Assembly: GCA_907165135.1 (NCBI GenBank)
Contig: OU015566.1
Coordinates: forward strand, 13,268,001 to 13,332,000
Direction: 5' to 3'
Origin: Oikopleura dioica
Taxonomy: Eukaryota > Animalia > Chordata
Length of the DNA: 64,000 nt
The translations under genes were made by a program, and so were the position numbers. The notes below the pieces were generated by a model. It was given only the letters and a program-made list of their open reading frames with translations, ran no database searches and had not been told where the DNA came from. This document shows, piece by piece, positions 1 through 64,000 of the stretch. The number at the start of each line of letters is the position of its first letter. Within the stretch, counting starts at the first letter, position 1.

Positions 1-1
1 C

Positions 2-274
2 ACTAGCAACAGTGAAATTAGCGCCTACAACGCACAACTAACTCGGACAGAATGGCTCGGAATCGAGAAACAAAATGGAAATTGGGTTGACCTTACTGGT
101 GCACTAGTCACAACTTTTGTCTGGGACATGGGCGAGCCAAACAATGGTGGTGGTAATGAAAATTGCGTCGAGACCGACAGCTGGGGCTTTTGGAATGATG
201 TCGATTGCGCCAGCCTGAAATTATTCTCTTGCTATTTCGAGTCAGTGGTCGCCCTCCATGACGACTGTTCTTAA
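2..274 (+). CDS. 3' end of a C-type lectin domain protein (5' truncated by window edge)
   Basis: Frame 2 reads ...EWLGIEKQNGNWVDLTGALVTTFVWDMGEPNNGGGNENCVETDSWGFWNDVDCASLKLFSCYF...DDCS*. It has the WLG, EPN and WND motifs and CTLD cysteines. TAA at 272-274, AATAAA near 387. Confidence 0.9.
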   Translation, partial: TSNSEISAYNAQLTRTEWLGIEKQNGNWVDLTGALVTTFVWDMGEPNNGGGNENCVETDSWGFWNDVDCASLKLFSCYFESVVALHDDCS

Positions 275-989
275 TTTCCTCGTCAGAATAATAGGATTTT
301 CTTAACGCTTGCAGACGCAATAATTTATTCTGTTCCTTTCACCATATTTATTTGTGATTTTACTATTTATTCTCCTGTGTTATTTATGATAATGTATCAT
401 ATTTACTGTTTAAAGTTTTTTGTGTCTGAAAATACAAATTCATTCGAATAAAATGAAAAAAAAATCTTAGAAACAGTTTCTGAAAATAAAAAGCTCAATT
501 TCAGCTCGCAGTGTTCTTAAGAATATCAGGAAATCTTCATAATCTCGCAGAAAAAAACTCATTTTATAGGTGCGCTATCTTGGGAGCGTTTCTGAGAATC
601 TTTACTTTGAATTATAATTAATATTATCTCTAGTCGAGAATCAAAATATAGCACACCATGATTGGTCATAAAGATGAAAATCTGCACCCGAAAAATCCAA
701 TTTGAGGACCTCTCCCCCCCATGAAGAGTTGCGAAAATTGGCCTTCTAGGGCCTAGGAGCAAGTGTTTCTTTTCTATCTTAGATACACCCTTAATTTCAA
801 TTGAAAATTTTAGATCTAACCCTTGGCTACAACCGTTTCCCTTGTCATAATCTCTTGATCAACAATTTAAGGATACACAGGCCGCTCAAGGTCATGTTGC
901 TAGGAGCAAGCTTTTTTGGGTTTTTATTCGAGGGAAATCCTATATTTTTTCAGGAGAAAGCTAAGGCTTTGAGCTACAATCGACGAGAG

Positions 990-1074
990 CTGGATGTTCT
1001 TCATATTAGAAAGACAGATTGATCAGACAGAGATTAGTACCAAATGCGCCTGGTTGTTGGCGAAAAAGAAGCGA
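990..1074 (+). pseudogene. Decayed 85-nt copy of MyBP-C coding sequence (donor 7899-7983)
   Basis: Ungapped hand alignment to 7899-7983 gives 68/85 identical bases. It translates LDVLHIRKTD*SDRD*YQMRLVVGEKEA versus LAVLHIRNTDRSDTGCYKMRLAVGDKEA, with two in-frame stops. Confidence 0.8.
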
Positions 1075-1455
1075 GTTTTATTCTTTGAGTTCAAACACCT
1101 TTCCTTGTCTTGGAGTTTCTTGCCGTCTCCTAACAATCAAATAAGCTGTTCGTTTACGCTCTCAACCGTTTTCAAACTACCAGAATGTGATAAGAAACTA
1201 TATTCCCCAAATAAACTTTTGAAAAATAGTCAGGTTTCTTTTTGGAAATTCGTGGTAATGACTCATGGCTTAGTCGCTAGAACCTCCTCTTGTCCTCAAT
1301 AGCAATCTAGCCTAGATTATCTAGGTCATCTTATCAGCGTCCCATTATCAACCGCCACGGTCAATTCACAACCACCTGCTGGATCAACCCCTTTTTATCT
1401 CCATATAAATGCGTGCAGAATCTGCGCAACTCAGAAGAAAATTCAAAACAAAAAA

Positions 1456-3927
1456 ATGAAGATTTTTGATTTCCTCGCGAAATCCCGACTCGCTACATAC
1501 ACAAGACTTCAAGAAGCATTCACCGGTCAGAACGACATAGCAGAGCATTTGCAAGGCAATGCCGAGTGTTTTATGAGAGATATGTTGGTTTACGGAGAAA
1601 CGCATCCACTTGACTCTCTTCATGCGGATAATTTGGGCGGACCTCTTCATGAAAGTAAGTTGAAAGAGCCATCTTTATATCCATTAAACGGTTCTCTTGA
1701 CCTTTATTCTAGTGTTTGTCGTCGCAAAAACGCCAGACTCGTTCATGTCCGATAATGGCGAATGCCAAAAAATGAACTTTCGCTGGACAACCAACAAAAT
1801 CGCCGAAGTCACGTCGACACAAGTTACTTCAAACGATAATCTGCGGAGAATGCTTGGAGGCAACGCAAGAAGAAAGATCGAAGGAAGTCGAATGTATGCC
1901 AGAACATCGTTTTACCCAAAGAGTGAAGTGCACATTTTGGATTTTTACTTTGACGAGAGCTCGATGGAGGGGCAAAATGCCCGGCTCAATAAGCATCTTT
2001 ACGGGGAAACAGGAGGATATGTGATTCGAGGATCTTATGAATACGCGACTGAAAAATTTATCGTCCTTTTGCAAGGTAAAAAATAGATAGTCATGTTTGT
2101 TACTCAAAAAATCTTCAGGATGCCATGGTGGAAAAAAGACATCTGTCTTCCTTTGCTCAGAATGGGATTGCCCGCTTCAAGCTAATTTCGCTACTTTCAC
2201 CACAATGGCTGGCGCTCAAGATGATTTCTCGACTCTTCCACTGATTTACCCTGACAATCGAGATGCCAACTGCAGATACGACAATGCTGATCCTTTCTGC
2301 TCACCTTGCAAGAGCAAGGAAAACTGCTTTGAGCTCATGGACTGCTCTGATGGCCAAACTATTGATTCGACTAAGGTTGGTTCTCTTCGTTGTCTTCAAT
2401 CTTGATCATTTTCTATTCTAGACATATGCGAATCTAGGAAACTTAGGCAACGACTTTTTGATCAGCTTCGAAATCAAAATGCCAGCAGGCTACACTGCTA
2501 CCAAGGACAACTACTTCTTTACCTTTACAACCGATCCTGGCAAACAATCATCAGATGGCGATTACGATATTCAAAAGCATAATCCCTTGCCGAGGAGTAT
2601 TCAGTTCAGCAATCAATACAATGATGAGTTCTGGATGACCGTCACTATGGCATCACACACAATTGCTGGAGTCAGGTAACAATTATATCCCCAATTTCGA
2701 TGACATCATTTATTTCAAGGGCTTGGTTTGCCTTCTACGACTACCCTGACAGTCCTGTTATGGTTGAATACGACCACACCGACGCAAATCCAAATCTTCC
2801 TGATGGCTATAATATTCAAGAGGACTTCTTCGTCGTGGGCGGCACTGTTTACGACGTCACAAGCATTGGAGCAACAAGAGAAGTATGGCCCAACGAAGTG
2901 CGCAACGCATACGTTCAAAAAGGCTCGCTTCAGAATATTTTCCCCGAGTCTGCGATTTCCCGTCCACATGTTTCTAAGGTACGTCCGCAACTTCTTTTGA
3001 ATCTTAAAACAATTTTAGGGCTGGAAAATATGTCCCAAATTCGCTCAAATGGGCAGTACTCCAGTCGATTACAGTACAGCAAAAGCCAGCTGCAATGAAG
3101 TTGGAGGACACCTTGCTTTCTTCGATAATGCGGATCATCTCCAAACCTACAACACCATCAAAAGTACTCAGCGAGAGTGGCTCGGAATCGAGCGACAAAA
3201 TGGAAACCAGTGGTTTACCGTGACTGGTGTTGAAAGCACTGTCTATAATTGGGCTGGTGGTGAGCCAAATAATGCTGGTGGCATCGAAAATTGTGCTGAA
3301 AGCTACACCTCTCTTGCTTGGAATGATATCCCTTGCGGCGAAGCAAGATTGTTCTCTTGCCGATTCGACGTAGTTGTCGCTATGGATGACAACTGTCCAG
3401 CGAGTGTTTCTTGCTCCCTGAGTACGGAACCGAAGTTGACACTTACTGCAAAGACACGAAATCAGGGTGGTGGTGATCCTTCAGATGGAACTATTTCTTT
3501 CCGGTAAGTTTTTTCACGAATGTTTTTATTCCGAAAAATCAATCAAAAATTTCACCAGAAAGTAAAATTATCCATTTTAGAATACCAAAGACTGGCTGCG
3601 ACACGTGGTTTTCGATCGACAGTACCGGCCCTCTCTTGAACGCTGGAAGTACAGACGAGTTCGACTGGGATACGTCTGCTCTCTCGAATTCTTGTTTCGA
3701 AAATATTGATGAAATTGAAATCAAAGAAGAGAGTAACGATGGATGGATGCCAGAATGGATTACTCTCGATATTGTCGACTTTGTCAATTGTCAGACTACC
3801 ACTTATACATACCCGGTAAGATCAAGTGATTTGACTTGCCTAAAAATGGATTTTTAAGGGTGCTTGGGTTGATGCTTCGACAATTACGTTATCAAGAAGT
3901 TCGACGGAAGTTGCGAGTGGACTTTAA
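1456..3927 (+). CDS. Multi-exon modular protein: uncharacterised Cys-containing N-terminal modules + C-type lectin (EPN/WND) + C-terminal PLAT/LH2-like domain
   Basis: ORFs 1456, 1697, 2097, 2458, 2700, 3049 and 3636 join through short GT-AG introns. CTLD: ASCNEVGGHL...EWLGIERQ...GEPNN...ENC...WNDIPC. It is followed by TLTAKT...GTISFR|IPKTGCDTWFSI...LNAGSTDEF...IDEIEIKEESNDGWMPEWITLD...YP|GAWVD, which resembles the PLAT pattern. Stop at 3925-3927. The N-terminal exon structure is less certain. Confidence 0.75.
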
Positions 3928-4294
3928 TTTATTGCCAAAAAACCCCGAGAAAATATTTATCAATGACAAATATTATCGACGCGAATTTATCATCAATCCT
4001 TTCATGCAACTGAATTTATATGATAATATTTCATATACTGAACAAAGTTCATTATGACTGTAAATACAAACTCATACGATCAATATCAAAATAAATTATT
4101 CATCGAAAATGGCATTTGATTAATTTCCCAAAGATAAGCAAGATTGATGAAAAAATGCTAAATTTAGGCGTTAATCTGATCACTGATTCGGCATGGCTCT
4201 GTCAGTTGCGTCTTTCCGCCCCAGGCGTGAGCTCGCTATCATTTTTTTGGCATTTTAAGAGAGTAGCAGGAAGAAAAGATAATTTTGCGAAGAG

Positions 4295-7200
4295 ATGCCA
4301 GGTTCGAACTCATTCTTCATTTCGTTTATTGAAAATAATGAAAAATTCTTTCAGTGAAAAAATTCTCATTCAAAGATGCGGATAGACAGGATACAACAAA
4401 ACCAGCCGGTCTTCCGAAAAAAAAGAAGGTCAGCTCGAAATTCGGAGCAAAAGAAGAAGCTTCTCCAGCTCCAACTCCTAAATTAGGTCTGAAGAAAAAG
4501 AAAGACGCGAAGGCAGAAGAAGCTGCAGGTAGATCAAATTTACTGTCAAAGATAACTAAACTTCGATAAGCTAAAATCGAAGACAAGAAGATCCACCCAA
4601 TCAAGAAAGACGAGCCCAAAGCCGAGGAAAAACCCGTGGCTCCTCCAAAACCACCAACGCCTGAGCCAGCAGAACCCGTCATCGAAATCGAAAAGGGTGA
4701 TCCGGAAATAAACGAAACTGTTGTTTTGGGTTTCAAGCACGATTTCACTGAATTTGAGCACCATTATTTTCAAGCACTTTCTTTTTTGAAGAGCACCAAA
4801 TTTTAATTTCATTCTTTTTCAAACCCATTCGTTAGACCCAGAAGATCCAGAAGCTCGAGACCCTGACGGAAAATGGTGGATCATCAAGAAGGCAGCTGAT
4901 GTTCGCTCCTCTGAGGGAGAATCAGTTTCGATCACCATCGAAGTCGGCAAGGGCGATCCTCTCCATCCCCCTCGAGTTCAATGGGTGAAGGGAAAGTGGA
5001 ACGAAATCACCGCGGGCGACCGTTATCAAATGTCAAACGAGAAGAACTCCTACACTTTAACATTCACCAAGCCGAAAATGTCCGACTCTGGAATCTACAC
5101 GATCAAAGTTACTTCTGCCGCTGGTCAACTGGATTCCAAGACTTTCGAGTTGAAAGTCGGGCCCGAAAAATCCGCGAGCTCTGGAATCGTCGTTGTTCGA
5201 GGAAAGTTGCCAAAGAATGTCCAAGAAGAAGATTTGGACTTCCGAGGAAAGCTGAAAAAGGTCCAGAAACAGGTTGCCAAGGACAAAGAAGGCGAAAAAG
5301 TGGATATTTGGTCAATCCTCCGCGACGCCAACCCTCGAGACTATGACAAGATCAGCTTCAAGCACGGTCTGAAAGACTACCGCGGAATGCTCAAGCGAAT
5401 GGCCGCCAATAGAAAAGCTAACAAGCGATCAAACGCGTACGAAACCAAACTTCCCGATACCGAATGCGTCGCCAACAACGGTCGATTGGTTTTCGAAGCC
5501 GAAGTCGCCAACGAAGCTTTGGGCACAAAATGGTATCGAAATGGGCAAGAAATCACCGCGCAGAACACTCATTTCAAGATCGAGCAGCGAGGGAAGTTCA
5601 GAAAGCTAATTATCGAAAATGCTAATTTGATGGACGATGGACTCTTTGAAATCCGAGCTGGAGAGGAGAAGAGCTCCTGTGAAGTCCATGTTTTGGAGGT
5701 GAGTCTTTGTTGATATCATTTTTTCGACTCCCAATTTCATGTTCAAAAACACATAAAAAAAGTAGCGCAACACTAAGTAGCACCTCAGACGTGTCATTTT
5801 TGCACCCGTCAGACTTGATCTTCGCTATTTTTTCTTCCGTTGATGAATTATCTCTAACCCTGCTTTTTTCAGGCGCCTACTGCTGTCGATAAGGGCTTCG
5901 AAGATTTGCAGCTTGTCGAGGGCGAGGATGCGAAATTCACCGCGACCTTGAGCACCGCGCACGGCAGATTCAAGATTCTCAAAGATGGAATTGAAATTGG
6001 ATTGAACGACAATCATTCGATTTCTCGAGACGGCGCTGTGGTCAACTTTGAAATCAAGAAAATCACCAAGAGCGATGCTGGTTTTTATGAAATTCAAACA
6101 AATGGCGCAAAATCCTTTGGAGAGCTTATTGTCGACGCGAAGCCAGCTACGTTCAAATCTCGATTTTCCGATGTCAACGTCAACGTCAATGAACCAGCTG
6201 AGTTCTCATGCATTGTCGCCGACGCTGAAGTCGCTGGCAAATGGATATTTAACGGCAAACCCTTGGAGGAATCTGAAAATGTTCAAATCGTTTCTGAAGG
6301 AACCGACCGAAAACTCGTTCTCAAAGAAGTCGGAAAGAAAAATGAGGGCGAATATCAGTTCCTCGTTGATTCTAAGGATCATAAACAGCCTACTGGAATC
6401 ACTGCGACTCTGAAGACCTACGCAGTCACTATTGAAAAGCCTCAAGGTTTCATATAATGAGTTTTTCATCATCTTATAAATGATTTTAGTTCCTCCAAAA
6501 ATCTGCCTCTCCCTCGCCGCAGAGAAAGAAATCGTCGTCAAAGCCGGTCAAAAATTCACTTTGGATATTCCAATTTCTGGAGATCCGGCTCCTGAAGTGT
6601 CTTGGTTCATCGGAGAAAAGGCAAAAATGCTCTCAAACTTTTCTTCAATCATTTTTAGGAATTGACTTGCGAAAAGACTCAAACTGGCGAGTTCACTAAC
6701 CCCTTAGATCGACCATTTGACAAGCCTTTCGGAAAACCCACCGACCCAACTCAACGAGCTCAGATCAAAAATTCTGCCGAGCGAAGCCGTCTTCATATCC
6801 CAGCTGTTCACAAAGGTATTCTCAAATATTTTTTTTTTGAAAAAAAAACCATCGTTTTCAGCTGATTCCGGCGTCTACACTTTGAAACTCAAGTCTGAAG
6901 CAGGAACTGACAGTATCGACTTCAAACTGCTAGTTATTCACAAACCAGGAGCGCCAGGAATCCCAATTATCTCCGAGCTCAACAATGAGTGCTGCAGAGT
7001 TGACTGGACTCCCCCAGTTGAACTTGGTGGATGCGAAGTTCAGGAAGGGGTTGAAATTCTGATTATTTTATCAAATCTTCGAAATCCAATTTTTAACCGT
7101 CGAAACAGGGCTATATTGTCGAGCGAAAAAAGACAGCATCTTCCCGATGGATTCGCCTGAACTCTCAGCTGATTACTTTCCACAACCACCTCGCCCGTCG

Positions 7201-8803
7201 AATGGTCGAAGGAACCGCTTATCAAGTCCGGGTGACAGCTGTCAACGAAGTTGGAGTCGGAGAGCCTTCGCCAGTCTCCGAGTCGTTCACCCCAATGGCG
7301 CCTACTTCCGAGATTCCTTCGATCAGAAAGGGTCTTACTACCGACGAAAGCATCGAGCTCAAATGGGCTGCGCCAGAGGACCAGGGTGCTTTGGGCATGA
7401 AGGGCTATTTGATCCAGCTACAGGTCATCAATCAGTTTTCTTCTTATTTTGAATCATTTCTAGGTCTTGAAGAATCCATCCTCTGAAAATCCCTTGATGG
7501 AACTTGAAGATGATGCATGGGAAGACTGGAAAAAGACAAAGGTCGCTCCAGATGCAAACTCTCAAGTTCTTGACGGCCTTGAGACTGGAAAGACTTACAT
7601 GTTCCGAATGGCCGCGGAGAATCCAGCCGGCCGATCAAAGTGGACTACCTTCGGCCCGATCGTCTGCGCAGAAGCTATGGAAGATCCAAGGATCAACCTT
7701 CCGAGACCTCTGACAAGATTGGTCAAAATTCGATGCGGCGAGAAACTTCACTTCCAGGTCCCCTTTGTTGGCCGACCAAAGCCCCTTGTCTCCTGGACGA
7801 AGGTAGACTCTTTGCCCGAAGAAGGAGTAAGCACACTCCCAGAAGGGTTGGAAGAAAATCCTCTTGGCGACCACGTCACTGTTCGAGAGAGCCCCGGCCT
7901 GGCTGTCCTCCATATCAGGAACACAGATCGATCTGACACTGGCTGCTACAAAATGCGCCTGGCTGTTGGCGATAAAGAAGCGATCGCAGTTATCAGAGTG
8001 GCAATCGTTGAACCGCCATCGAAGCCAAGAGCGCTCAAGATTGTTGAAACTATTGGTAAGCAATTTTTTTTCTCGAATGGTCGATCATTTCATTTAGGAA
8101 CCTCCGTTCAATTGGAGTGGGAGGCACCAAAGGACGATGGAAACTCAGAAATCTTCGCCTACTCTGTTGAGAAGCGAGACAAACGATCAGGCCCCGATGG
8201 ACAATGGTTCATCGTCTACGAAAAGATCAGACACTGCAAGTGCTCGATTGATGACGTCATCGTCGGAAACGAGTTCCAGTTCCGCGTCAGAGCACAAAAC
8301 GAAGTCGGAATCTCCGAAGGAATCGCCACCAAAGAATTCGCAAAGATCGAGAAGGAAACTCTCACCTACACCAAACCCGAGTACAAGTCCCGTGATATCA
8401 GCCAGCCACCAAGCTTTACTCTTCCTCTGAACAACAGAAAATTAACCGTCGGCTACACTGGCACCATCTCCTGCTCTGTTCGCGGACATCCTAAGCCGAA
8501 AATCAGATGGTTCAAAAACAAAAGTGCGAGTTTTTCTTCCCGGTATAAAAACTAATCAAATTCAGTCGAGATTATTGACAATCCAAAGTACAAAACAACC
8601 GCTTCAATGGGAGTCGTTCAGCTTGAAATTCGACGTCCAAGAGCTCAAGATCAAGGAATGGCTCAAACAGATCCCTAGAATTGTCAATCCCTAGAATGCA
8701 CAAAATCTGAGCCACTTAAAAAGGCACCTACACTTGCTTAGCATACAACGAACACGGTGAAGTCAGCTGCGATGCCCAAGTTATGGTCCGGGAGCCGAAA
8801 TAA
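4295..8803 (+). CDS. MYBPC: Myosin-binding protein C (Lys/Pro/Ala-rich N-terminus, Ig C1, M-domain, Ig C2-C5, FN3 C6-C7, Ig C8, FN3 C9, Ig C10)
   Basis: M-domain tri-helix motif DIWSILRDANPRDYDKISFKHGLKDYRGMLKRM. C5-type PPKI...IVVKAGQKFTLDIPISGDPAPEVSW. The Ig/FN3 order is as expected. Predicted start MPG|V (ATG 4295, intron 4302-4354 gives MPVKKF); end GTYTCLAYNEHGEVSCDAQVMVREPK* (TAA 8801-8803). Confidence 0.93.
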
Positions 8804-8998
8804 ATGGACATCCTCTCCATTGCTTCAAATCTTCTAGCTTTTCTTTTCACACTTAGTCAAGGACTTTTCGAACTGCACATACATAAATAAAACTAATACA
8901 TGTTAACTTTTGACATTTTTCATGATTTTTATTCAAGAGGCAGTGAACTTTCTTTATACAAAATAATAAACAAAAGGTTTTTCAGTTTCGATCCTCAC

Positions 8999-11900
8999 TC
9001 ACTTTATATTTGATTGTATTTTCGTCGTCAAGCCATGTCTTTTGATAGAAACTGAGACCTGATTACAAATCTTGATTGATACCTGTAGCTCATTTGACCA
9101 GACCATGTAATAAATCCAATAACAGAGGCAGAAGGCGGTAAAAATGAACGGAAAAAGCACCCTGCTTTCTTTTTCGATTTTCTTCGACAAATGCCTTTTT
9201 TTTTTGCTTCAGAAGTTATAGTATATTACAAATATTCAAAGAATAATTAATGCTTTTGCTTTCATTTTGCAAATGAAAAGAGCTGAAACTGAACCTATAG
9301 TACAGTGCGTCAGCCAACTCATCATCTTCGTCTTCCGCTCTACTTGCTACGCGACTTTTATCGGTGAAAGTGAATGAAACCCCTACCCGTAGAATTTTTA
9401 GGAACTTGGTGATGAAGATCGAAGTGACTGTGATCCTGACTGTGAATGTTCGCATTTCCGTTCAATTTCGTGTTGAAATACGAAGGCGAATCGTAATGCG
9501 CCGAGTAGTTCGCACAGTATACTGATCCGTTCATACTTCCGTTGATTTTTGGAGCGCTTCCGTTGGTGTATTCTTTCTTTGTGGCTTTTCGTTTTCGAAG
9601 AGTTCTATTTCCGAAATCGAAAAAAGGATGTTGAAATCAAGGAAGAGAAGATCAACATTGTTTTTGAGTCGGATTCCGTTCCTGCAGTTTTTGAGATATT
9701 TCGAGACCAGATTGCAATGTCCCTTTTTCAATCGCCTAAAATATGGTTAGTAATAACTTTCTGCATCTGCCTATTAATCAAATAATATAAGTATATTGAT
9801 ATTTTGTTCCTACCTAGAGTTGCGGGCCAAGATGCCATCTGACTGCCGATAAAGATAATTGGCGATCGCATATTCCAACACCGCGGCGAAAACCAATACC
9901 ATGCAAAATGATAACCAAATATCGATAGCCTAAGAAAAAAGTCGTCACTAAAAATATCGGAAAAGTGGCCGCCCTCCCTCGTCATCGGTCATGGGATTGA
10001 TTGGAAAGAGTCTCTTTCAAAAGGGCGTTTCTGACAGGTTATTGATGATCGCGAGTCTGATTTTTCTTCTTGCGAACTTACTTTGATATAAGAAACTTTT
10101 GGCAGTGACATCGCAGCGCCATTTCGCATTGAAGAAATTGTCAGAACAGTCGTAATTCCCAACGAAATTCGAGCGGGCGTTGCTTCGATTGAGATCCAAA
10201 AAGAAACCCAAGATAAAATTACGAGCAGGAAGGATGGGACGTAGATTTGAATCAAATAGTATCCGATTTCCCTCTTTTCAATAGGTTTTCACAGTAATAA
10301 TTTCGCTAGAAAAAGCGCTGAATAAACCCCTGCCTTTAGAATGAACTTGGCTTCGATGCAAGTGTATGTGCCACTTGTGTAAACTTTGTCGCAAACTGCG
10401 GTTTGGTGACCGACTAACTTGAACTGCGGCATTTGGAGATCGTCCTAATTCAGCAGTAATGTACAGTTAAAAATACAGTCTAAAATACCTGCAAATCTAA
10501 CGGCGGCGTTTGTGTGTCTGGAGTTGGATTAGACTTCCATATTTGAAATAATCGAATTTGATTGGTTGCTTGTCTATTTTAAAGCTTTTGATTGGCTAAA
10601 GGTCATATGTCAAACAAAGAATTATTCAAATTTCAAAAGAAGATATCGACCTCATTTTCAGTGATTTCAAATGACAGTCAAAAGCTTGTGTTAATATTGA
10701 TAAGTTATGGAAGGAAAACACGAATAGTCAAATCCTCTTTCCTGTCCAGTGAAATTGAACATCATTCGTGTTGTAGCCAAAGCTCTCGGCGCGGAGGTTA
10801 CAGACTAATAAGTAGTTGTCGATTATTAATTAACCTTGCGTTTAAGACATCTTCACACAATTGATTAATTCATTCCACGGCCTCCCTTTTTAAAAAATGA
10901 AATCAACACTTAGGCCCTTGTCACTGAGAAAAGATTGAAAAAGGATTCAGCTTGTCTCAATAGAAAAAAACAACATGTAGGGGCAAATTGACCGCAGAAT
11001 GCCAATCTGCGGTTTTAAAATCTTATTTCAGATCTTTTAATATATATTTTTGGTCTTTTTTGGCCTTTTTTCAGTCACCTGATAAGAGTGCCTTCCATTT
11101 TAAAGTTAGGGTGGGGAAACTTGTCAAACTTCGTAGGCAAAACGAAGAAGAGCCAATCAGATTGCAGTATTTTCAGATTAAGCCAATCAAAGGTGAGCAA
11201 ACACATCTCCTCAACCCCCAAAAATCGATATTGCTCGCATTTGATTGGCTAAATCTAAAAATACTGCAATTTTATTGGCTCTTCTCCGTTTTGCCTACTT
11301 ATTTTGAGAATTTCTCGCATCCTAGCTATAAAAAAGAAGGCATTTTTAAAAGGCTGGCAATTCCGGAACATGTATTTGCTGAATTGTTACCTTGAACATC
11401 CATAGGAAAATGATTGAGGTACATTCTGCAAGCTGCTACCACTGTCAAGCGTATGGAAACGTAGACGAGTCCGTCCTCTCTGAATACAATCTTAGTTTTC
11501 ATAATCAATTAATCATCGAATCTTGCGGCGGTTTCACGTTCAAGCTCTTAGCATAAATTTTTAAGCAATTTCCAATTAAATTTCAGCCATTCATATTCAA
11601 GCAGATTCAAGAAGCAAAAGGAGAAAATAAACATAAGGGAAGTAGAAGCACTCGAGTACAAAAGTAACCAAATGCATATTCAAAATTATTTCGATGATCT
11701 CGATGATCTGCTGTACAACATGCCAAATACAGTGGCTCGAAAATCTGGAGTTACCTGATGCGGATGAGCGCGTTTTCGGTGATTATCTTGTGGGGCGAGC
11801 CTTCTTTCTCGTTCGAAAAGAACAAATCTGGCTTCCAAATTGCTTTGAGCACGTCTGAGTGCACTAAAATCACAGGAATACAACAGTGAAGCCCTTAAAT

Positions 11901-13002
11901 CAGCCAATTTTCTTGTCAAAGTTCATTTTCCCGACAGATTTTGAACTGGGAATGTCTGTGGAATTTACAGTAAAAATCCGATTTCGCCCGTGATTTGACA
12001 GTCACGTGGATTATTCCCGAAAGGTGCTAAATGTCTTTTTTGGCTGACCTGTGAGTTGCTCCATTTTGACATCGGAGGAGCAATTAGCCTTGGTGAGACA
12101 GTCCTCTTTGGGGATGAAAAATGTGAGTCTTTGTGAATTGTTCGATTCCCTTTTTTCAAACAGTACTTTAAATGTTATTTTTATTCTTCTCGACCTTCGA
12201 GAGCAATAATGAATGATTTAAACTACAGTAAGGAAAAGAGCCGATGTTTTTAAAAGAGACTTTAAATCTTAATCGAATCGGGAAACAAGAAGATTTGGAT
12301 CCTTTACCAATAATCTCATCATAAATTTGAAATTGACCTTATTTTTGAATCTAGTTAAAAATTGAACAATTCCTTGGGTCCACCCAAAACATCCGCAAAA
12401 ACATGGTCAATCTATAATCCATTGTCGATTCTTGGAGAGAGTCGAATGACTGCATTTTAGATTTCAACCTGTCGATTTATTTCATTGGGATAATTTGAGA
12501 ATTGGTCAGTCGTTTTAATCTTTTTCCTGAATGTAGAAACTTACGTTGACTTCTGCGGCTTTAATCTTTTAAAAAGCTCAAAAAGATATTATATATTACT
12601 AATTATAAAGAAAGGCATTTATTTTATACCCTCAGACAAATCTGAATAAGGGTATATCGCCCGCTAAAATGAGAACGCCAATTTTATTTTCGATTACAAT
12701 CTTAAGTATATAGCCTATGAAATTGAACTTAGGCGCGTTGAAAGCTCAATTTCATAGGCTATATCCTTAAAAATTATTCCGGATTCCATAGAAAATTTCC
12801 TTCATTTTTGAGCTTTTCCTTATCATGAGGCCTCAATTTCTTATCATACAGTTGAGGATTGTTAATTGTGTTGTACAAATTCGCCAGCTAGAATTTTCAT
12901 TTTGAATCTCTGATAAAAAAGTTTATTCAAAAGTTTCTCTTTTTTCACCTGATCGGCTAGAATGATTTTAATAAGAGAGAATTGAATAAGTTTCAAAATC
13001 AT
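8999..13002 (-). CDS. Glycine-receptor-like anion-selective Cys-loop ligand-gated ion channel subunit
   Basis: [26 protein letters not shown]; Cys-loop [13 protein letters not shown]; loop [14 protein letters not shown]|[27 protein letters not shown]; TM2 [13 protein letters not shown]; TM3 [20 protein letters not shown]; TM4 [20 protein letters not shown]. The putative signal exon [16 protein letters not shown] starts at 13002 (less certain). Confidence 0.92.
11089..11342. mobile_element. Palindromic MITE-like element in a GlyR intron
   Basis: Arms 11133-11191 and 11240-11298 are inverted repeats (54/59 by hand) that extend more loosely to 11089/11342. It contains four CCAAT/ATTGG motifs. 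No TSD recognised. Confidence 0.7.
12708..12764. repeat. Perfect 19-bp inverted repeat (hairpin) in a 5' intron of the GlyR gene
   Basis: ATATAGCCTATGAAATTGA (12708-12726) and TCAATTTCATAGGCTATAT (12746-12764) with a 19-nt spacer. Confidence 0.85.
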
Positions 13003-13496
13003 TTTAAAATAATTCAAAATTTTTGATGATAAAGAAAAATGATGAACTTCTTTCTTTTTGCTTGAAGACAAAAATGACAGGGCTGAAGGGGAGGGTTTTT
13101 GACGACTCGGGGGCGCCACTCTCGATTATTAGAGGAACTCAATTCTCGGACAATACTTATTGGCACCTCTTTCTTTCCAGAACTTTAGCGAAGCCCTTAA
13201 TTAATTGTTAGAGCAAGGAAATAAATAAAGTGCCTAAACAAGTTGTTTTATCGACCATAATTGAACATTTTTATGAACGTGTCTTGTCGACAAAAACAAC
13301 GTGCCTTTTCAAATCAAAAGCCATTGCAAATTAATCGGTTGTCGAACAAGCCCAGCTGTTATTTGATAACACGTCGGTCGCCACATAAAAACGAGCACTA
13401 GAATTTGAGCAATCCATTCCGAGTTTCGCAACCGGATCAAAAACCACTTTCTTACTTTTCTTTCTATATTTTTTTTTTCTCGAGAGTTTCTGAAAG

Positions 13497-14555
13497 ATGA
13501 AACTTTTTGGAGCTGTTCTTTGTGCTTTTGCTTCGGCGGCTGTGACTGATAGACAAGAAGAAGATATTTCAGGAACAGTGAGAAAAAATAAGAAAAAATT
13601 GAAATTTTCTTCCTTGATTTTGACTTTTATTATCATCAATTATTTGGGCATTTTTTTCACTTTCGCGACAGGATACATCGAAACCTTCAAAAAGTTCGAA
13701 ATGCGCTTGAGCCCTTCTCTCAAAGCCGAAATCGACGGCTGGATCACCGAAGCTGCAATGATCATCTCGACGCCCGGCATGATCCGAGCCCAAATCGTGC
13801 AAGAAATGCTCGCTGCTGGAAAAATTCTGCTCTTCCAAGTCTCCGAAAACCTCAACTCTCCTTCATCCCTTTTGAGAAAAAAGAACGACGACGATCAGGA
13901 TTGGAAATTTAGGGACTACGGTTGCTACTGTCATCCGACGCAGAAACTGATCAAGGATGCTAACTGGGCGATTCCAATGGGACATCCGGTTGATGAAATC
14001 GACTCTGAGTGCAGGTTTGTTCTTAAAATCATCCGCATTTGGCGCCAGAGAGGGCGAATTTACGCGCCAAATTCAAATTCAACGTTCTTTTTCAGACAAC
14101 TTTACCACGCCCATCAATGCCTAAAAGTCGACCACGGCATCGAATGCGAATCAACCAATCACTACTCCTGGGACATTGTCGATGGTCGCCCCTTCTGTGC
14201 CGATGCCGAGGGAACATGCGCGGGAGATCTTTGCCGACTCGACTTGGAATTCACAAGAAAGCTCATCGAGCTCGCCTCCGGCTGGGACTCCCAATATCAC
14301 AAGAACTTCGGCTTCGATCGCCGAGAAAACTGTCGACATACGTCTGCCCGCCCGGGTAGCGCCGGCTCTGGATCCTCATCTGATGGCCGTGGCTTCCTTT
14401 CGAGTGTAATGAACGACTCCAGCGGTGGCGTTGCCCTTCATCCCGAAGCTTCGAAGCTCCAGTGCTGTGGAATCGGACTGAAACGTCACGTGTTCCATAT
14501 CGATAGACAGCAATGTTGCGGATTTGAGACACGAGATATTGGAGAGTGTCTTTGA
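13497..14555 (+). CDS. Secreted phospholipase A2-fold protein, predicted catalytically inactive
   Basis: Signal peptide MKLFGAVLCAFASA. DYGCYC...GHPVDEIDSECR|QLYHAHQCL matches the sPLA2 YGCYC...PVDxxDxCC..HD..CY pattern, but without the His-Asp dyad. Two in-frame introns are likely: 13573-13671 (GA donor) and a GT-AG intron after SECR. Confidence 0.8.
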   Translation: MKLFGAVLCAFASAAVTDRQEEDISGTVRKNKKKLKFSSLILTFIIINYLGIFFTFATGYIETFKKFEMRLSPSLKAEIDGWITEAAMIISTPGMIRAQIVQEMLAAGKILLFQVSENLNSPSSLLRKKNDDDQDWKFRDYGCYCHPTQKLIKDANWAIPMGHPVDEIDSECRFVLKIIRIWRQRGRIYAPNSNSTFFFRQLYHAHQCLKVDHGIECESTNHYSWDIVDGRPFCADAEGTCAGDLCRLDLEFTRKLIELASGWDSQYHKNFGFDRRENCRHTSARPGSAGSGSSSDGRGFLSSVMNDSSGGVALHPEASKLQCCGIGLKRHVFHIDRQQCCGFETRDIGECL

Positions 14556-14635
14556 AACATGTAAAGACACGAATCTTCTTTTTTTTAATTGACATGTTGC
14601 GAATAAAAGTTCAAAACAACAATTTTCTGAGTTTC

Positions 14636-16889
14636 TTATTTTTGCGCAGTGACTTCGACAGGTTCATTAGAAATGAGCTCTAATTGTCTTGAAGATGGCT
14701 GTCGAGAGAGGAAATCGGCGATTTCGTTGTTGTTGATGAAGCCTGGTTGAACAAGCCGCCGGCAGATCTTGAAAAATAAACAGAATATTCAATATTGTTT
14801 TCAAATGAAACGAACCTTGTTGATTCCCCAAATCGAGAGGAGAATCCTGATTGGGATCAAATAAAGAACAAAGGTTATGATGAAGACAGCAGTCGAAAGC
14901 GTAGCGCTAGAAAATCCGATTTCCCAGTTCCAAGTGTTTTGAATCTTTTCGAGTACTTCTGCGATTCCTTCCAGGGTATCTTGAGCATTCCGCAGCGCTA
15001 GAAAAACATCGAAATAGAACATAAAATAGGAAAAAAGTACCATCTTTTGAGTCTTGAAGCAGCTTGAAGTCCTTGGCAGCGGAGGATTTTTTCTTGTCGA
15101 TTGAAAGAAGATCCGACTCTTCAGACCTTTTCTTGTGCGCGAATCTTTGCGAAATCAGGGCAGTAGCAAGAGCAAATGGGATCATCCAAAGCTCGAAGCA
15201 ATTGACGAAGATCAACCAGCCAATCAAAGTTGAGACGGACACTAGAGGGCGCTTCCAGTGTAGGATGTCGTCGATGTTTTGTTTGATTGCTTCCATATCA
15301 GGAGTGACGATGAAAGACTGAAAATCCAGCTCTTATTTTCGAAGAATAATGTTACCTTGATTCTAGTGACCAGTTTCGCCATTCTAACCAAGCTCACATC
15401 CTCTTTTGGATGCTCCCAAATCTTCGTTCTTTTCGGCATAAACATTTTCAAACCAGAAATGAAAGGGTTGAATTTGAAGTCGATCTCGAATTCCAATGTA
15501 CCGTCAGTCAGCCTTCCCTTGGCATCTTTCAGGTAGTAGTGGTAAGAGACTTTTGGTTTGAGCTTGTGAAGAGAGAGAAATAATTGGCCGAGAGATTCCT
15601 TCTTTCGACTGTCGATGAGCGATATTTCCACGAGATCGTGAGGATCATAAATATCCACGACAAATCGATCGCCCCAAATTGCCACTGAAATTTCGATAAC
15701 TGGCTTATTCTTGGGCCGTTTGATTACCTCCGCCAGAATCCTTGCTCGGAGTTGTCTCAAGCCGTTCATTTCCAAATCTTATTGATGCAATTACATCTCG
15801 CGAAGTTTTGAGCTTCGTCGCGCAAATGAGCATGATCGTCAATTTCCCGGTTTTCTGTGAATCTTTCATGATTTCAAATTGCTCCTGTTCAGATTTCTTT
15901 GCGCCAGTTTTTGAGATTGCGAGTTTCAATTCGCCAACTTTCGTCAGAGAACCTGCCCAAGTTCCTTAAATTAGGAGAATATGTTTTCAGGGAAAAGCTG
16001 ACAACACAAAATTTAAAACCTGAAAGAATCGATGCAGTCTTCATGTCAATATTCTTTGAGTTCACCTTATCCGACTGAATTTCCGTCAAACTCAACGAGC
16101 CTCTCGCCAAAACCGTCTTTCCATCAAGCAAAACCATCAGCAACTCATCCCCGTCTTCTTTGTAATGATTGATGTCTACATCCGTGCGAATCTCTCCAAT
16201 GGGTCCGTGAAACTTCACTGTTTTGGTTTTCACAGTTTGATTCTCTCCGTTTGAAATTTTGAGCGTCGCAGATTTTGGCTGTTTCTCTCCATTGTAAGAA
16301 ATGGTTTCTAGGCGGATGTGAATGATGGAGTCGAAGTTGGTGGAGGTTCTTTGACGTGGCTTTGGTGCTGGTTTCGTAGGATTGGTGTTGAAGGAGGTTC
16401 CTTTGATGACTTTTTCCTCGCAGCTGTCCATACTAAAATTGGCTTGAGTGGATGTAAAAAGAGACAAAAAAGCTACCTGGACATGCTCTCAGATTTTTGA
16501 ACAACAATTTGAGCGAGAATCGAGCACTCGAGGGTGAACTCAGCTGAGCTGAGCGTGAGCGCAGTGGGAGCCAAACTCGCAGCGGGACTCGCCAGCGGCA
16601 ATTTGAAACGGCAAAGCTCCTTATCTTTCACGAGCTTTTTCTGCTCAAAGAGAGTTAGGGTCAATTCCACCACATGGTCTGGGATTTCAAGCGTCGTAGG
16701 AGGTAGTTGAAGGTCGCTCGCGGATTTGTTCTTATGAAGGAATATTTTTAGGAAATCAAGGAAAAGTACCTTGAAAGATTTTGTATTTCCATAGTCGGTA
16801 AATGGGCTTTCAATCGATAAATATAAAATATCAGGCAGTGTTTTCTTCGATTTCAACGACACCAGATGCAAGTTGACTCTGTACTTCAT
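14636..16889 (-). CDS. MCTP: Multiple C2 and transmembrane domain protein (MCTP-like), divergent
   Basis: Three C2-like segments, then ILHWKRP...WLIFVNCFELWMIPF and the C-terminal block NAQDTLEGIAEVLEKIQNTWNW...LYLIPIRILLSIWGINK|ICRRL...NNNEIADFLSRQPS typical of MCTPs. The start codon is uncertain. Confidence 0.85.
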
Positions 16890-17195
16890 CTTCTCTTCTC
16901 TTTGTCAATATCAATATTATCTTCTTAGATTTATTATCCTGCTGCTCGTAAAGTGCGCTGAAACACTTGAATAGGCGCGTAGGTGGCGCTTTTTATAAAA
17001 ATTCTCTTTGAAACGTCAGAACTCCGGAATATCACTTTTCAAATTATTCCAAAAAAAGGAGGAGGGGCAGTTGAGATTATTTTTGCAGAGGTTTGAATAA
17101 TTGACACCCAATGATCCCTTTAGGCTACTAGAAAAGTGCACACTCACCCTGAATCATACTATTTTAGCGAAGCTCATTCTTTATTAACAGAAACA

Positions 17196-19544
17196 TCAAC
17201 TATAAGAAATCGACAGATAGTGCGCCTCAGTTATTTGTACAGCATCTCTTGGGAGCATCTCCGGTGTTTGATAAGCGACATTATCGCCCATGTAGTTCGC
17301 AAACATTTTCTTCACGCTTCCGTTAACCACATCTGAATATTTTTAAAGAGAGAACATTTCAGAAAGAGTTACCTAATTGCTCTCGAATTCTGTTGTCAAC
17401 AAATTTCATGTATCGTTCCCCTCTTTGTGGCTAAAAGAGTAAAGTCTGTTGTTGGAGAGATGAATTTTATTCACCTGATTTTGATTTATTCCAAGACGTT
17501 TTTCAAGCTCCAAATGCAAATCGCGCAGCAAATGCACATCGCAAGAAGTATCCATTGTTTGTCGAATGTCCTGTTCCGTCATGTTTTGGAATTGACTCTA
17601 AAACGAATGGCTACGTTATGGCTTTTTAGCTTCAAACTGACGTTTGGCTCAAAAACAGTCTTGTAGTAGGTATTTTGAAGATCCTTTGGTCCCGCTCGGT
17701 TCTTGTCCTGTCGGATGGTCTTCATTGATTCGGTCAGATTTGAAAGCTGCTCGTTGAGATCGTTCACTTCGCTCGGATGGATAGACTGAACAAAAAAATT
17801 CTTAAAAGTAGTTGTGATAATTATTTAACTAACGTAAAGTTCTTGTGTGAGTTCTAGCTGTTGTTTCTCGAGCACTTCGATGTTCTTCTTGATTTCACGA
17901 CCTTCGTCATTCCAGTTGTTAATCCTGTTGGTTAAGTCGACTCGCTGTCTTTTTTAAATTGAAAAAGTCAGAAATTTCAGAATTTTCAAAAATCGTCTTA
18001 GTATTTTGAAATTTTCCTGTTAACTTCGATGATAAGCTGTCTTCTCTTCTGGAAATCACAGAAACGAGTGTAATCAGAAGGGCCAAGTTTGACTGTTGTT
18101 GTCGGTCCAAAAGCTTGAGTTGCCACGAGACCTTCGTTTATCGCTAAAATTGGTTGAATTGATGAAAGAGAAAACGCCTTATTACCTCTGTTGATTATCC
18201 TGCTTTCTTCGTTCATCTGAGTGATAATTCGATTTGCGAACTCTACTTCTTGTTGGCGTTCTTTCTTCAATTTCTGGTATTGGACTTGATCTTCATCTAT
18301 TCTTGCGCCGTCAGTCTTGTGAGCGGCTTTTCGATTTTGAAGGCGAGTTAGATCTCGTTCAATAGTCAGGAGTTTCTGCCGAATTGCTCTTGCCCTTTCT
18401 ATTTCAGAAGGTCTTCTTTCTAGCGGTGGTCTGTTGGGTGCTGGACCAGTATTTCCAGGCTCTCCTGGTTGTCGGTATGTTCCTGGTGCTGGCTGCATTG
18501 TAACTGTAACTCGCTCAGGAGAAATACCCTGGCGTAGCTGCTCGTAAATTGGAAAGACGACTGGATGATTGAGCAAATCGCTAGCTGTTGGTCGAAAATG
18601 GAGATGGCTTTGATTAGGCATCATGTTTTCCTTCTGACGATCCTTGAAGCAGCTCTGGATGATCTGTGCAGCATGAGGACTACCTTGGATGGGCTGATAG
18701 ATTCTGTTTTTGATCTTGTAATAGATCTGCATCATATTTGGATCCATAAAGGGGCTCTTCAGCATGATCATTTCGTAGAGCAAAACTCCAAGCGACCAGA
18801 TATCGCAATCGACTCCGTATCGCTCTCCCATGCAAATTTCTGGCGGAAAATAAAGAGGAGTTCCAACCCCTAAAAAAGAAATTTCTCTATGACTAAATGA
18901 TTGCCGTCACGGCGTCACCTGAAAATGTTGATTGAACATCATCATTGAAACATCGCACAATGCCGAAATCTCCGAGCTTGCAAGTTTTTAGCCCTCTCAT
19001 AAAGAAAATGTTAAGAGGCTTGATATCTCGGTGAGCAATTTTCATTCCGTGGATGTATTCAATTGCCATTACAATTTGCGAAAACCAGACAAAAATATCT
19101 TCCTCTTTAAATCGGCGCCCTACGAAGTTTAATTTTGAAATCAAGGAAGAGAATCACCTTGGACACGAGTACTTTCGATCGCGTTTTGCAAGTCTCCGCC
19201 GTCGCAAAACTCCATGACGATTCTTACTTCTTTCGTTGTCCCTCCCCAGCCAGCGTTTTTAGATTCATATTCGTCAATGTAACGGACAATGAATTGATGA
19301 CTTAGCGACTTTAATATCTTTGCTTCTTCCCGTGCTAGCTGTACATCTTGGTCGTTTTTTGTTTTTATCAGTTTTATCACGCATTGCAAGTTATCTATAA
19401 ATCATTGAAAACGAATAAAGAAGGGAAAGTACCGTGTTTTCGTTGCGCTAAAACAGCCTTTCCAAATGCTCCTTTTCCAAGTTCTTTGATCTTTTTATAC
19501 TTTTGAGAAAATTCCGACGTAAAAACTGGAGTCTGAAATCCCAT
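17196..19544 (-). CDS. NIMA-related (NEK-family-like) Ser/Thr kinase with coiled-coil tail
   Basis: KELGKGAFGKAVL, VIKLIK...EEAKILKSLSHQFIVRY, IVMEFCDGGDL, WFSQIVMAIEYIH...HRDIKPLNIF...KLGDFGIVR, GTPLYFPPE, DIWSLGVLLYEM. The C-terminal exons were inferred by hand; TGA at 17196-17198 with AATAAA just downstream. Confidence 0.85.
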
Positions 19545-19722
19545 GCTTGCTACGTTAAATTTCTCTGCAATGTGGAAACCAGGGCCATTTCAGCGCCAAC
19601 GCGCCTCAGGCTAATATTTACAAAAGAAGGGAAAGCGAAGTCGTAATTTTCCCAATTGTAAATATGAGGAGTTCAGACTGTAAGATGACTAACGGACGCA
19701 AAAGATTGAACTACTCTTTTTA

Positions 19723-20870
19723 TTAAAATTCGAAATCAGAATAGGCAGCAACAGGTTTCTTGAGCATGGAAATTTCGTTTTGATAGTTTATCTTTGGGCT
19801 GTTTCTCAAGGATCGTGATTTGACGATCATATAAATCAAGTCGCAAACGATCAGAACAACGGAAATAACTTGCATGGCCAGGCAGTAGTGGAGAAAGATC
19901 GTCTTTTCATAGGCACGAGGGACGAAACACTTGACTATCGGATCTTGAGAGCATGCCGAGAAGGGTTCTTGACCAACAGTACACAGCCAGCTTGAGGAAG
20001 ATGAAGAATTATTAGTTTGCATAACAGAAAAACCTACGTTCTTGGAATGTGCCAGACTTCAGAAAAGGTCAGCTGCGCTTGTTCTTCCATTTCAAAGCCT
20101 ATTTTTAAATCCGCATTGGTCGTGATTCGTTGCAGGATGTAAATATTGTAGATGAAGAACACTTCCAGACCGAGTTTGATTACTGAACTTTCTGACGATC
20201 ATGTTCCTTTGAAAGCCTTACCAGAGAAAATATAATAACAGCTGATTACAATAGGATTCCAAATGACTTCCTCACTGTCACCTGTTATGTAATTGAATTG
20301 CTAGAAAAATAGAAAAATGCTTCGGAAAATCTTTTAGGACTTACAGAGACAGAGACATATCCGCTCAATTCTTCCTTTCTTTTACGGTAGTAATCATTCG
20401 AGAGGTATCTCCTATTCTTTCCAATCTCCAGTTCTACTTCGGCGATTTCGCGTTTGATCTTCGAGTTTTTCTCTTGTACGCTGAGAGTAATCCCCAAAAA
20501 CAAAAAGACTAAAACAACTCGTCAAAATCAAAAAAGAAACTTTGAAAACTAACTTGGAATCGAAATGAACAAAATCTGCATTTCCCAAAGACGACTGTGC
20601 GAAATCGGATGAAATCTATTGAAGCACTAGGAAAAAAGAAATCATTATCAGGTTATGAGTACGATTCTTACGATAGGTCGACAACCAGGTTGTTCTGTAA
20701 TGCACTTGAAATCTTGAGCGTCATTTTCAGTCGTATAACCATCGTAAATTGGTTCTCCGATCGCTTCTACTGCCAGCAATCGGAAGATGAACAACACGAT
20801 CAACCTTAAAATCTTCTAAGGCAAGAGACTTCCTGAGGTTTTCCGGCATAATTCATGCCGAGTCAGAGTA
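19723..20870 (-). CDS. Connexin (gap-junction protein), multi-exon; start codon not resolved
   Basis: LIVLFIFRLLAVEAIGEPIY...FKCITEQPGCRPI|CFNRFHPISHSRLWEMQILFISIP (TM1, EL1 with C-x6-C-x3-C, TM2) and WLCTVGQEPFSACSQDPIVKCFVPRAYEKTIFLHY (EL2, TM4). Confidence 0.88.
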
Positions 20871-21171
20871 GAGGAAAGATGTATTTCAAAAATGCCCGGA
20901 ATTACTTTTTGCTTTATTATTGTCTCAGACATTTTTTTGACATTTGTCTGTTAGAGAAAATTTGTCGTCCATACTAGTAGGCACTCATAAAAATGGTGAC
21001 ACCATGAATATCTTCAAGAAAAACTCTATTACTAACCCTAACCCAACGAATAAGATTGCTGTATTTTGCCTACCGGCCAATCAAAATCCTGTTCCATAAA
21101 ATTACTTCCATAAATTGTTTCAACCCTATTTTTATAATTTCTATTTAAAATTTATCATTTTCTTTTTCAAT

Positions 21172-21549
21172 TTACCATGCATATCCAAAAGGGGTAGTGT
21201 ACTTGATGATCTTTTCCGTTGCATCTGTCAGTAATTCCGCCGTTCCAGCAAAACCCATTTCAAATTCTCTCCTTCTTTCGAACTCGTTTTTTGTTAGTTT
21301 TCTAGTAGAGGAAAGTTTTGTATTTTCAAGCAACGATTTCAATGGGCACGGATTTGCTTCGTTTGAGATAAAAAGCGCGCAGATTTTTAAGCTTTCGATT
21401 GTTAATCGACAATTGTCGTATTTTTTCCTTCTCGAGCGTGAATTTATTGACGATGAATACGATTGAGCGGATTCAGAAAAGAAAAATGCACCGACATAAG
21501 AGGTCCTTCTTGAGTGTCTGAGACTCAACGACCGACCTTGAGAAAACAA
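21172..21549 (-). CDS. Uncharacterised ORF/exon between the connexin and sulfotransferase genes
   Basis: 125-codon open frame preceded by an AG acceptor and ending at a TG|GTAAAT donor. No recognisable motif; it could be UTR or an alternative exon. Confidence 0.25.
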   Translation of the reverse strand: MFSQGRSLSLRHSRRTSYVGAFFFSESAQSYSSSINSRSRRKKYDNCRLTIESLKICALFISNEANPCPLKSLLENTKLSSTRKLTKNEFERRREFEMGFAGTAELLTDATEKIIKYTTPFGYAW

Positions 21550-21589
21550 ACGATGATTTTTTGAAAAAGAAATTTATCAATTTAAAAAT

Positions 21590-23190
21590 TCAGCCAGAGT
21601 AAAAAGTTGGAAATGACAGGATATCTTCGAAGGTCGACTCTTCTGATATTTGGTTGTAGCCAAGAATCTCCATATTTGCAGAGCAAAAAGTCTGAAGCTC
21701 TTGAATTGAATCACTGTCGACTTCGTCAATCCAAGCAAGAGCCGTTTTCTTTGAGTCGCGACTTGTTTCAAAAGCACCTTAAAAAGTTATAAAAATTCCT
21801 CCTCAAAAACAAACCAGAGCTTGTGTCTTTTTCCCGAGTATTTTCTTTAATCCAGTTTTTGACCTTTTCTGTCAGTTCGAAGCCGGCAAAATGAAGAATT
21901 CTCTGGCTCTGACCCAATGGGCCCATAGCTACGTCCTCGTATCTGACTATCATGCTCCTTTCTTTCAGCCAGCTCGAAGAATTTCTTTCTGCCAAAAACT
22001 CGCTTGTATGAGTGCATACTTGTTTCGTAAGAGACTTGTGCAGTTTGGACAATTTTTCCTTGTCTTGCACCTCTGTTTTGTACATTTTCATCCTGCTTCC
22101 ATAAATGCCTCTTGGATCGCGAGCCAGAAAGATGATCTTCAAATCAATGTTGTTGTCCTCCGCCATTTGTTGAAGCCGCCCGACTTCGATGAATCGGATG
22201 CTTTTGATTACAGGAATGAGGGACTTGCATACTTTCGAGGCCAATTGAGCATCTACCAGGCCACAAACACTGTTGCACTGTGAAAGCTCTGTATCTCGAA
22301 AACAAAAGGGTTGAGCACAAAGCCTACGATGCTTCGATCGGAAGACGAAATTGCCTTGAGTGTCCAACTTGTCGTGAAGGTCCAAATCTTCGCTGAAGAC
22401 ATCGTAGGGAATGCTGAGGTCGTAGAGATCTGTGAAGTTGCATTTGAGATTTTTCGTTAGCAAGTCTAGCCGTAAATCGATAGTTCTTGGGGAAAAACCG
22501 GATTCGGAATATTCATGGAGCGGTTCGAAAATGTAGAAGGCATCGTCGTTGTTGTTGAATAATTCGCCGAGGAAGGTTGACCCGGATCGCATGAAGGTAA
22601 GGATCTAGGCATAAAAAAAATGAGTCTTGGAAAAAATACAAAAATAAGGAACATGAAAGGATCATTCAAAGTGCGATCTTAGCTTCAGAAACAACTTCTA
22701 ATGATAACCTACAGTTTCTCTTAGGTAGTACCAAATCCCGTCTATCATGTCCGAGTAGCCTCTTATCATGTCCTTGTTAGCAATTCACATGCCTTATCAG
22801 CGATTTCAATGCTTATCAGCTTCGAGTATTTTTGCCAATAAATTATTAGAGAATAATTTTAATTATTTGTTATATAATATAACTTATATTTGTGAATGCC
22901 CATTTCACCAACCACCACCGCATGATTTTGTTCTTCCTTCAAATTTTTCTATAAAAAATCGAACCTACCAAAATAGCTTTTTCTGGCTCTTTTTTGACTT
23001 CTTCATCAATTTTTTTCCTCTCAAGTTGTTTATTTGCCTCTTGAATCTTTTCGTTTTCAATATATGTTTCTTCAACCAGATTATCTTGCATAAAACGGTA
23101 TCTACCGGTATTCATGTCTCTTAGCGTTCGTATCAGCATGAAAAATGACAGACACAAGATTGACAATAGAATACCGTAAAATATTTCCAT
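21590..23190 (-). CDS. Golgi type II membrane carbohydrate sulfotransferase (CHST1/Gal/GlcNAc-6-O-sulfotransferase-like)
   Basis: N-terminal TM segment (MEIFYGILLSILCLSFFMLI), 5'-PSB motif TFMRSGSTFLGELF...YIFEPL, 3'-PB motif LARDPRGIYGSR, VRYEDVA, and terminal exon AFETSRDS...AWIDE...FCSANMEILGY. Confidence 0.9.
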
Positions 23191-23770
23191 CTTTCCAGGT
23201 TTTTTCTTGACTACAATTTCTCTCATTGTTTTAATAAAAAAGGTCTGTCAATTGATAAAAGGGGGCAGTGCACGGGGAACATGGACTTCTTTATTCCCTC
23301 AAGCAATTTCGACCACAAATATCAGGGAAAAGATCTTGTAGCAAAGAACTGCCTCAAGGAAAGCATCGCGTCAACCGCAATTTATAAATTTGACATGGTA
23401 CGATGATAAATACAGCTGAGTTGATTTTTTGAATAGTTTACTTTATTAAAATATTATTATTAAATACTGTTGAACATTTTTTGGTTGAAGAAGGAAAATG
23501 GTGCAGAGCTAGTTTTTGAGATAGTATTAGTGGCAGCATGCGGCATGCACGTTTGCATAAATAGATACTTAATGATAAGCGATATTCACAGTACAGTGGG
23601 TAGAATGTACAGTAAGGATTGGTGGCAGAAGAAGTGTCAAAGATATAATGCATTTTCGTCTAATTTTCAATTTCAAATTGGATATTTTTTCAATTGGGAG
23701 GTAGGCATTACTGTAACTGTTGATCATTTCGAGGCCAGCCTACGTAATTGACAATTAGCGTAGGCGGTTG

Positions 23771-26700
23771 TCAGACTGCACTTCTGACGAGAGAAGCGAT
23801 GCATAGGCGGATAATAGGGCCGTCCATTGGGGATACAGATAGTCTTTATAAATTCGGAAGTCGGCTTCCCAGTCGGAGGTGAAGGAGTCCGTGGTGGCCA
23901 TTTCGTCGAAAGCTCGCGAGTCTTGAAAAGATTTTTGATTGGCTGGAATAATGAAAGCGTTCTTTTGATCGGTCGAAAATGCTCCAACTGTAATATGATT
24001 GGCAATTAGCTTAGCTTACCAAATTCAGGAGCTTGGTCGCACAAGTTAAATGTGCAGCCATTAAGATCCTTCCACGTGACCAAGTTTGACTTGCAGGGAA
24101 TATTCTCTCTCAGCGCTGGGCAAGTAAGATTCCTCGGTCGGGTCCAGAAGTTTTTCTTCCTAGCAACGCGGGCGTAAGAATCGAACATTTTGCTCCACTG
24201 ATTGAAGGAGAAATATCTAAAACGAAAATTATCGAAGTCGGGGGAAAGAGTTGCTTACCTCCATTTGTACCATTTTTCCATCCAGTCCCGATCTTCCTCG
24301 AGTGTCTTGACCCGGATCGAGACAGGAGCTGATTGCAGATTATCGGAAATAGAAGCGACAGAGATTTCGTACTCCGTAGCAGTTTTCAAACTGTAGAAAC
24401 AGATCTAAAACAATATTGAAGAAGATTACTTGGGCGAAGCTTCTTTACCCGTTGATCAGTAATTGGCACTCGTTGAGGTTGTACGATGAAATCTGCGTCG
24501 GAGACTTCATTCAGCGTGATTTTATAAGCATCGACTGAGGCAATCATCTTGTTGAAGACGAGGCAAAGGGTGTTGCTCAACTTTTCGACGGTCAGATTGT
24601 TTCGGTCGACTTCGGTTATTGAATTGTCCTGAAAGATAATGAGTTTATAACTATCTTGAATTCAATTGAAAAAGAAGGCTCGGGCATTATTAGTTTTCAT
24701 GCATAAATCATTCAGAAGTGTCTAACAGACATTTAACATGCAGACAGGCATTCAAACGGAAGCATTCCTCTTTGGGAACCTGTTTTACTGATGTTCTGTT
24801 GCGGTCGACTTCATTGAAAAAATCTCCAGCAGTCGTTAGCTCGTTGAAAAAGCTCGGAGAGGGGGTCGTGAATCCGAAAAGTGAGAAGGGAAGGTCCCCG
24901 CTTGTCGTTCCAAAAAGAAAAGGATCGATGGTGAAATCGTCCATGTTCAAAAACGGGGAGTTAGGGGTTGAGCCGAAAGATAGAATCGGAGAAGCGGTGG
25001 TGCCAAATCCATCGAAGGGAAAAGGGCTGGTGGGACCGTTGGGGTTGAAAAAGACGGAATCGGTGGTCTGAGAGTTCGGGGTCGGATTCGGGTTGAAAAT
25101 GAAGGAGTCGGTAGTGAAATCAAAGAGGATCATGTTTTGGGTCGCATCATTTCCGAAAATAGGAAAAGCGGTGGTAAATCCATTTGGTCGAAAAATCTCG
25201 TCAAGGCTTAGATCGGAATTTACCATTGAGCTTGTTGAAACCATCCGTTGAAATGACACTGGCGTGTTTCGCAGGACAGAATCAGCAGTTGCTGTTTCGA
25301 AGAAAACATCGACATTCGAGATGTATTGAGTTTCGGATTCGAGGTTGCCAACGGTGACGGCGACGTTGTTTCGGTCTTGGAGCTCGGCATCGTCGAAGGT
25401 GGCGGTGGTGCCTTTGATGACTTCGTTTGTCGAAGGGTTGAGGAGTTTTATCACGTATCGGGAGGCGTTTGGAACGCGATTGAAACGAAGCTGAATGGCA
25501 TAGAAATGGATAGTGAAAAATTGCTTACGTTGAGAGTAGAGGGAGAAGAAGTGACAACAATGGATTCTTCGAGTTGTTGTTTGATTTTCTCGCGGACATT
25601 GTTGGCGGAGTCGCATTGCTCGAGTTTGACACATCGCTCGCCGTTCCAAATTGGCGCAAGTGGATCTGGGCAAACGCAGGCAGGCTGAAAATGGATGAAA
25701 AGGAGATCAAAAGGTACTTTGGTAGACATAAGATTTTCACTTCTTGACTTTCGCTTTTCAAAAATTTCTGCTTTAGAAGAAAGTTTTACGACCTCTTTAG
25801 TTTCCTACCTTTGTCAGACTTTATTATATACAATTAGTCATATCGTATCGTTAGTTGACGAGAGTTCAATTACATTTCATTTATTTAGCATAAGCTTTTC
25901 GCCAATTTCGGCTTCTTCAGTGCTTTTGAGATGCAAAGACAGAACTCTTATTATTATACAGAACTCAGAAGTCATATTTGTTTATATTACCTGTCCTTCA
26001 TTACAGACACAGGAGGGGTCATCACAGCTCGGCACACAGCCACAATCGCGCTTCACCAATCCTCGCCGCTCGCAATCTGAAAAATTAGGTCAAGAGATAT
26101 CCAGCCATTTTCGGAACTATCTCATTTCACGCTCCGGTGCGTGCCCTCATGCGGATCAACTGCTGATCTCCCGCGGCGATCAATATTTGAGACTGCTCAG
26201 AGACACTCTTTGTCTTACTCGCGAAAAACAAATTTTCAAACGAAGAAATACGAAAAAAACCAAACCAGAGAGAAACGCTCAAAAACAGAGTTGAAAATGG
26301 AAGTTTGGGGGCAAAAAATATTTGTATGTTTGTTGTTTTTGATATTTCCGATGATCTTTGGAATCGCTCTGCCGTATTTCTCCATGAGAAAGCATCTGAG
26401 AAACAGAAGCTTGCCCAGTTGGTATGGACCGGTTAATGCCATGTCTATTGGGTTGCTTTTTGGAGTGATGATTCTACACTTGATTCCAGGTAAATTTTTA
26501 TATTGAAATTTTTTAACCCTTCCGCGCACGATTGATATAAAAAGGCCTCTAATTCTGTCTCAGACACATATTGGTCAAAATGCGCAAAGGGGTTAAAAAG
26601 CCTATATTCACGAAAAAATATATTTATTTATCTATTTCTATCATAAAAGATGCCTTCGAGGACACAAACGCCGCCCTGGAATCCCTCGGCTTGAGCACTG

Positions 26701-29700
26701 TCTATCCCCTTCCCAGCCTTTTGATTGGCTCGGGTTTCTTCCTCGTGACCTTGGTCGAAGTCATGGTCTCGTTTCATAATGGAGAGCTTCACGACTGCGA
26801 TAATATGTTCGAACATTCGACAAGTGTCAATGGAATTTATACGATGGTTTTTGGGCTTTCTGCGCACTCGCTTTTTGAAGGACTTGCGGTTGGATTGCAA
26901 AGTAGCGCTGCAGGTACGAAATTTGACGGGCGTTTTTATCGAAAAATTCATGATGAATTTAAGATGTTTGGCTTTTGACGGCCGTAATAATGATCCACAA
27001 ATGCCTCTTCGCCCTGATCATGGGAATATCGGCCCTGCGCACCTTAACCGTCACCCAATCCGCCATTTGCCTTTTCGTGTTTTCAATAAGGTAATGACCA
27101 AAAACATACCGAGCGAGGAGAAACTCTCTAAACTTGGAAATGTCTGAAACGCAAACTCAGGCATCATTGTCGTTTGCGGGAAAAATACGTTATCATCAAC
27201 AAACGAGAAACTCGGCGTTGTGAAAACATCGAAGTAGTCGAACGAAAAGCCTGTTGTGAAATCACTCATTTCTCTTTCTCTCGCTCGTGTTTGATTAATG
27301 TAGAAATAGAAAAAAAAAGAAGCTGATGGTGTTCCGCTTTTTAGCTCGAGCGTTGGCGTCGCAATTGGCACAATTATCGAGGCAATTTCAGAAGAGTCGC
27401 CGAAAATGGACTTGACAGGAAAAATTTGCAAAATTTCAAAAAGACGATTTCAATTTTTCGAATCAGCGATTTTAAACATTTGCAAATCTTTAAAAAAAAG
27501 TCGGGGTTTTGGAGAGCATTTCAACTGGGACCTTCGTCTTTGTCGTTTTCATGGAACTGGTGCCTAAGGGAATGGACCTTCATGCTCAAGATGCGTTGAA
27601 AACAGTCGTGTTAGTCATGATCGGTTTCGGAATTATGGCGGCTTTTCAAGCACTAGATCTGATTTCTGGCTAAACATGCAAGCATTTTTTTTACCGAAAA
27701 AATTTCTTCATCCAATTCATCAATTCTCAAAAACTGAAAATAAAAACCGAAAAAGTCAAAAGTCAAAACTTACTCATCGTGAAAACTTCGGCGAAAAAGC
27801 CAGCATCTTCGACAGCATTGTCGGATTCGAATTCCAAGATGATGTTGCTGTCGAAAGTTAGGGTTTGGAGACCGCGGAGACCGCAAAGTTCGTGAAGAAC
27901 TTCACGCTTTTCGAAGTTTTCCGTCGCTGAGGTAATTCGGACGACGTCATGGCAGGTGTTTTCTTTTGGCTTCTCCAAGCTTAAAAATGATAAATGAGAG
28001 CCATAAGAGTGTTCTTAATCTTCTGAATATAACTTTTTTGAGCATATATCCTTGGACTTATTAGGCTTAAACGCTCTATCCCCATCAGAATAAATGACAT
28101 GATTGGCCTTACATTTATAAATAAATAATTACCTGAAAGCTTTGAAATGAACATTGAGAACATCCCCGTTCGTCTTATCAAATTTGATCCTGTAGGCGCA
28201 CTTTGTCATGGGCGGGTACATATTCGGAAAGTCTTTGCTCGCAATGTATTGCTTCTTCGGCCCGACCATCATCAAACTGTTGCATCTATCCTTCCCTTCG
28301 ACATTGGATTTTGGAACAACGGAGAGCTCAAAGTCCATTCCTCCGGTGTTTTCTGGGTCTTCATCTGGCCCTTCTGGGTAGATGATAGTCATGTGCAACG
28401 AGTTCGAATAGAAAGCGGGCAAAACTGAGTCGTTGCAAATCATCGTCGTCGGCATATTTGGCATTGCAGTATCGCCGGTATAAGGGCCAAAAACGGTCAT
28501 GACCTTGGCGCCGCTGCAATCGTCCCGGGCATTCGGAAGGTCAAGGTTTTTGAATTTGACATACAAACTCGTCGTCAAGTCTGGTGTTTGAATAATGTAG
28601 TGACGCTTCGATGTTTTAACATAATTTCCGTTCTGATCGCGAGGAAGGGCGATGAATTGAGGCTTGCTCCCTCGCGCCTCAGCTAGAATTACTTCTGGTT
28701 GAATAAAGGCGCTTCCGAAGCCGTCTGTTATTGGTGAAAAAGTCGTAGTGACAGTGGGCTGAATTGGAGGAATCTGGTTGGTCGTAGTAGATGGAGGGGA
28801 AGTAGTCGTGGTAGGCAGGACGAACTCCGTTGTTGTCTCAGGAAGGGAAGGAAACGTGGAAGTCTCAAGTCCATCAGGGAAGAAAGGAGTTGTCGAAGGA
28901 ATGGAAAAGACGGTGCTCTCAGGGAATATAGGAGTAGTTGTGAAGCCATCGAGATTCAATGATGTCGTGGTTGGAATGGCGGTTGTGCTCGTGAAATCAG
29001 TGTTGATGGTCGTTGTTGTCGTGGTTGTCTCAGGTGTCGAGTCAGTTGTTGTTGATTCTTCCGTTATCTCGTCAATCTTTGGTTCGATTTCTGTTTCGTT
29101 AATTTCTTGGGACTCAGATGCGACACTGGTTGAAGAAGTGGTTGCTGAGCTGGGAGAAACAGTTGATGATGCTTCTGTTGATGTTGTTGTTGTTGTTGAT
29201 TTTGTTGAGCTCGAAGCTGCAGAAGGTTCTGATGCTGATGCTGCGGTTGTTGTTGTTGCTGTTGTTGTTGGCATTTCAGTGGTAGACGCGTCAAAATTGA
29301 AAGTCGAAGAAATTTCGGGAAAGCTGACCGTTGTCGAAGGTGGGAAAGTCATCAATGTTGTCGATTCAAGATCAAATTCATCGAATTTAAAAGTTGTTGT
29401 TGTAATCGTAGGGTTCGTCTCTCCTTCTGTGATTCCTTCCAGAACAAGTGGAGTCGTTAAATCAGCTTCAAACGGATCCAGCGGGCTGTCGGCGTCGATA
29501 GTTTCAAATGGATCGTTCATTGAAGTGCTGGTGAAGCGGATTGTTGTATCCACAGTTGTTGTCAATGATCCAAGAGGAAGGAGGGTGTCTCCTTCAACTG
29601 GCTCCGTTGTTGTTGAACTCGTGGTGGTGGTAGCGGTTGTTGATGTTTCGAGATTTGGAAATGTACTCGAGACAGTTGCGAGGTCTAACATGCGGGTTAA

Positions 29701-32700
29701 TTTTCATGCAATTAGTTGATGCAAAAAGAAACAAGCAAAAACAGTCTCTTACCGTCGAAAAAGCTACTTTCAGTCGCAAAAAAGTCCAAAAACGGTGCCG
29801 TCGTCGCCATCCCAAAGAGCTCGTTAAAAAGAGGAGATTGACTTGTTTGGTCGAAAATGAAGAATCCCTCTGTCGTGAAGTCATTGAAAAACAAGTCTGG
29901 AGCTGCACTTGTCATCATGTCTACCGAGCAGCTAGCTTCGTCGCGGCCAGAGGGACAGTCTGGCATCCCGTCGCAAACTTGGCTCCATCGCAAGCAGGGA
30001 GAGGGAACGGTAGCGTCGCAGGTGTATTCTTCGTTCGGGCAAAGAGCTGCACAGCGCGCCTGAATGTTTGATCGGGGTCAAGCTTGGTTAAATTTCATAG
30101 CTTATCGCGTCTTTTTCGTTTATAAGAGGCCCTCGAAGACTCTGGGACTAAGATTCCTTCTATAGTTTTGAAGCCAAATCGCGTTATAAGAAATAATAAA
30201 AAGAAAAGAAGGAACAGCTTAATTTAATTCCGCCGTAATTTAATCTGTTCCGCCGGCGCTAGAAACCCTCACGCGAGCCCTTAATTTGACAGAATCCTTT
30301 TCAACACGCTTTTCGAGGTTATAATTCTTGTAAAAACATAATTACCTTATGTAGCCGGACGTCGTCGAGTGCGATTTCTCCCTTTTCTCCGGGCCCGACC
30401 ATGCCGATAAAGGTCAAATCCCTTCTTTCACCTGATATGAATTTGTTTGTTTCAAAGTTGATGTCTTGGACGACGCGTTTCCAGCTGGTGCCTTGATCTT
30501 CTTTGATCCGTAGCACGAAGTCTTCCTTTGTCTTGGCTCGTTCGATGTCGTCTGGAGTACCGAGCATGACAACCAATCCGCTGACGTCTTTTCCGTTCGC
30601 ATGATAGTAGAACTCCAGGCAGTATTCATCACCCTCGTTCATTTCAAAAGCAGGGGAGGTTACGATGCCCATATCTTCTTCTCTCTGCCCTTGCGTGATG
30701 AGATACATGTACTGCCCTTGACCAATCACAGAGGAATGGTCTTTCGATGGACCCGTGCCAATGTTGGGACTTTTACCGATTCCTAGCGTCCATTCGGAAA
30801 AATTATCGCTCTCTTTTTCGCTCTTCAAAGACCACCCAGCGCAGAAGCCAAAGTCAAAGTTACAGTCGATCCACCTGTCGCCCAATTTCACGACGATGAA
30901 TTGCCCGGAGAAGCCTCGTTTCCCTGCATTTTCATCGCTGACGAATTTTAACTTCACATTTGCTTGTTGAATCGAAACTGCTTCCGGAAGATCTGAGCCG
31001 CAGAAAGGCTTGTCTTTTAGAGAATTGGTTTTTCCAACGTCATCGACGAACATTTGCAAGTAATCGAAGGTACAGTCGTTTGACTGTTCTATCTCCATGT
31101 CTGCAAAGACGATCCTCAGCTCGTACCCATCGGCTACAGTAATGTCCCAAGTACAGTCGGAATTGTCGGGATAAACCGCGCTTTCATCCGTCCGACTGTA
31201 TCCCGGCGACTGAAAGGGAATCGTCTTTTCCTCGTTTGCCATGATAAAAAACCCGCCATTGCAAGGATCTGAAGAAAGCTTGTTAGTTTATTTTCTAACA
31301 CAGGTTTCAGATACTACCACAGAGTTGAGCTCTTTTGGGAGAAAGCCCCCGGCCCCCTTCCCAGTTCCCCGCGCAGATCACTCTCACCCAGCGTCTCGGG
31401 GAAGTCTAGAAATTTCCCCTCGCTCGTGTTGGGCGCTTCGGAAGAGTCAGACAATTCTGAAGAAAGTAGTTTCGAGATTTTGAGGCGGTTGGCCAATAAG
31501 AGAGCAGGCAAGGGTCCTCGCCTGAATTGCGCGCGCTCAGAGACCACGTTAGAAAATCAAAGCCGCTTTTTCTAACGCTCAGATTCTCCTATCTCCCTAA
31601 AGAGCTCAACTCCATGGTAGTTCCCATGTCTTAAAATGATGTAAGTAGTGTTTCTTAACATTTTAAAACGGCGTCGACATGGCGCGTGAATTTTGCGTTC
31701 AAATTTGAATCGAAAACAAAAGAGGCACTTTAGCAGGTTTTAACCCTTTTCTCCTCATTGACCAAAAATCTGGCAATAATGGACGATAAAGCAGGGTCAA
31801 ATGAAAATCTTAAAATTGATTTAAAAAAGAAAATTTTTAAATAAAACAATTTTTCTTATCAAAAACGCGAAAAAGGAAATAACTTGAGAGGGTTTAAAAT
31901 ATTAATCATTTCCCTAATTATAAAGACGTTGGCAAAGGAAAAAAAAACGGTGCGCAAGTGAAAGTCAAATTAATTCTTTCCTAATTAGGCCGTCCTTGAA
32001 AGATTTAATTATTCTCCTCCTCAGTCGCTCAAAAAAGTCCTACCCAATTTTCAAAGCTTTTCTCCACAAGTGAAGTGTCATTTTCTCTGCACAAACGAGT
32101 GGATGGATTTTGATTCTGAGCGAGAAAAAGAGGAGGAGAGAAATTTAAATTTGATTAAAAATAAGCCGCTAAACTCGGATGACTTAGGAGAACACGACCA
32201 CTTTCTCATCATTTTCTGGTAAAGAGCCATTTTTGGATGAAAAAATAATCTGCTTTAGGATTTCATTGTGCACTTTTCTCGTTGTTGCCTGGTTGATCAA
32301 CGACTATTGGTACAAGGAAAGCTTTAAAATCTTCAGTTTTGAATTTATGATAAAGGAATAAATCTGAGCTTGCGAATAAGAGACACCATGATCGGGTAGT
32401 GACCATGAGTCGCATGCCTAGCGCGAAATTACTAGCTGCCACTAGAATGTACAAAAATGGAATGATCGGCAGAGCAACGTATGACACGATGGTTTCTGAG
32501 CAAAATTTTAGGCTTTCAACAATGGTAAGTCTTGATTTTTATACCAAAAAAAGGAGCTTTTTTAGATAAAGAAAACTGTGAATCCAATCGTGACTTCTGT
32601 CGTCAACGAAAGTTGTGAAAGGTAGCCAATTTTTGACCGTCTTTAAGAGCTCTAGAACGGTCATTTTTAGGGAATCATATAACGAAGCTATTCAAGAAGT

Positions 32701-33251
32701 TCTATAAACAGTCTATTTCTTACTATTTATTTCTGTCTTCCTGATCATTTTCATGTAAAAAAAACAAAACTGAAGCTTCTTTTGAAACTCAATCGCGCCG
32801 GTTTTATGTACACTTCAAAGAAGGAGTACCCCCTCAGGAGATTAATCTTCCTCTCAAAACACAACCGGTGTTTATCAACAAGCTCCGCCAGGTGCTCAAA
32901 CTCAGAAGCGACCATTTGCTCTCTAAATTAAAGCGAAGAAAACTGCTCGTAACAGTTCCAAACATCTCAAGCAGTGAACACCTTTTTGCGGTCTGAGAAA
33001 GTGGCTTCTGCGTTCCCTCCCGCGGCTTCCTTGGTGAATCAAAGCAACAAGAGTTCAAGTCAAAATTTTTTTCATTTCACGTTTTCAATTTTTTTTTGCA
33101 TTATAGAATTGAAAATTCAAGAAAAAAAACTCTTTCTTTTTACAAAAAAAAGTAGCAAAAAAGAGCCTCCCAAATTTCCATCGTAAAGAAAACTCTTACC
33201 TCCTTGAGCAAAAACGACTGAAATCAGTCCCCATATCACGAAGGTATTCAT
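23771..33251 (-). CDS. Large secreted modular protein: signal peptide-CUB-MAM-LDLa-Phe/Thr-rich and mucin-like region-CUB-CUB-TIL-FN3-Phe/Thr-rich-FN3-Cys-containing tail
   Basis: A signal exon at 33200-33251 (MNTFVIWGLISVVFAQG) is phase-compatible with DPCNGG...SPGY (CUB, about 31270). MAM at 30340-30900 (CNFDFGFCAGW...YCLEFYYH...IALDDV), LDLa at 29930-30060, Thr-rich at 28700-29690, CUBs at 27774-28680, TIL split over 26076/25690, FN3-like exons at 25500-25250 and 24630-24250. The first-exon link and the tail are inferred. Confidence 0.75.
26297..27673 (+). CDS. ZIP (SLC39) family metal transporter, subfamily II-like, 5 exons, nested antisense in the CUB-MAM gene
   Basis: GLLFGVMILHLIP, TM4 signature GLSAHSLFEGLAVG, TM5 IMIHKCLFAL, VFSISSSVGVAIG, ESISTGTFVFVVFMELVP. 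TAA at 27671-27673. The last intron (27419-27500) needs a GA donor. Confidence 0.9.
31314..31620. mobile_element. MITE-like element with about 32-bp terminal inverted repeats
   Basis: Left CTACCACAGAGTTGAGCTCTTTTGGGAGAAAG versus the reverse complement of the right end, CTACCATGGAGTTGAGCTCTTTAGGGAGATAG (28/32). GC-rich non-coding interior with a CCAAT box. No TSD seen. Confidence 0.75.
32103..32625 (+). CDS. Small (about 129 aa) single-pass membrane protein, antisense within the first intron of the CUB-MAM gene
   Basis: Four exons (32103-32218, 32259-32316, 32369-32524, 32566-32625) join in frame: MDFDSERE...HFLIIFW|ISLCTFLVVAWLINDYWYK|LANKRHH...STM|IKK...CER*. Introns of 40, 52 (GA donor) and 41 nt. 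No recognised homology. Confidence 0.6.
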
Positions 33252-33863
33252 AATTTTCTCTCGCTTCTATTTCCTCCTTGCTCTTTTTCTTCAAAAAGGG
33301 TTGAAAATTGAAATTAACTCTAACATTTATCCTATAACAAAAATATTATTCATCCCCCGTTTTTCCTTTTTGGAGCAATTTCGCCGCCAATTTTCTATAA
33401 TGTCTTCGTATTAAAATAATCTCTCATATTTTTTTCTTTGTTTTTTTTCTCTCTTTCTTTCTCTTATTTGACTGTTTTGAGGGATTATATACTTTTTTGG
33501 GAATTCTAGCACCGGGAAAATTACTTTCCAATTTCGATACGAAAACCGCACGGTGGTGGCATAGCGCCAAAAAATGATTAACCCGTCTTCGTGAAGTTAA
33601 CCGTGACACGAACGCACGCGCAGATTTTAACCTAATTTGTGTTCGCCCAACCTTGATTGAGTCGTTTATCATTTTCCTCTTGGTTACATAATCCCTCTCC
33701 TTGAATCTCTCCAAGTGTGAAGAGAGAAGTGCGTGTGTGTTTAGTGTTTTGCGCGGAGCGGCGGTGGGTGCGTGCGAGTGGGTTAAGGTGCCGCCGTAGT
33801 CGAAATTGTCGCAATTGAAGGGGACGCGGAGCAGGCCCGGGCCGCGGCACACCAACACTGCAC

Positions 33864-33879
33864 CTGATTGGCCCCGCCC
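33864..33879 (-). promoter_or_regulatory. Adjacent GC box and CCAAT box in a GC-rich island about 620 nt upstream of the CUB-MAM start codon
   Basis: The minus strand reads GGGCGGGGCCAATCAG. The island at about 33700-33970 is much more GC-rich than its flanks. Function is inferred only. Confidence 0.35.
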
Positions 33880-34270
33880 TGCACAAGCACCACCACCGCG
33901 GGCGGTGCGCCAAGCCACATTCTTCAGCATAGAATAAGAACTGCGCGCTAGAATCGTTCTGAGCGCGGACACTGGCTTTGCATAAATACTACCGCTGCAA
34001 AGGAGCTACTTCAAATGAACAATGAATCTTGAAGCAAGACATTTGGGCGATATATCGTTTATTGATAAATAGTATAATAAGAAGTAAGTAAGGTATATAA
34101 TAAGTTCTCCCAGAATATGATTGTTCGTAAATGTTTTTTTTTTTGATTATGGTGAGAGGAAAAAGAAAACGTGAACTCAACAGTTGAAGGGCTTTGAATC
34201 ATAGGGATAATTTCAATGATAGGTAATTTCCTTGAACCGGAAGTCAAACAAGGAAAATATTTTCATGGAG

Positions 34271-37200
34271 TCATTGTCTGGTGAAAATGACATTCTTGAT
34301 CAGGTAGGTAGATCCAATACCGTAGCCGCTTCCGGGAAAGTCAGGCCATCCGTTACCAGCCCAAACCTGAAGTTCTTCTCCATCACCGATTGTGTCACTC
34401 TAGAAATTTTATCAATCTATTGAATTTATAATAAAAAAACACCTTTGGACCGGCTCTCGTCGCAATAAGAACATCATCTTTGAAAAGTTCGGCCACACTG
34501 ATTGAAACATCTGCATCATCAGCTCTGACGACGAGTTTCCAATGGTTATATTGGCCGGCGTCACACGCAGTCACCGCGATGGCACCTCTTGTTTTTCCGA
34601 TGGGATTTGCGAAATAGAGAAGGTTGCTGCCCGAGCTTCTCCACACTGTGAAGACTCGACTTCCAAGTTCACCGTAATCAGTTCCAGATGTAACGTGCAA
34701 GATAGACTTGTAGCCGAACAAGCCTCCGTCGAGTGGCAAACTGTCAGAAGCGCAGAAAATCTCCATTTCTGCGGTGTAATAGGCAGATGAAGTTACTGTT
34801 GCGATCATTGTGTCTTCCGCTGGAGCAATTGGTTCATTGTTGACAAGGACAATTCGATTCTTAAATAGATGATAAGCATCTTATATTTCTTATAATAATC
34901 TTTTACATACCGGAAACGTCTCACGAATATAGAAATTCTTGATGGTGCCAGGCCAACGCTGCCAAGAGTCGCTGCCTCGAGCAAGAAGCGAAACAGTGAG
35001 ATCTCCTTCATACGGGGTAAATTCGTTTTCGGGGTACACCTTTGTTTCTTTCAACTCTCCATTGAAATAAAAATTTTGAGTGTATGTCCCTGCTTCTTCA
35101 TCAAAATTTTGAGTATACTTCATTGTATTGAACGTTTCTCCGTCGCAATATCCGAGATTGTAGAAAAAAGCATATCCGGAAGAAGTTGTCCCTCCGTTAA
35201 ATCTGAAATATTATTTCAACTTATATTTTCTATTTTTAAAGTGATCATTGAGTCAAAAATATTTACTACCATCACGTATTCCTGCAGTGCGCCTGAAAAT
35301 ACAACGCTCTGATTCGTCGAGTGTGCAGCGCCCATCTTTCCCTTTTGCCTCTGAAGCGGCCAAAAGAAAGCGCGCTGATGGCACAGCGGATGAGTCAGCG
35401 CACTCAAGGGATCCCTTATGGTAGATTTACTTACCCAACTGACGTGATGGGTGAGTCTTCTCCGTTTGCATTAGTCCAGCTAACATACCAAAATTGAACT
35501 GATCCAGCGGACCTTGCTTCCCTTTTCTTTTTTCCCTTCTCGGTTGGCTTCGTCGGATCATCAGCTTCATTGAATGATCTAGGAAACTCCCCTGTTGCAT
35601 AAATATGAGGGCCTATGTAAGTAGAAGATGCTTCAATAGCTCCACAGTTGAATTCATAGCTAAGCTCGAAGTTTCGAGTGGCAGTGAATTCTCCGATAAC
35701 TCCATCTTCGGGAACGAAAAATGACTGGGCATCTTCACAAATGAAGTCAATGCATGAATCAAACTCTTCACAAGGACATGACTCTGGTGCACATTCGTAT
35801 CCAGTCGAAGTACAAGTACATCTTCCTTCAACTGTGCCAAGCTCAACATAACTACCGTCGTTGTTGATGCAACCGCATGAGCTTTCGAGAACGCACACTC
35901 CATCTTCGAACAGGAACCCGTCAGGACATCCGCACATGCCTTCGACTCTATTCGCAGTAGCAGCACATCGTGTCTCTTTGCTGATTCCTCTGGCAACATC
36001 TTCGCACGTCTGCTGCTCGAAGCATGCATTTGTACAGCCTTTGAAAACTTGAGCAGTTATTTCTTTCTTTGAGAGCCTCTCGATCTTCAAATTTCTCATT
36101 AGGTCGCTTCTCTCTTCTCGACCAAGAATTGTACTGTATCCTGTGAGTGTTCTTGATTTGGAAGATCGGTTGTTATTCTGTAACGATCTTCGCTATTTAC
36201 TGTAAGCGTTTTCACCCATTTATTATCAGACTCTTGGTATTCTTGAGTCAAAATGACCGAATTCCAAGTTCCGGCGGTGCACGGAAAGACATATGTTGGG
36301 TTGCGACCCGCTATCCACCATTGAGAACCCTCATCCGAGATCAACTCCCAGCCTGTTCCCTCTTCAAAGTCTGGATTTTCCCTAATAAAAAATTTAAAAA
36401 AATGTTTGGTTTACTTTTACTCACATCCAGAAAAAAAGATTTGGATAGTCTGTGACACCGCCGACGCCGAAGTAATAATGATTATCGAAACTTCCATCCT
36501 TGCGTGAAAAAGATGCCATTCCCGTCATCGCATCGGATGGTTCTCCAGAGCAGTAAACATCCAGACTGATTTTGAAGGGATCTTCTGCTCTTATTGGGCT
36601 CTCACCAAGACCGCTCTTAATTTTTAATAAAAATCATTTTCTGCTTGGTGATTCATTACCTCTATTTGTGGACATTCTTGAGCACAGCCAGTAACAGAAG
36701 CCCAGTCGCAAATTCTTTGATAGTCAGCTGACCCAGCAATTTTTTTAGTCAAACATTGAGATGCGTAGTCTTCGATGATTCCGCAGTGCAACTCAGGGTC
36801 CAGACAACTGTGGAAGAGGCAAGCTTCATAAGTTGGCAGTCTACTTCCAAGGAACTCGCATCCATTGAAAAAATTCTGGTTGGAATAAGGGCTGACAATC
36901 TCACATCGATCTTCAGCAGCATCGTAAGCCACTTGACCAGACTCTTCTAGAAGATCTTCGCAAGGCTTAAGAAGCTCGCCGTGTGTGCAAGTATCATCAC
37001 TGTCAGTTTGGAATCGGTCTCCAACAGTCTGGCTATCATCATCATATTCAGTAGAAAGGAGACGCTCATCGGAGTTATTGTCGTTGTAATTTCCGCAAAG
37101 ACCGGTCATAATGTTCTTGTAGCAGCTGTTGACGTTCACGTAAGCAGACCAATATTTTCCACTGAATTTAACGGAAATTCCATTTGCTATTCGAATTTCA

Positions 37201-40200
37201 ACTGTGTGATAATAGTATGAAGAATACCAATGCGTTCTTGTTACAGTAATTTCGTAGTCTGATGTTTTAAAAGAGCTCGGAGAGGATTCTAAGCCAAACC
37301 ATGCGATCAAGTTACCAGATGGAACTGCGTCGAGGATATTTTGCCCTGTACGATGGTCAGTTAGCGTTATTTCAAAATGCGCGTTTTGAGAGTAACCGGA
37401 TGTATCCATATTTTTAATAAATAGAGTGTATGGTTTTGGATCCCCAAAAACGTAGTCAATTCCATGGAAATCAAACCAAAGCTGATCAGTCACGGTTGCA
37501 GTTGTTGAAGAATAAAGCTTTCTATTCTTGGAATTTACGTTGAATCCCGGCAGTTCGGGAGTGTCCGGGGCGCTTGCAAGATTATATCGACAGTTGCCAT
37601 GAAAGAAATACTCATAATGATCAAATGTGTAGATGTATGGATCGTTGTGGGATTTGCAATAAGCAGTTGGTCGGCTCCCGCAGGGTATCGGTGCACAGAC
37701 TATTCCGTCAGCGGTACATTCGCAACTTTCATCATTATTAGAGAAGCTTTGGCCTCGTGCGTAATACTGGTTGTTGAAGTCCCAAGTACAGCCGCAGTTT
37801 TCTTCTAAGACACATCCTTCGTCGTCAAGAATATAGCCTGGATCACAGACGCACATACTTTCAATATTATTGATTGATGATCCACATCGTTCTTCACTCG
37901 ACAAATGTCGATTTCTGCACGTTCGTTGGGCATCACATGTGTTTGCACAGCCAAGGTAGCTGCTATTCTCTCCGCATTCAAGCTCACAATCAGTTTCAGC
38001 GGCCCATGAGCAGATATGAGCTTGAAGATTAGAAGGGATTGTGCTCAAGCATTGTCTTGCGTAGTTTTGGAGCGTATTGCATCGAGCGTCACGCGAGATA
38101 CAGGTGTCAATCATACAGGACATATGAGCAGCATCTTTAGGAGCAGTGCACTCATGGAAAACGCCACCAGGAATATTCTTATCAAGTTCGGCGCATAGAT
38201 CTGTGACTTCACCGATGTCATCGCATTCAAAGTCGTGAACTTCTCGGCATCTTGGATCGGGCTCAGCAAAATCATTTGCCCATTCAACAAGATCTTTTTG
38301 ATGAGCTCGCCATGATTCCGATCGCCAAATTTCGTGACTTTCATGGAATTGATCAAATGGGACTCCATTCCAATTGCCGCAAAGACCATCCACGTGATTC
38401 ATGTAGCAATCTGGTAGCGTCACTCGTACCGTGGCATAAGTTCCCCATACCGAGCCCCCGTCATGAGGTAGATAGTTAGCTTTTGCTCCAAACCAGGTTG
38501 TCACTCTAGCCGAATTACCGATTTTTTCGAATCTTACGTCATCATTAGTAAAACCATTCTCATAAGACTGCCCATTAAGACGATCTTCGAAAACAAATGA
38601 AAAACCATCGATTGTTAAAAAGTATCTCGGAGTCTCCGATCGAAGTTGGTTCTTTCCAGGAAACTCGAAGGTCATTCCACGAATACACGAAACAGCCCTA
38701 TAATCTTCTCCACATCGTCTTTGATCAACGTCAACGGAAAATGCTGGCATGTTACTGAATTCGTCGTCGCCAGCTGATTTCACAAAACTGTACTTGCAAG
38801 CACCCTGGAAATGATGGGTGTCGCCATCAAACATGTCGTAGTGGGGATCACCAGCTGCTTCGCAATAGCTTGTTCCCGTTGAAATGCAATCACGGGGACA
38901 AGCATCCTCGTTGATGCATTCTCCATTGTGCATGACTTGTCCATCTGGACAACCGCACATAGGATCGATAGAACGCTCTGATCCACATCGATCAGCATCT
39001 GAGATTCCGTTGACAACATCATCGCATGTACGTTCTTCTTTACAAGCATTTGTGCATCCTTTGAAGATCTGTCCTCCTGAGCATTCTTGAGAGCAGCTTG
39101 TCACTTGAGGCCAGTTACAGATTTCATAAAAATCTGCAGTGCCTTCGGTTTTTCTGAGAAGACAGTCATGAGCAAAACTTTGAATAGATCCGCAAGCAAG
39201 ATCAAGACAGCTGTTCCAGAGACAGATATCGTAGTATCCCTGCTTATCACTAACAAAATTACATGTTTTAAAAACCTCGGCTTGTGCGGTCCCGTCTTCA
39301 AGAGAATCGCATCTTCGAATCGCTGAAGTAAACTCGGCTGGTGTAAGATCTTCACAAGGTTCGAAAAAGCGACCATGACTGCATTCATCGGAAATTCTCG
39401 AAGTCAAAAATCGTTCGCCGAATTCATCGGGATTGTTCTCATAATCTTGAGCCAACGATACGTCTCCGTTGCCGTCCCAATCACCACAAAGACCAGAAAC
39501 TGACTCTTTGTAACAGCCTGGGACATACACATCCATCCACCAGTACCAAGCCTTGAACTTGACTTGAAGACCATTCCAGTGGAAATGGAGATCAAACCCA
39601 GTTGCAACAGAATTTTGGAAGGTTATTTTCAAGCTGACATCATCATTGGAGAAATCGGCATTGAAATATGTCTGCCCAGTGAGGCGATCGAAAAGAGTGA
39701 TATCTAATTCGGTGTTTGAATAATATGCTGAGTTGTCTCTATTGTTGAAGTGGAAATAGTATCTTTTTTGATCTCCGAAAACGTAGTTGCTTGAATGCGC
39801 TTCTAACCAAATTTGGTCGACGACAGTTCCCGATCTTCCGGACGTGTCTTCCCATCTGCTACTGCCTCTGTTACTGATTTCAATCGAAAACCCAGCTCGA
39901 TCTTCGGTGTCTTCAGCTCTCACAAGATTGTATCTGCAGCTACCGTGAAATGCGTATTTTGTATTGTCAAAAGTTGTAATCCAAGGGTCACTGTGAACTT
40001 TGCAAGACCCTCTCTCCATTTGATCGCATGGGATCGGCGTACAGACGATTCCCGAAGTTGTACATTCGCAATTCTCTTCTGGGTTATACACAGGCTTCTG
40101 AAACGTACTACCGAGCGAATAATAGTAGCCATTCTCAGTGCAACCGCAATTCTCTTCAGGGATACAGTCATCTCCATCAAGAATGAATCCAGGCTGGCAG

Positions 40201-42283
40201 ACGCACATACTGTCGATCTCAGTATTTGCATCGCATCGCTCAATGTCAGTCTGATGACGATTTCTGCACGTTCTTCTAGCAGCGCATGTGTCAGCACATC
40301 CTTCGAAGACAGCATTAGCCCCACAAGCTGTAGAACAGCCCAAACCAGTAGCCCAATCGCAAACTGGTCCTCTTTCTTCCGGCCCCAAGTCATTAATGCA
40401 CTCTTTAGCAAAAGACGCAAATGCTGGGCACTCATCTGATTGATCACATTTTTCTGTCACGCAGCTAAGGAAGGCATTGCTTTTGTCACCATTGCAAGGA
40501 GCAAAAACAGAATCAGTATTGTCAGGGTCGAGTGCGATGCAAGCAGTAATTGCGTGATTGATATCTACCGCACAGTTTAGACCAAAGATGTGATGGCACT
40601 GCTCGTCGGGAAGTTCAAATTGCTCAGCCCATTCGTAAAGGTTCTCCTGAGTCGTTTGCCAATTGTCAATATCGTTAGTGAGAGAACCAGAGGTTCCAGG
40701 GGTAAATTCGACGTATTGTTGACCGTCGAAATTTCCGCAAAGTCCATCGATATTATGAGCATAGCAATCAGGAACCTTGATCTCAAGTTTTAAGTTTCGG
40801 ACGTCGGCAGCCCCCCAAGCTGTATATTTTATGTAGACGTCAAACCAAGTTTCTATTTCAACTGTTGTTGGTGTAATAGTCAAATCAAAATCATCAACGA
40901 GGAACGATGAATCGTATGAATTGCCGGTTAAACGATCTTCGAGGGTGCTTCTTCGAATTCCAGACGTTCCACTTTGGTCTCTAAGATCTTCTCTTTCAAC
41001 AGAAATGACGTATCTCGGAACTTCATCTGGCGATTGATCCTGTCCGGGAAATTCAAACGTAAAACCTTGCGTGTAGGTTAACGATGAGCCTGGCTCAAGA
41101 GGAGCAAAGTCACCGATGATCTTGAACGCTGGCATGTTCGAATACTCAGCAGCGTCGACTTTAGCCATGACATATTCGCATTGGGGTTGGAGATGGTGAA
41201 ATTCTCCGTCAAAAGTCGTGAAGTGAGGATCTCCCCAAGCTATGCACCACTTGAACTCATCTGGAATGCACTTAAAATTTCTCTTAAAAAATTGGAACCG
41301 TACTTTCATTATTATAATTAAATTGTCACGTTTCATTAAAAATATTTAATTTCGCAATACAAGTAGCCAAATTTAACGCTTCATGAAAATAATGAATACC
41401 GTTGGCTGGGATGGTTCTGTAGTTGGTTGAACAGTTGTTGTCTCAGAGCAGGTCGGTACCTAAAAATACTGTCGAAGATGAAAATTCGACTGACTTACCG
41501 TGATCCCCTTCCTAATTGTCCATATATTTTTTTTGTTTTTACAACGGACCACGAAGTCGCCAGAATCACCTCCATTGAGGCACTTGACTTTGCAGCTGCT
41601 TCCGACATTGTGTCTCTTGCAAACAAAGGTATGAGCGCCAGCGGGTTTGAAACGGGACGGAATCGCATCAGCCAAACATTTGACCACAGTTGCGGTGCAC
41701 GAAGGCGCTGAGCCACGGAAGACCGTCCAGGTGTTCGAGTTGTTCTTGTTGACGCAGGCGATCGTGTAGGTTTGCTTTTTACCAGCGTCACCAACGCATT
41801 TAGGCTTGCATTTTCGCTTCCCGTTCTTGATTTTCGTGCATTTCCACTCAAATCGCCCGCCTGAAGGATTTAGACCTTCTGGTATCGATGAGACTTTGCA
41901 AGGAGGTTCCGAGGTCGCGAAGACCTTAAAAGTTAATCAGCATAGCCTTTGCTGAAAAGGGCCCTTTTAAACTGGTCAAGCCAAACACGTTTTGTCACAG
42001 CTCGAAAAGAATGAGTCAAAAACTAGTCTGAAGAATGATTTTTCAAAAAATCTATTTGAAATCGAGAGCTTAAGACTATTATACAGAAAAACTAACAATA
42101 AAATAATGATTTCAAGCGATTTATATAACTTCGAAATGTACGAGTGAAATAATGTCGAGATAGTAGAAAAATTAAATTTGAATTATTGTAATTAAATTTT
42201 TGAATTTCGGACAAACTTTTCACGACAATAATTACCTGTTCAAGAATCAAGCCCTGCAGAAGCAACCGGCTTAGAAGCCTCAT
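34271..42283 (-). CDS. FCGBP/zonadhesin/mucin-like secreted protein: CCP-like N-terminus, 4x(VWD-C8-TIL), then ConA/LamG-like modules and another TIL
   Basis: 1570-codon ORF with VWD starts CIAWGDPHFTTFDG, CKVHSDPWITTFDN, CEAAGDPHYDMFDG and CKSHNDPYIYTFDH, each with GLCG(N/D) and C8/TIL cysteines. Putative signal exon MRLLSRLLLQGLILEQ at 42283. Last exon ...YLIKNVIFTRQ* (TGA 34271-34273). Confidence 0.88.
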
Positions 42284-43241
42284 TTTCCGAGCAGACGAAA
42301 GTCAACTTTTTGACAAATCGTCGTAGAATTATTCTCTTACTGAATAATAAAAAAAAGGATTCTCTTTATCTTAGGATTAGAAAATTCTAAAACGCATGGA
42401 GAACCAAAAACTGAGTGACGCCCAAATGCGACACTCCCGAGTTTTTATGGAGTGGCCGTTTATTTTTGGTACAAGGATTAAAATTAGGCGATCCGAAGAA
42501 ATGCGAAAGTACCAAGTTATTAATAACTCGAGCCATGTTTTAGTAAAAAAAAACAAAATACGGAAATCGTTAACTTCTCAATACACGGGCGCGCGACTAA
42601 GCGCTCAAAACACGGGGTCGGGTGAGGGGACCACAATGCATTATTCAGCCCCGCGCGGCGCGCAAAATTCGGAGTGTGATAAAGAGCGCTCAAGACTTTT
42701 AGCTCTAACTTGCGTTTCCGTCAAGCAAAAAAGTTACTTTACATATCGCTGGAAAGCTTGAACACTCGCCTATAAAGATTTACAATTAATTTTGGAAAAC
42801 AATTTTTTGATTTACAGCTTCGGAGTGAAAGATAAATCCGGTGAAAAACGCCACCACTTTTGAGAAAACTTTCAAAATTTCACAAAGTGGTTCGTTTTAG
42901 TCATCTTAGCTCACATTTCGAAAATCAGGTCAAATGGATTATCAGAAGAGAAGTTACGGCGGCTCAAAGTCGCCGTGGTCGGTTCAACCGACCACGTGTA
43001 TTGAGAAGTTAACCTGCAGTAGTAACTCAATCAAATTAATTGGTGAAATTTATTTGTGAATAATTAATTCGGAGGGATGACAGAAGTTGGAAGAGGTAAA
43101 CAAGCGGCTGGGCTGTACACAGAAAAGTCGAAAGTCGTTGATACCGTGGAGGGAACCTGTTTGGCACAGAAATAAGTTACTTTTTTTTCTCGATTTTTTT
43201 TTTATATTTTATATAAAAAGAAGTTGTGTCTGATGAGTTGG

Positions 43242-46200
43242 TTATTGATTGTACTCTGCGTCGATCTCGCAAATGAGATCCATGATCTTGGGCATCAGCG
43301 ATGGAAGTTGATCGTAGGAGTCGATGTTGAAAACGTACTTTAGAAAATCGATCATTTCCGGTTCAAAGAGAAAACTGTTTACCTGTGGATTGCCCGAAAC
43401 TGATGCCATTTCGGTTTTTGAAGCTTCACCGACGCCGATGGTAATGTAGCGCGTTGTTTTGTCAGTTCGAATTCGTCGGACAACAGCGTCCAACGCAGAT
43501 GCGGAATAAGTTTTCTTTGCTAAAATCAGCCGTCAAGGATTGCGAAAATAAAACTGAACGTACAGGCTGTGAGGATGGCGATGCCAGGCTTGTCAGGTCT
43601 TCGACCCATTGCCTCAAGGAAGGAGAAATTGACGAGGAATGCGAGAGCTCGCTCGATTCGCAAGTCTCGGCCGCTGAAGTTGATGCTGTCGACTTTTGAG
43701 AGAAGAGTTGGCTTCGGACTTGTGGCGGAATCAAGGAGGAAAACTGACGGTGACACTTTTTCTCCTGAATAACCAGCAACGGTGACCTAGAAAAGTGTTA
43801 AAACTCCATTTTATGGCGAAAAACTGTACCTTTGCACTGGAAGCGCCAACTTCGAAAGAATCAATCATCTCCTTCGCAAATGCTTTTGTGGCTGCAAGAC
43901 CGGAATCACCAATATCAACGTTTGTATCGAGCAACAGCGCCAAATCAAAGGTACCAATCGGGGGACATTTCACTGAATAAGGGTTCTCTTCCTTGATTTC
44001 AGAAAAAAAATTACCTCCAACACAGCTGAAGCTTCCCTTGGTGTCTTCGCATTTCTCAGAAGCGGCGCAGGTATGAGCACCAGTCGCGCACTCGTCAATA
44101 TCTAAGTAGAAAATTTAATAAATGAAGGATTATTTAACGATCTTACTCATGCAAAGCATTCCATTGCCCTTGTATCCGTCCTTGCAGGCGCATTCGAAGC
44201 TTCCAACAAGATTAGTGCACGTAGCGTCAGGATGGCAAGCTTGGGACGCGCACTCGTTGATATCCTCGCAACCATTTCCACGGTCTTCGTAGCCGTTGGC
44301 ACAGGCGCATTTGAATGATCCGATCGTATTGGTGCACATGCTCGCAGACTCGCAAGTATGTCGCCCGTTAACGCATTCGTTTTCATCCTGACAAGCTCCT
44401 GGATTTCCTTGGAAACCAGTTTTGCAAGTGCAGACGTAGGCGCCAACAGTGTTTGTACAATCAGAATCGGCAGCGCAAGGAGACGAGACTTGGCATTCGT
44501 TGACATCGGAGCATTGGAATCCGTTACCGGCGAAACCAGCTTTACAAGAACACGTGTACGCCTGGAAGGTATCCGAACAGACAGCGTTGACATTGCACTT
44601 ATGAGTTCCTTGAGCACATTCATTGACTGCCACGGGTCCTCTTTCTGCAATTGTCGTTGTGGAAGTCGCGTAGCTGGTTGTTGTCGTATCGTACTCGGTA
44701 GTCTCCTGCGCAGCCATCCAACTGTTCATTGTTGTTCGCGAAGTAGGTCGAGTTGTAACTGGTCGATTGGTAGCAACAGCAACAATTGGCTTCATTGGTG
44801 GCATCCATCTTAGTGGAGTTGTAGCTGGTTGTGTTCTTTGAGTCGTTCTCTGAGTAGTTGGTGCTCGAGTAGTGACAGGTCTGCGAGTAGTGATTGGTTT
44901 TCGAGTTGTTCGAGGGACGAAAGCAGGCTTGGCAGTGGGCTTCTGGAAACTTGGCTTGGCCGGACTGTTGGAATTGAAGAAGCTTCGAGACCAAGTACTT
45001 GTTCCTGGCTTCTTCGGAGCAACAGATTGCGCTCTTCCTGGCAGGAACGCTTGATACTGTGGTCCTGCTGGTTTTCCAAAAGATCCTGGTGATTTTTGCT
45101 CTTGCTGAGTTATTATTGGAGCTGTTGCTGCTTTTGGAACACAGTAGCCAGTCGGTGTCATTGTCTCGTACATTCCACAGATGCACTCGAATTCTGTATT
45201 CGACAGTCGAGAGCATTGCTGAGTGGAAAAACAAGGGCTCGACTCACATGGGTCGATTTCTTCGCCATCTTCATCGGCCGATCCAGTGGCGCTGGAGAAC
45301 TGCATCGCCTCATTTCGAGCTTCTTCGATTCGTTGAGCGCGGACCTCGGCCGTGTTGAAGCATTCTTTGCCGTCTCCTTCGTAGCTGTCAAGACAAGAGC
45401 ACTCATACGAGCCAGGGGTGTTGGTGCACTTCGCAGCGACGTGACAATCGTGAATATCAAAGGCGCATTCGTTGATATCAGCGCAAATATTTTCGCCATC
45501 GCCTTCGAATCCTTCCAAGCACTCACACTTTGCCTCGTGTTTCTTCCATCCCGAGATGACCTTGCACTCAGCGTTTTTGTGACATTTCTCGTGGCGGCAA
45601 ACGTCATTTACACATTCGTCTTTTTGATTCTTTGCGTAGCCATCAGCGCAGACGCATTCGTAGCTGCCTGGGGTGTTGCTGCAGACTGTTTTAGGAATAT
45701 CGGAACAAAGGAGAGATTTTTCGAAGCATTCATCGATGTCCTCACATTTTTCAAAGCCGTTGCCCTTGAATCCGTCTTTGCAAGAGCATTGGATTGTCGC
45801 TTCGTCTTTCGGAACGCAATCAGCATTCTCAGCGCAAGTGGAGTTACCCATTTCTGGGCAAAGATCCTTGACGCAGTTGATTCCATCGCCAAAGTATCCC
45901 TCTTCACACTCGCAGGTAAAGTCGCCAGGTGTATTTGTACACTTTGCGTTTGGCGAGCAATTGTGCTTTCTGGTCGAGCACTCGTTGATATCGATGCATT
46001 CAAAACCGTCGCCGTAATATCCAGAAGGACACTGGCAGGAGTAACCGCCGCCGAAGTTGTGACAAGTGGCAATGGCTGCGCAATCGTGTTGAAGAGAGTA
46101 GCACTCGTCGACGTCGACACAGGTGCGTCCGTCGCCCTTGAAGCCGGACTTGCACTTGCATTGGAAGCTGCCGACGCGGTTGATGCAGAAGGCCCCTTCG

Positions 46201-49200
46201 CCGCAGTTGTGAGTGCCGAGAGCGCACTCGTCAGCATCTTCGCAGACAATGCCGTCTCCTTCGTATCCTTCTTCACAAGTGCACTGGTATGATCCGACTG
46301 TATTCTGACAAGTGGCCAGCGAGCTGCATCGGTTGTTTTCTGCCTTGAGACATTCATTACGGTCGGTGCAGCTGTAGCCATTGCCCCAGAAGCCGTCCTT
46401 GCAAGTGCATTCAGAAGTAGTGGGCGACGTGGCCTTGCAATCGGCATTCACGTGACAAGACGCATTGTCGCATGCTTTCGAGGGTTGGCAGTCGAATCCG
46501 TCGCCGATCATTTCAGGCGGGCAGCTACACTCGTATGCGCCAGGAGTATTGACGCACGTGGCGTTGCCGTGGCACTCGTGCATTTCCAATCCGCACTCGT
46601 CCAAATCCTCGCAATAGAAACCGTTCCCGCGGAAGCCAGCATTACATACGCATGAAGCATCGTTTCCGATTCCCATGCAGAAGGCGTCTGGGTGACAGTT
46701 TTTAGTTGCACAGATTCCGGGAGATTTTGCGGGCAAGCAGCTGTCGCCGTTTTGTTGGAAACCGTCTTCGCAAGTGCACTTGTAGGAGCCAAAGGTGTTG
46801 GTGCAGCGCATATTCGGCTCTAGATTTTTATGAAGGGTCGAAAGAGCATATAAAACTTACGGCTGCAAAGCGTGGTATCACGGCATTCGTTATCATCAAC
46901 GCAGGTTTGTCCAGAGCCAAAGAATCCCTCCTTGCAAGTGCAAATGAATCCACCTTCTGTATTGGCGCATTCTGCCTGTTCATCACAATTGTGACCTCCC
47001 TCGATGCACTCGTCGATTTCAATGCAAGTCTTGCCGTCTCCCTAAATTCCTCGTTAGACTCGAAGATTCCTAGCGGTTTCCGCGGACAGATGGAATGTGA
47101 ACTCCCGTTCGGTGGCATTTTTATAATGGAAGAATGGGACTTTACCTTGAATCCTTCGGGACAGGAGCATTCGTACGAGCCACGAGTGTTGCGACAAACA
47201 CCGTATCGAAGATCGCACTCGGCCGTGCCTTCAGCGCATTCGTCGACGTCTTAAAATAAATTCATATTAAGGGCAAGACACCGAATTTTCAATCTTATTT
47301 CTGCTCGAATTTAACAAGCAAACACCCTTGTTCTTGCGCTCAAAATTATTTTTAGAGCACTTTCTTGTTCCCTTCTTCCTCAAGAATTGGGGTCTTTGAT
47401 GACCTGATAACATATATTTTCGACAGAAAACACTTACCATCGCACTTGAGCTGGTCGGAACTCGAGGCCCATTTCCCACGCCAGTCGCATTTGCGCGAAG
47501 TTTCGCCGGAAACGCGGCGGAAGCCCTCAGTGCAAGCCATTCTGAAATCGAGTTTTAGTATGTTCCACGCCCTGTCCACGTGTCCTTCAATTAAAATCTG
47601 AGATTTCAAGAATAGAAGCCAGGCAGTCTCGTGTTTTGGGTACTTACTCGCACTCGGTCGAGGTACAGGAAGTAATGTCAATGACAGGAATGTCGCGGAG
47701 GGCGGAGCACTTCGATTTGACACACTGCTCTCCACTGCCGAGGTAGCCAGCAGCGCAGATGCACTAAAACGATCAAAAACTGTCTTAAAAAACAGGGTCA
47801 AACCTTGAAGGAGCCAGCAGTATTGACGCATTTTTGACCAACAGACTTGCAATTATGGCTGCCATTATCGCATTCATTGATGTCAACGCATTTTCCTTTA
47901 ATAGAAAATTAAGCAAACATTGCCTTAAAAGATCAGAACTGTAGAAAGCTGAGCTCGGCAATCTGTGCAGAAAACCTGAGTCAGGGTCTAAAAGAGCTGA
48001 AATGAAAAGCCGCGCAGAGGCTCTTTTTAAAACGAAGCCGCGAAGCGGCTTGGCTAGAATTCTTTATAGATTGTAATGGTATTATTCGCTGTGCGGCTTT
48101 TCATTTCATCTCTTTCAGACCCTGACACAGGTTTTCTACACAGGTTGCCGAGCCCAGGTAGAGAGAATACAAACCTGCAGAGACTTTGAAGCCATCCTTG
48201 CATTTGCACTTGTAACTGCCAACAGTATTGACGCACTCGGCACCAGGACAAGCTGATCGAAGTGAAATTGTTTTTCCTAAAAAAAAGTTTTAAGCCGAAT
48301 AAAGAGGGATGGAAAATTTCTAATGACGTCGAAGAATGGCTTTTGCACCAAGACTGGGTCCGATAATGGTCATTATCAGGAGGACTTAGATGGATTCAGA
48401 AGCGAATCATCCAAAACAGAATAAGATAAAAATTGAATTAAATTGATAAAATGAAGCGGTTTAAAATAATTGAGTGTTGCAATCCAACAACTCCATTTTC
48501 TGGAAATGGCATGCAAATTTCGACCTAAACGTCTTGATTTCTTACCGCTATCTGAATTTCGATTAGCTCCAAATTGATCGACGTTTTTCGTGATTTTGCT
48601 ATTGGGCCAAAATAATGAAAAGAAGGGGGAGGGATTAAATTCAATATTCAAGAATATTTTTGTGGCGCATCTGGTGAGTTCGGAAAAGAATCAACCAAAT
48701 AATAGTTAAATTTTAGGAGATAAAATGAGTGTTGTCAAGCAGCAGCTCAAAATCATCATGAAAGTCATCTTGATGCTCAGAATTGACTGTAATGAAGTAT
48801 CTTACCGCTACTTGACAAATCATAGAGTAGTAGAAACGTGTCGTTGCTGTCCAACTCTTTAGAAATATAATAAAAAAGAAAAGTTAAAAAATTATTGCAA
48901 AAGGCAACACAACCTGGGCGCGATGGCGAGTTATTAAAACAAACATTACATCAAATTCTTTATTTTCTAAAACGGCGGCACGCCATTTGAGCTCAATTAC
49001 ATAGTTGTAAAAAAATATTATCTATCTTTGTTTTGGAAAATGTGGCGGCGTACTAATTTAATTTATCATTATTACATGTTATTAAATACAAATAAGATAA
49101 CATCGTTTATTCAATAACCCAGCTTAAAGTTAGAGTCTCTAGCCCAATAATTCTTTAGATAACCCCTAAGAGTAAGAAACAACTCGCTTATGTCAAGAAT

Positions 49201-52200
49201 GAAGCGTCGTTTGTGAATTCTAGCACGCTCTTAGGCAAGAAGCTGCTGGATAATCGCATTCCGGAAATCTATTTTCTGACGCTGCTGATTCTCAACAGGA
49301 TGTGCCCCTGGCTGACCGAAATCGACACGGGCAAACGAGAACAATCCGCGCTGCCTTGATATCCTTCTTCATCCCCCGGAGGGTTAACCCTCTAACGCGG
49401 CTTTTTTGGCATTATACATTTTACAACTCAGACAAAATTGCATCATCAAATCTGATTAGTATCGTGCTGACGACATGGAAAAATAAAAAAGATGAAAAAT
49501 TTCGCGTCGATTTCACGCACAAGCCAATTTTTTTATCATCGAGTTGTGGTGCAATTATCTAAGCACGTAAATTGGCCGATTACTCGCGCCGCACATGCTG
49601 TGGCCGCTGCATTCTTCAGCTTTAAAACTCAGAGACCATCGGACAGATTTGCTTTTTTACCTTTCTTAGGAGTGACCATTTCGCGCAGGACTCCTACAAT
49701 GCACTCGTCAACGTCTTCGCAAGTTTTTCCGTCGCCGGAGTAGCCATCTTTGCAGCGGCATTTGAAGCCTTTTCCGGTGTTCTGAAGGGATTTTAAGCAA
49801 ATGACACCCTTATTTTCAGAATTATTCAGGGAAATCCTGACTGACTTACAGTAATTTCACTTTAATTACTAGCATTCTTACAATCTACTCAATTAACTCC
49901 TACAAAGTATCGCTCTAATCGTGCATTTCATTATCTACTGCCCTAGTACTGTCAGTTGTTCACTGAAGCATCCAATGAACGAGAAAATGCGCACACTTAC
50001 CAAGCAACTAGCATTGACGTCGCAATCGTGAAGCCCAAGAGCACACTCGTCTCTTTCCCTGCAGACGCCACCGGAGCGGAAGTGTCCTTCTTGACATTGG
50101 CAGGTGAAACCGCCATCGCGATTTTCGCACTTTTCGCCTGCGTTACTGATTCAAGGGTTTTCGCTTTCATTCAATATCAGAATTTCTCCCCGAAAATTCT
50201 AGGAAGGGTCCTTAGGCTTTTTTGAGAAGTAGAAACCCTTAACAATTGTGCGTGCCCATGGTGCACTCGTCGATATCAACGCAAGTATCCGGAGCATTTT
50301 TCGGAGCAAAGAAACCTCCATCGCAAGCACATTCGTGTCCTCCCTTTTTGAGCGGAATACAGACTTTCGGGAATCTACAGTTGTGTTCTCCAGCGAGACA
50401 AGCATCGACCATTTCACACGTGAGTCCGTCGCCAATGAAACCTAAAATGAAGCTTGAGAAGCTGGCGCTTTGATTGAGTTCGTATGAGTGAAAAGAGACG
50501 TTTCTAATCTGCAATTAAGACGATCAATCAGACAGGTATGTTGTAAATTTTTTGTAATATTTTTCATTATTTATGATATAAAAACGACATAAGATCAGAT
50601 GGAAAAGCCGCAGCTTATTTCAAGATCCATCTGTTTTTTTTCGGATTACAATATCAATTATTAATTGACAATTAAGTCCCAGACGAAGAATATGAAACCA
50701 GTTGATTGATATGTTTTTTTCTTGAATCCATCAAGGTGCCTCCTTATATAATCGTTTGACGACAAAGTTCAGCTGTAGGCAGATTTAATCTCAACTCCCA
50801 AATCAATTTCAATAGTGTCTTATTGAGAACCAGCTGATTTCCGTCATCGTTTATATAAAAAAAACATAATAGAGAGGTCAAATGAATCAAGCCGTCAATC
50901 GAACTTTGGCAATGATATGTTACCATGTACAGTTTCTTACTGTACTTGAAATGAAATGAGAGAAACACGTTTTTACCTAATTAAGGATTTATCAAATGCC
51001 CGTTTTACAAGTGTGATAAAAAAAGAATCCGCTTACGAAATCAAACACGTCGGCCAACACGCTTTAGCTGTGTTCCGAAATTTAGGGAAATCGAAAAACG
51101 ATTAATTACCAGGTTTGCAGGTGCACTCGTGCCCGCCAATAACGTTCTTGCATTTGGCGTTTCTGTCGCAATCGCTGCCCATCGAACTGGCGCATTCGTC
51201 AATGTCGGAGCAGTCGCGCCCGTTTCCTTCGTATCCGGACTAGTGAGGGCTGAGGGCTACCTGCCACTTAGCAGAGAGAGTGGGAGGGGCGCTTGAATTT
51301 GGTAACGCCGTAGTTTGACGATAACCGTTCGTTTTCTAACAGGCTTCATTTTAGTCGTTTTTATCGATTTCAAAAGAATAATATGAATAAATGCTGAGTT
51401 ATGGCCTCTTATATCATCTTCAATTCATTCAAAAATTTAAGAATATTAAAAAGCAATTATAGATTCAAAGCTTAGATTTTCCATAATTTGAGATTGCGAC
51501 ACTGAAATTACATCCGGATTAAATTATTTTAAATTGCGGTTGCCAATTAAGAAAGAATAATTTAAGGATATTTTCTTCAAAATCTTACATAAACCTTGGT
51601 AACTTATCAATGCCAATTTTCTCTAAGAATATTTTCTATTTCGCCTTTTTTTCCGAAAAATCACGGGCGGACAGATTATCCTCAGCCGTTCCTTGCATTT
51701 GCATTGGAAGCTGCCCTCGTTGTCGATGCAAATCGCGTGCTCGTGGCATCCTGCGAGTCCCTCGGCGCATTCATCGACGTTGACGCATCCGACGCCGGCG
51801 CGCGACTTGAATCCATCCGGACAAGCGCACACGAACGTTCCGTGCTGATTTTTGCACTCAGCGCCTGGCGGACAAGGATTTGGAGAGCAACGATCGGGCT
51901 CTTCGCAAGTGACGCCGTCCTTAGTGAATCCAGCGGGGCAAGCGCAATCGTATCCGCCTTCAAAGTTGACGCAGACGGCGTTGGTTCCACAAGAGTGTTC
52001 GTTGTTTTCACATTCGTCGATGTCGGTGCAGCTGAAGCCGTCGCCGGTAAAGCCAGTTGGACAGGAGCAGTCGTAGCTGCCAACAGTGTTGGTGCATTTA
52101 GCAGAAGCGTGACAGGTATGAGATCCATCTTCGCATTCGTTGATGTCTACGAAGAAATTTTTATCGAAAGAAAAATGACTTTTGTCACGAAAAAAGACTT

Positions 52201-55200
52201 TTTTTTCAATAAAAATGACTTTTGTAACGAAAAAAACACTTTTGTCACGAAAAAAGATTTTTGTCACGAAAAATGACTTTTGTCACGAAAAATGATTTTT
52301 GTCACGAAAAAAGATTTTTGTCACGAAAAATGACTTTTGTCACGAAAAATGATTTTTGTCACGAAACAAGACTTTTGTCACGAAAAAAGACTTTTGTCAC
52401 GAAAAAACACATTTGTCATGAAAAAAGACTTTTTTCAGGAAAAAACTTTTGATAATACGCTCCGGGGCGCTGATCTTTTTGAATTTGGCCAATTTTCGGC
52501 AGTAAAAATAGTAAGCTGTTCCAACAAAGGGCGCTGAATAAAATGCTAATCGATCTGATTTGGATCGCTCCTCCGCCACCGCCGGAGTCAGCAGGGCCCC
52601 ATCTAACGACGTGTGTTTTGCGTCACGATTTTGATTCCAGCTAAACAACTCTAACCGCCCGTCAGCGTCAATTTATATCTTCTTGCGGTGAACTTGCCAA
52701 AAACAAAAACCAACGCATTTTTTCCCAACTTGAATGCAAAATGGTACGTGAAGCAAAAGATGGCTTACCGTTGCAGGAAGCGCCATCGCCTTCAAATCCC
52801 GGGGCACAGTTGCACTTGTAGCTGCCTAAAATGTTGACGCAGGAAGAGTCTTTTGGACAAGTTGCGACTCCGTTTTTGCACTCGTTGACATCTTAAAATA
52901 TATGAATAGAAATAGGTAATTAAGAAGTCAATTAGCCGTCAATTTATCTGAAGGAGGTACCATCTTAATCTTATGAAAACATCAAAATCACTGATTTAAA
53001 ATCTTGATTTCGACCAATTAAAACATTATTTTAAATAAAATAGCAGCTAAAATTAACGATATCTTGATGAATGGATTGACTATCTTGATGGAATTTAACT
53101 CTCTTAATTGACTCCTTTATTTTAATTTCTAAGTTCTCGAATATATCAACGGCTTTTCTTACGCTCTTTTTGAATAAGTTTTTCTCTTACCGTAGCATCC
53201 AGTTTTCGGATTTCCACTGTATCCAGGCGCGCACTGGCACTCGAACGAGCCGGGCTTGTTGACGCATCTGGTTCCCTTGGCGTTGCAGTTGTGGTTGCCA
53301 GTGGCGCATTCGTTGATGTCCTCGCAGGCGAGGCCGTCTCCTTTGAAGCCAGCTCGGCAGGCGCACTTGTGGGAGCCGAGTGTATTTGTGCAAATCGCAT
53401 AAGGAGAGCATTGATGAGTTCCAGCAATGCATTCGTCCTGGTCTAAAGGGAATTCGTTAGTTTGACCAATCAAAAGGCTCGATGGCAGATTTTCGCTATC
53501 ACAAGACATCGATGTAGCGCCAAGTTATTACTCGGCGTGGCTTTTCTATCTTATCAATTATTAGCTTTCCGCTTTGGGTCGAGAAACGCGATAAGGTGCC
53601 TTTCTAAAGTTGTTCTTTCCCAATCCATCTGGCTATTCACATGCGATAAGTCCGATTCCTGCCGAGTCGGATGAACCGGCGAACGTGAGTGCTCTCTTAT
53701 CAGAAAATTGGATTGTTTTATTTTTTATTTAGAAATATTTTTTCTGTATTCTATTTTTAAGAATGCCCATTAAAATAAATCGATAATCAGTATTTATTAA
53801 TTTTTTTATATTTATTATTTAATTTATTAAAAATAACTATTTAATTTAATATTTTGATTAAAAATGAATATTTATAAAATTACTCTCTTTGGTCCTTTTG
53901 AGCCTTTCTTTTATGGAGAAAGTAGACCATCGAAATTTTTGCGTCGCGGAAAGAGTAATTTAACGACACTTAGTTTTGGTGGAACGCTACTTGTTGAGGT
54001 ACTGGTGGTGCTGGTGCAGCCAGCAGGCGGTGTGGCTGCTTTGGTGCCGAGGGGGCCACTCGTGAAAACTCGCGGCGGGCAGCTTACGAGCGCCCTCGTT
54101 CAGCGCGTGACGAATCGTTTTCCCGGGCTTAGGGCCACCCACCGCTCTCTTGCAAAGCTAACATCTCGATTTAAAAAAATGGAAAACTAAGAAAAGACGA
54201 TGAAAAGCAGAGATTTCCTGACCAACTCGAAGAGGAAGAAGTTATAAAACAAAGAGAAATCATCGAAGAAAAGAAAAACTAAAACTCGAGCTTGAAATTT
54301 CAAAAAATAAAAAGAAAATTATGGGCGATTTTTTCACAATTGTGCTGATTGGCATGGCCATCAGCGTGGCAGTTTTTGCTTTTGGATTGATTCAGGTAAG
54401 ATCTTCCGTTTCTTTTCGACCCTTTTTTCCCTTTTTTTTGTCCCAAAATCGATTATTGAAATTATTTCAGAAATAGTTCCTTTGACCTTGATTTAGTTAA
54501 AGACTATTTAAAATGCATACAGTACATTTTTCGACCTCCGTCTCTTTTGATCCAGATATGTAATCGACTTTGCATGTTTTGAGAAATAATACGCGGCATT
54601 TACGGTAAAAATAGACTGGCGGGTGCATGTGATGCTTTGAATCGCAAATACGCGAAAAACTTGCTTATCATTGCGCAACAGTCTTCTTACTTTGTGTCCA
54701 TATTTTGGACACTCATAACTTGCTTTTTATAAATAAAAAATAAACTTGAGCATTTCTAGTTAAAACCTAAAAGCAGTCTTTCCCTTAAGTTTACTGTAGC
54801 AAAATCGCTTATTCACCCAAATTTTTCTAGCAGCCCCGAAGACGCCAGCTGACAACGACCCAAAAAACCGCTGCCGAGATCAGAAATCGGCACGCCGTGC
54901 TGACCCCTGCACGCATTTGCACAGGAGTGACTACCCAACCGCGGGCTGAGCTCACAAACATCTAAACCCCAAAACCAGTAGCTCTCTTTGTATATTTTTC
55001 CTACTTCGAAAAGACGTCTATCTCCATCCCACCCGTATTTCTTACAATTTTTTATTACCCATAACTAAGGAATAAAAAAAAACGAGGACCATGAATGTCA
55101 TGAAACAACGAAAATTAACCCTGTTTGAGTTTCAATCTAATGCAAGAAACAAGGTGACTTTTAGACCCCCACCCCCCTTTACTCCCCCCTAAACCCCCCT

Positions 55201-58200
55201 TCAAAATTCAGACTCGATTTTCGCCGATTTGGGCTGTTTTGATTGGATCCCGGTACTGGCAACTGCGGGTCCCACGTGACGATTCAAATTTTCGACGCAA
55301 AATCGACTCGAAAGCCAATTTTTCGACACGGAAAGAACGAAGAAAAGATTTTTCAAAAAAGCCTGTGTCAAAAAACTGAAACTGAACTGCATGTCGTAGA
55401 AATTGCACAGTTAATAAATGTGCAGATTTGTACATAACAAAACTCAATTTGTATTTTTTACCTCTGCATCCTTTTCGAAGATCACCAATCATGCCCTCCT
55501 TGCATTTGCATCTGTAGCCTCCTGGAACATTGATGCATTGAATATTCGGCTTTCCAGTGCACTGATTTTTGACAGCGCACTCGTCAATGTCCTCGCATTC
55601 GCCTCGGAAAGCACTTCCAAGATCTTTGAAGCCTTTCTTGCATTTGCATCGATGAGTTCCGACGTAGTTCTTGCAGGACGCATTGGAATCGCACTAGAAA
55701 GTAGGTCAATTTCGAAGTTTTTAGAAAAAGAAGAAAAAATGCTAGTCTTCAAGAAATTCATTCACTCATTCATTCATTCATTGAGAGTCAGATACCTTGT
55801 GCATTCCAGCTGCGCACTCGTCCATGTCAACGCAAAGTTTGACCCCGTCGCCTCGGTATCCTGTTTTGCACTGTTTTAAGGGTCACGACTTTCATCCATC
55901 ACGTAGAGAGGGGTTATCATTCGAGCCTATAATTCGAGCCATCCAATATCTCTAGAATCTGGGCTAGTGGTTAGGGTAAGGGACTGGAAACTCTTAACGG
56001 GGGTTCAAAGACCCCCGGTTTAGGCCTTAGGTAGGGGGTCCCGGGGGGGGGGCGTACCCCCCTGGGTTCGGTTTAGCGTTAGGGGCAGCTCGATTGATAA
56101 CCCCCTACTACCATCCATCATCATACAAAGAAGAAGTCTTTTTCGACCCTTTCCTTGCATCTGTATCCCCCAGGTTCGTTGAAGCACTCAGCTCGCTCGT
56201 GACAAACATCATCCTTTTCGCACTCATTGATGTCCTCGCACTTCCACCCGTTGCCCTTAAAACCATCGATGCACATGCAACCGTAGCCGCCCGGTTTGTT
56301 CCAGCACTTGCCACCGAGAGGCGTGCAGTTGTGATCGCCAGTTTCGCACTCGTTGATATCCTGCGCCAGGTTACGCCACGGTCGGTCGATTTAAAAAACC
56401 GCATCGTGGCTGTAACCTCCGCCTTGCACGTAAAGCCGTCGCCCTCGAAGCCCTTTTTGCACTCGCAGGTTACGCTGCCCACGGTGTTGGTGCAGATCGC
56501 ATTGTCCGAGCAGGGGTTGTCTTGAACGCATTCGTCCACATCTTGAACATTTTAATTAGCTTGAACTCAAAAAATAAAAATGACAATTAGAAAATTTTTC
56601 AAAAAAAAAACACATCTCTTAAAAAAACACACACTTCGGAGGGATGGTGTCTGGAACCGAGAAAAAAAATTTCGACAAATTTTGCGTGGGCGGCTACTCG
56701 GTTGCTGATTGGCCGATTTTTCGAATTCAGGCTTCTGATTGGTCGAAAATCTCCACGTAAAATTTGTCGAAATGTTTTTGTCGGTTCCAGACACCTCCCC
56801 GCATCGAAGAATTTCTATTGCATAAAAACATGCATGATTCTCTGCACTTGGCGTTCAGACATCTCTTTTTAGAAGGTCTCGATTGCTAAGTGCGATAAAC
56901 TGGCGCTCGGGTCGCACGCGGCCGACATGGTGTCGGTGGCGTTGGTGTCGCAGGTGCTGCAGGTGCGAGCGCCTTTTCTGGGACTTCTTCTAGGCTTATT
57001 TGGACTGAGCTTGTGGAGCCGTCACAAAATATTCGCCCAGTCCAAATAACCATCACGCAGGCGCAAAAATAAACCCCGCGCCGCTCCTTCTACTGTTTCC
57101 CCGACCGCACATTACGTAAGCAGCGAGCTAGAGGCACAGTGAGTCGCGGGCAGCCGCCAATCTCGCCACAAAGTGCGGTAATTATAAAACTTATTTCTTC
57201 CGGGTAAAAAAGTTTTTTCCCTCATCCGGAAAATTTCAATAAAAAAAACGGATAAAAAAGTGATCGTTTCCAGGATTTTTTTCAAGAGGGATTTCCAAAC
57301 TCCTGCTCCTGGCCTTACTCCGACAATTATTCACATCTGATAAGCTCTAACTCTGTGCTGGAAATGCAAATCTGAAAAGAAGGTTGTTAATGAAGCTTGA
57401 CTCAGATGCAGTGCATCTAAAATAACCTCGGTGTTTCTTTTTGTTTCGTTGCTTTTGATAGGGTTAACGTGCTTGCATAGGCTTATTTCCCGGGTGGTTG
57501 CTAAATCCGCTAGGAAGGGGGCCACGGAAGCTTTTAAAATCCGTCCTGGGCGGAGCAAACTCGGCCCAACCCGCCAAAATTGACGAAAAATACCGTAATT
57601 TAAAAAAGGGAGTATCCGTCAATGGAGGTTTGAAATCATAATTGCTCGTTTCTTGTTTGAAAATTTAGGAAGAAAGGATCGTCACGTCAGGAAAGACACG
57701 TTCAACGAGCAAATCAGATAACGCCTGACGGCTGATAAAAATTGGCGACGCTGAAAGGGCAACAAGGACTGACGCCGCTTCCTGGAAAGCTCGAGATCGA
57801 GTCAGTCTTGATTTCTGCTTGGGATATTCTCAAATGAAATTTGTGAAATTTAATGTGATAAAGATGAGCTACATGTAGCCATAAACTCGATCAGATAATT
57901 ACTAGCTCCTGACAAACGGTCCTTGATTATCCACCCCATAATCTCTTGCCTATCCATCCGATCCATCCGACGCTCAAGCCGTTCTTGAGCACCCTAGCCT
58001 GTTTTCAACTCGATTGATGACGACGCTCCTTCGAACGTCGTCTCAAGCCTTTTGCGTGCTTCATATACTTCTTTTTCAGCAAGCCAGTCGTCATATAATT
58101 GAATTTGCTTCTGACGCAACGCGATAAGTTCCGATTTACGGGACTTGAAAGCTTTCCAGTTTATCTTTTTTCTTTTATCTCCTCGCTCGTCATCTAAAAC

Positions 58201-61200
58201 AAAAAAAAATAATAAAAATATTCTCATTGCAATAATTATCAAAGAAATTTTTCAAAAAAAAACTTCTAACGATAGGAAGTCTGGCCGGTAATTAATTCAT
58301 TTTTCTATTCTATTGACTCACACAATATTCGTTTCAGCTCGTCATCATCCTCATCCTTCTCCGCGACAATGGTACTCCATGGACGCAAAGTTGCCCTTGG
58401 AGTTGTCGTTCTCGTTGTTGCTGTTGTTTTTGTTGTTGTTGGCACTTTTGAAGTGTTTGCCATTTGTCTTCGTCGGAGTATCTGATCGAGCAGGCTTCTT
58501 CTGTCAAAAGTCGAAGAAGGAGCTTTGAAAGACGTCGTCGTTGTCATCGTTGTTGTACTAATTGTTGTAGTTGTCGTTGAGCTTGACTGAATCATTTGCC
58601 GATGCCGCATGAGTCGCTGAAGAAGACTATCTCGTCCATCGGGAATTTGTTCTGGTTGAAGTATTTCTGGCATCGTTAGTGTTGTTGTGGATTTTGTCGT
58701 CGTTGTTGATTTTGTTGTTGTCGAAATTTTTGCGGCTGCTGTTTTTCGCCTCTGAAGCATGAGTTTCTGAAGAAAACTAGCTCTTCTGTCGACGGATTCT
58801 TCCGTAGTCGCGATCTCAGAGTATGAAGTTGAAGGCGGAATCGTTGTTCTCATTTGTTGTAATCTATTCATCCTCATTCTCTCCAATAATTCTTTTCGTT
58901 TGTCAATGTATTTCGTCGATTGGGAAAATACAGGCTTCGGAGTTGAAATAATTTCGTCCTTGTCCGGAGCAATTAATTCACTTCGAAGCGTCATTATATC
59001 TCTCACAGAGAATGTTTTTCCGCCCTTCGCGAGCTCTTTTAGTCTCTCTTTCATCCTCATTACTTCTTGAATCGACATTCTTGACGGCGGAGCTCCTGCT
59101 GGTCGAAATTCGGGAGGAAGAACTCGCACTTTACTGTTTTCTTCCATTTCAAGTCGGGCGCGAATCGAGCTTTTATGCGCCAACCCGTGCCCAAGTTTCA
59201 ACTCGATGGTTGGTTGTGTCGTCGGGATCGTTGTTGTTTTCACAGTTGTAGTTGTAGTGACTGTAGTCGTCGTCCTCGTAGTGGTCGTCCACCAGGAAGT
59301 TCTCGGAGGGCCAACATTGATATCAAGGAGGAAATCGCCTCCGCCAGAGGCTTTTTCATAAGCAGCAAGAACTCTTTGATCCCAAAAAACAGTCGCGTTT
59401 CCTATTTATTGAACTTTCAAGAAACGATCTTTTAGTAATAAAAACCCGGAAGAAATAGTTTTGTCCATATTCCTCAAATTTAAAAAAAAACAAATTTCCA
59501 GATTTTCCATATTCTGGTCGATAAAATTGCCCTGTTTTGACATAATTTTGTAAAAAAAAAATGATTTACCGGCGCAGCTTGAAGTTCCATCGCCATAATA
59601 GCCTGGGAGACATTCGCAAGCGTATGTTCCTGGATAATTGACGCAATGGCCCAAGCTGTGGCATCGTGGTCGGATGGTATCGCACTCGTTGACATCGTCA
59701 CATCGAGTTCCGTCGCCATTGAAGTCGATGAAACCGTTGGGGCAAGTGCACACGTGGCTACCAATGGTGTTTGTACAGGAAGCGTGTTCATCGCAATCGG
59801 ATTTGCCAGTGAGACACTCGTTTACGTCAGAGCAGGAGAAGCCGTCGCCAGTGTAGCCCTTTTTGCACTCGCATTTGCCCATGTTGGCGTAGTTTACACA
59901 TTCACCCATGGGACCGCATTTTGTTCCTGTTTTGGGTTAGGCTTTACGCTTTAAAATACTAGAAAGAAAGTCTCTAACCCTGAGTCCTTTGAGCAAGCAC
60001 CAATCAGTGCCAGTCGAAGCCTGAGCAAATGCACCGTCAGAATAGACATTGTAAGTTTCAGCGGCAACAACGAAGAAGTAGTCTGTGTTTCCATCAAGTC
60101 CTTCGATAATCACTTCGTTGAGGATTCCATCAACGAGAGCTGGCGATTCTGGGTACGCGTTTGGAGCATGGGGAAAGAAAGAGATTCGGTAGTGTTCTCG
60201 ATTACCGCCCGAGTGATTCCAAGTGAGCTTGACTTTATTGGCAGAAATGCTTTCTGCTTCGACGTTGTGGGGATCTTCAGGAATGGTAGCAAAAAGCATT
60301 CGCTGGGGAACAGATTCTTTCTGCCCGACCATTGAGTAAAGATTGGCTTCGTAGCGGGTTCCAGGAAGAAGATCGTCAAGTTGGAATTTGTTACTTTGAC
60401 CGGAAACGATTTCCATTTTTGCTTCGAGTTGAGTTCCGAATTTGAGTTGAATCGGCGAATCAGGATCAGCTACCGGCTTTATGAGGATTACGATCAACAG
60501 AATGTTCTTGAAAAAGTATTACACTAAAGAGCGTCAAGCGAATTCAACAGAGCATGAACAACAATCTTCTGTATTTATCGGCATTCCGGCATCTATACTA
60601 CGTATGTACAGAGGCAAAAGTTTGAGCCTTTGAAATGTTACAATCTCTTACGATGGGCCAAGGACCATGGTCGATGGCTCTATCTTGTAATCAAATTATT
60701 TTCGAATCCTGTAGAAAATTCTACTGTATTATTTTTTTTTGTTTTTGAATATTCATAGCCAGATAGTATGGATCGAAATTTATCCTTGATTCAAAAATAA
60801 TTTGCCAGTAAGAAGAAGTATTAGGGCCACCGTAAAAGATTGTAACAATTTGAAAGACTCATACTTTTATCTTGTGTACATAGTCTTTGCTCTACAACTA
60901 TCAGCTATAGAATGTATACTTTGTTACTCTGGTATATTGTCAGAAAACATGCTTTAACAAATTAGATATTTCTGTCGCACTCCCTAAAGGTTATCAGGAT
61001 AGTGTACCAGAATAAGCTATAATTTAAGGTAGTTTATACTCAATATATGAAAATACAAGATGTGCTATGTAATTTAAGAATAGAGGATAAAAATCCCTCC
61101 CTTGTATTCAATCTTGTATCGCTCTCGTTTGCCGGCTGGATGTTGCCAGAACAATTCAGCCGATGTAGCATCCATGTTTCTTGTTTCAAACTTAACCGGG

Positions 61201-63839
61201 ATCGAGGATGAGGGCAAGGATGAGCTGGCCATTCCCGTGCTTGTCAATCCTCCTCCGCCGGCAGCGTTGAAGCCGAACATATTTCTATTCTGCATCGTAT
61301 TCTGCTGTTGTCGCGCGTCAACAAGGCCATTTTCAATTTGGAAGGCAAGTTTGGCAGCTTGTCTTTCTGCTTCACGCATTTTTTCTTCCTTTGCTTCAGC
61401 GTCGTATCGTTTGGCCCAAGTAGCGATGGAAGCTTGCTGATATTGCGTGAGTTGTCCGTCCGAAACGCGGTCAGAGTAGTAAATTGGTCGTTCGCCGGGA
61501 TTCGTTGTCGCTGCGCCAGCTCCTCCAGCGAAAGGATCAGTACCGAGCCGAGAAGTCATTTGGCCGGACAAGCTTGTCGTGAGAGCTGCACCATCTCGAA
61601 GCTGGACTTCGTAAGACGAATATGGAAGAGCTTCACCAAGGGCTTGAGGGCAATTATCAGCGTAATCATTGTAGTATCCATTCCACGAAATTCCAACTTG
61701 AGGGTCAAGAGATCGATCATCAAGAGTCAATGTGTAGAGACTCGCGTCTTTGCAACTCGCTGGAATGTCGCTTGAATATTGAGAAGGCTGGAAATCAACT
61801 GAGAAGCCAATGTATCCATGTTCTTCCTGCCAGCCTATCTGCTCGAGCTCAAAGTAACCACTGTTGATATTGGAGTTGGCGAGGACGACACAAGCGTGCC
61901 AAAAGTTGATACGCTGGATGTTGCAGCCGGCTGGAACTTGAACTTGGAGACCAAACGGAGCAAGCGGCTTTGGATTCGGAAGGAAAAAGTGGCCATTCGC
62001 GCCTTGAGTCCAGGAGAGAGGACCGGAAAGAAATTCCATCGATGGTGTTGTCGATTCAGGAACGTAAACGGCTCCGGAATCGCCAAGCAGAGCAAGCTGC
62101 GTGTCTCGATCTGGGTACATAATTTCACAGGTATCGAGAAGTGCGGAAGCATCAATGGGATCGTTCCATTCGTAAAGTGAGAAAATGTAAGCATTGGCGT
62201 CCAGGCAGCTCATTTGATCAGCCTGAGGAAATTTGATTCGCAAGCCGATGAATTCCGTTCCCAAGTCGGTTCCGTTCTGGTAGAGAAGGAGATTGGCGAC
62301 ATTGTCGCCATAAACAGCTGTGGCGTTTCCGTCATTGTTGAGATCGGAGTTGACAGTGTTGATGCAAGCTTGATAAGTGAGAACTGTTTGAACATTGCAT
62401 CCTTCAGGGAAGGCGATCTGCAATTGCCACGGGTTCTCCGCTGGTGGCATGGCGTCCGGAAGCCAGATTCGCATCCAACCGACTTCTTCACCGACAGAGA
62501 CCCATTCGACCTCGAGATCGCCGGAAGTATGACCCGGTCCATCGTAATTATTGACCATCAGATCGAGGAAAGCTTGATCGATGACTTCATCGCCGCCGAG
62601 AATAATGTTCTCTGGATAAGCTGGATCTGTGCTAGGAGGAGTCCACGGAAGCTCGCCAGGGCACTTGTCTGGATCAGTTGACCACTGGAGAGTCATTCCA
62701 TCGATGTTATCCGAAGCGTGGCTGCCTCGAGCGACAAGGGTGAGTGAGTAGGCAGTTTCATCGAAGCAAGCAGCCGAGCCGCCCCAGTAATTATTCTGAT
62801 CAAAGCTCTGATCAGCTTCAAAGACAATTCCAATGTTTTGATGATCATGGTGCCATCCAACTTGGTAGACATAAAAAGTACTGTTCGACAAGCTAGAAGC
62901 GTAGGGGTCCATACAACCGTGCCAGATGTCTAGAGATTGGAGCTGACAGCCAGGAGGGAATTCGAGAAGGACTTGCCAGGCTCCAAGAGGTCGTTCGCTT
63001 GGAAGGTTGAGTTTGATCTCGCCTCCATGCCCCCACTGTCGGATAAAGTCGACAACTGGCTCCGTGATTGTATCACATCGAGTACCAAAATAGCCGTCTT
63101 GGCAGTCGCATGTAAAGGTGTAATTGGTGTAGTCGGAAATGCAGATTCCATCGTTAGCGCAAGTCTTATCGTTGCAGTAGTCGACGACATTTGTTCCGGG
63201 TGGAAACGGCCAGGAAGAGAAAAATTCAGAGAAATCCTCCGTGGGAAGAGAGATTCCGCTTGGGTACTCGTCGTAGAGTTCTCGTTCCCGAATTCCGGCA
63301 ACAGTCGCTTGGAAAAGAGCATTGGCAACGAGGGAGGGTTCATTGCGCGTGTAATCCTTTCGGTTGTCCTCCCAAAAGCCAGAAGTAGCATCTGGGCCGC
63401 CCATAATAGCTCCTTCGAGTGTGAATTCATTTGGGGTGTATTTGTCCTCAAACATGCCCCAACCACAATCTTTCCCAATAGGACACGCCGAGTCTCTGTG
63501 ATGCGGTCTCGTCGGTGGGTTGTGCCCGTAGCCGACCATGTAGCTCCGCTCACCAGCGCCAAGGACGTCGATAACGAGTTGTTTAGCAAAGTTGACGAAG
63601 TCAGTTTCAGTCTGGCCCGACACGACGTGATTGGCAGCGTAGAGGCAGATATAGGCGACACCAGAAGTTGCGCCAAAGTTGTGCCAGTCGGTCATTCGGA
63701 GAAAACCGTCGGCATTGTATTGGGTCTGGTAGTTAGTGCAGAAGTCGATGATCATTTGTACTCCAGGAGCGCTTGTATCAGAAGTCAGCAAAGCGTGGTA
63801 AACCATCACGGCAATGGTTTTATCATCAGTGGAAAATTC
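43242..63839 (-). CDS. Giant modular protein (5' truncated): GH9 glycoside hydrolase C-terminal half-EGF-3x CBM2-like repeat-2x FN3-3 EGF-Thr/Arg-rich linker-long cbEGF array with one CCP module-vWA
   Basis: GH9 signatures [30 protein letters not shown] and GAIMGGPD...[11 protein letters not shown] (63288-63839). About 40 EGF modules counted by eye, most of the DxxEC calcium-binding type. v[10 protein letters not shown]...YITIGVG at 43242-43975. An FN3 and an EGF are each split across introns and completed only by joining the exons. A few junctions are unresolved, so a single transcript is likely but unproven. Confidence 0.75.
47949..48157. mobile_element. Palindromic MITE-like element in an intron of the EGF array gene
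   Basis: Arms 47949-48017 and 48089-48157 are inverted repeats (62/69 by hand). The spacer contains the small hairpin AAGCCGC-GAA-GCGGCTT. Confidence 0.75.
50675..50930 (-). mobile_element. Possible decayed non-LTR retrotransposon reverse-transcriptase fragment
   Basis: One frame with an internal stop: [13 protein letters not shown]...[11 protein letters not shown]...[15 protein letters not shown]. It resembles, in order, the RT motifs PLLFxIYINDL, W..xLxLN and LG..D..HI..L. No YADD motif; weak. Confidence 0.35.
52171..52450. repeat. Minisatellite, about 19-nt unit TTTTGTCACGAAAAA(T/A)GA(C/T), roughly 14 copies
   Basis: Directly visible tandem array in the intron between EGF exons at 52147 and about 52770. 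Confidence 0.95.
54321..54965 (+). CDS. Possible small single-pass membrane protein gene, antisense in a 2-kb intron of the EGF array gene
   Basis: Exon 54321-54395 [25 protein letters not shown] ends at CAG|GTAAGA. A candidate last exon at about 54831-54965 is open in two frames, with AATAAA near 55071. The internal exon structure is unresolved. Confidence 0.45.
55166..55199 (-). other. G-quadruplex-forming motif
   Basis: The minus strand reads G6-TTTA-G6-AGTAAA-G6-T-G5: four long G runs with short loops in otherwise AT-rich intron sequence. Confidence 0.7.
55904..56110. mobile_element. About 207-bp element bounded by terminal inverted repeats
   Basis: Left TAGAGAGGGGTTATCATTCGAGC versus the reverse complement of the right end, TAGTAGGGGGTTATCAATCGAGC. 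G/C-run-rich interior. It fills most of the GA-AG intron 55871-56153. Confidence 0.7.
55952..56024 (+). pseudogene. tRNA-like (degenerate tRNA or SINE-head) sequence inside the TIR element
   Basis: 73 nt with A-box-like TGGGCTAGTGGTTAGG, stem-loop AAGGG-ACTGGAAA-CTCTT, T-arm GGGGG-TTCAAAGA-CCCCC (B-box-like), and imperfect acceptor pairing CTAGAATC/GGTTTAG. The loops are 1 nt too long and the D stem pairs poorly, so it is not a functional tRNA. Confidence 0.45.
56646..56795. mobile_element. 150-bp MITE-like element with about 44-bp terminal inverted repeats
   Basis: GGTGTCTGGAACCGAGAAAAAAAATTTCGACAAATTTTGCGTGG versus the reverse complement of the right arm, GGTGTCTGGAACCGACAAAAACATTTCGACAAATTTTACGTGG. 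Two CTGATTGG motifs inside. Confidence 0.8.
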
Positions 63840-64000
63840 TAAATTATTTTTTAAAAATTTCAAATTCTTGATTCATTTTTCAATTCCGAGTTCCAAATTC
63901 CGAATGCAATTAAAAGTGAACAAGGCGTGAGAGCATCGGAACACCCGTGCAAAAGGGCAAGAATGGAAATCACATTTTGCGGCGCAGATTTATTAATTTT

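What the first reader, a model, noticed from the sequence alone, without database searches (positions are those of the whole stretch)
43242..63839. GH9 cellulase apparently fused to a fibrillin-like EGF array and a vWA domain in one >20 kb gene
Seen: ORF 61074-63863 starts with the C-terminal half of a GH9 catalytic domain, keeping the PHHR motif and the DxRxDYxxNE motif with its Glu. It ends in half an FN3 ([23 protein letters not shown]) that is completed by the exon at 60476 (PVADPD...[13 protein letters not shown]). The next FN3 exon ends DWCLLK, which supplies the missing first Cys of the EGF in the following exon ([10 protein letters not shown]..., intron 59927-59986). Phase-compatible junctions continue through the Thr/Arg linker and about 40 EGFs to a terminal vWA, and I saw no internal signal-peptide start. 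Established: GH9 enzymes are endoglucanases whose catalytic acid is the Glu of that NE motif; animal GH9s I know are mostly a lone catalytic domain, sometimes with a CBM; tunicates make cellulose and larvaceans build and inflate a cellulose house. Inference: a cellulase on a very long rigid cbEGF rod ending in a matrix-binding vWA could be a tethered remodelling enzyme for the house or tunic. I do not recognise this architecture.
Basis: partly seen in the sequence, partly recalled or inferred. Interest (0 to 1): 0.92.

Follow-up and report, generated by a model that had tools for sequence, protein, structure and literature searches.

The report
Giant cellulase-head, fibrillin-like matrix protein
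The larvacean Oikopleura dioica has one very large secreted gene that joins a cellulase-type head and cellulose-binding modules to a long rod of about 40 EGF modules ending in a vWA domain. Public annotations cut this gene in two, and the cellulase part has lost one of its catalytic residues, so it probably grips cellulose rather than cutting it efficiently.

Summary
On the minus strand, 63838-43242 is one open, phase-compatible chain: GH9 C-half, EGF, three CBM2-like repeats, linker, two FN3, three cbEGF, then about 36 more EGFs with a Sushi-like module and a Pro/Thr linker, then vWA and a stop.

Four findings show it is one gene.
- Related Tara species carry GH9-to-EGF in one uninterrupted ORF.
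- A distant relative (L007/L008) has only two ORFs, 115 nt apart. They split an FN3 domain, and the second runs from FN3 through 38 EGFs to the vWA.
- A Tara metatranscriptome protein (P0156) joins EGF3 directly to the first array EGF.
- Two RNA reads show the same join at 59570|56541, and twelve more support the next intron.

- The Thr/Arg linker is a conserved in-frame cassette of two exons (59401-58322 and 58193-57999). It is skipped in every transcript seen.
- The window is identical to OKI2018_I69 g3627, whose out-of-window N-terminus reads TGGD where GH9 enzymes have DAGD. The first catalytic Asp is lost; the acid Glu is kept. Every homologue checked also lacks that Asp, and one also has Glu changed to Gln.

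The best reading is a cellulose-anchored matrix linker with weak or no hydrolase activity. The domain architecture is new, and both public annotations truncate the gene at non-canonical introns.

The parts
63264..63838 (-). C-terminal part of the GH9 catalytic domain. The exon starts at 63838 in phase 1; the N-terminal 476 aa lie beyond the window end.
   Evidence: Pfam PF00759, HMM 308-442/444, E 9.4e-24. Alignment to 1KS8 keeps PHHR and the catalytic Glu of ..RNE... Identical to P0158 residues 477-1396.
63066..63185 (-). Single EGF-like module directly after GH9
   Evidence: Pfam EGF, E 5.3e-05; six-Cys pattern; conserved in all homologues.
61632..63044 (-). Three homologous CBM2-like beta-sandwich repeats: 63044-62634, 62537-62109, 62048-61632
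   Evidence: The repeats align with each other and with the N-terminal CBM2-like domain. AF2 model of repeat 3: pLDDT 79.9, pTM 0.78. The top Foldseek hits are mostly CBM2 modules, E 4.5e-3 to 0.06. VIA Z is about 7 and covers whole CBM2 domains. The repeats themselves have no Pfam hit.
61188..61604 (-). Gly/Gln/Ala-rich linker with a charged helical stretch
   Evidence: No Pfam family; present in all Oikopleura-type orthologues.
59987..61199 (-). Two FN3 domains. FN3-1 is split by the non-canonical GG..AG intron 61100-60477. FN3-2 runs from about 60281 to 59987 and ends ..DWCLLK.
   Evidence: Pfam fn3, E 4.4e-13. Junction sequences. The ORF is uninterrupted through this point in P0002-P0005 and from FN3 into EGF in Bergen.
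59570..59926 (-). Exon with cbEGF 1-3, behind the GA..AG intron 59986-59927; donor G|GTAAAT in phase 1
   Evidence: Pfam EGF_CA/EGF_3; splice sequence; Bergen ORF continuity.
58322..59401 (-). Optional Thr-rich, mucin-like cassette exon of 1,080 nt (phase 1-1), with repeated basic helices of the type R-x-x-L-L-x-x-L
   Evidence: The acceptor ATAG|GA lies right after an in-frame stop. The donor T|GT is conserved in Bergen and in three Tara species. Protein identity is 58% to Bergen and 37% to Tara. The exon is skipped in the two junction reads and in P0156. It has no counterpart in L007.
57999..58193 (-). Second optional exon of 195 nt (..[13 protein letters not shown]). It either ends an isoform at the stop at 57996-57994, or splices on from a GC donor in phase 1.
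   Evidence: Conserved with Bergen at 67% aa, with mostly third-position changes. The stop is not conserved in position: TAG here, TGA four codons later in Bergen. CAG|GC is conserved. No transcript evidence.
44147..56541 (-). EGF array on 18 predicted exons: 56541-56423, 56360-56154, 55870-55796, 55693-55462, 53442-53191, 52891-52769, 52146-51692, 51239-51110, 50441-50244, 50137-50001, 49781-49661, 48252-48175, 47895-47804, 47763-47648, 47541-47438, 47249-47146, 47041-46861, 46819-44147
   Evidence: Pfam EGF_CA/EGF_3/cEGF on the large ORFs. Dynamic-programming and hand-curated chain without stops. Collinear with the single ORF of L007. The join 59570|56541 is seen in 2 reads. The GC..AG intron 56422-56361 is seen in 12 reads. 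Other exon borders are predictions.
47438..47763 (-). Sushi/CCP-like module on two exons in the middle of the array
   Evidence: Weak Pfam Sushi hit, E 0.044. The four-Cys plus Trp pattern sits at the same place in the L007 ORF.
44634..45140 (-). Pro/Thr/Arg-rich linker inside the 2,673-nt exon
   Evidence: Read directly from the ORF. Specific to this lineage; it appears as an insertion against L007.
43242..44101 (-). Last EGF and the C-terminal vWA on three exons (44101-43830, 43786-43564, 43519-43245), with introns of 43 and 44 nt; stop at 43244-43242
   Evidence: Pfam VWA partial hits map consecutively to HMM 1-42, 41-109 and 118-166. The joined product aligns with the L007 vWA, which hits Pfam at E 1.1e-19. 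The MIDAS position reads D-T-N-V-D.

Best explanation
Window positions 63838-43242 on the minus strand, plus about 440 codons beyond the window end, form one gene of Oikopleura dioica. It is GH9-17, model g3627 in the OKI2018_I69 assembly. It encodes a secreted modular matrix protein of roughly 3,700 aa, or about 4,100 aa with the optional cassette.

Domain order: signal peptide, CBM2-like module, GH9 domain, EGF, three CBM2-like repeats, linker, two FN3, then about 39 mostly calcium-binding EGFs interrupted by a Sushi-like module and a Pro/Thr linker, then a C-terminal vWA without a MIDAS motif.

Shown:
- the gene is a single unit;
- the EGF3 exon is spliced directly to the array;
- the Thr-rich region is an optional in-frame cassette;
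- the GH9 domain keeps its acid Glu but has Thr where the first of the two base aspartates should be.

Inferred mechanism: the head (GH9 cleft plus four CBM2-like modules) binds cellulose microfibrils at several points and hydrolyses them weakly or not at all. The cbEGF rod, on the order of 100 nm, acts as a stiff spacer or microfibril-like element. The vWA docks to other matrix proteins. Together they would couple the cellulose scaffold of the larvacean house, or of the epithelium that makes it, to its protein matrix. The mucin-like cassette would add a flexible glycosylated hinge in some isoforms.
For: Single gene:
- P0002-P0005 read from GH9 through FN3 into EGF in one ORF.
- Bergen has FN3-FN3-EGF1-3 in one ORF.
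- L007 and L008, two independent assemblies of a relative at 29-38% identity, have two ORFs 115 nt apart that split FN3-1. The second ORF (2,338 aa) carries FN3, 37 EGF_CA stretches and a vWA (E 1.1e-19), and is collinear with the window chain.
- P0156 comes from a Tara metatranscriptome read set (ERR1712131, MERC catalogue). It is 100% identical to L006 over EGF2-3 and then continues into the orthologue of the exon at 56541.
- Two X4 reads join 59572 to 56539 with four letters between them. Those letters are the exact exon ends carrying two synonymous changes.
- Twelve reads support the next intron, 56422-56361, which gives the canonical ..C-K-D-I-N-E-C.. link.
- There is no conserved Met plus signal peptide upstream of the array.

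Head:
- P0158 is 100% identical to the window over 920 aa and supplies the N-terminus.
- It reads TGGD against DAGD of 1KS8, and the Glu is retained.
- IGGD and VGGD in the Tara orthologues.
- VGGD and Glu to Gln in P0007.
- D55 and D58 act together as the catalytic base in GH9 (PMC4221708).
- CBM2-like fold of the repeats, and a weak CBM_2 hit for the N-terminal module (E 0.0029).
Against: - No transcript covers the whole gene. The RNA runs came from a different lineage (reads 90-95% alike), and depth was near zero.
- The direct join rests on two reads plus one protein-level assembly, which could in principle be chimeric across EGF repeats.
- In the Tara scaffold L002 no EGF array lies within 7.5 kb downstream of the Thr-rich ORF. 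The intron there would therefore be long, or the scaffold gap hides the array.
- Cellulose binding is not tested. The CBM2 assignment rests on middling fold scores (Z about 7).
- An enzyme with a single base Asp might still be active.
- The protein is not among the named oikosins, and I found no expression data for it.
Confidence: 0.6

Rival explanations
1. One reading: the same single protein is a fully active endoglucanase, held on a rigid EGF rod and anchored by the vWA, that trims or remodels cellulose in the house.
For: The catalytic acid Glu, the second Asp of the base pair and the HHR motif are kept in the window genome's protein. The GH9 match is strong over the full domain (E 5.4e-106). 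A 2026 preprint argues that GH9 enzymes control cellulose polymer length in the oikoplastic epithelium.
Against: The first base Asp is Thr here, and Ile or Val in every homologue seen. Most other O. dioica GH9 paralogues keep DAGD. The distant homologue has also lost the acid Glu, which shows that the conserved role of this family does not need hydrolysis.
Confidence: 0.28
2. Two neighbouring genes, as in the public annotations: a GH9-CBM-FN3-EGF3 gene that ends in the Thr-rich exons, and an independent EGF-vWA gene, perhaps in an operon.
For: Genoscope and OKI2018 both give separate models. The exon at 58193-57999 ends with a stop in both lineages. Well-conserved non-coding blocks and CCAAT-like motifs lie upstream of 56541. 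The Tara scaffold L002 shows no array within 7.5 kb.
Against: Both annotation breaks fall inside domains. One model reads through a GG..AG intron in the middle of an FN3; the other starts at an internal Met inside an EGF. There is no signal-peptide start for a second gene. Transcripts join EGF3 to the array. L007 and L008 encode FN3 through vWA in one ORF that completes an FN3 begun in the GH9 ORF.
Confidence: 0.05
3. Both forms exist. A short isoform (head, FN3, EGF1-3, mucin cassette, stop at 57996-57994) is made alongside the long fused isoform, and may be the more abundant one.
For: The cassette exons are under coding constraint and have conserved splice sites in four taxa. The second cassette exon ends in a stop codon in both O. 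dioica lineages, and its onward donor would be a weak GC.
Against: No read or assembled protein contains the cassette. The stop is not at a conserved position, whereas the CAG|GC site is. GC, GA and GG donors are used elsewhere in this very gene.
Confidence: 0.25

Closest known systems
Animal GH9 endo-beta-1,4-glucanases (termite NtEgl 1KS8, earthworm EF-EG2 3WC3)
   Same: Same catalytic fold with a strong full-length match: P0158 against 1KS8, E 2.1e-104. Same acid Glu and HHR motif.
   Different: Those enzymes consist of a catalytic domain, at most with one CBM, and carry DAGD. This protein has TGGD and about 3,200 further residues of matrix modules.
Bacterial modular GH9 cellulases such as Thermobifida fusca Cel9A (GH9-CBM3c-FN3-CBM2; 1JS4)
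   Same: GH9 combined with FN3 and CBM2-type modules in one chain. The repeats here give CBM2 structures as best fold matches.
   Different: The module order differs, and the CBM2-like modules are too divergent for Pfam. There is no CBM3c. The chain continues into animal matrix modules (EGF, Sushi, vWA). The architecture of Cel9A is quoted from my own knowledge.
Other O. dioica GH9 paralogues (GH9-1 to GH9-17 and GH9-expansin; bioRxiv 10.64898/2026.03.31.715263)
   Same: Same expanded family, many members with CBM2-like N-terminal modules and Thr-rich linkers. This gene is their GH9-17.
   Different: The preprint lists GH9-17 only as a partial GH9 sequence. It does not mention an EGF array or a vWA. 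Most paralogues keep DAGD.
Fibrillins and the fibrillin-like oikosin 19
   Same: Long tandem arrays of calcium-binding EGF modules. Oikosin 19 also pairs EGFs with carbohydrate-binding modules (chitin-binding domain, C-lectins) and was proposed to stabilise cellulose threads in the house (PMC3390340).
   Different: No TB/8-Cys domain was found in the window ORFs or in the L007 ORF, so this is not a fibrillin. The carbohydrate-binding part here is a glycoside hydrolase domain plus CBM2-like modules.
vWA-plus-EGF matrix proteins (matrilins, AMACO/VWA2, hemicentin)
   Same: A vWA domain combined with EGF repeats in a secreted matrix protein.
   Different: Those proteins have no glycoside hydrolase or CBM. 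Matrilins end in a coiled coil. Here the vWA is C-terminal and lacks the DxSxS MIDAS motif. This comparison is from my own knowledge and was not tested.
Plant KORRIGAN (membrane-anchored GH9 needed for cellulose synthesis)
   Same: A GH9 domain held in place next to nascent cellulose rather than secreted freely; an analogy for a tethered role.
   Different: KORRIGAN is anchored by a transmembrane helix, is catalytically competent and has no matrix modules. This is an analogy only, from my own knowledge.

Membership tests
Glycoside hydrolase family 9 | Sequence match to the GH9 catalytic domain over its full length | tested here: met
   Window part: HMM 308-442/444, E 9.4e-24. Whole domain in P0158: HMM 3-442/444, E 5.4e-106.
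Glycoside hydrolase family 9 | Catalytic acid Glu in the ..DY..NE.. motif | tested here: met
   ..DYTRNE.. aligns with ..DYVHNE.. of 1KS8. In the distant homologue P0007 the Glu is Gln.
Glycoside hydrolase family 9 | Both aspartates of the DAGD motif (the catalytic base pair, D55 and D58 of T. fusca Cel9A) | tested here: not met
   P0158, identical to the window over 920 aa, reads TGGD. Orthologues read IGGD and VGGD; P0007 reads VGGD. Role of the pair: PMC4221708. The motif lies outside the window.
Glycoside hydrolase family 9 | Hydrolysis of beta-1,4-glucan | not testable with these tools
   Needs an enzyme assay.
CBM2 carbohydrate-binding modules | Pfam CBM_2 match above the curated cut-off of 24 bits | tested here: not met
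   The three repeats give no hit even at E 10. The N-terminal module scores 18.4 bits, E 0.0029, and the Tara orthologue scores E 0.017.
CBM2 carbohydrate-binding modules | CBM2-type beta-sandwich fold | tested here: inconclusive
   Most of the best Foldseek hits are CBM2 modules (1E5B, 2CWR, 3NDY_E, 5DHD, 6QFS, 1EXG, 6F7E), with probability 0.9-1.0 but E only 4.5e-3 to 0.06. VIA Z is 7.0-7.1 and covers 84-91 of 87-107 residues. The tool warns that Z below 8 can reflect a common arrangement.
CBM2 carbohydrate-binding modules | Planar face of three exposed aromatic residues; binding to cellulose | not tested
   Trp residues are conserved at three alignment positions in repeats 1 and 3, fewer in repeat 2. 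Their exposure in the model was not examined.
Fibrillin / LTBP family | Tandem calcium-binding EGF modules | tested here: met
   40 EGF-pattern modules, 28 with the Ca-binding start. Pfam EGF_CA E 2.4e-89 on the largest exon.
Fibrillin / LTBP family | TB (8-Cys) domains interspersed among the EGFs | tested here: not met
   No TB family appears among the Pfam hits of the window ORFs scanned or of the complete L007 ORF. Small window exons were not scanned one by one.
von Willebrand factor type A domain | Match to the VWA profile over the domain | tested here: met
   Three exon pieces map to HMM 1-42, 41-109 and 118-166, scoring 15.5, 19.3 and 13.8 bits. The orthologous domain in L007 is a single hit at E 1.1e-19.
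von Willebrand factor type A domain | MIDAS metal-site motif DxSxS | tested here: not met
   The position reads D-T-N-V-D in the window and D-T-H-T-Q in L007.
Oikosins (proteins identified in the O. dioica house) | Listed among the house proteins found by proteomics | tested here: not met
   None of the oikosin gene identifiers seen in the preprint's table (19, 25, 32, 35 and their neighbours in the list) is GSOIDG00018115001 or lies beside it. The main text of PMC3390340 names no hydrolase. The accession list of that paper was not read.

The most novel reading that the evidence does not exclude
A glycoside hydrolase domain has been turned into a lectin-like grip. In appendicularians, a GH9 domain with a degraded catalytic base (and in one lineage a degraded acid), together with four CBM2-like modules, forms the cellulose-binding head of a fibrillin-like cbEGF rod with a vWA foot. 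This would be a dedicated chordate crosslinker between cellulose microfibrils and the protein matrix of the house, conserved since before the split of the two lineages seen here, with a spliceable mucin hinge in Oikopleura.
Probability: 0.4. Interest if true: 0.8.

Novelty: new variant of a known kind. Interest (0 to 1): 0.68.

Why it matters
Larvaceans build a cellulose-scaffolded house every few hours, and how the cellulose is tied to the roughly 80 house proteins is not understood. A single protein with a cellulose-directed head at one end and matrix-assembly modules at the other is a concrete candidate for that link. It can be tested by in situ hybridisation, knock-down and binding assays.

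It would also be an unusual animal example of a cellulase domain apparently drifting towards a non-catalytic binding role.

In practice, the finding shows that both public O. dioica annotations break this gene at non-canonical (GG/GA/GC..AG) introns. The same error is likely to split other large modular genes in this genome.

Tried and rejected
- RNA reads. The only runs offered came from another O. dioica lineage (90-95% alike). Depth was near zero, so there is no coverage-based evidence. The pile at 58680-58713 had loose ends on both sides and was rejected as low-complexity cross-matching.
- Homologue search with the Thr-rich exon. It was swamped by Thr-run proteins and found nothing, not even the Tara ORFs that tblastn finds.
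- My dynamic-programming gene finder. The first run timed out. Later runs broke the Thr-rich exon into pieces, missed GG/GA donors, skipped the middle vWA exon and chose a GT donor at 56416 where the reads show a GC..AG intron at 56422-56361. I used it only as a scaffold and corrected it by hand against L007, Bergen and the reads.
- AF2 of all three repeats with 7 sequences. pLDDT was 55.6, so the model was not used.
- Profile search of the repeats against PDB sequences. Only chance matches.
- Rfam on 43000-64000. Only a sub-threshold plant miRNA match.
- Look-up of the contig encoding P0158. Not on record, so the neighbouring OKI2018 gene models could not be seen.
- Independent start for the array. 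The only Met plus hydrophobic stretch (58227) is the translated pyrimidine tract of an intron and is absent in Bergen. Rejected.
- Nested independent gene for the Thr-rich ORF. Rejected because conservation starts at the acceptor, upstream of any Met, and a Thr-rich mucin-like segment without a signal peptide makes little sense.
Full report
**What is in the window.**
The minus strand between 63872 and 61077 is one 932-codon open frame. Its first part matches Pfam Glyco_hydro_9 at HMM positions 308-442 of 444 (E 9.4e-24), followed by an EGF. Aligned to the termite endoglucanase 1KS8, it keeps the PHHR motif and the ..DYTRNE.. motif with the catalytic Glu. The exon begins at 63838 behind a TTTAG acceptor in phase 1, so the N-terminal half of the enzyme lies outside the window. 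Downstream on the same strand lie two FN3 domains, three calcium-binding EGFs, a 366-codon Thr-rich frame, many EGF-bearing frames and a vWA.

**Whose genome.**
- The best database hit is the Bergen O. dioica protein CBY35818 (P0001, 89% identity).
- The Bergen scaffold FN654682 (L004) is collinear with the window at 70-89% nucleotide identity.
- The cluster of P0001 also holds CAG5108090.1 and CAG5108088.1 (P0158 and P0159), which are models g3627.t1 and t2 of the Okinawa assembly OKI2018_I69, chr1.
- The last 920 residues of P0158 are identical to the window translation.
- The window therefore comes from that genome or an indistinguishable one, and P0158 supplies the missing N-terminus.
- The gene is GH9-17 (GSOIDG00018115001) of a 2026 preprint on O. 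dioica cell types. That preprint lists it only as a partial GH9.

**Junctions from GH9 to EGF3.**
- The first FN3 is cut by intron 61100-60477. The donor is GG here and GA in Bergen, the acceptor is AAAG, and the phase is 0.
- Four Tara Oceans metagenome ORFs from related species (P0002-P0005, 54-59% identity) read without interruption from GH9 through the three repeats, both FN3 and into the EGFs. The join is therefore real.
- The second intron, 59986-59927 (GA..AG, 60 nt), is absent in Bergen, where ..DWCLLKGTTCGPMGEC.. is one ORF.
- Both public annotations fail exactly here. P0001, P0158 and P0159 read through the GG/GA intron to a nearby stop. The next Genoscope model starts at an internal Met inside EGF1.

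**From EGF3 to the array.**
The EGF1-3 exon ends at 59570 (G|GTAAAT, phase 1), and the next EGF exon starts at 56541 behind CAAG. Three lines of evidence connect them.
1. Two reads of run X4 join 59572 to 56539 with four letters between the two sides. Worked through, these letters are the two last and two first exon bases carrying two synonymous third-position changes (GCC GAT to GCT GAC). The reads therefore come from the orthologous mRNA of another lineage, spliced exactly at 59570|56541, giving ..SSCA-DVDEC...
2. P0156 is a 112-aa protein from the MERC catalogue. MERC was assembled from 775 Tara eukaryotic metatranscriptomes, and this entry is ERR1712131_403772. P0156 is 100% identical to the genomic contig L006 over EGF2-3. 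It then continues ..FCN-DIDEC.. into a module whose best match in the window is the exon at 56541 (68.8%). That module is not on L006.
3. Twelve reads (X1 and X5) skip 62 nt inside the array. With the stated 3-nt ambiguity this is a GC..AG intron at 56422-56361. It yields the canonical link ..C-K-D-I-N-E-C.., which is better than the GT site my own model had chosen.

**The Thr/Arg linker is a cassette.**
- The Thr-rich frame has an acceptor (ATAG|GA) directly after an in-frame stop and a donor T|GTGAGT. The exon is 59401-58322, 1,080 nt, with phase 1 at both ends.
- The same T|GT donor, followed by immediate divergence, is seen in Bergen and in three Tara species. Protein identity is 58% to Bergen and 37% to Tara, with a well-kept ..[23 protein letters not shown].. 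core.
- A second exon, 58193-57999 (195 nt), follows after 128 nt here and 43 nt in Bergen. It shows mostly third-position differences.
- That second exon ends either at a stop (TAG here, TGA four codons later in Bergen) or at a conserved CAG|GC donor in phase 1, which would again give D-V-D-E-C at 56541.
- Because all phases are 1, skipping or including either exon keeps the frame. Both versions translate without a stop.
- Only the skipped form has transcript support, and the distant homologue has no such insert. I read these two exons as alternative exons. Whether they lead to a short isoform is open.

**The array and the vWA.**
My dynamic-programming exon finder was crude, so I corrected it by hand. 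The resulting chain is 21 exons from 56541 to the stop at 43244-43242. In total there are 40 EGF-pattern modules, 28 with the calcium-binding start. There is also a Sushi-like module (47763-47438), a Pro/Thr linker (about 45140-44634) and a vWA on three exons separated by introns of 43 and 44 nt. The three vWA pieces hit the Pfam model at consecutive positions. The MIDAS position reads DTNVD.

**Independent proof from a distant relative.**
- P0007 (1,357 aa, 29% identical) was the only other cluster among 1.84 billion representatives that shares GH9, EGF and the three repeats.
- Its contigs, L007 and L008, are two Logan assemblies from different runs. They show the GH9 ORF followed 115 nt later, on the same strand, by a 2,338-aa ORF.
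- The first ORF ends inside FN3-1. The second begins with the rest of FN3-1, then FN3-2, 37 EGF_CA stretches, a Sushi-like module and a vWA (E 1.1e-19).
- The window's predicted downstream protein aligns with that ORF end to end, at 37.7% identity over 1,775 columns. Even an odd EGF with a long insert sits at the same place.

**The head.**
- P0158 shows a signal peptide (..LISLVNLWISVSAQ), then a module with a weak CBM_2 match (E 0.0029), then GH9 (E 5.4e-106).
- The three internal repeats align with each other and with this N-terminal module.
- An AF2 model of repeat 3 built on that 24-row alignment reached pLDDT 79.9 and pTM 0.78.
- Its best Foldseek matches are mostly CBM2 cellulose-, xylan- or chitin-binding modules. 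VIA-align gives Z about 7 over nearly the whole target domains.
- These scores are middling and Pfam does not recognise the repeats, so I call them CBM2-like, not CBM2.

**Catalytic residues.**
- Aligned to 1KS8, P0158 reads ..GGYYTGGDHVKW.. where active enzymes have ..GGY[FY]DAGD.VKF.. The first Asp is Thr, the second is kept, and the acid Glu is kept.
- The Tara orthologues read IGGD and VGGD.
- P0007 reads VGGD and also has Gln for the acid Glu.
- Both aspartates are described as acting in catalytic-base function in GH9 (PMC4221708).
- Most other O. dioica GH9 paralogues in the preprint's table keep DAGD.
- My inference is that this lineage of GH9 domains has been under selection for something other than efficient hydrolysis, most simply for holding a glucan chain.

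**Function.**
- Shown: a secreted architecture with a cellulose-directed head, a long cbEGF rod and a vWA foot, conserved across a deep split.
- Inferred: the head binds cellulose at several sites, the rod spaces or polymerises like other cbEGF arrays, and the vWA binds matrix partners. The protein would thus tie cellulose to protein in the house or in the epithelium that secretes it.
- Precedent: the house proteome paper already proposed that a fibrillin-like oikosin with lectin modules stabilises cellulose threads (PMC3390340). This gene would be a more direct version of that idea.
- Caveat: it is not among the named oikosins whose identifiers I saw, and I have no expression data.

**Novelty.**
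- None of the best 150 of 778 relatives in the representative library exceeds 1,357 aa. The longest annotated form I found is 1,434 aa.
- Papers retrieved for Oikopleura with GH9, cellulase or oikosin describe no such fusion.
- All the modules are known; their combination and the degraded catalytic base are new. I rate this a new variant of a known kind.

**Limits.**
- No single molecule covering the gene was seen.
- The exon borders inside the array, other than the two with read support, are predictions.
- The organism of L007 and L008 is unidentified.
- Cellulose binding and enzyme activity are untested.

Noticed in passing
window 57788-57682, 57398-57317, 57215-56928 (core about 57020-56930), 54962-54831, 54398-53953: Blocks inside two long introns are conserved between the Okinawa-type window and the Bergen scaffold as well as or better than most neighbouring exons (84-93%; one stretch of about 90 nt is almost invariant). 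They show no codon periodicity and no Rfam match. They may be intronic non-coding RNAs or enhancers.
   Followed up: partly
window 61100-60477, 59986-59927, 56422-56361, and donors predicted at 56153, 51691 and 57998: This one gene uses several non-canonical introns (GG..AG, GA..AG, GC..AG). Two are confirmed by ORF continuity in relatives and one by 12 reads. Both public annotations break at the GG/GA intron at 61100, so other large genes in this genome may be split for the same reason.
   Followed up: partly
window 41345-36627, minus strand: The next gene downstream is a single 1,573-codon ORF with six VWD stretches, TIL and C8 domains. It is alpha-tectorin-like, as described for the oikosin 30 family. 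Two large matrix genes therefore lie head to tail.
   Followed up: no
window 47971-48135, plus strand: A long hairpin in the intron between exons 48252-48175 and 47895-47804 gives a sub-threshold Rfam match to plant MIR847 (43.8 bits against a gathering score of 184). The family assignment is certainly chance, but the hairpin itself is real.
   Followed up: no
P0158 and P0159 (outside the window, upstream of 64000): The two OKI2018 isoform models place different extra exons in front of the likely true start, Met-Ile-Gly-Ala-Arg followed by a signal peptide. One adds a basic stretch and the other an SH3-like sequence. These look like a fusion with an upstream gene.
   Followed up: no
L005 8149-9228 and L006 4440-6557: In the Tara relatives the Thr-rich cassette is much longer (576 aa followed by a second ORF of 359 aa; 705 aa). 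It is built from many copies of a basic amphipathic motif of the type ..AFL.RL.. separated by Thr runs. This is a fast-evolving repeat of unknown role.
   Followed up: no
SI2 table of bioRxiv 10.64898/2026.03.31.715263: Besides GH9-17, at least two other O. dioica GH9 paralogues have a degraded base motif: GH9-1 reads VDHD and GH9-16 reads DGGG. Non-catalytic GH9 domains may therefore be a recurrent theme in this expansion.
   Followed up: no
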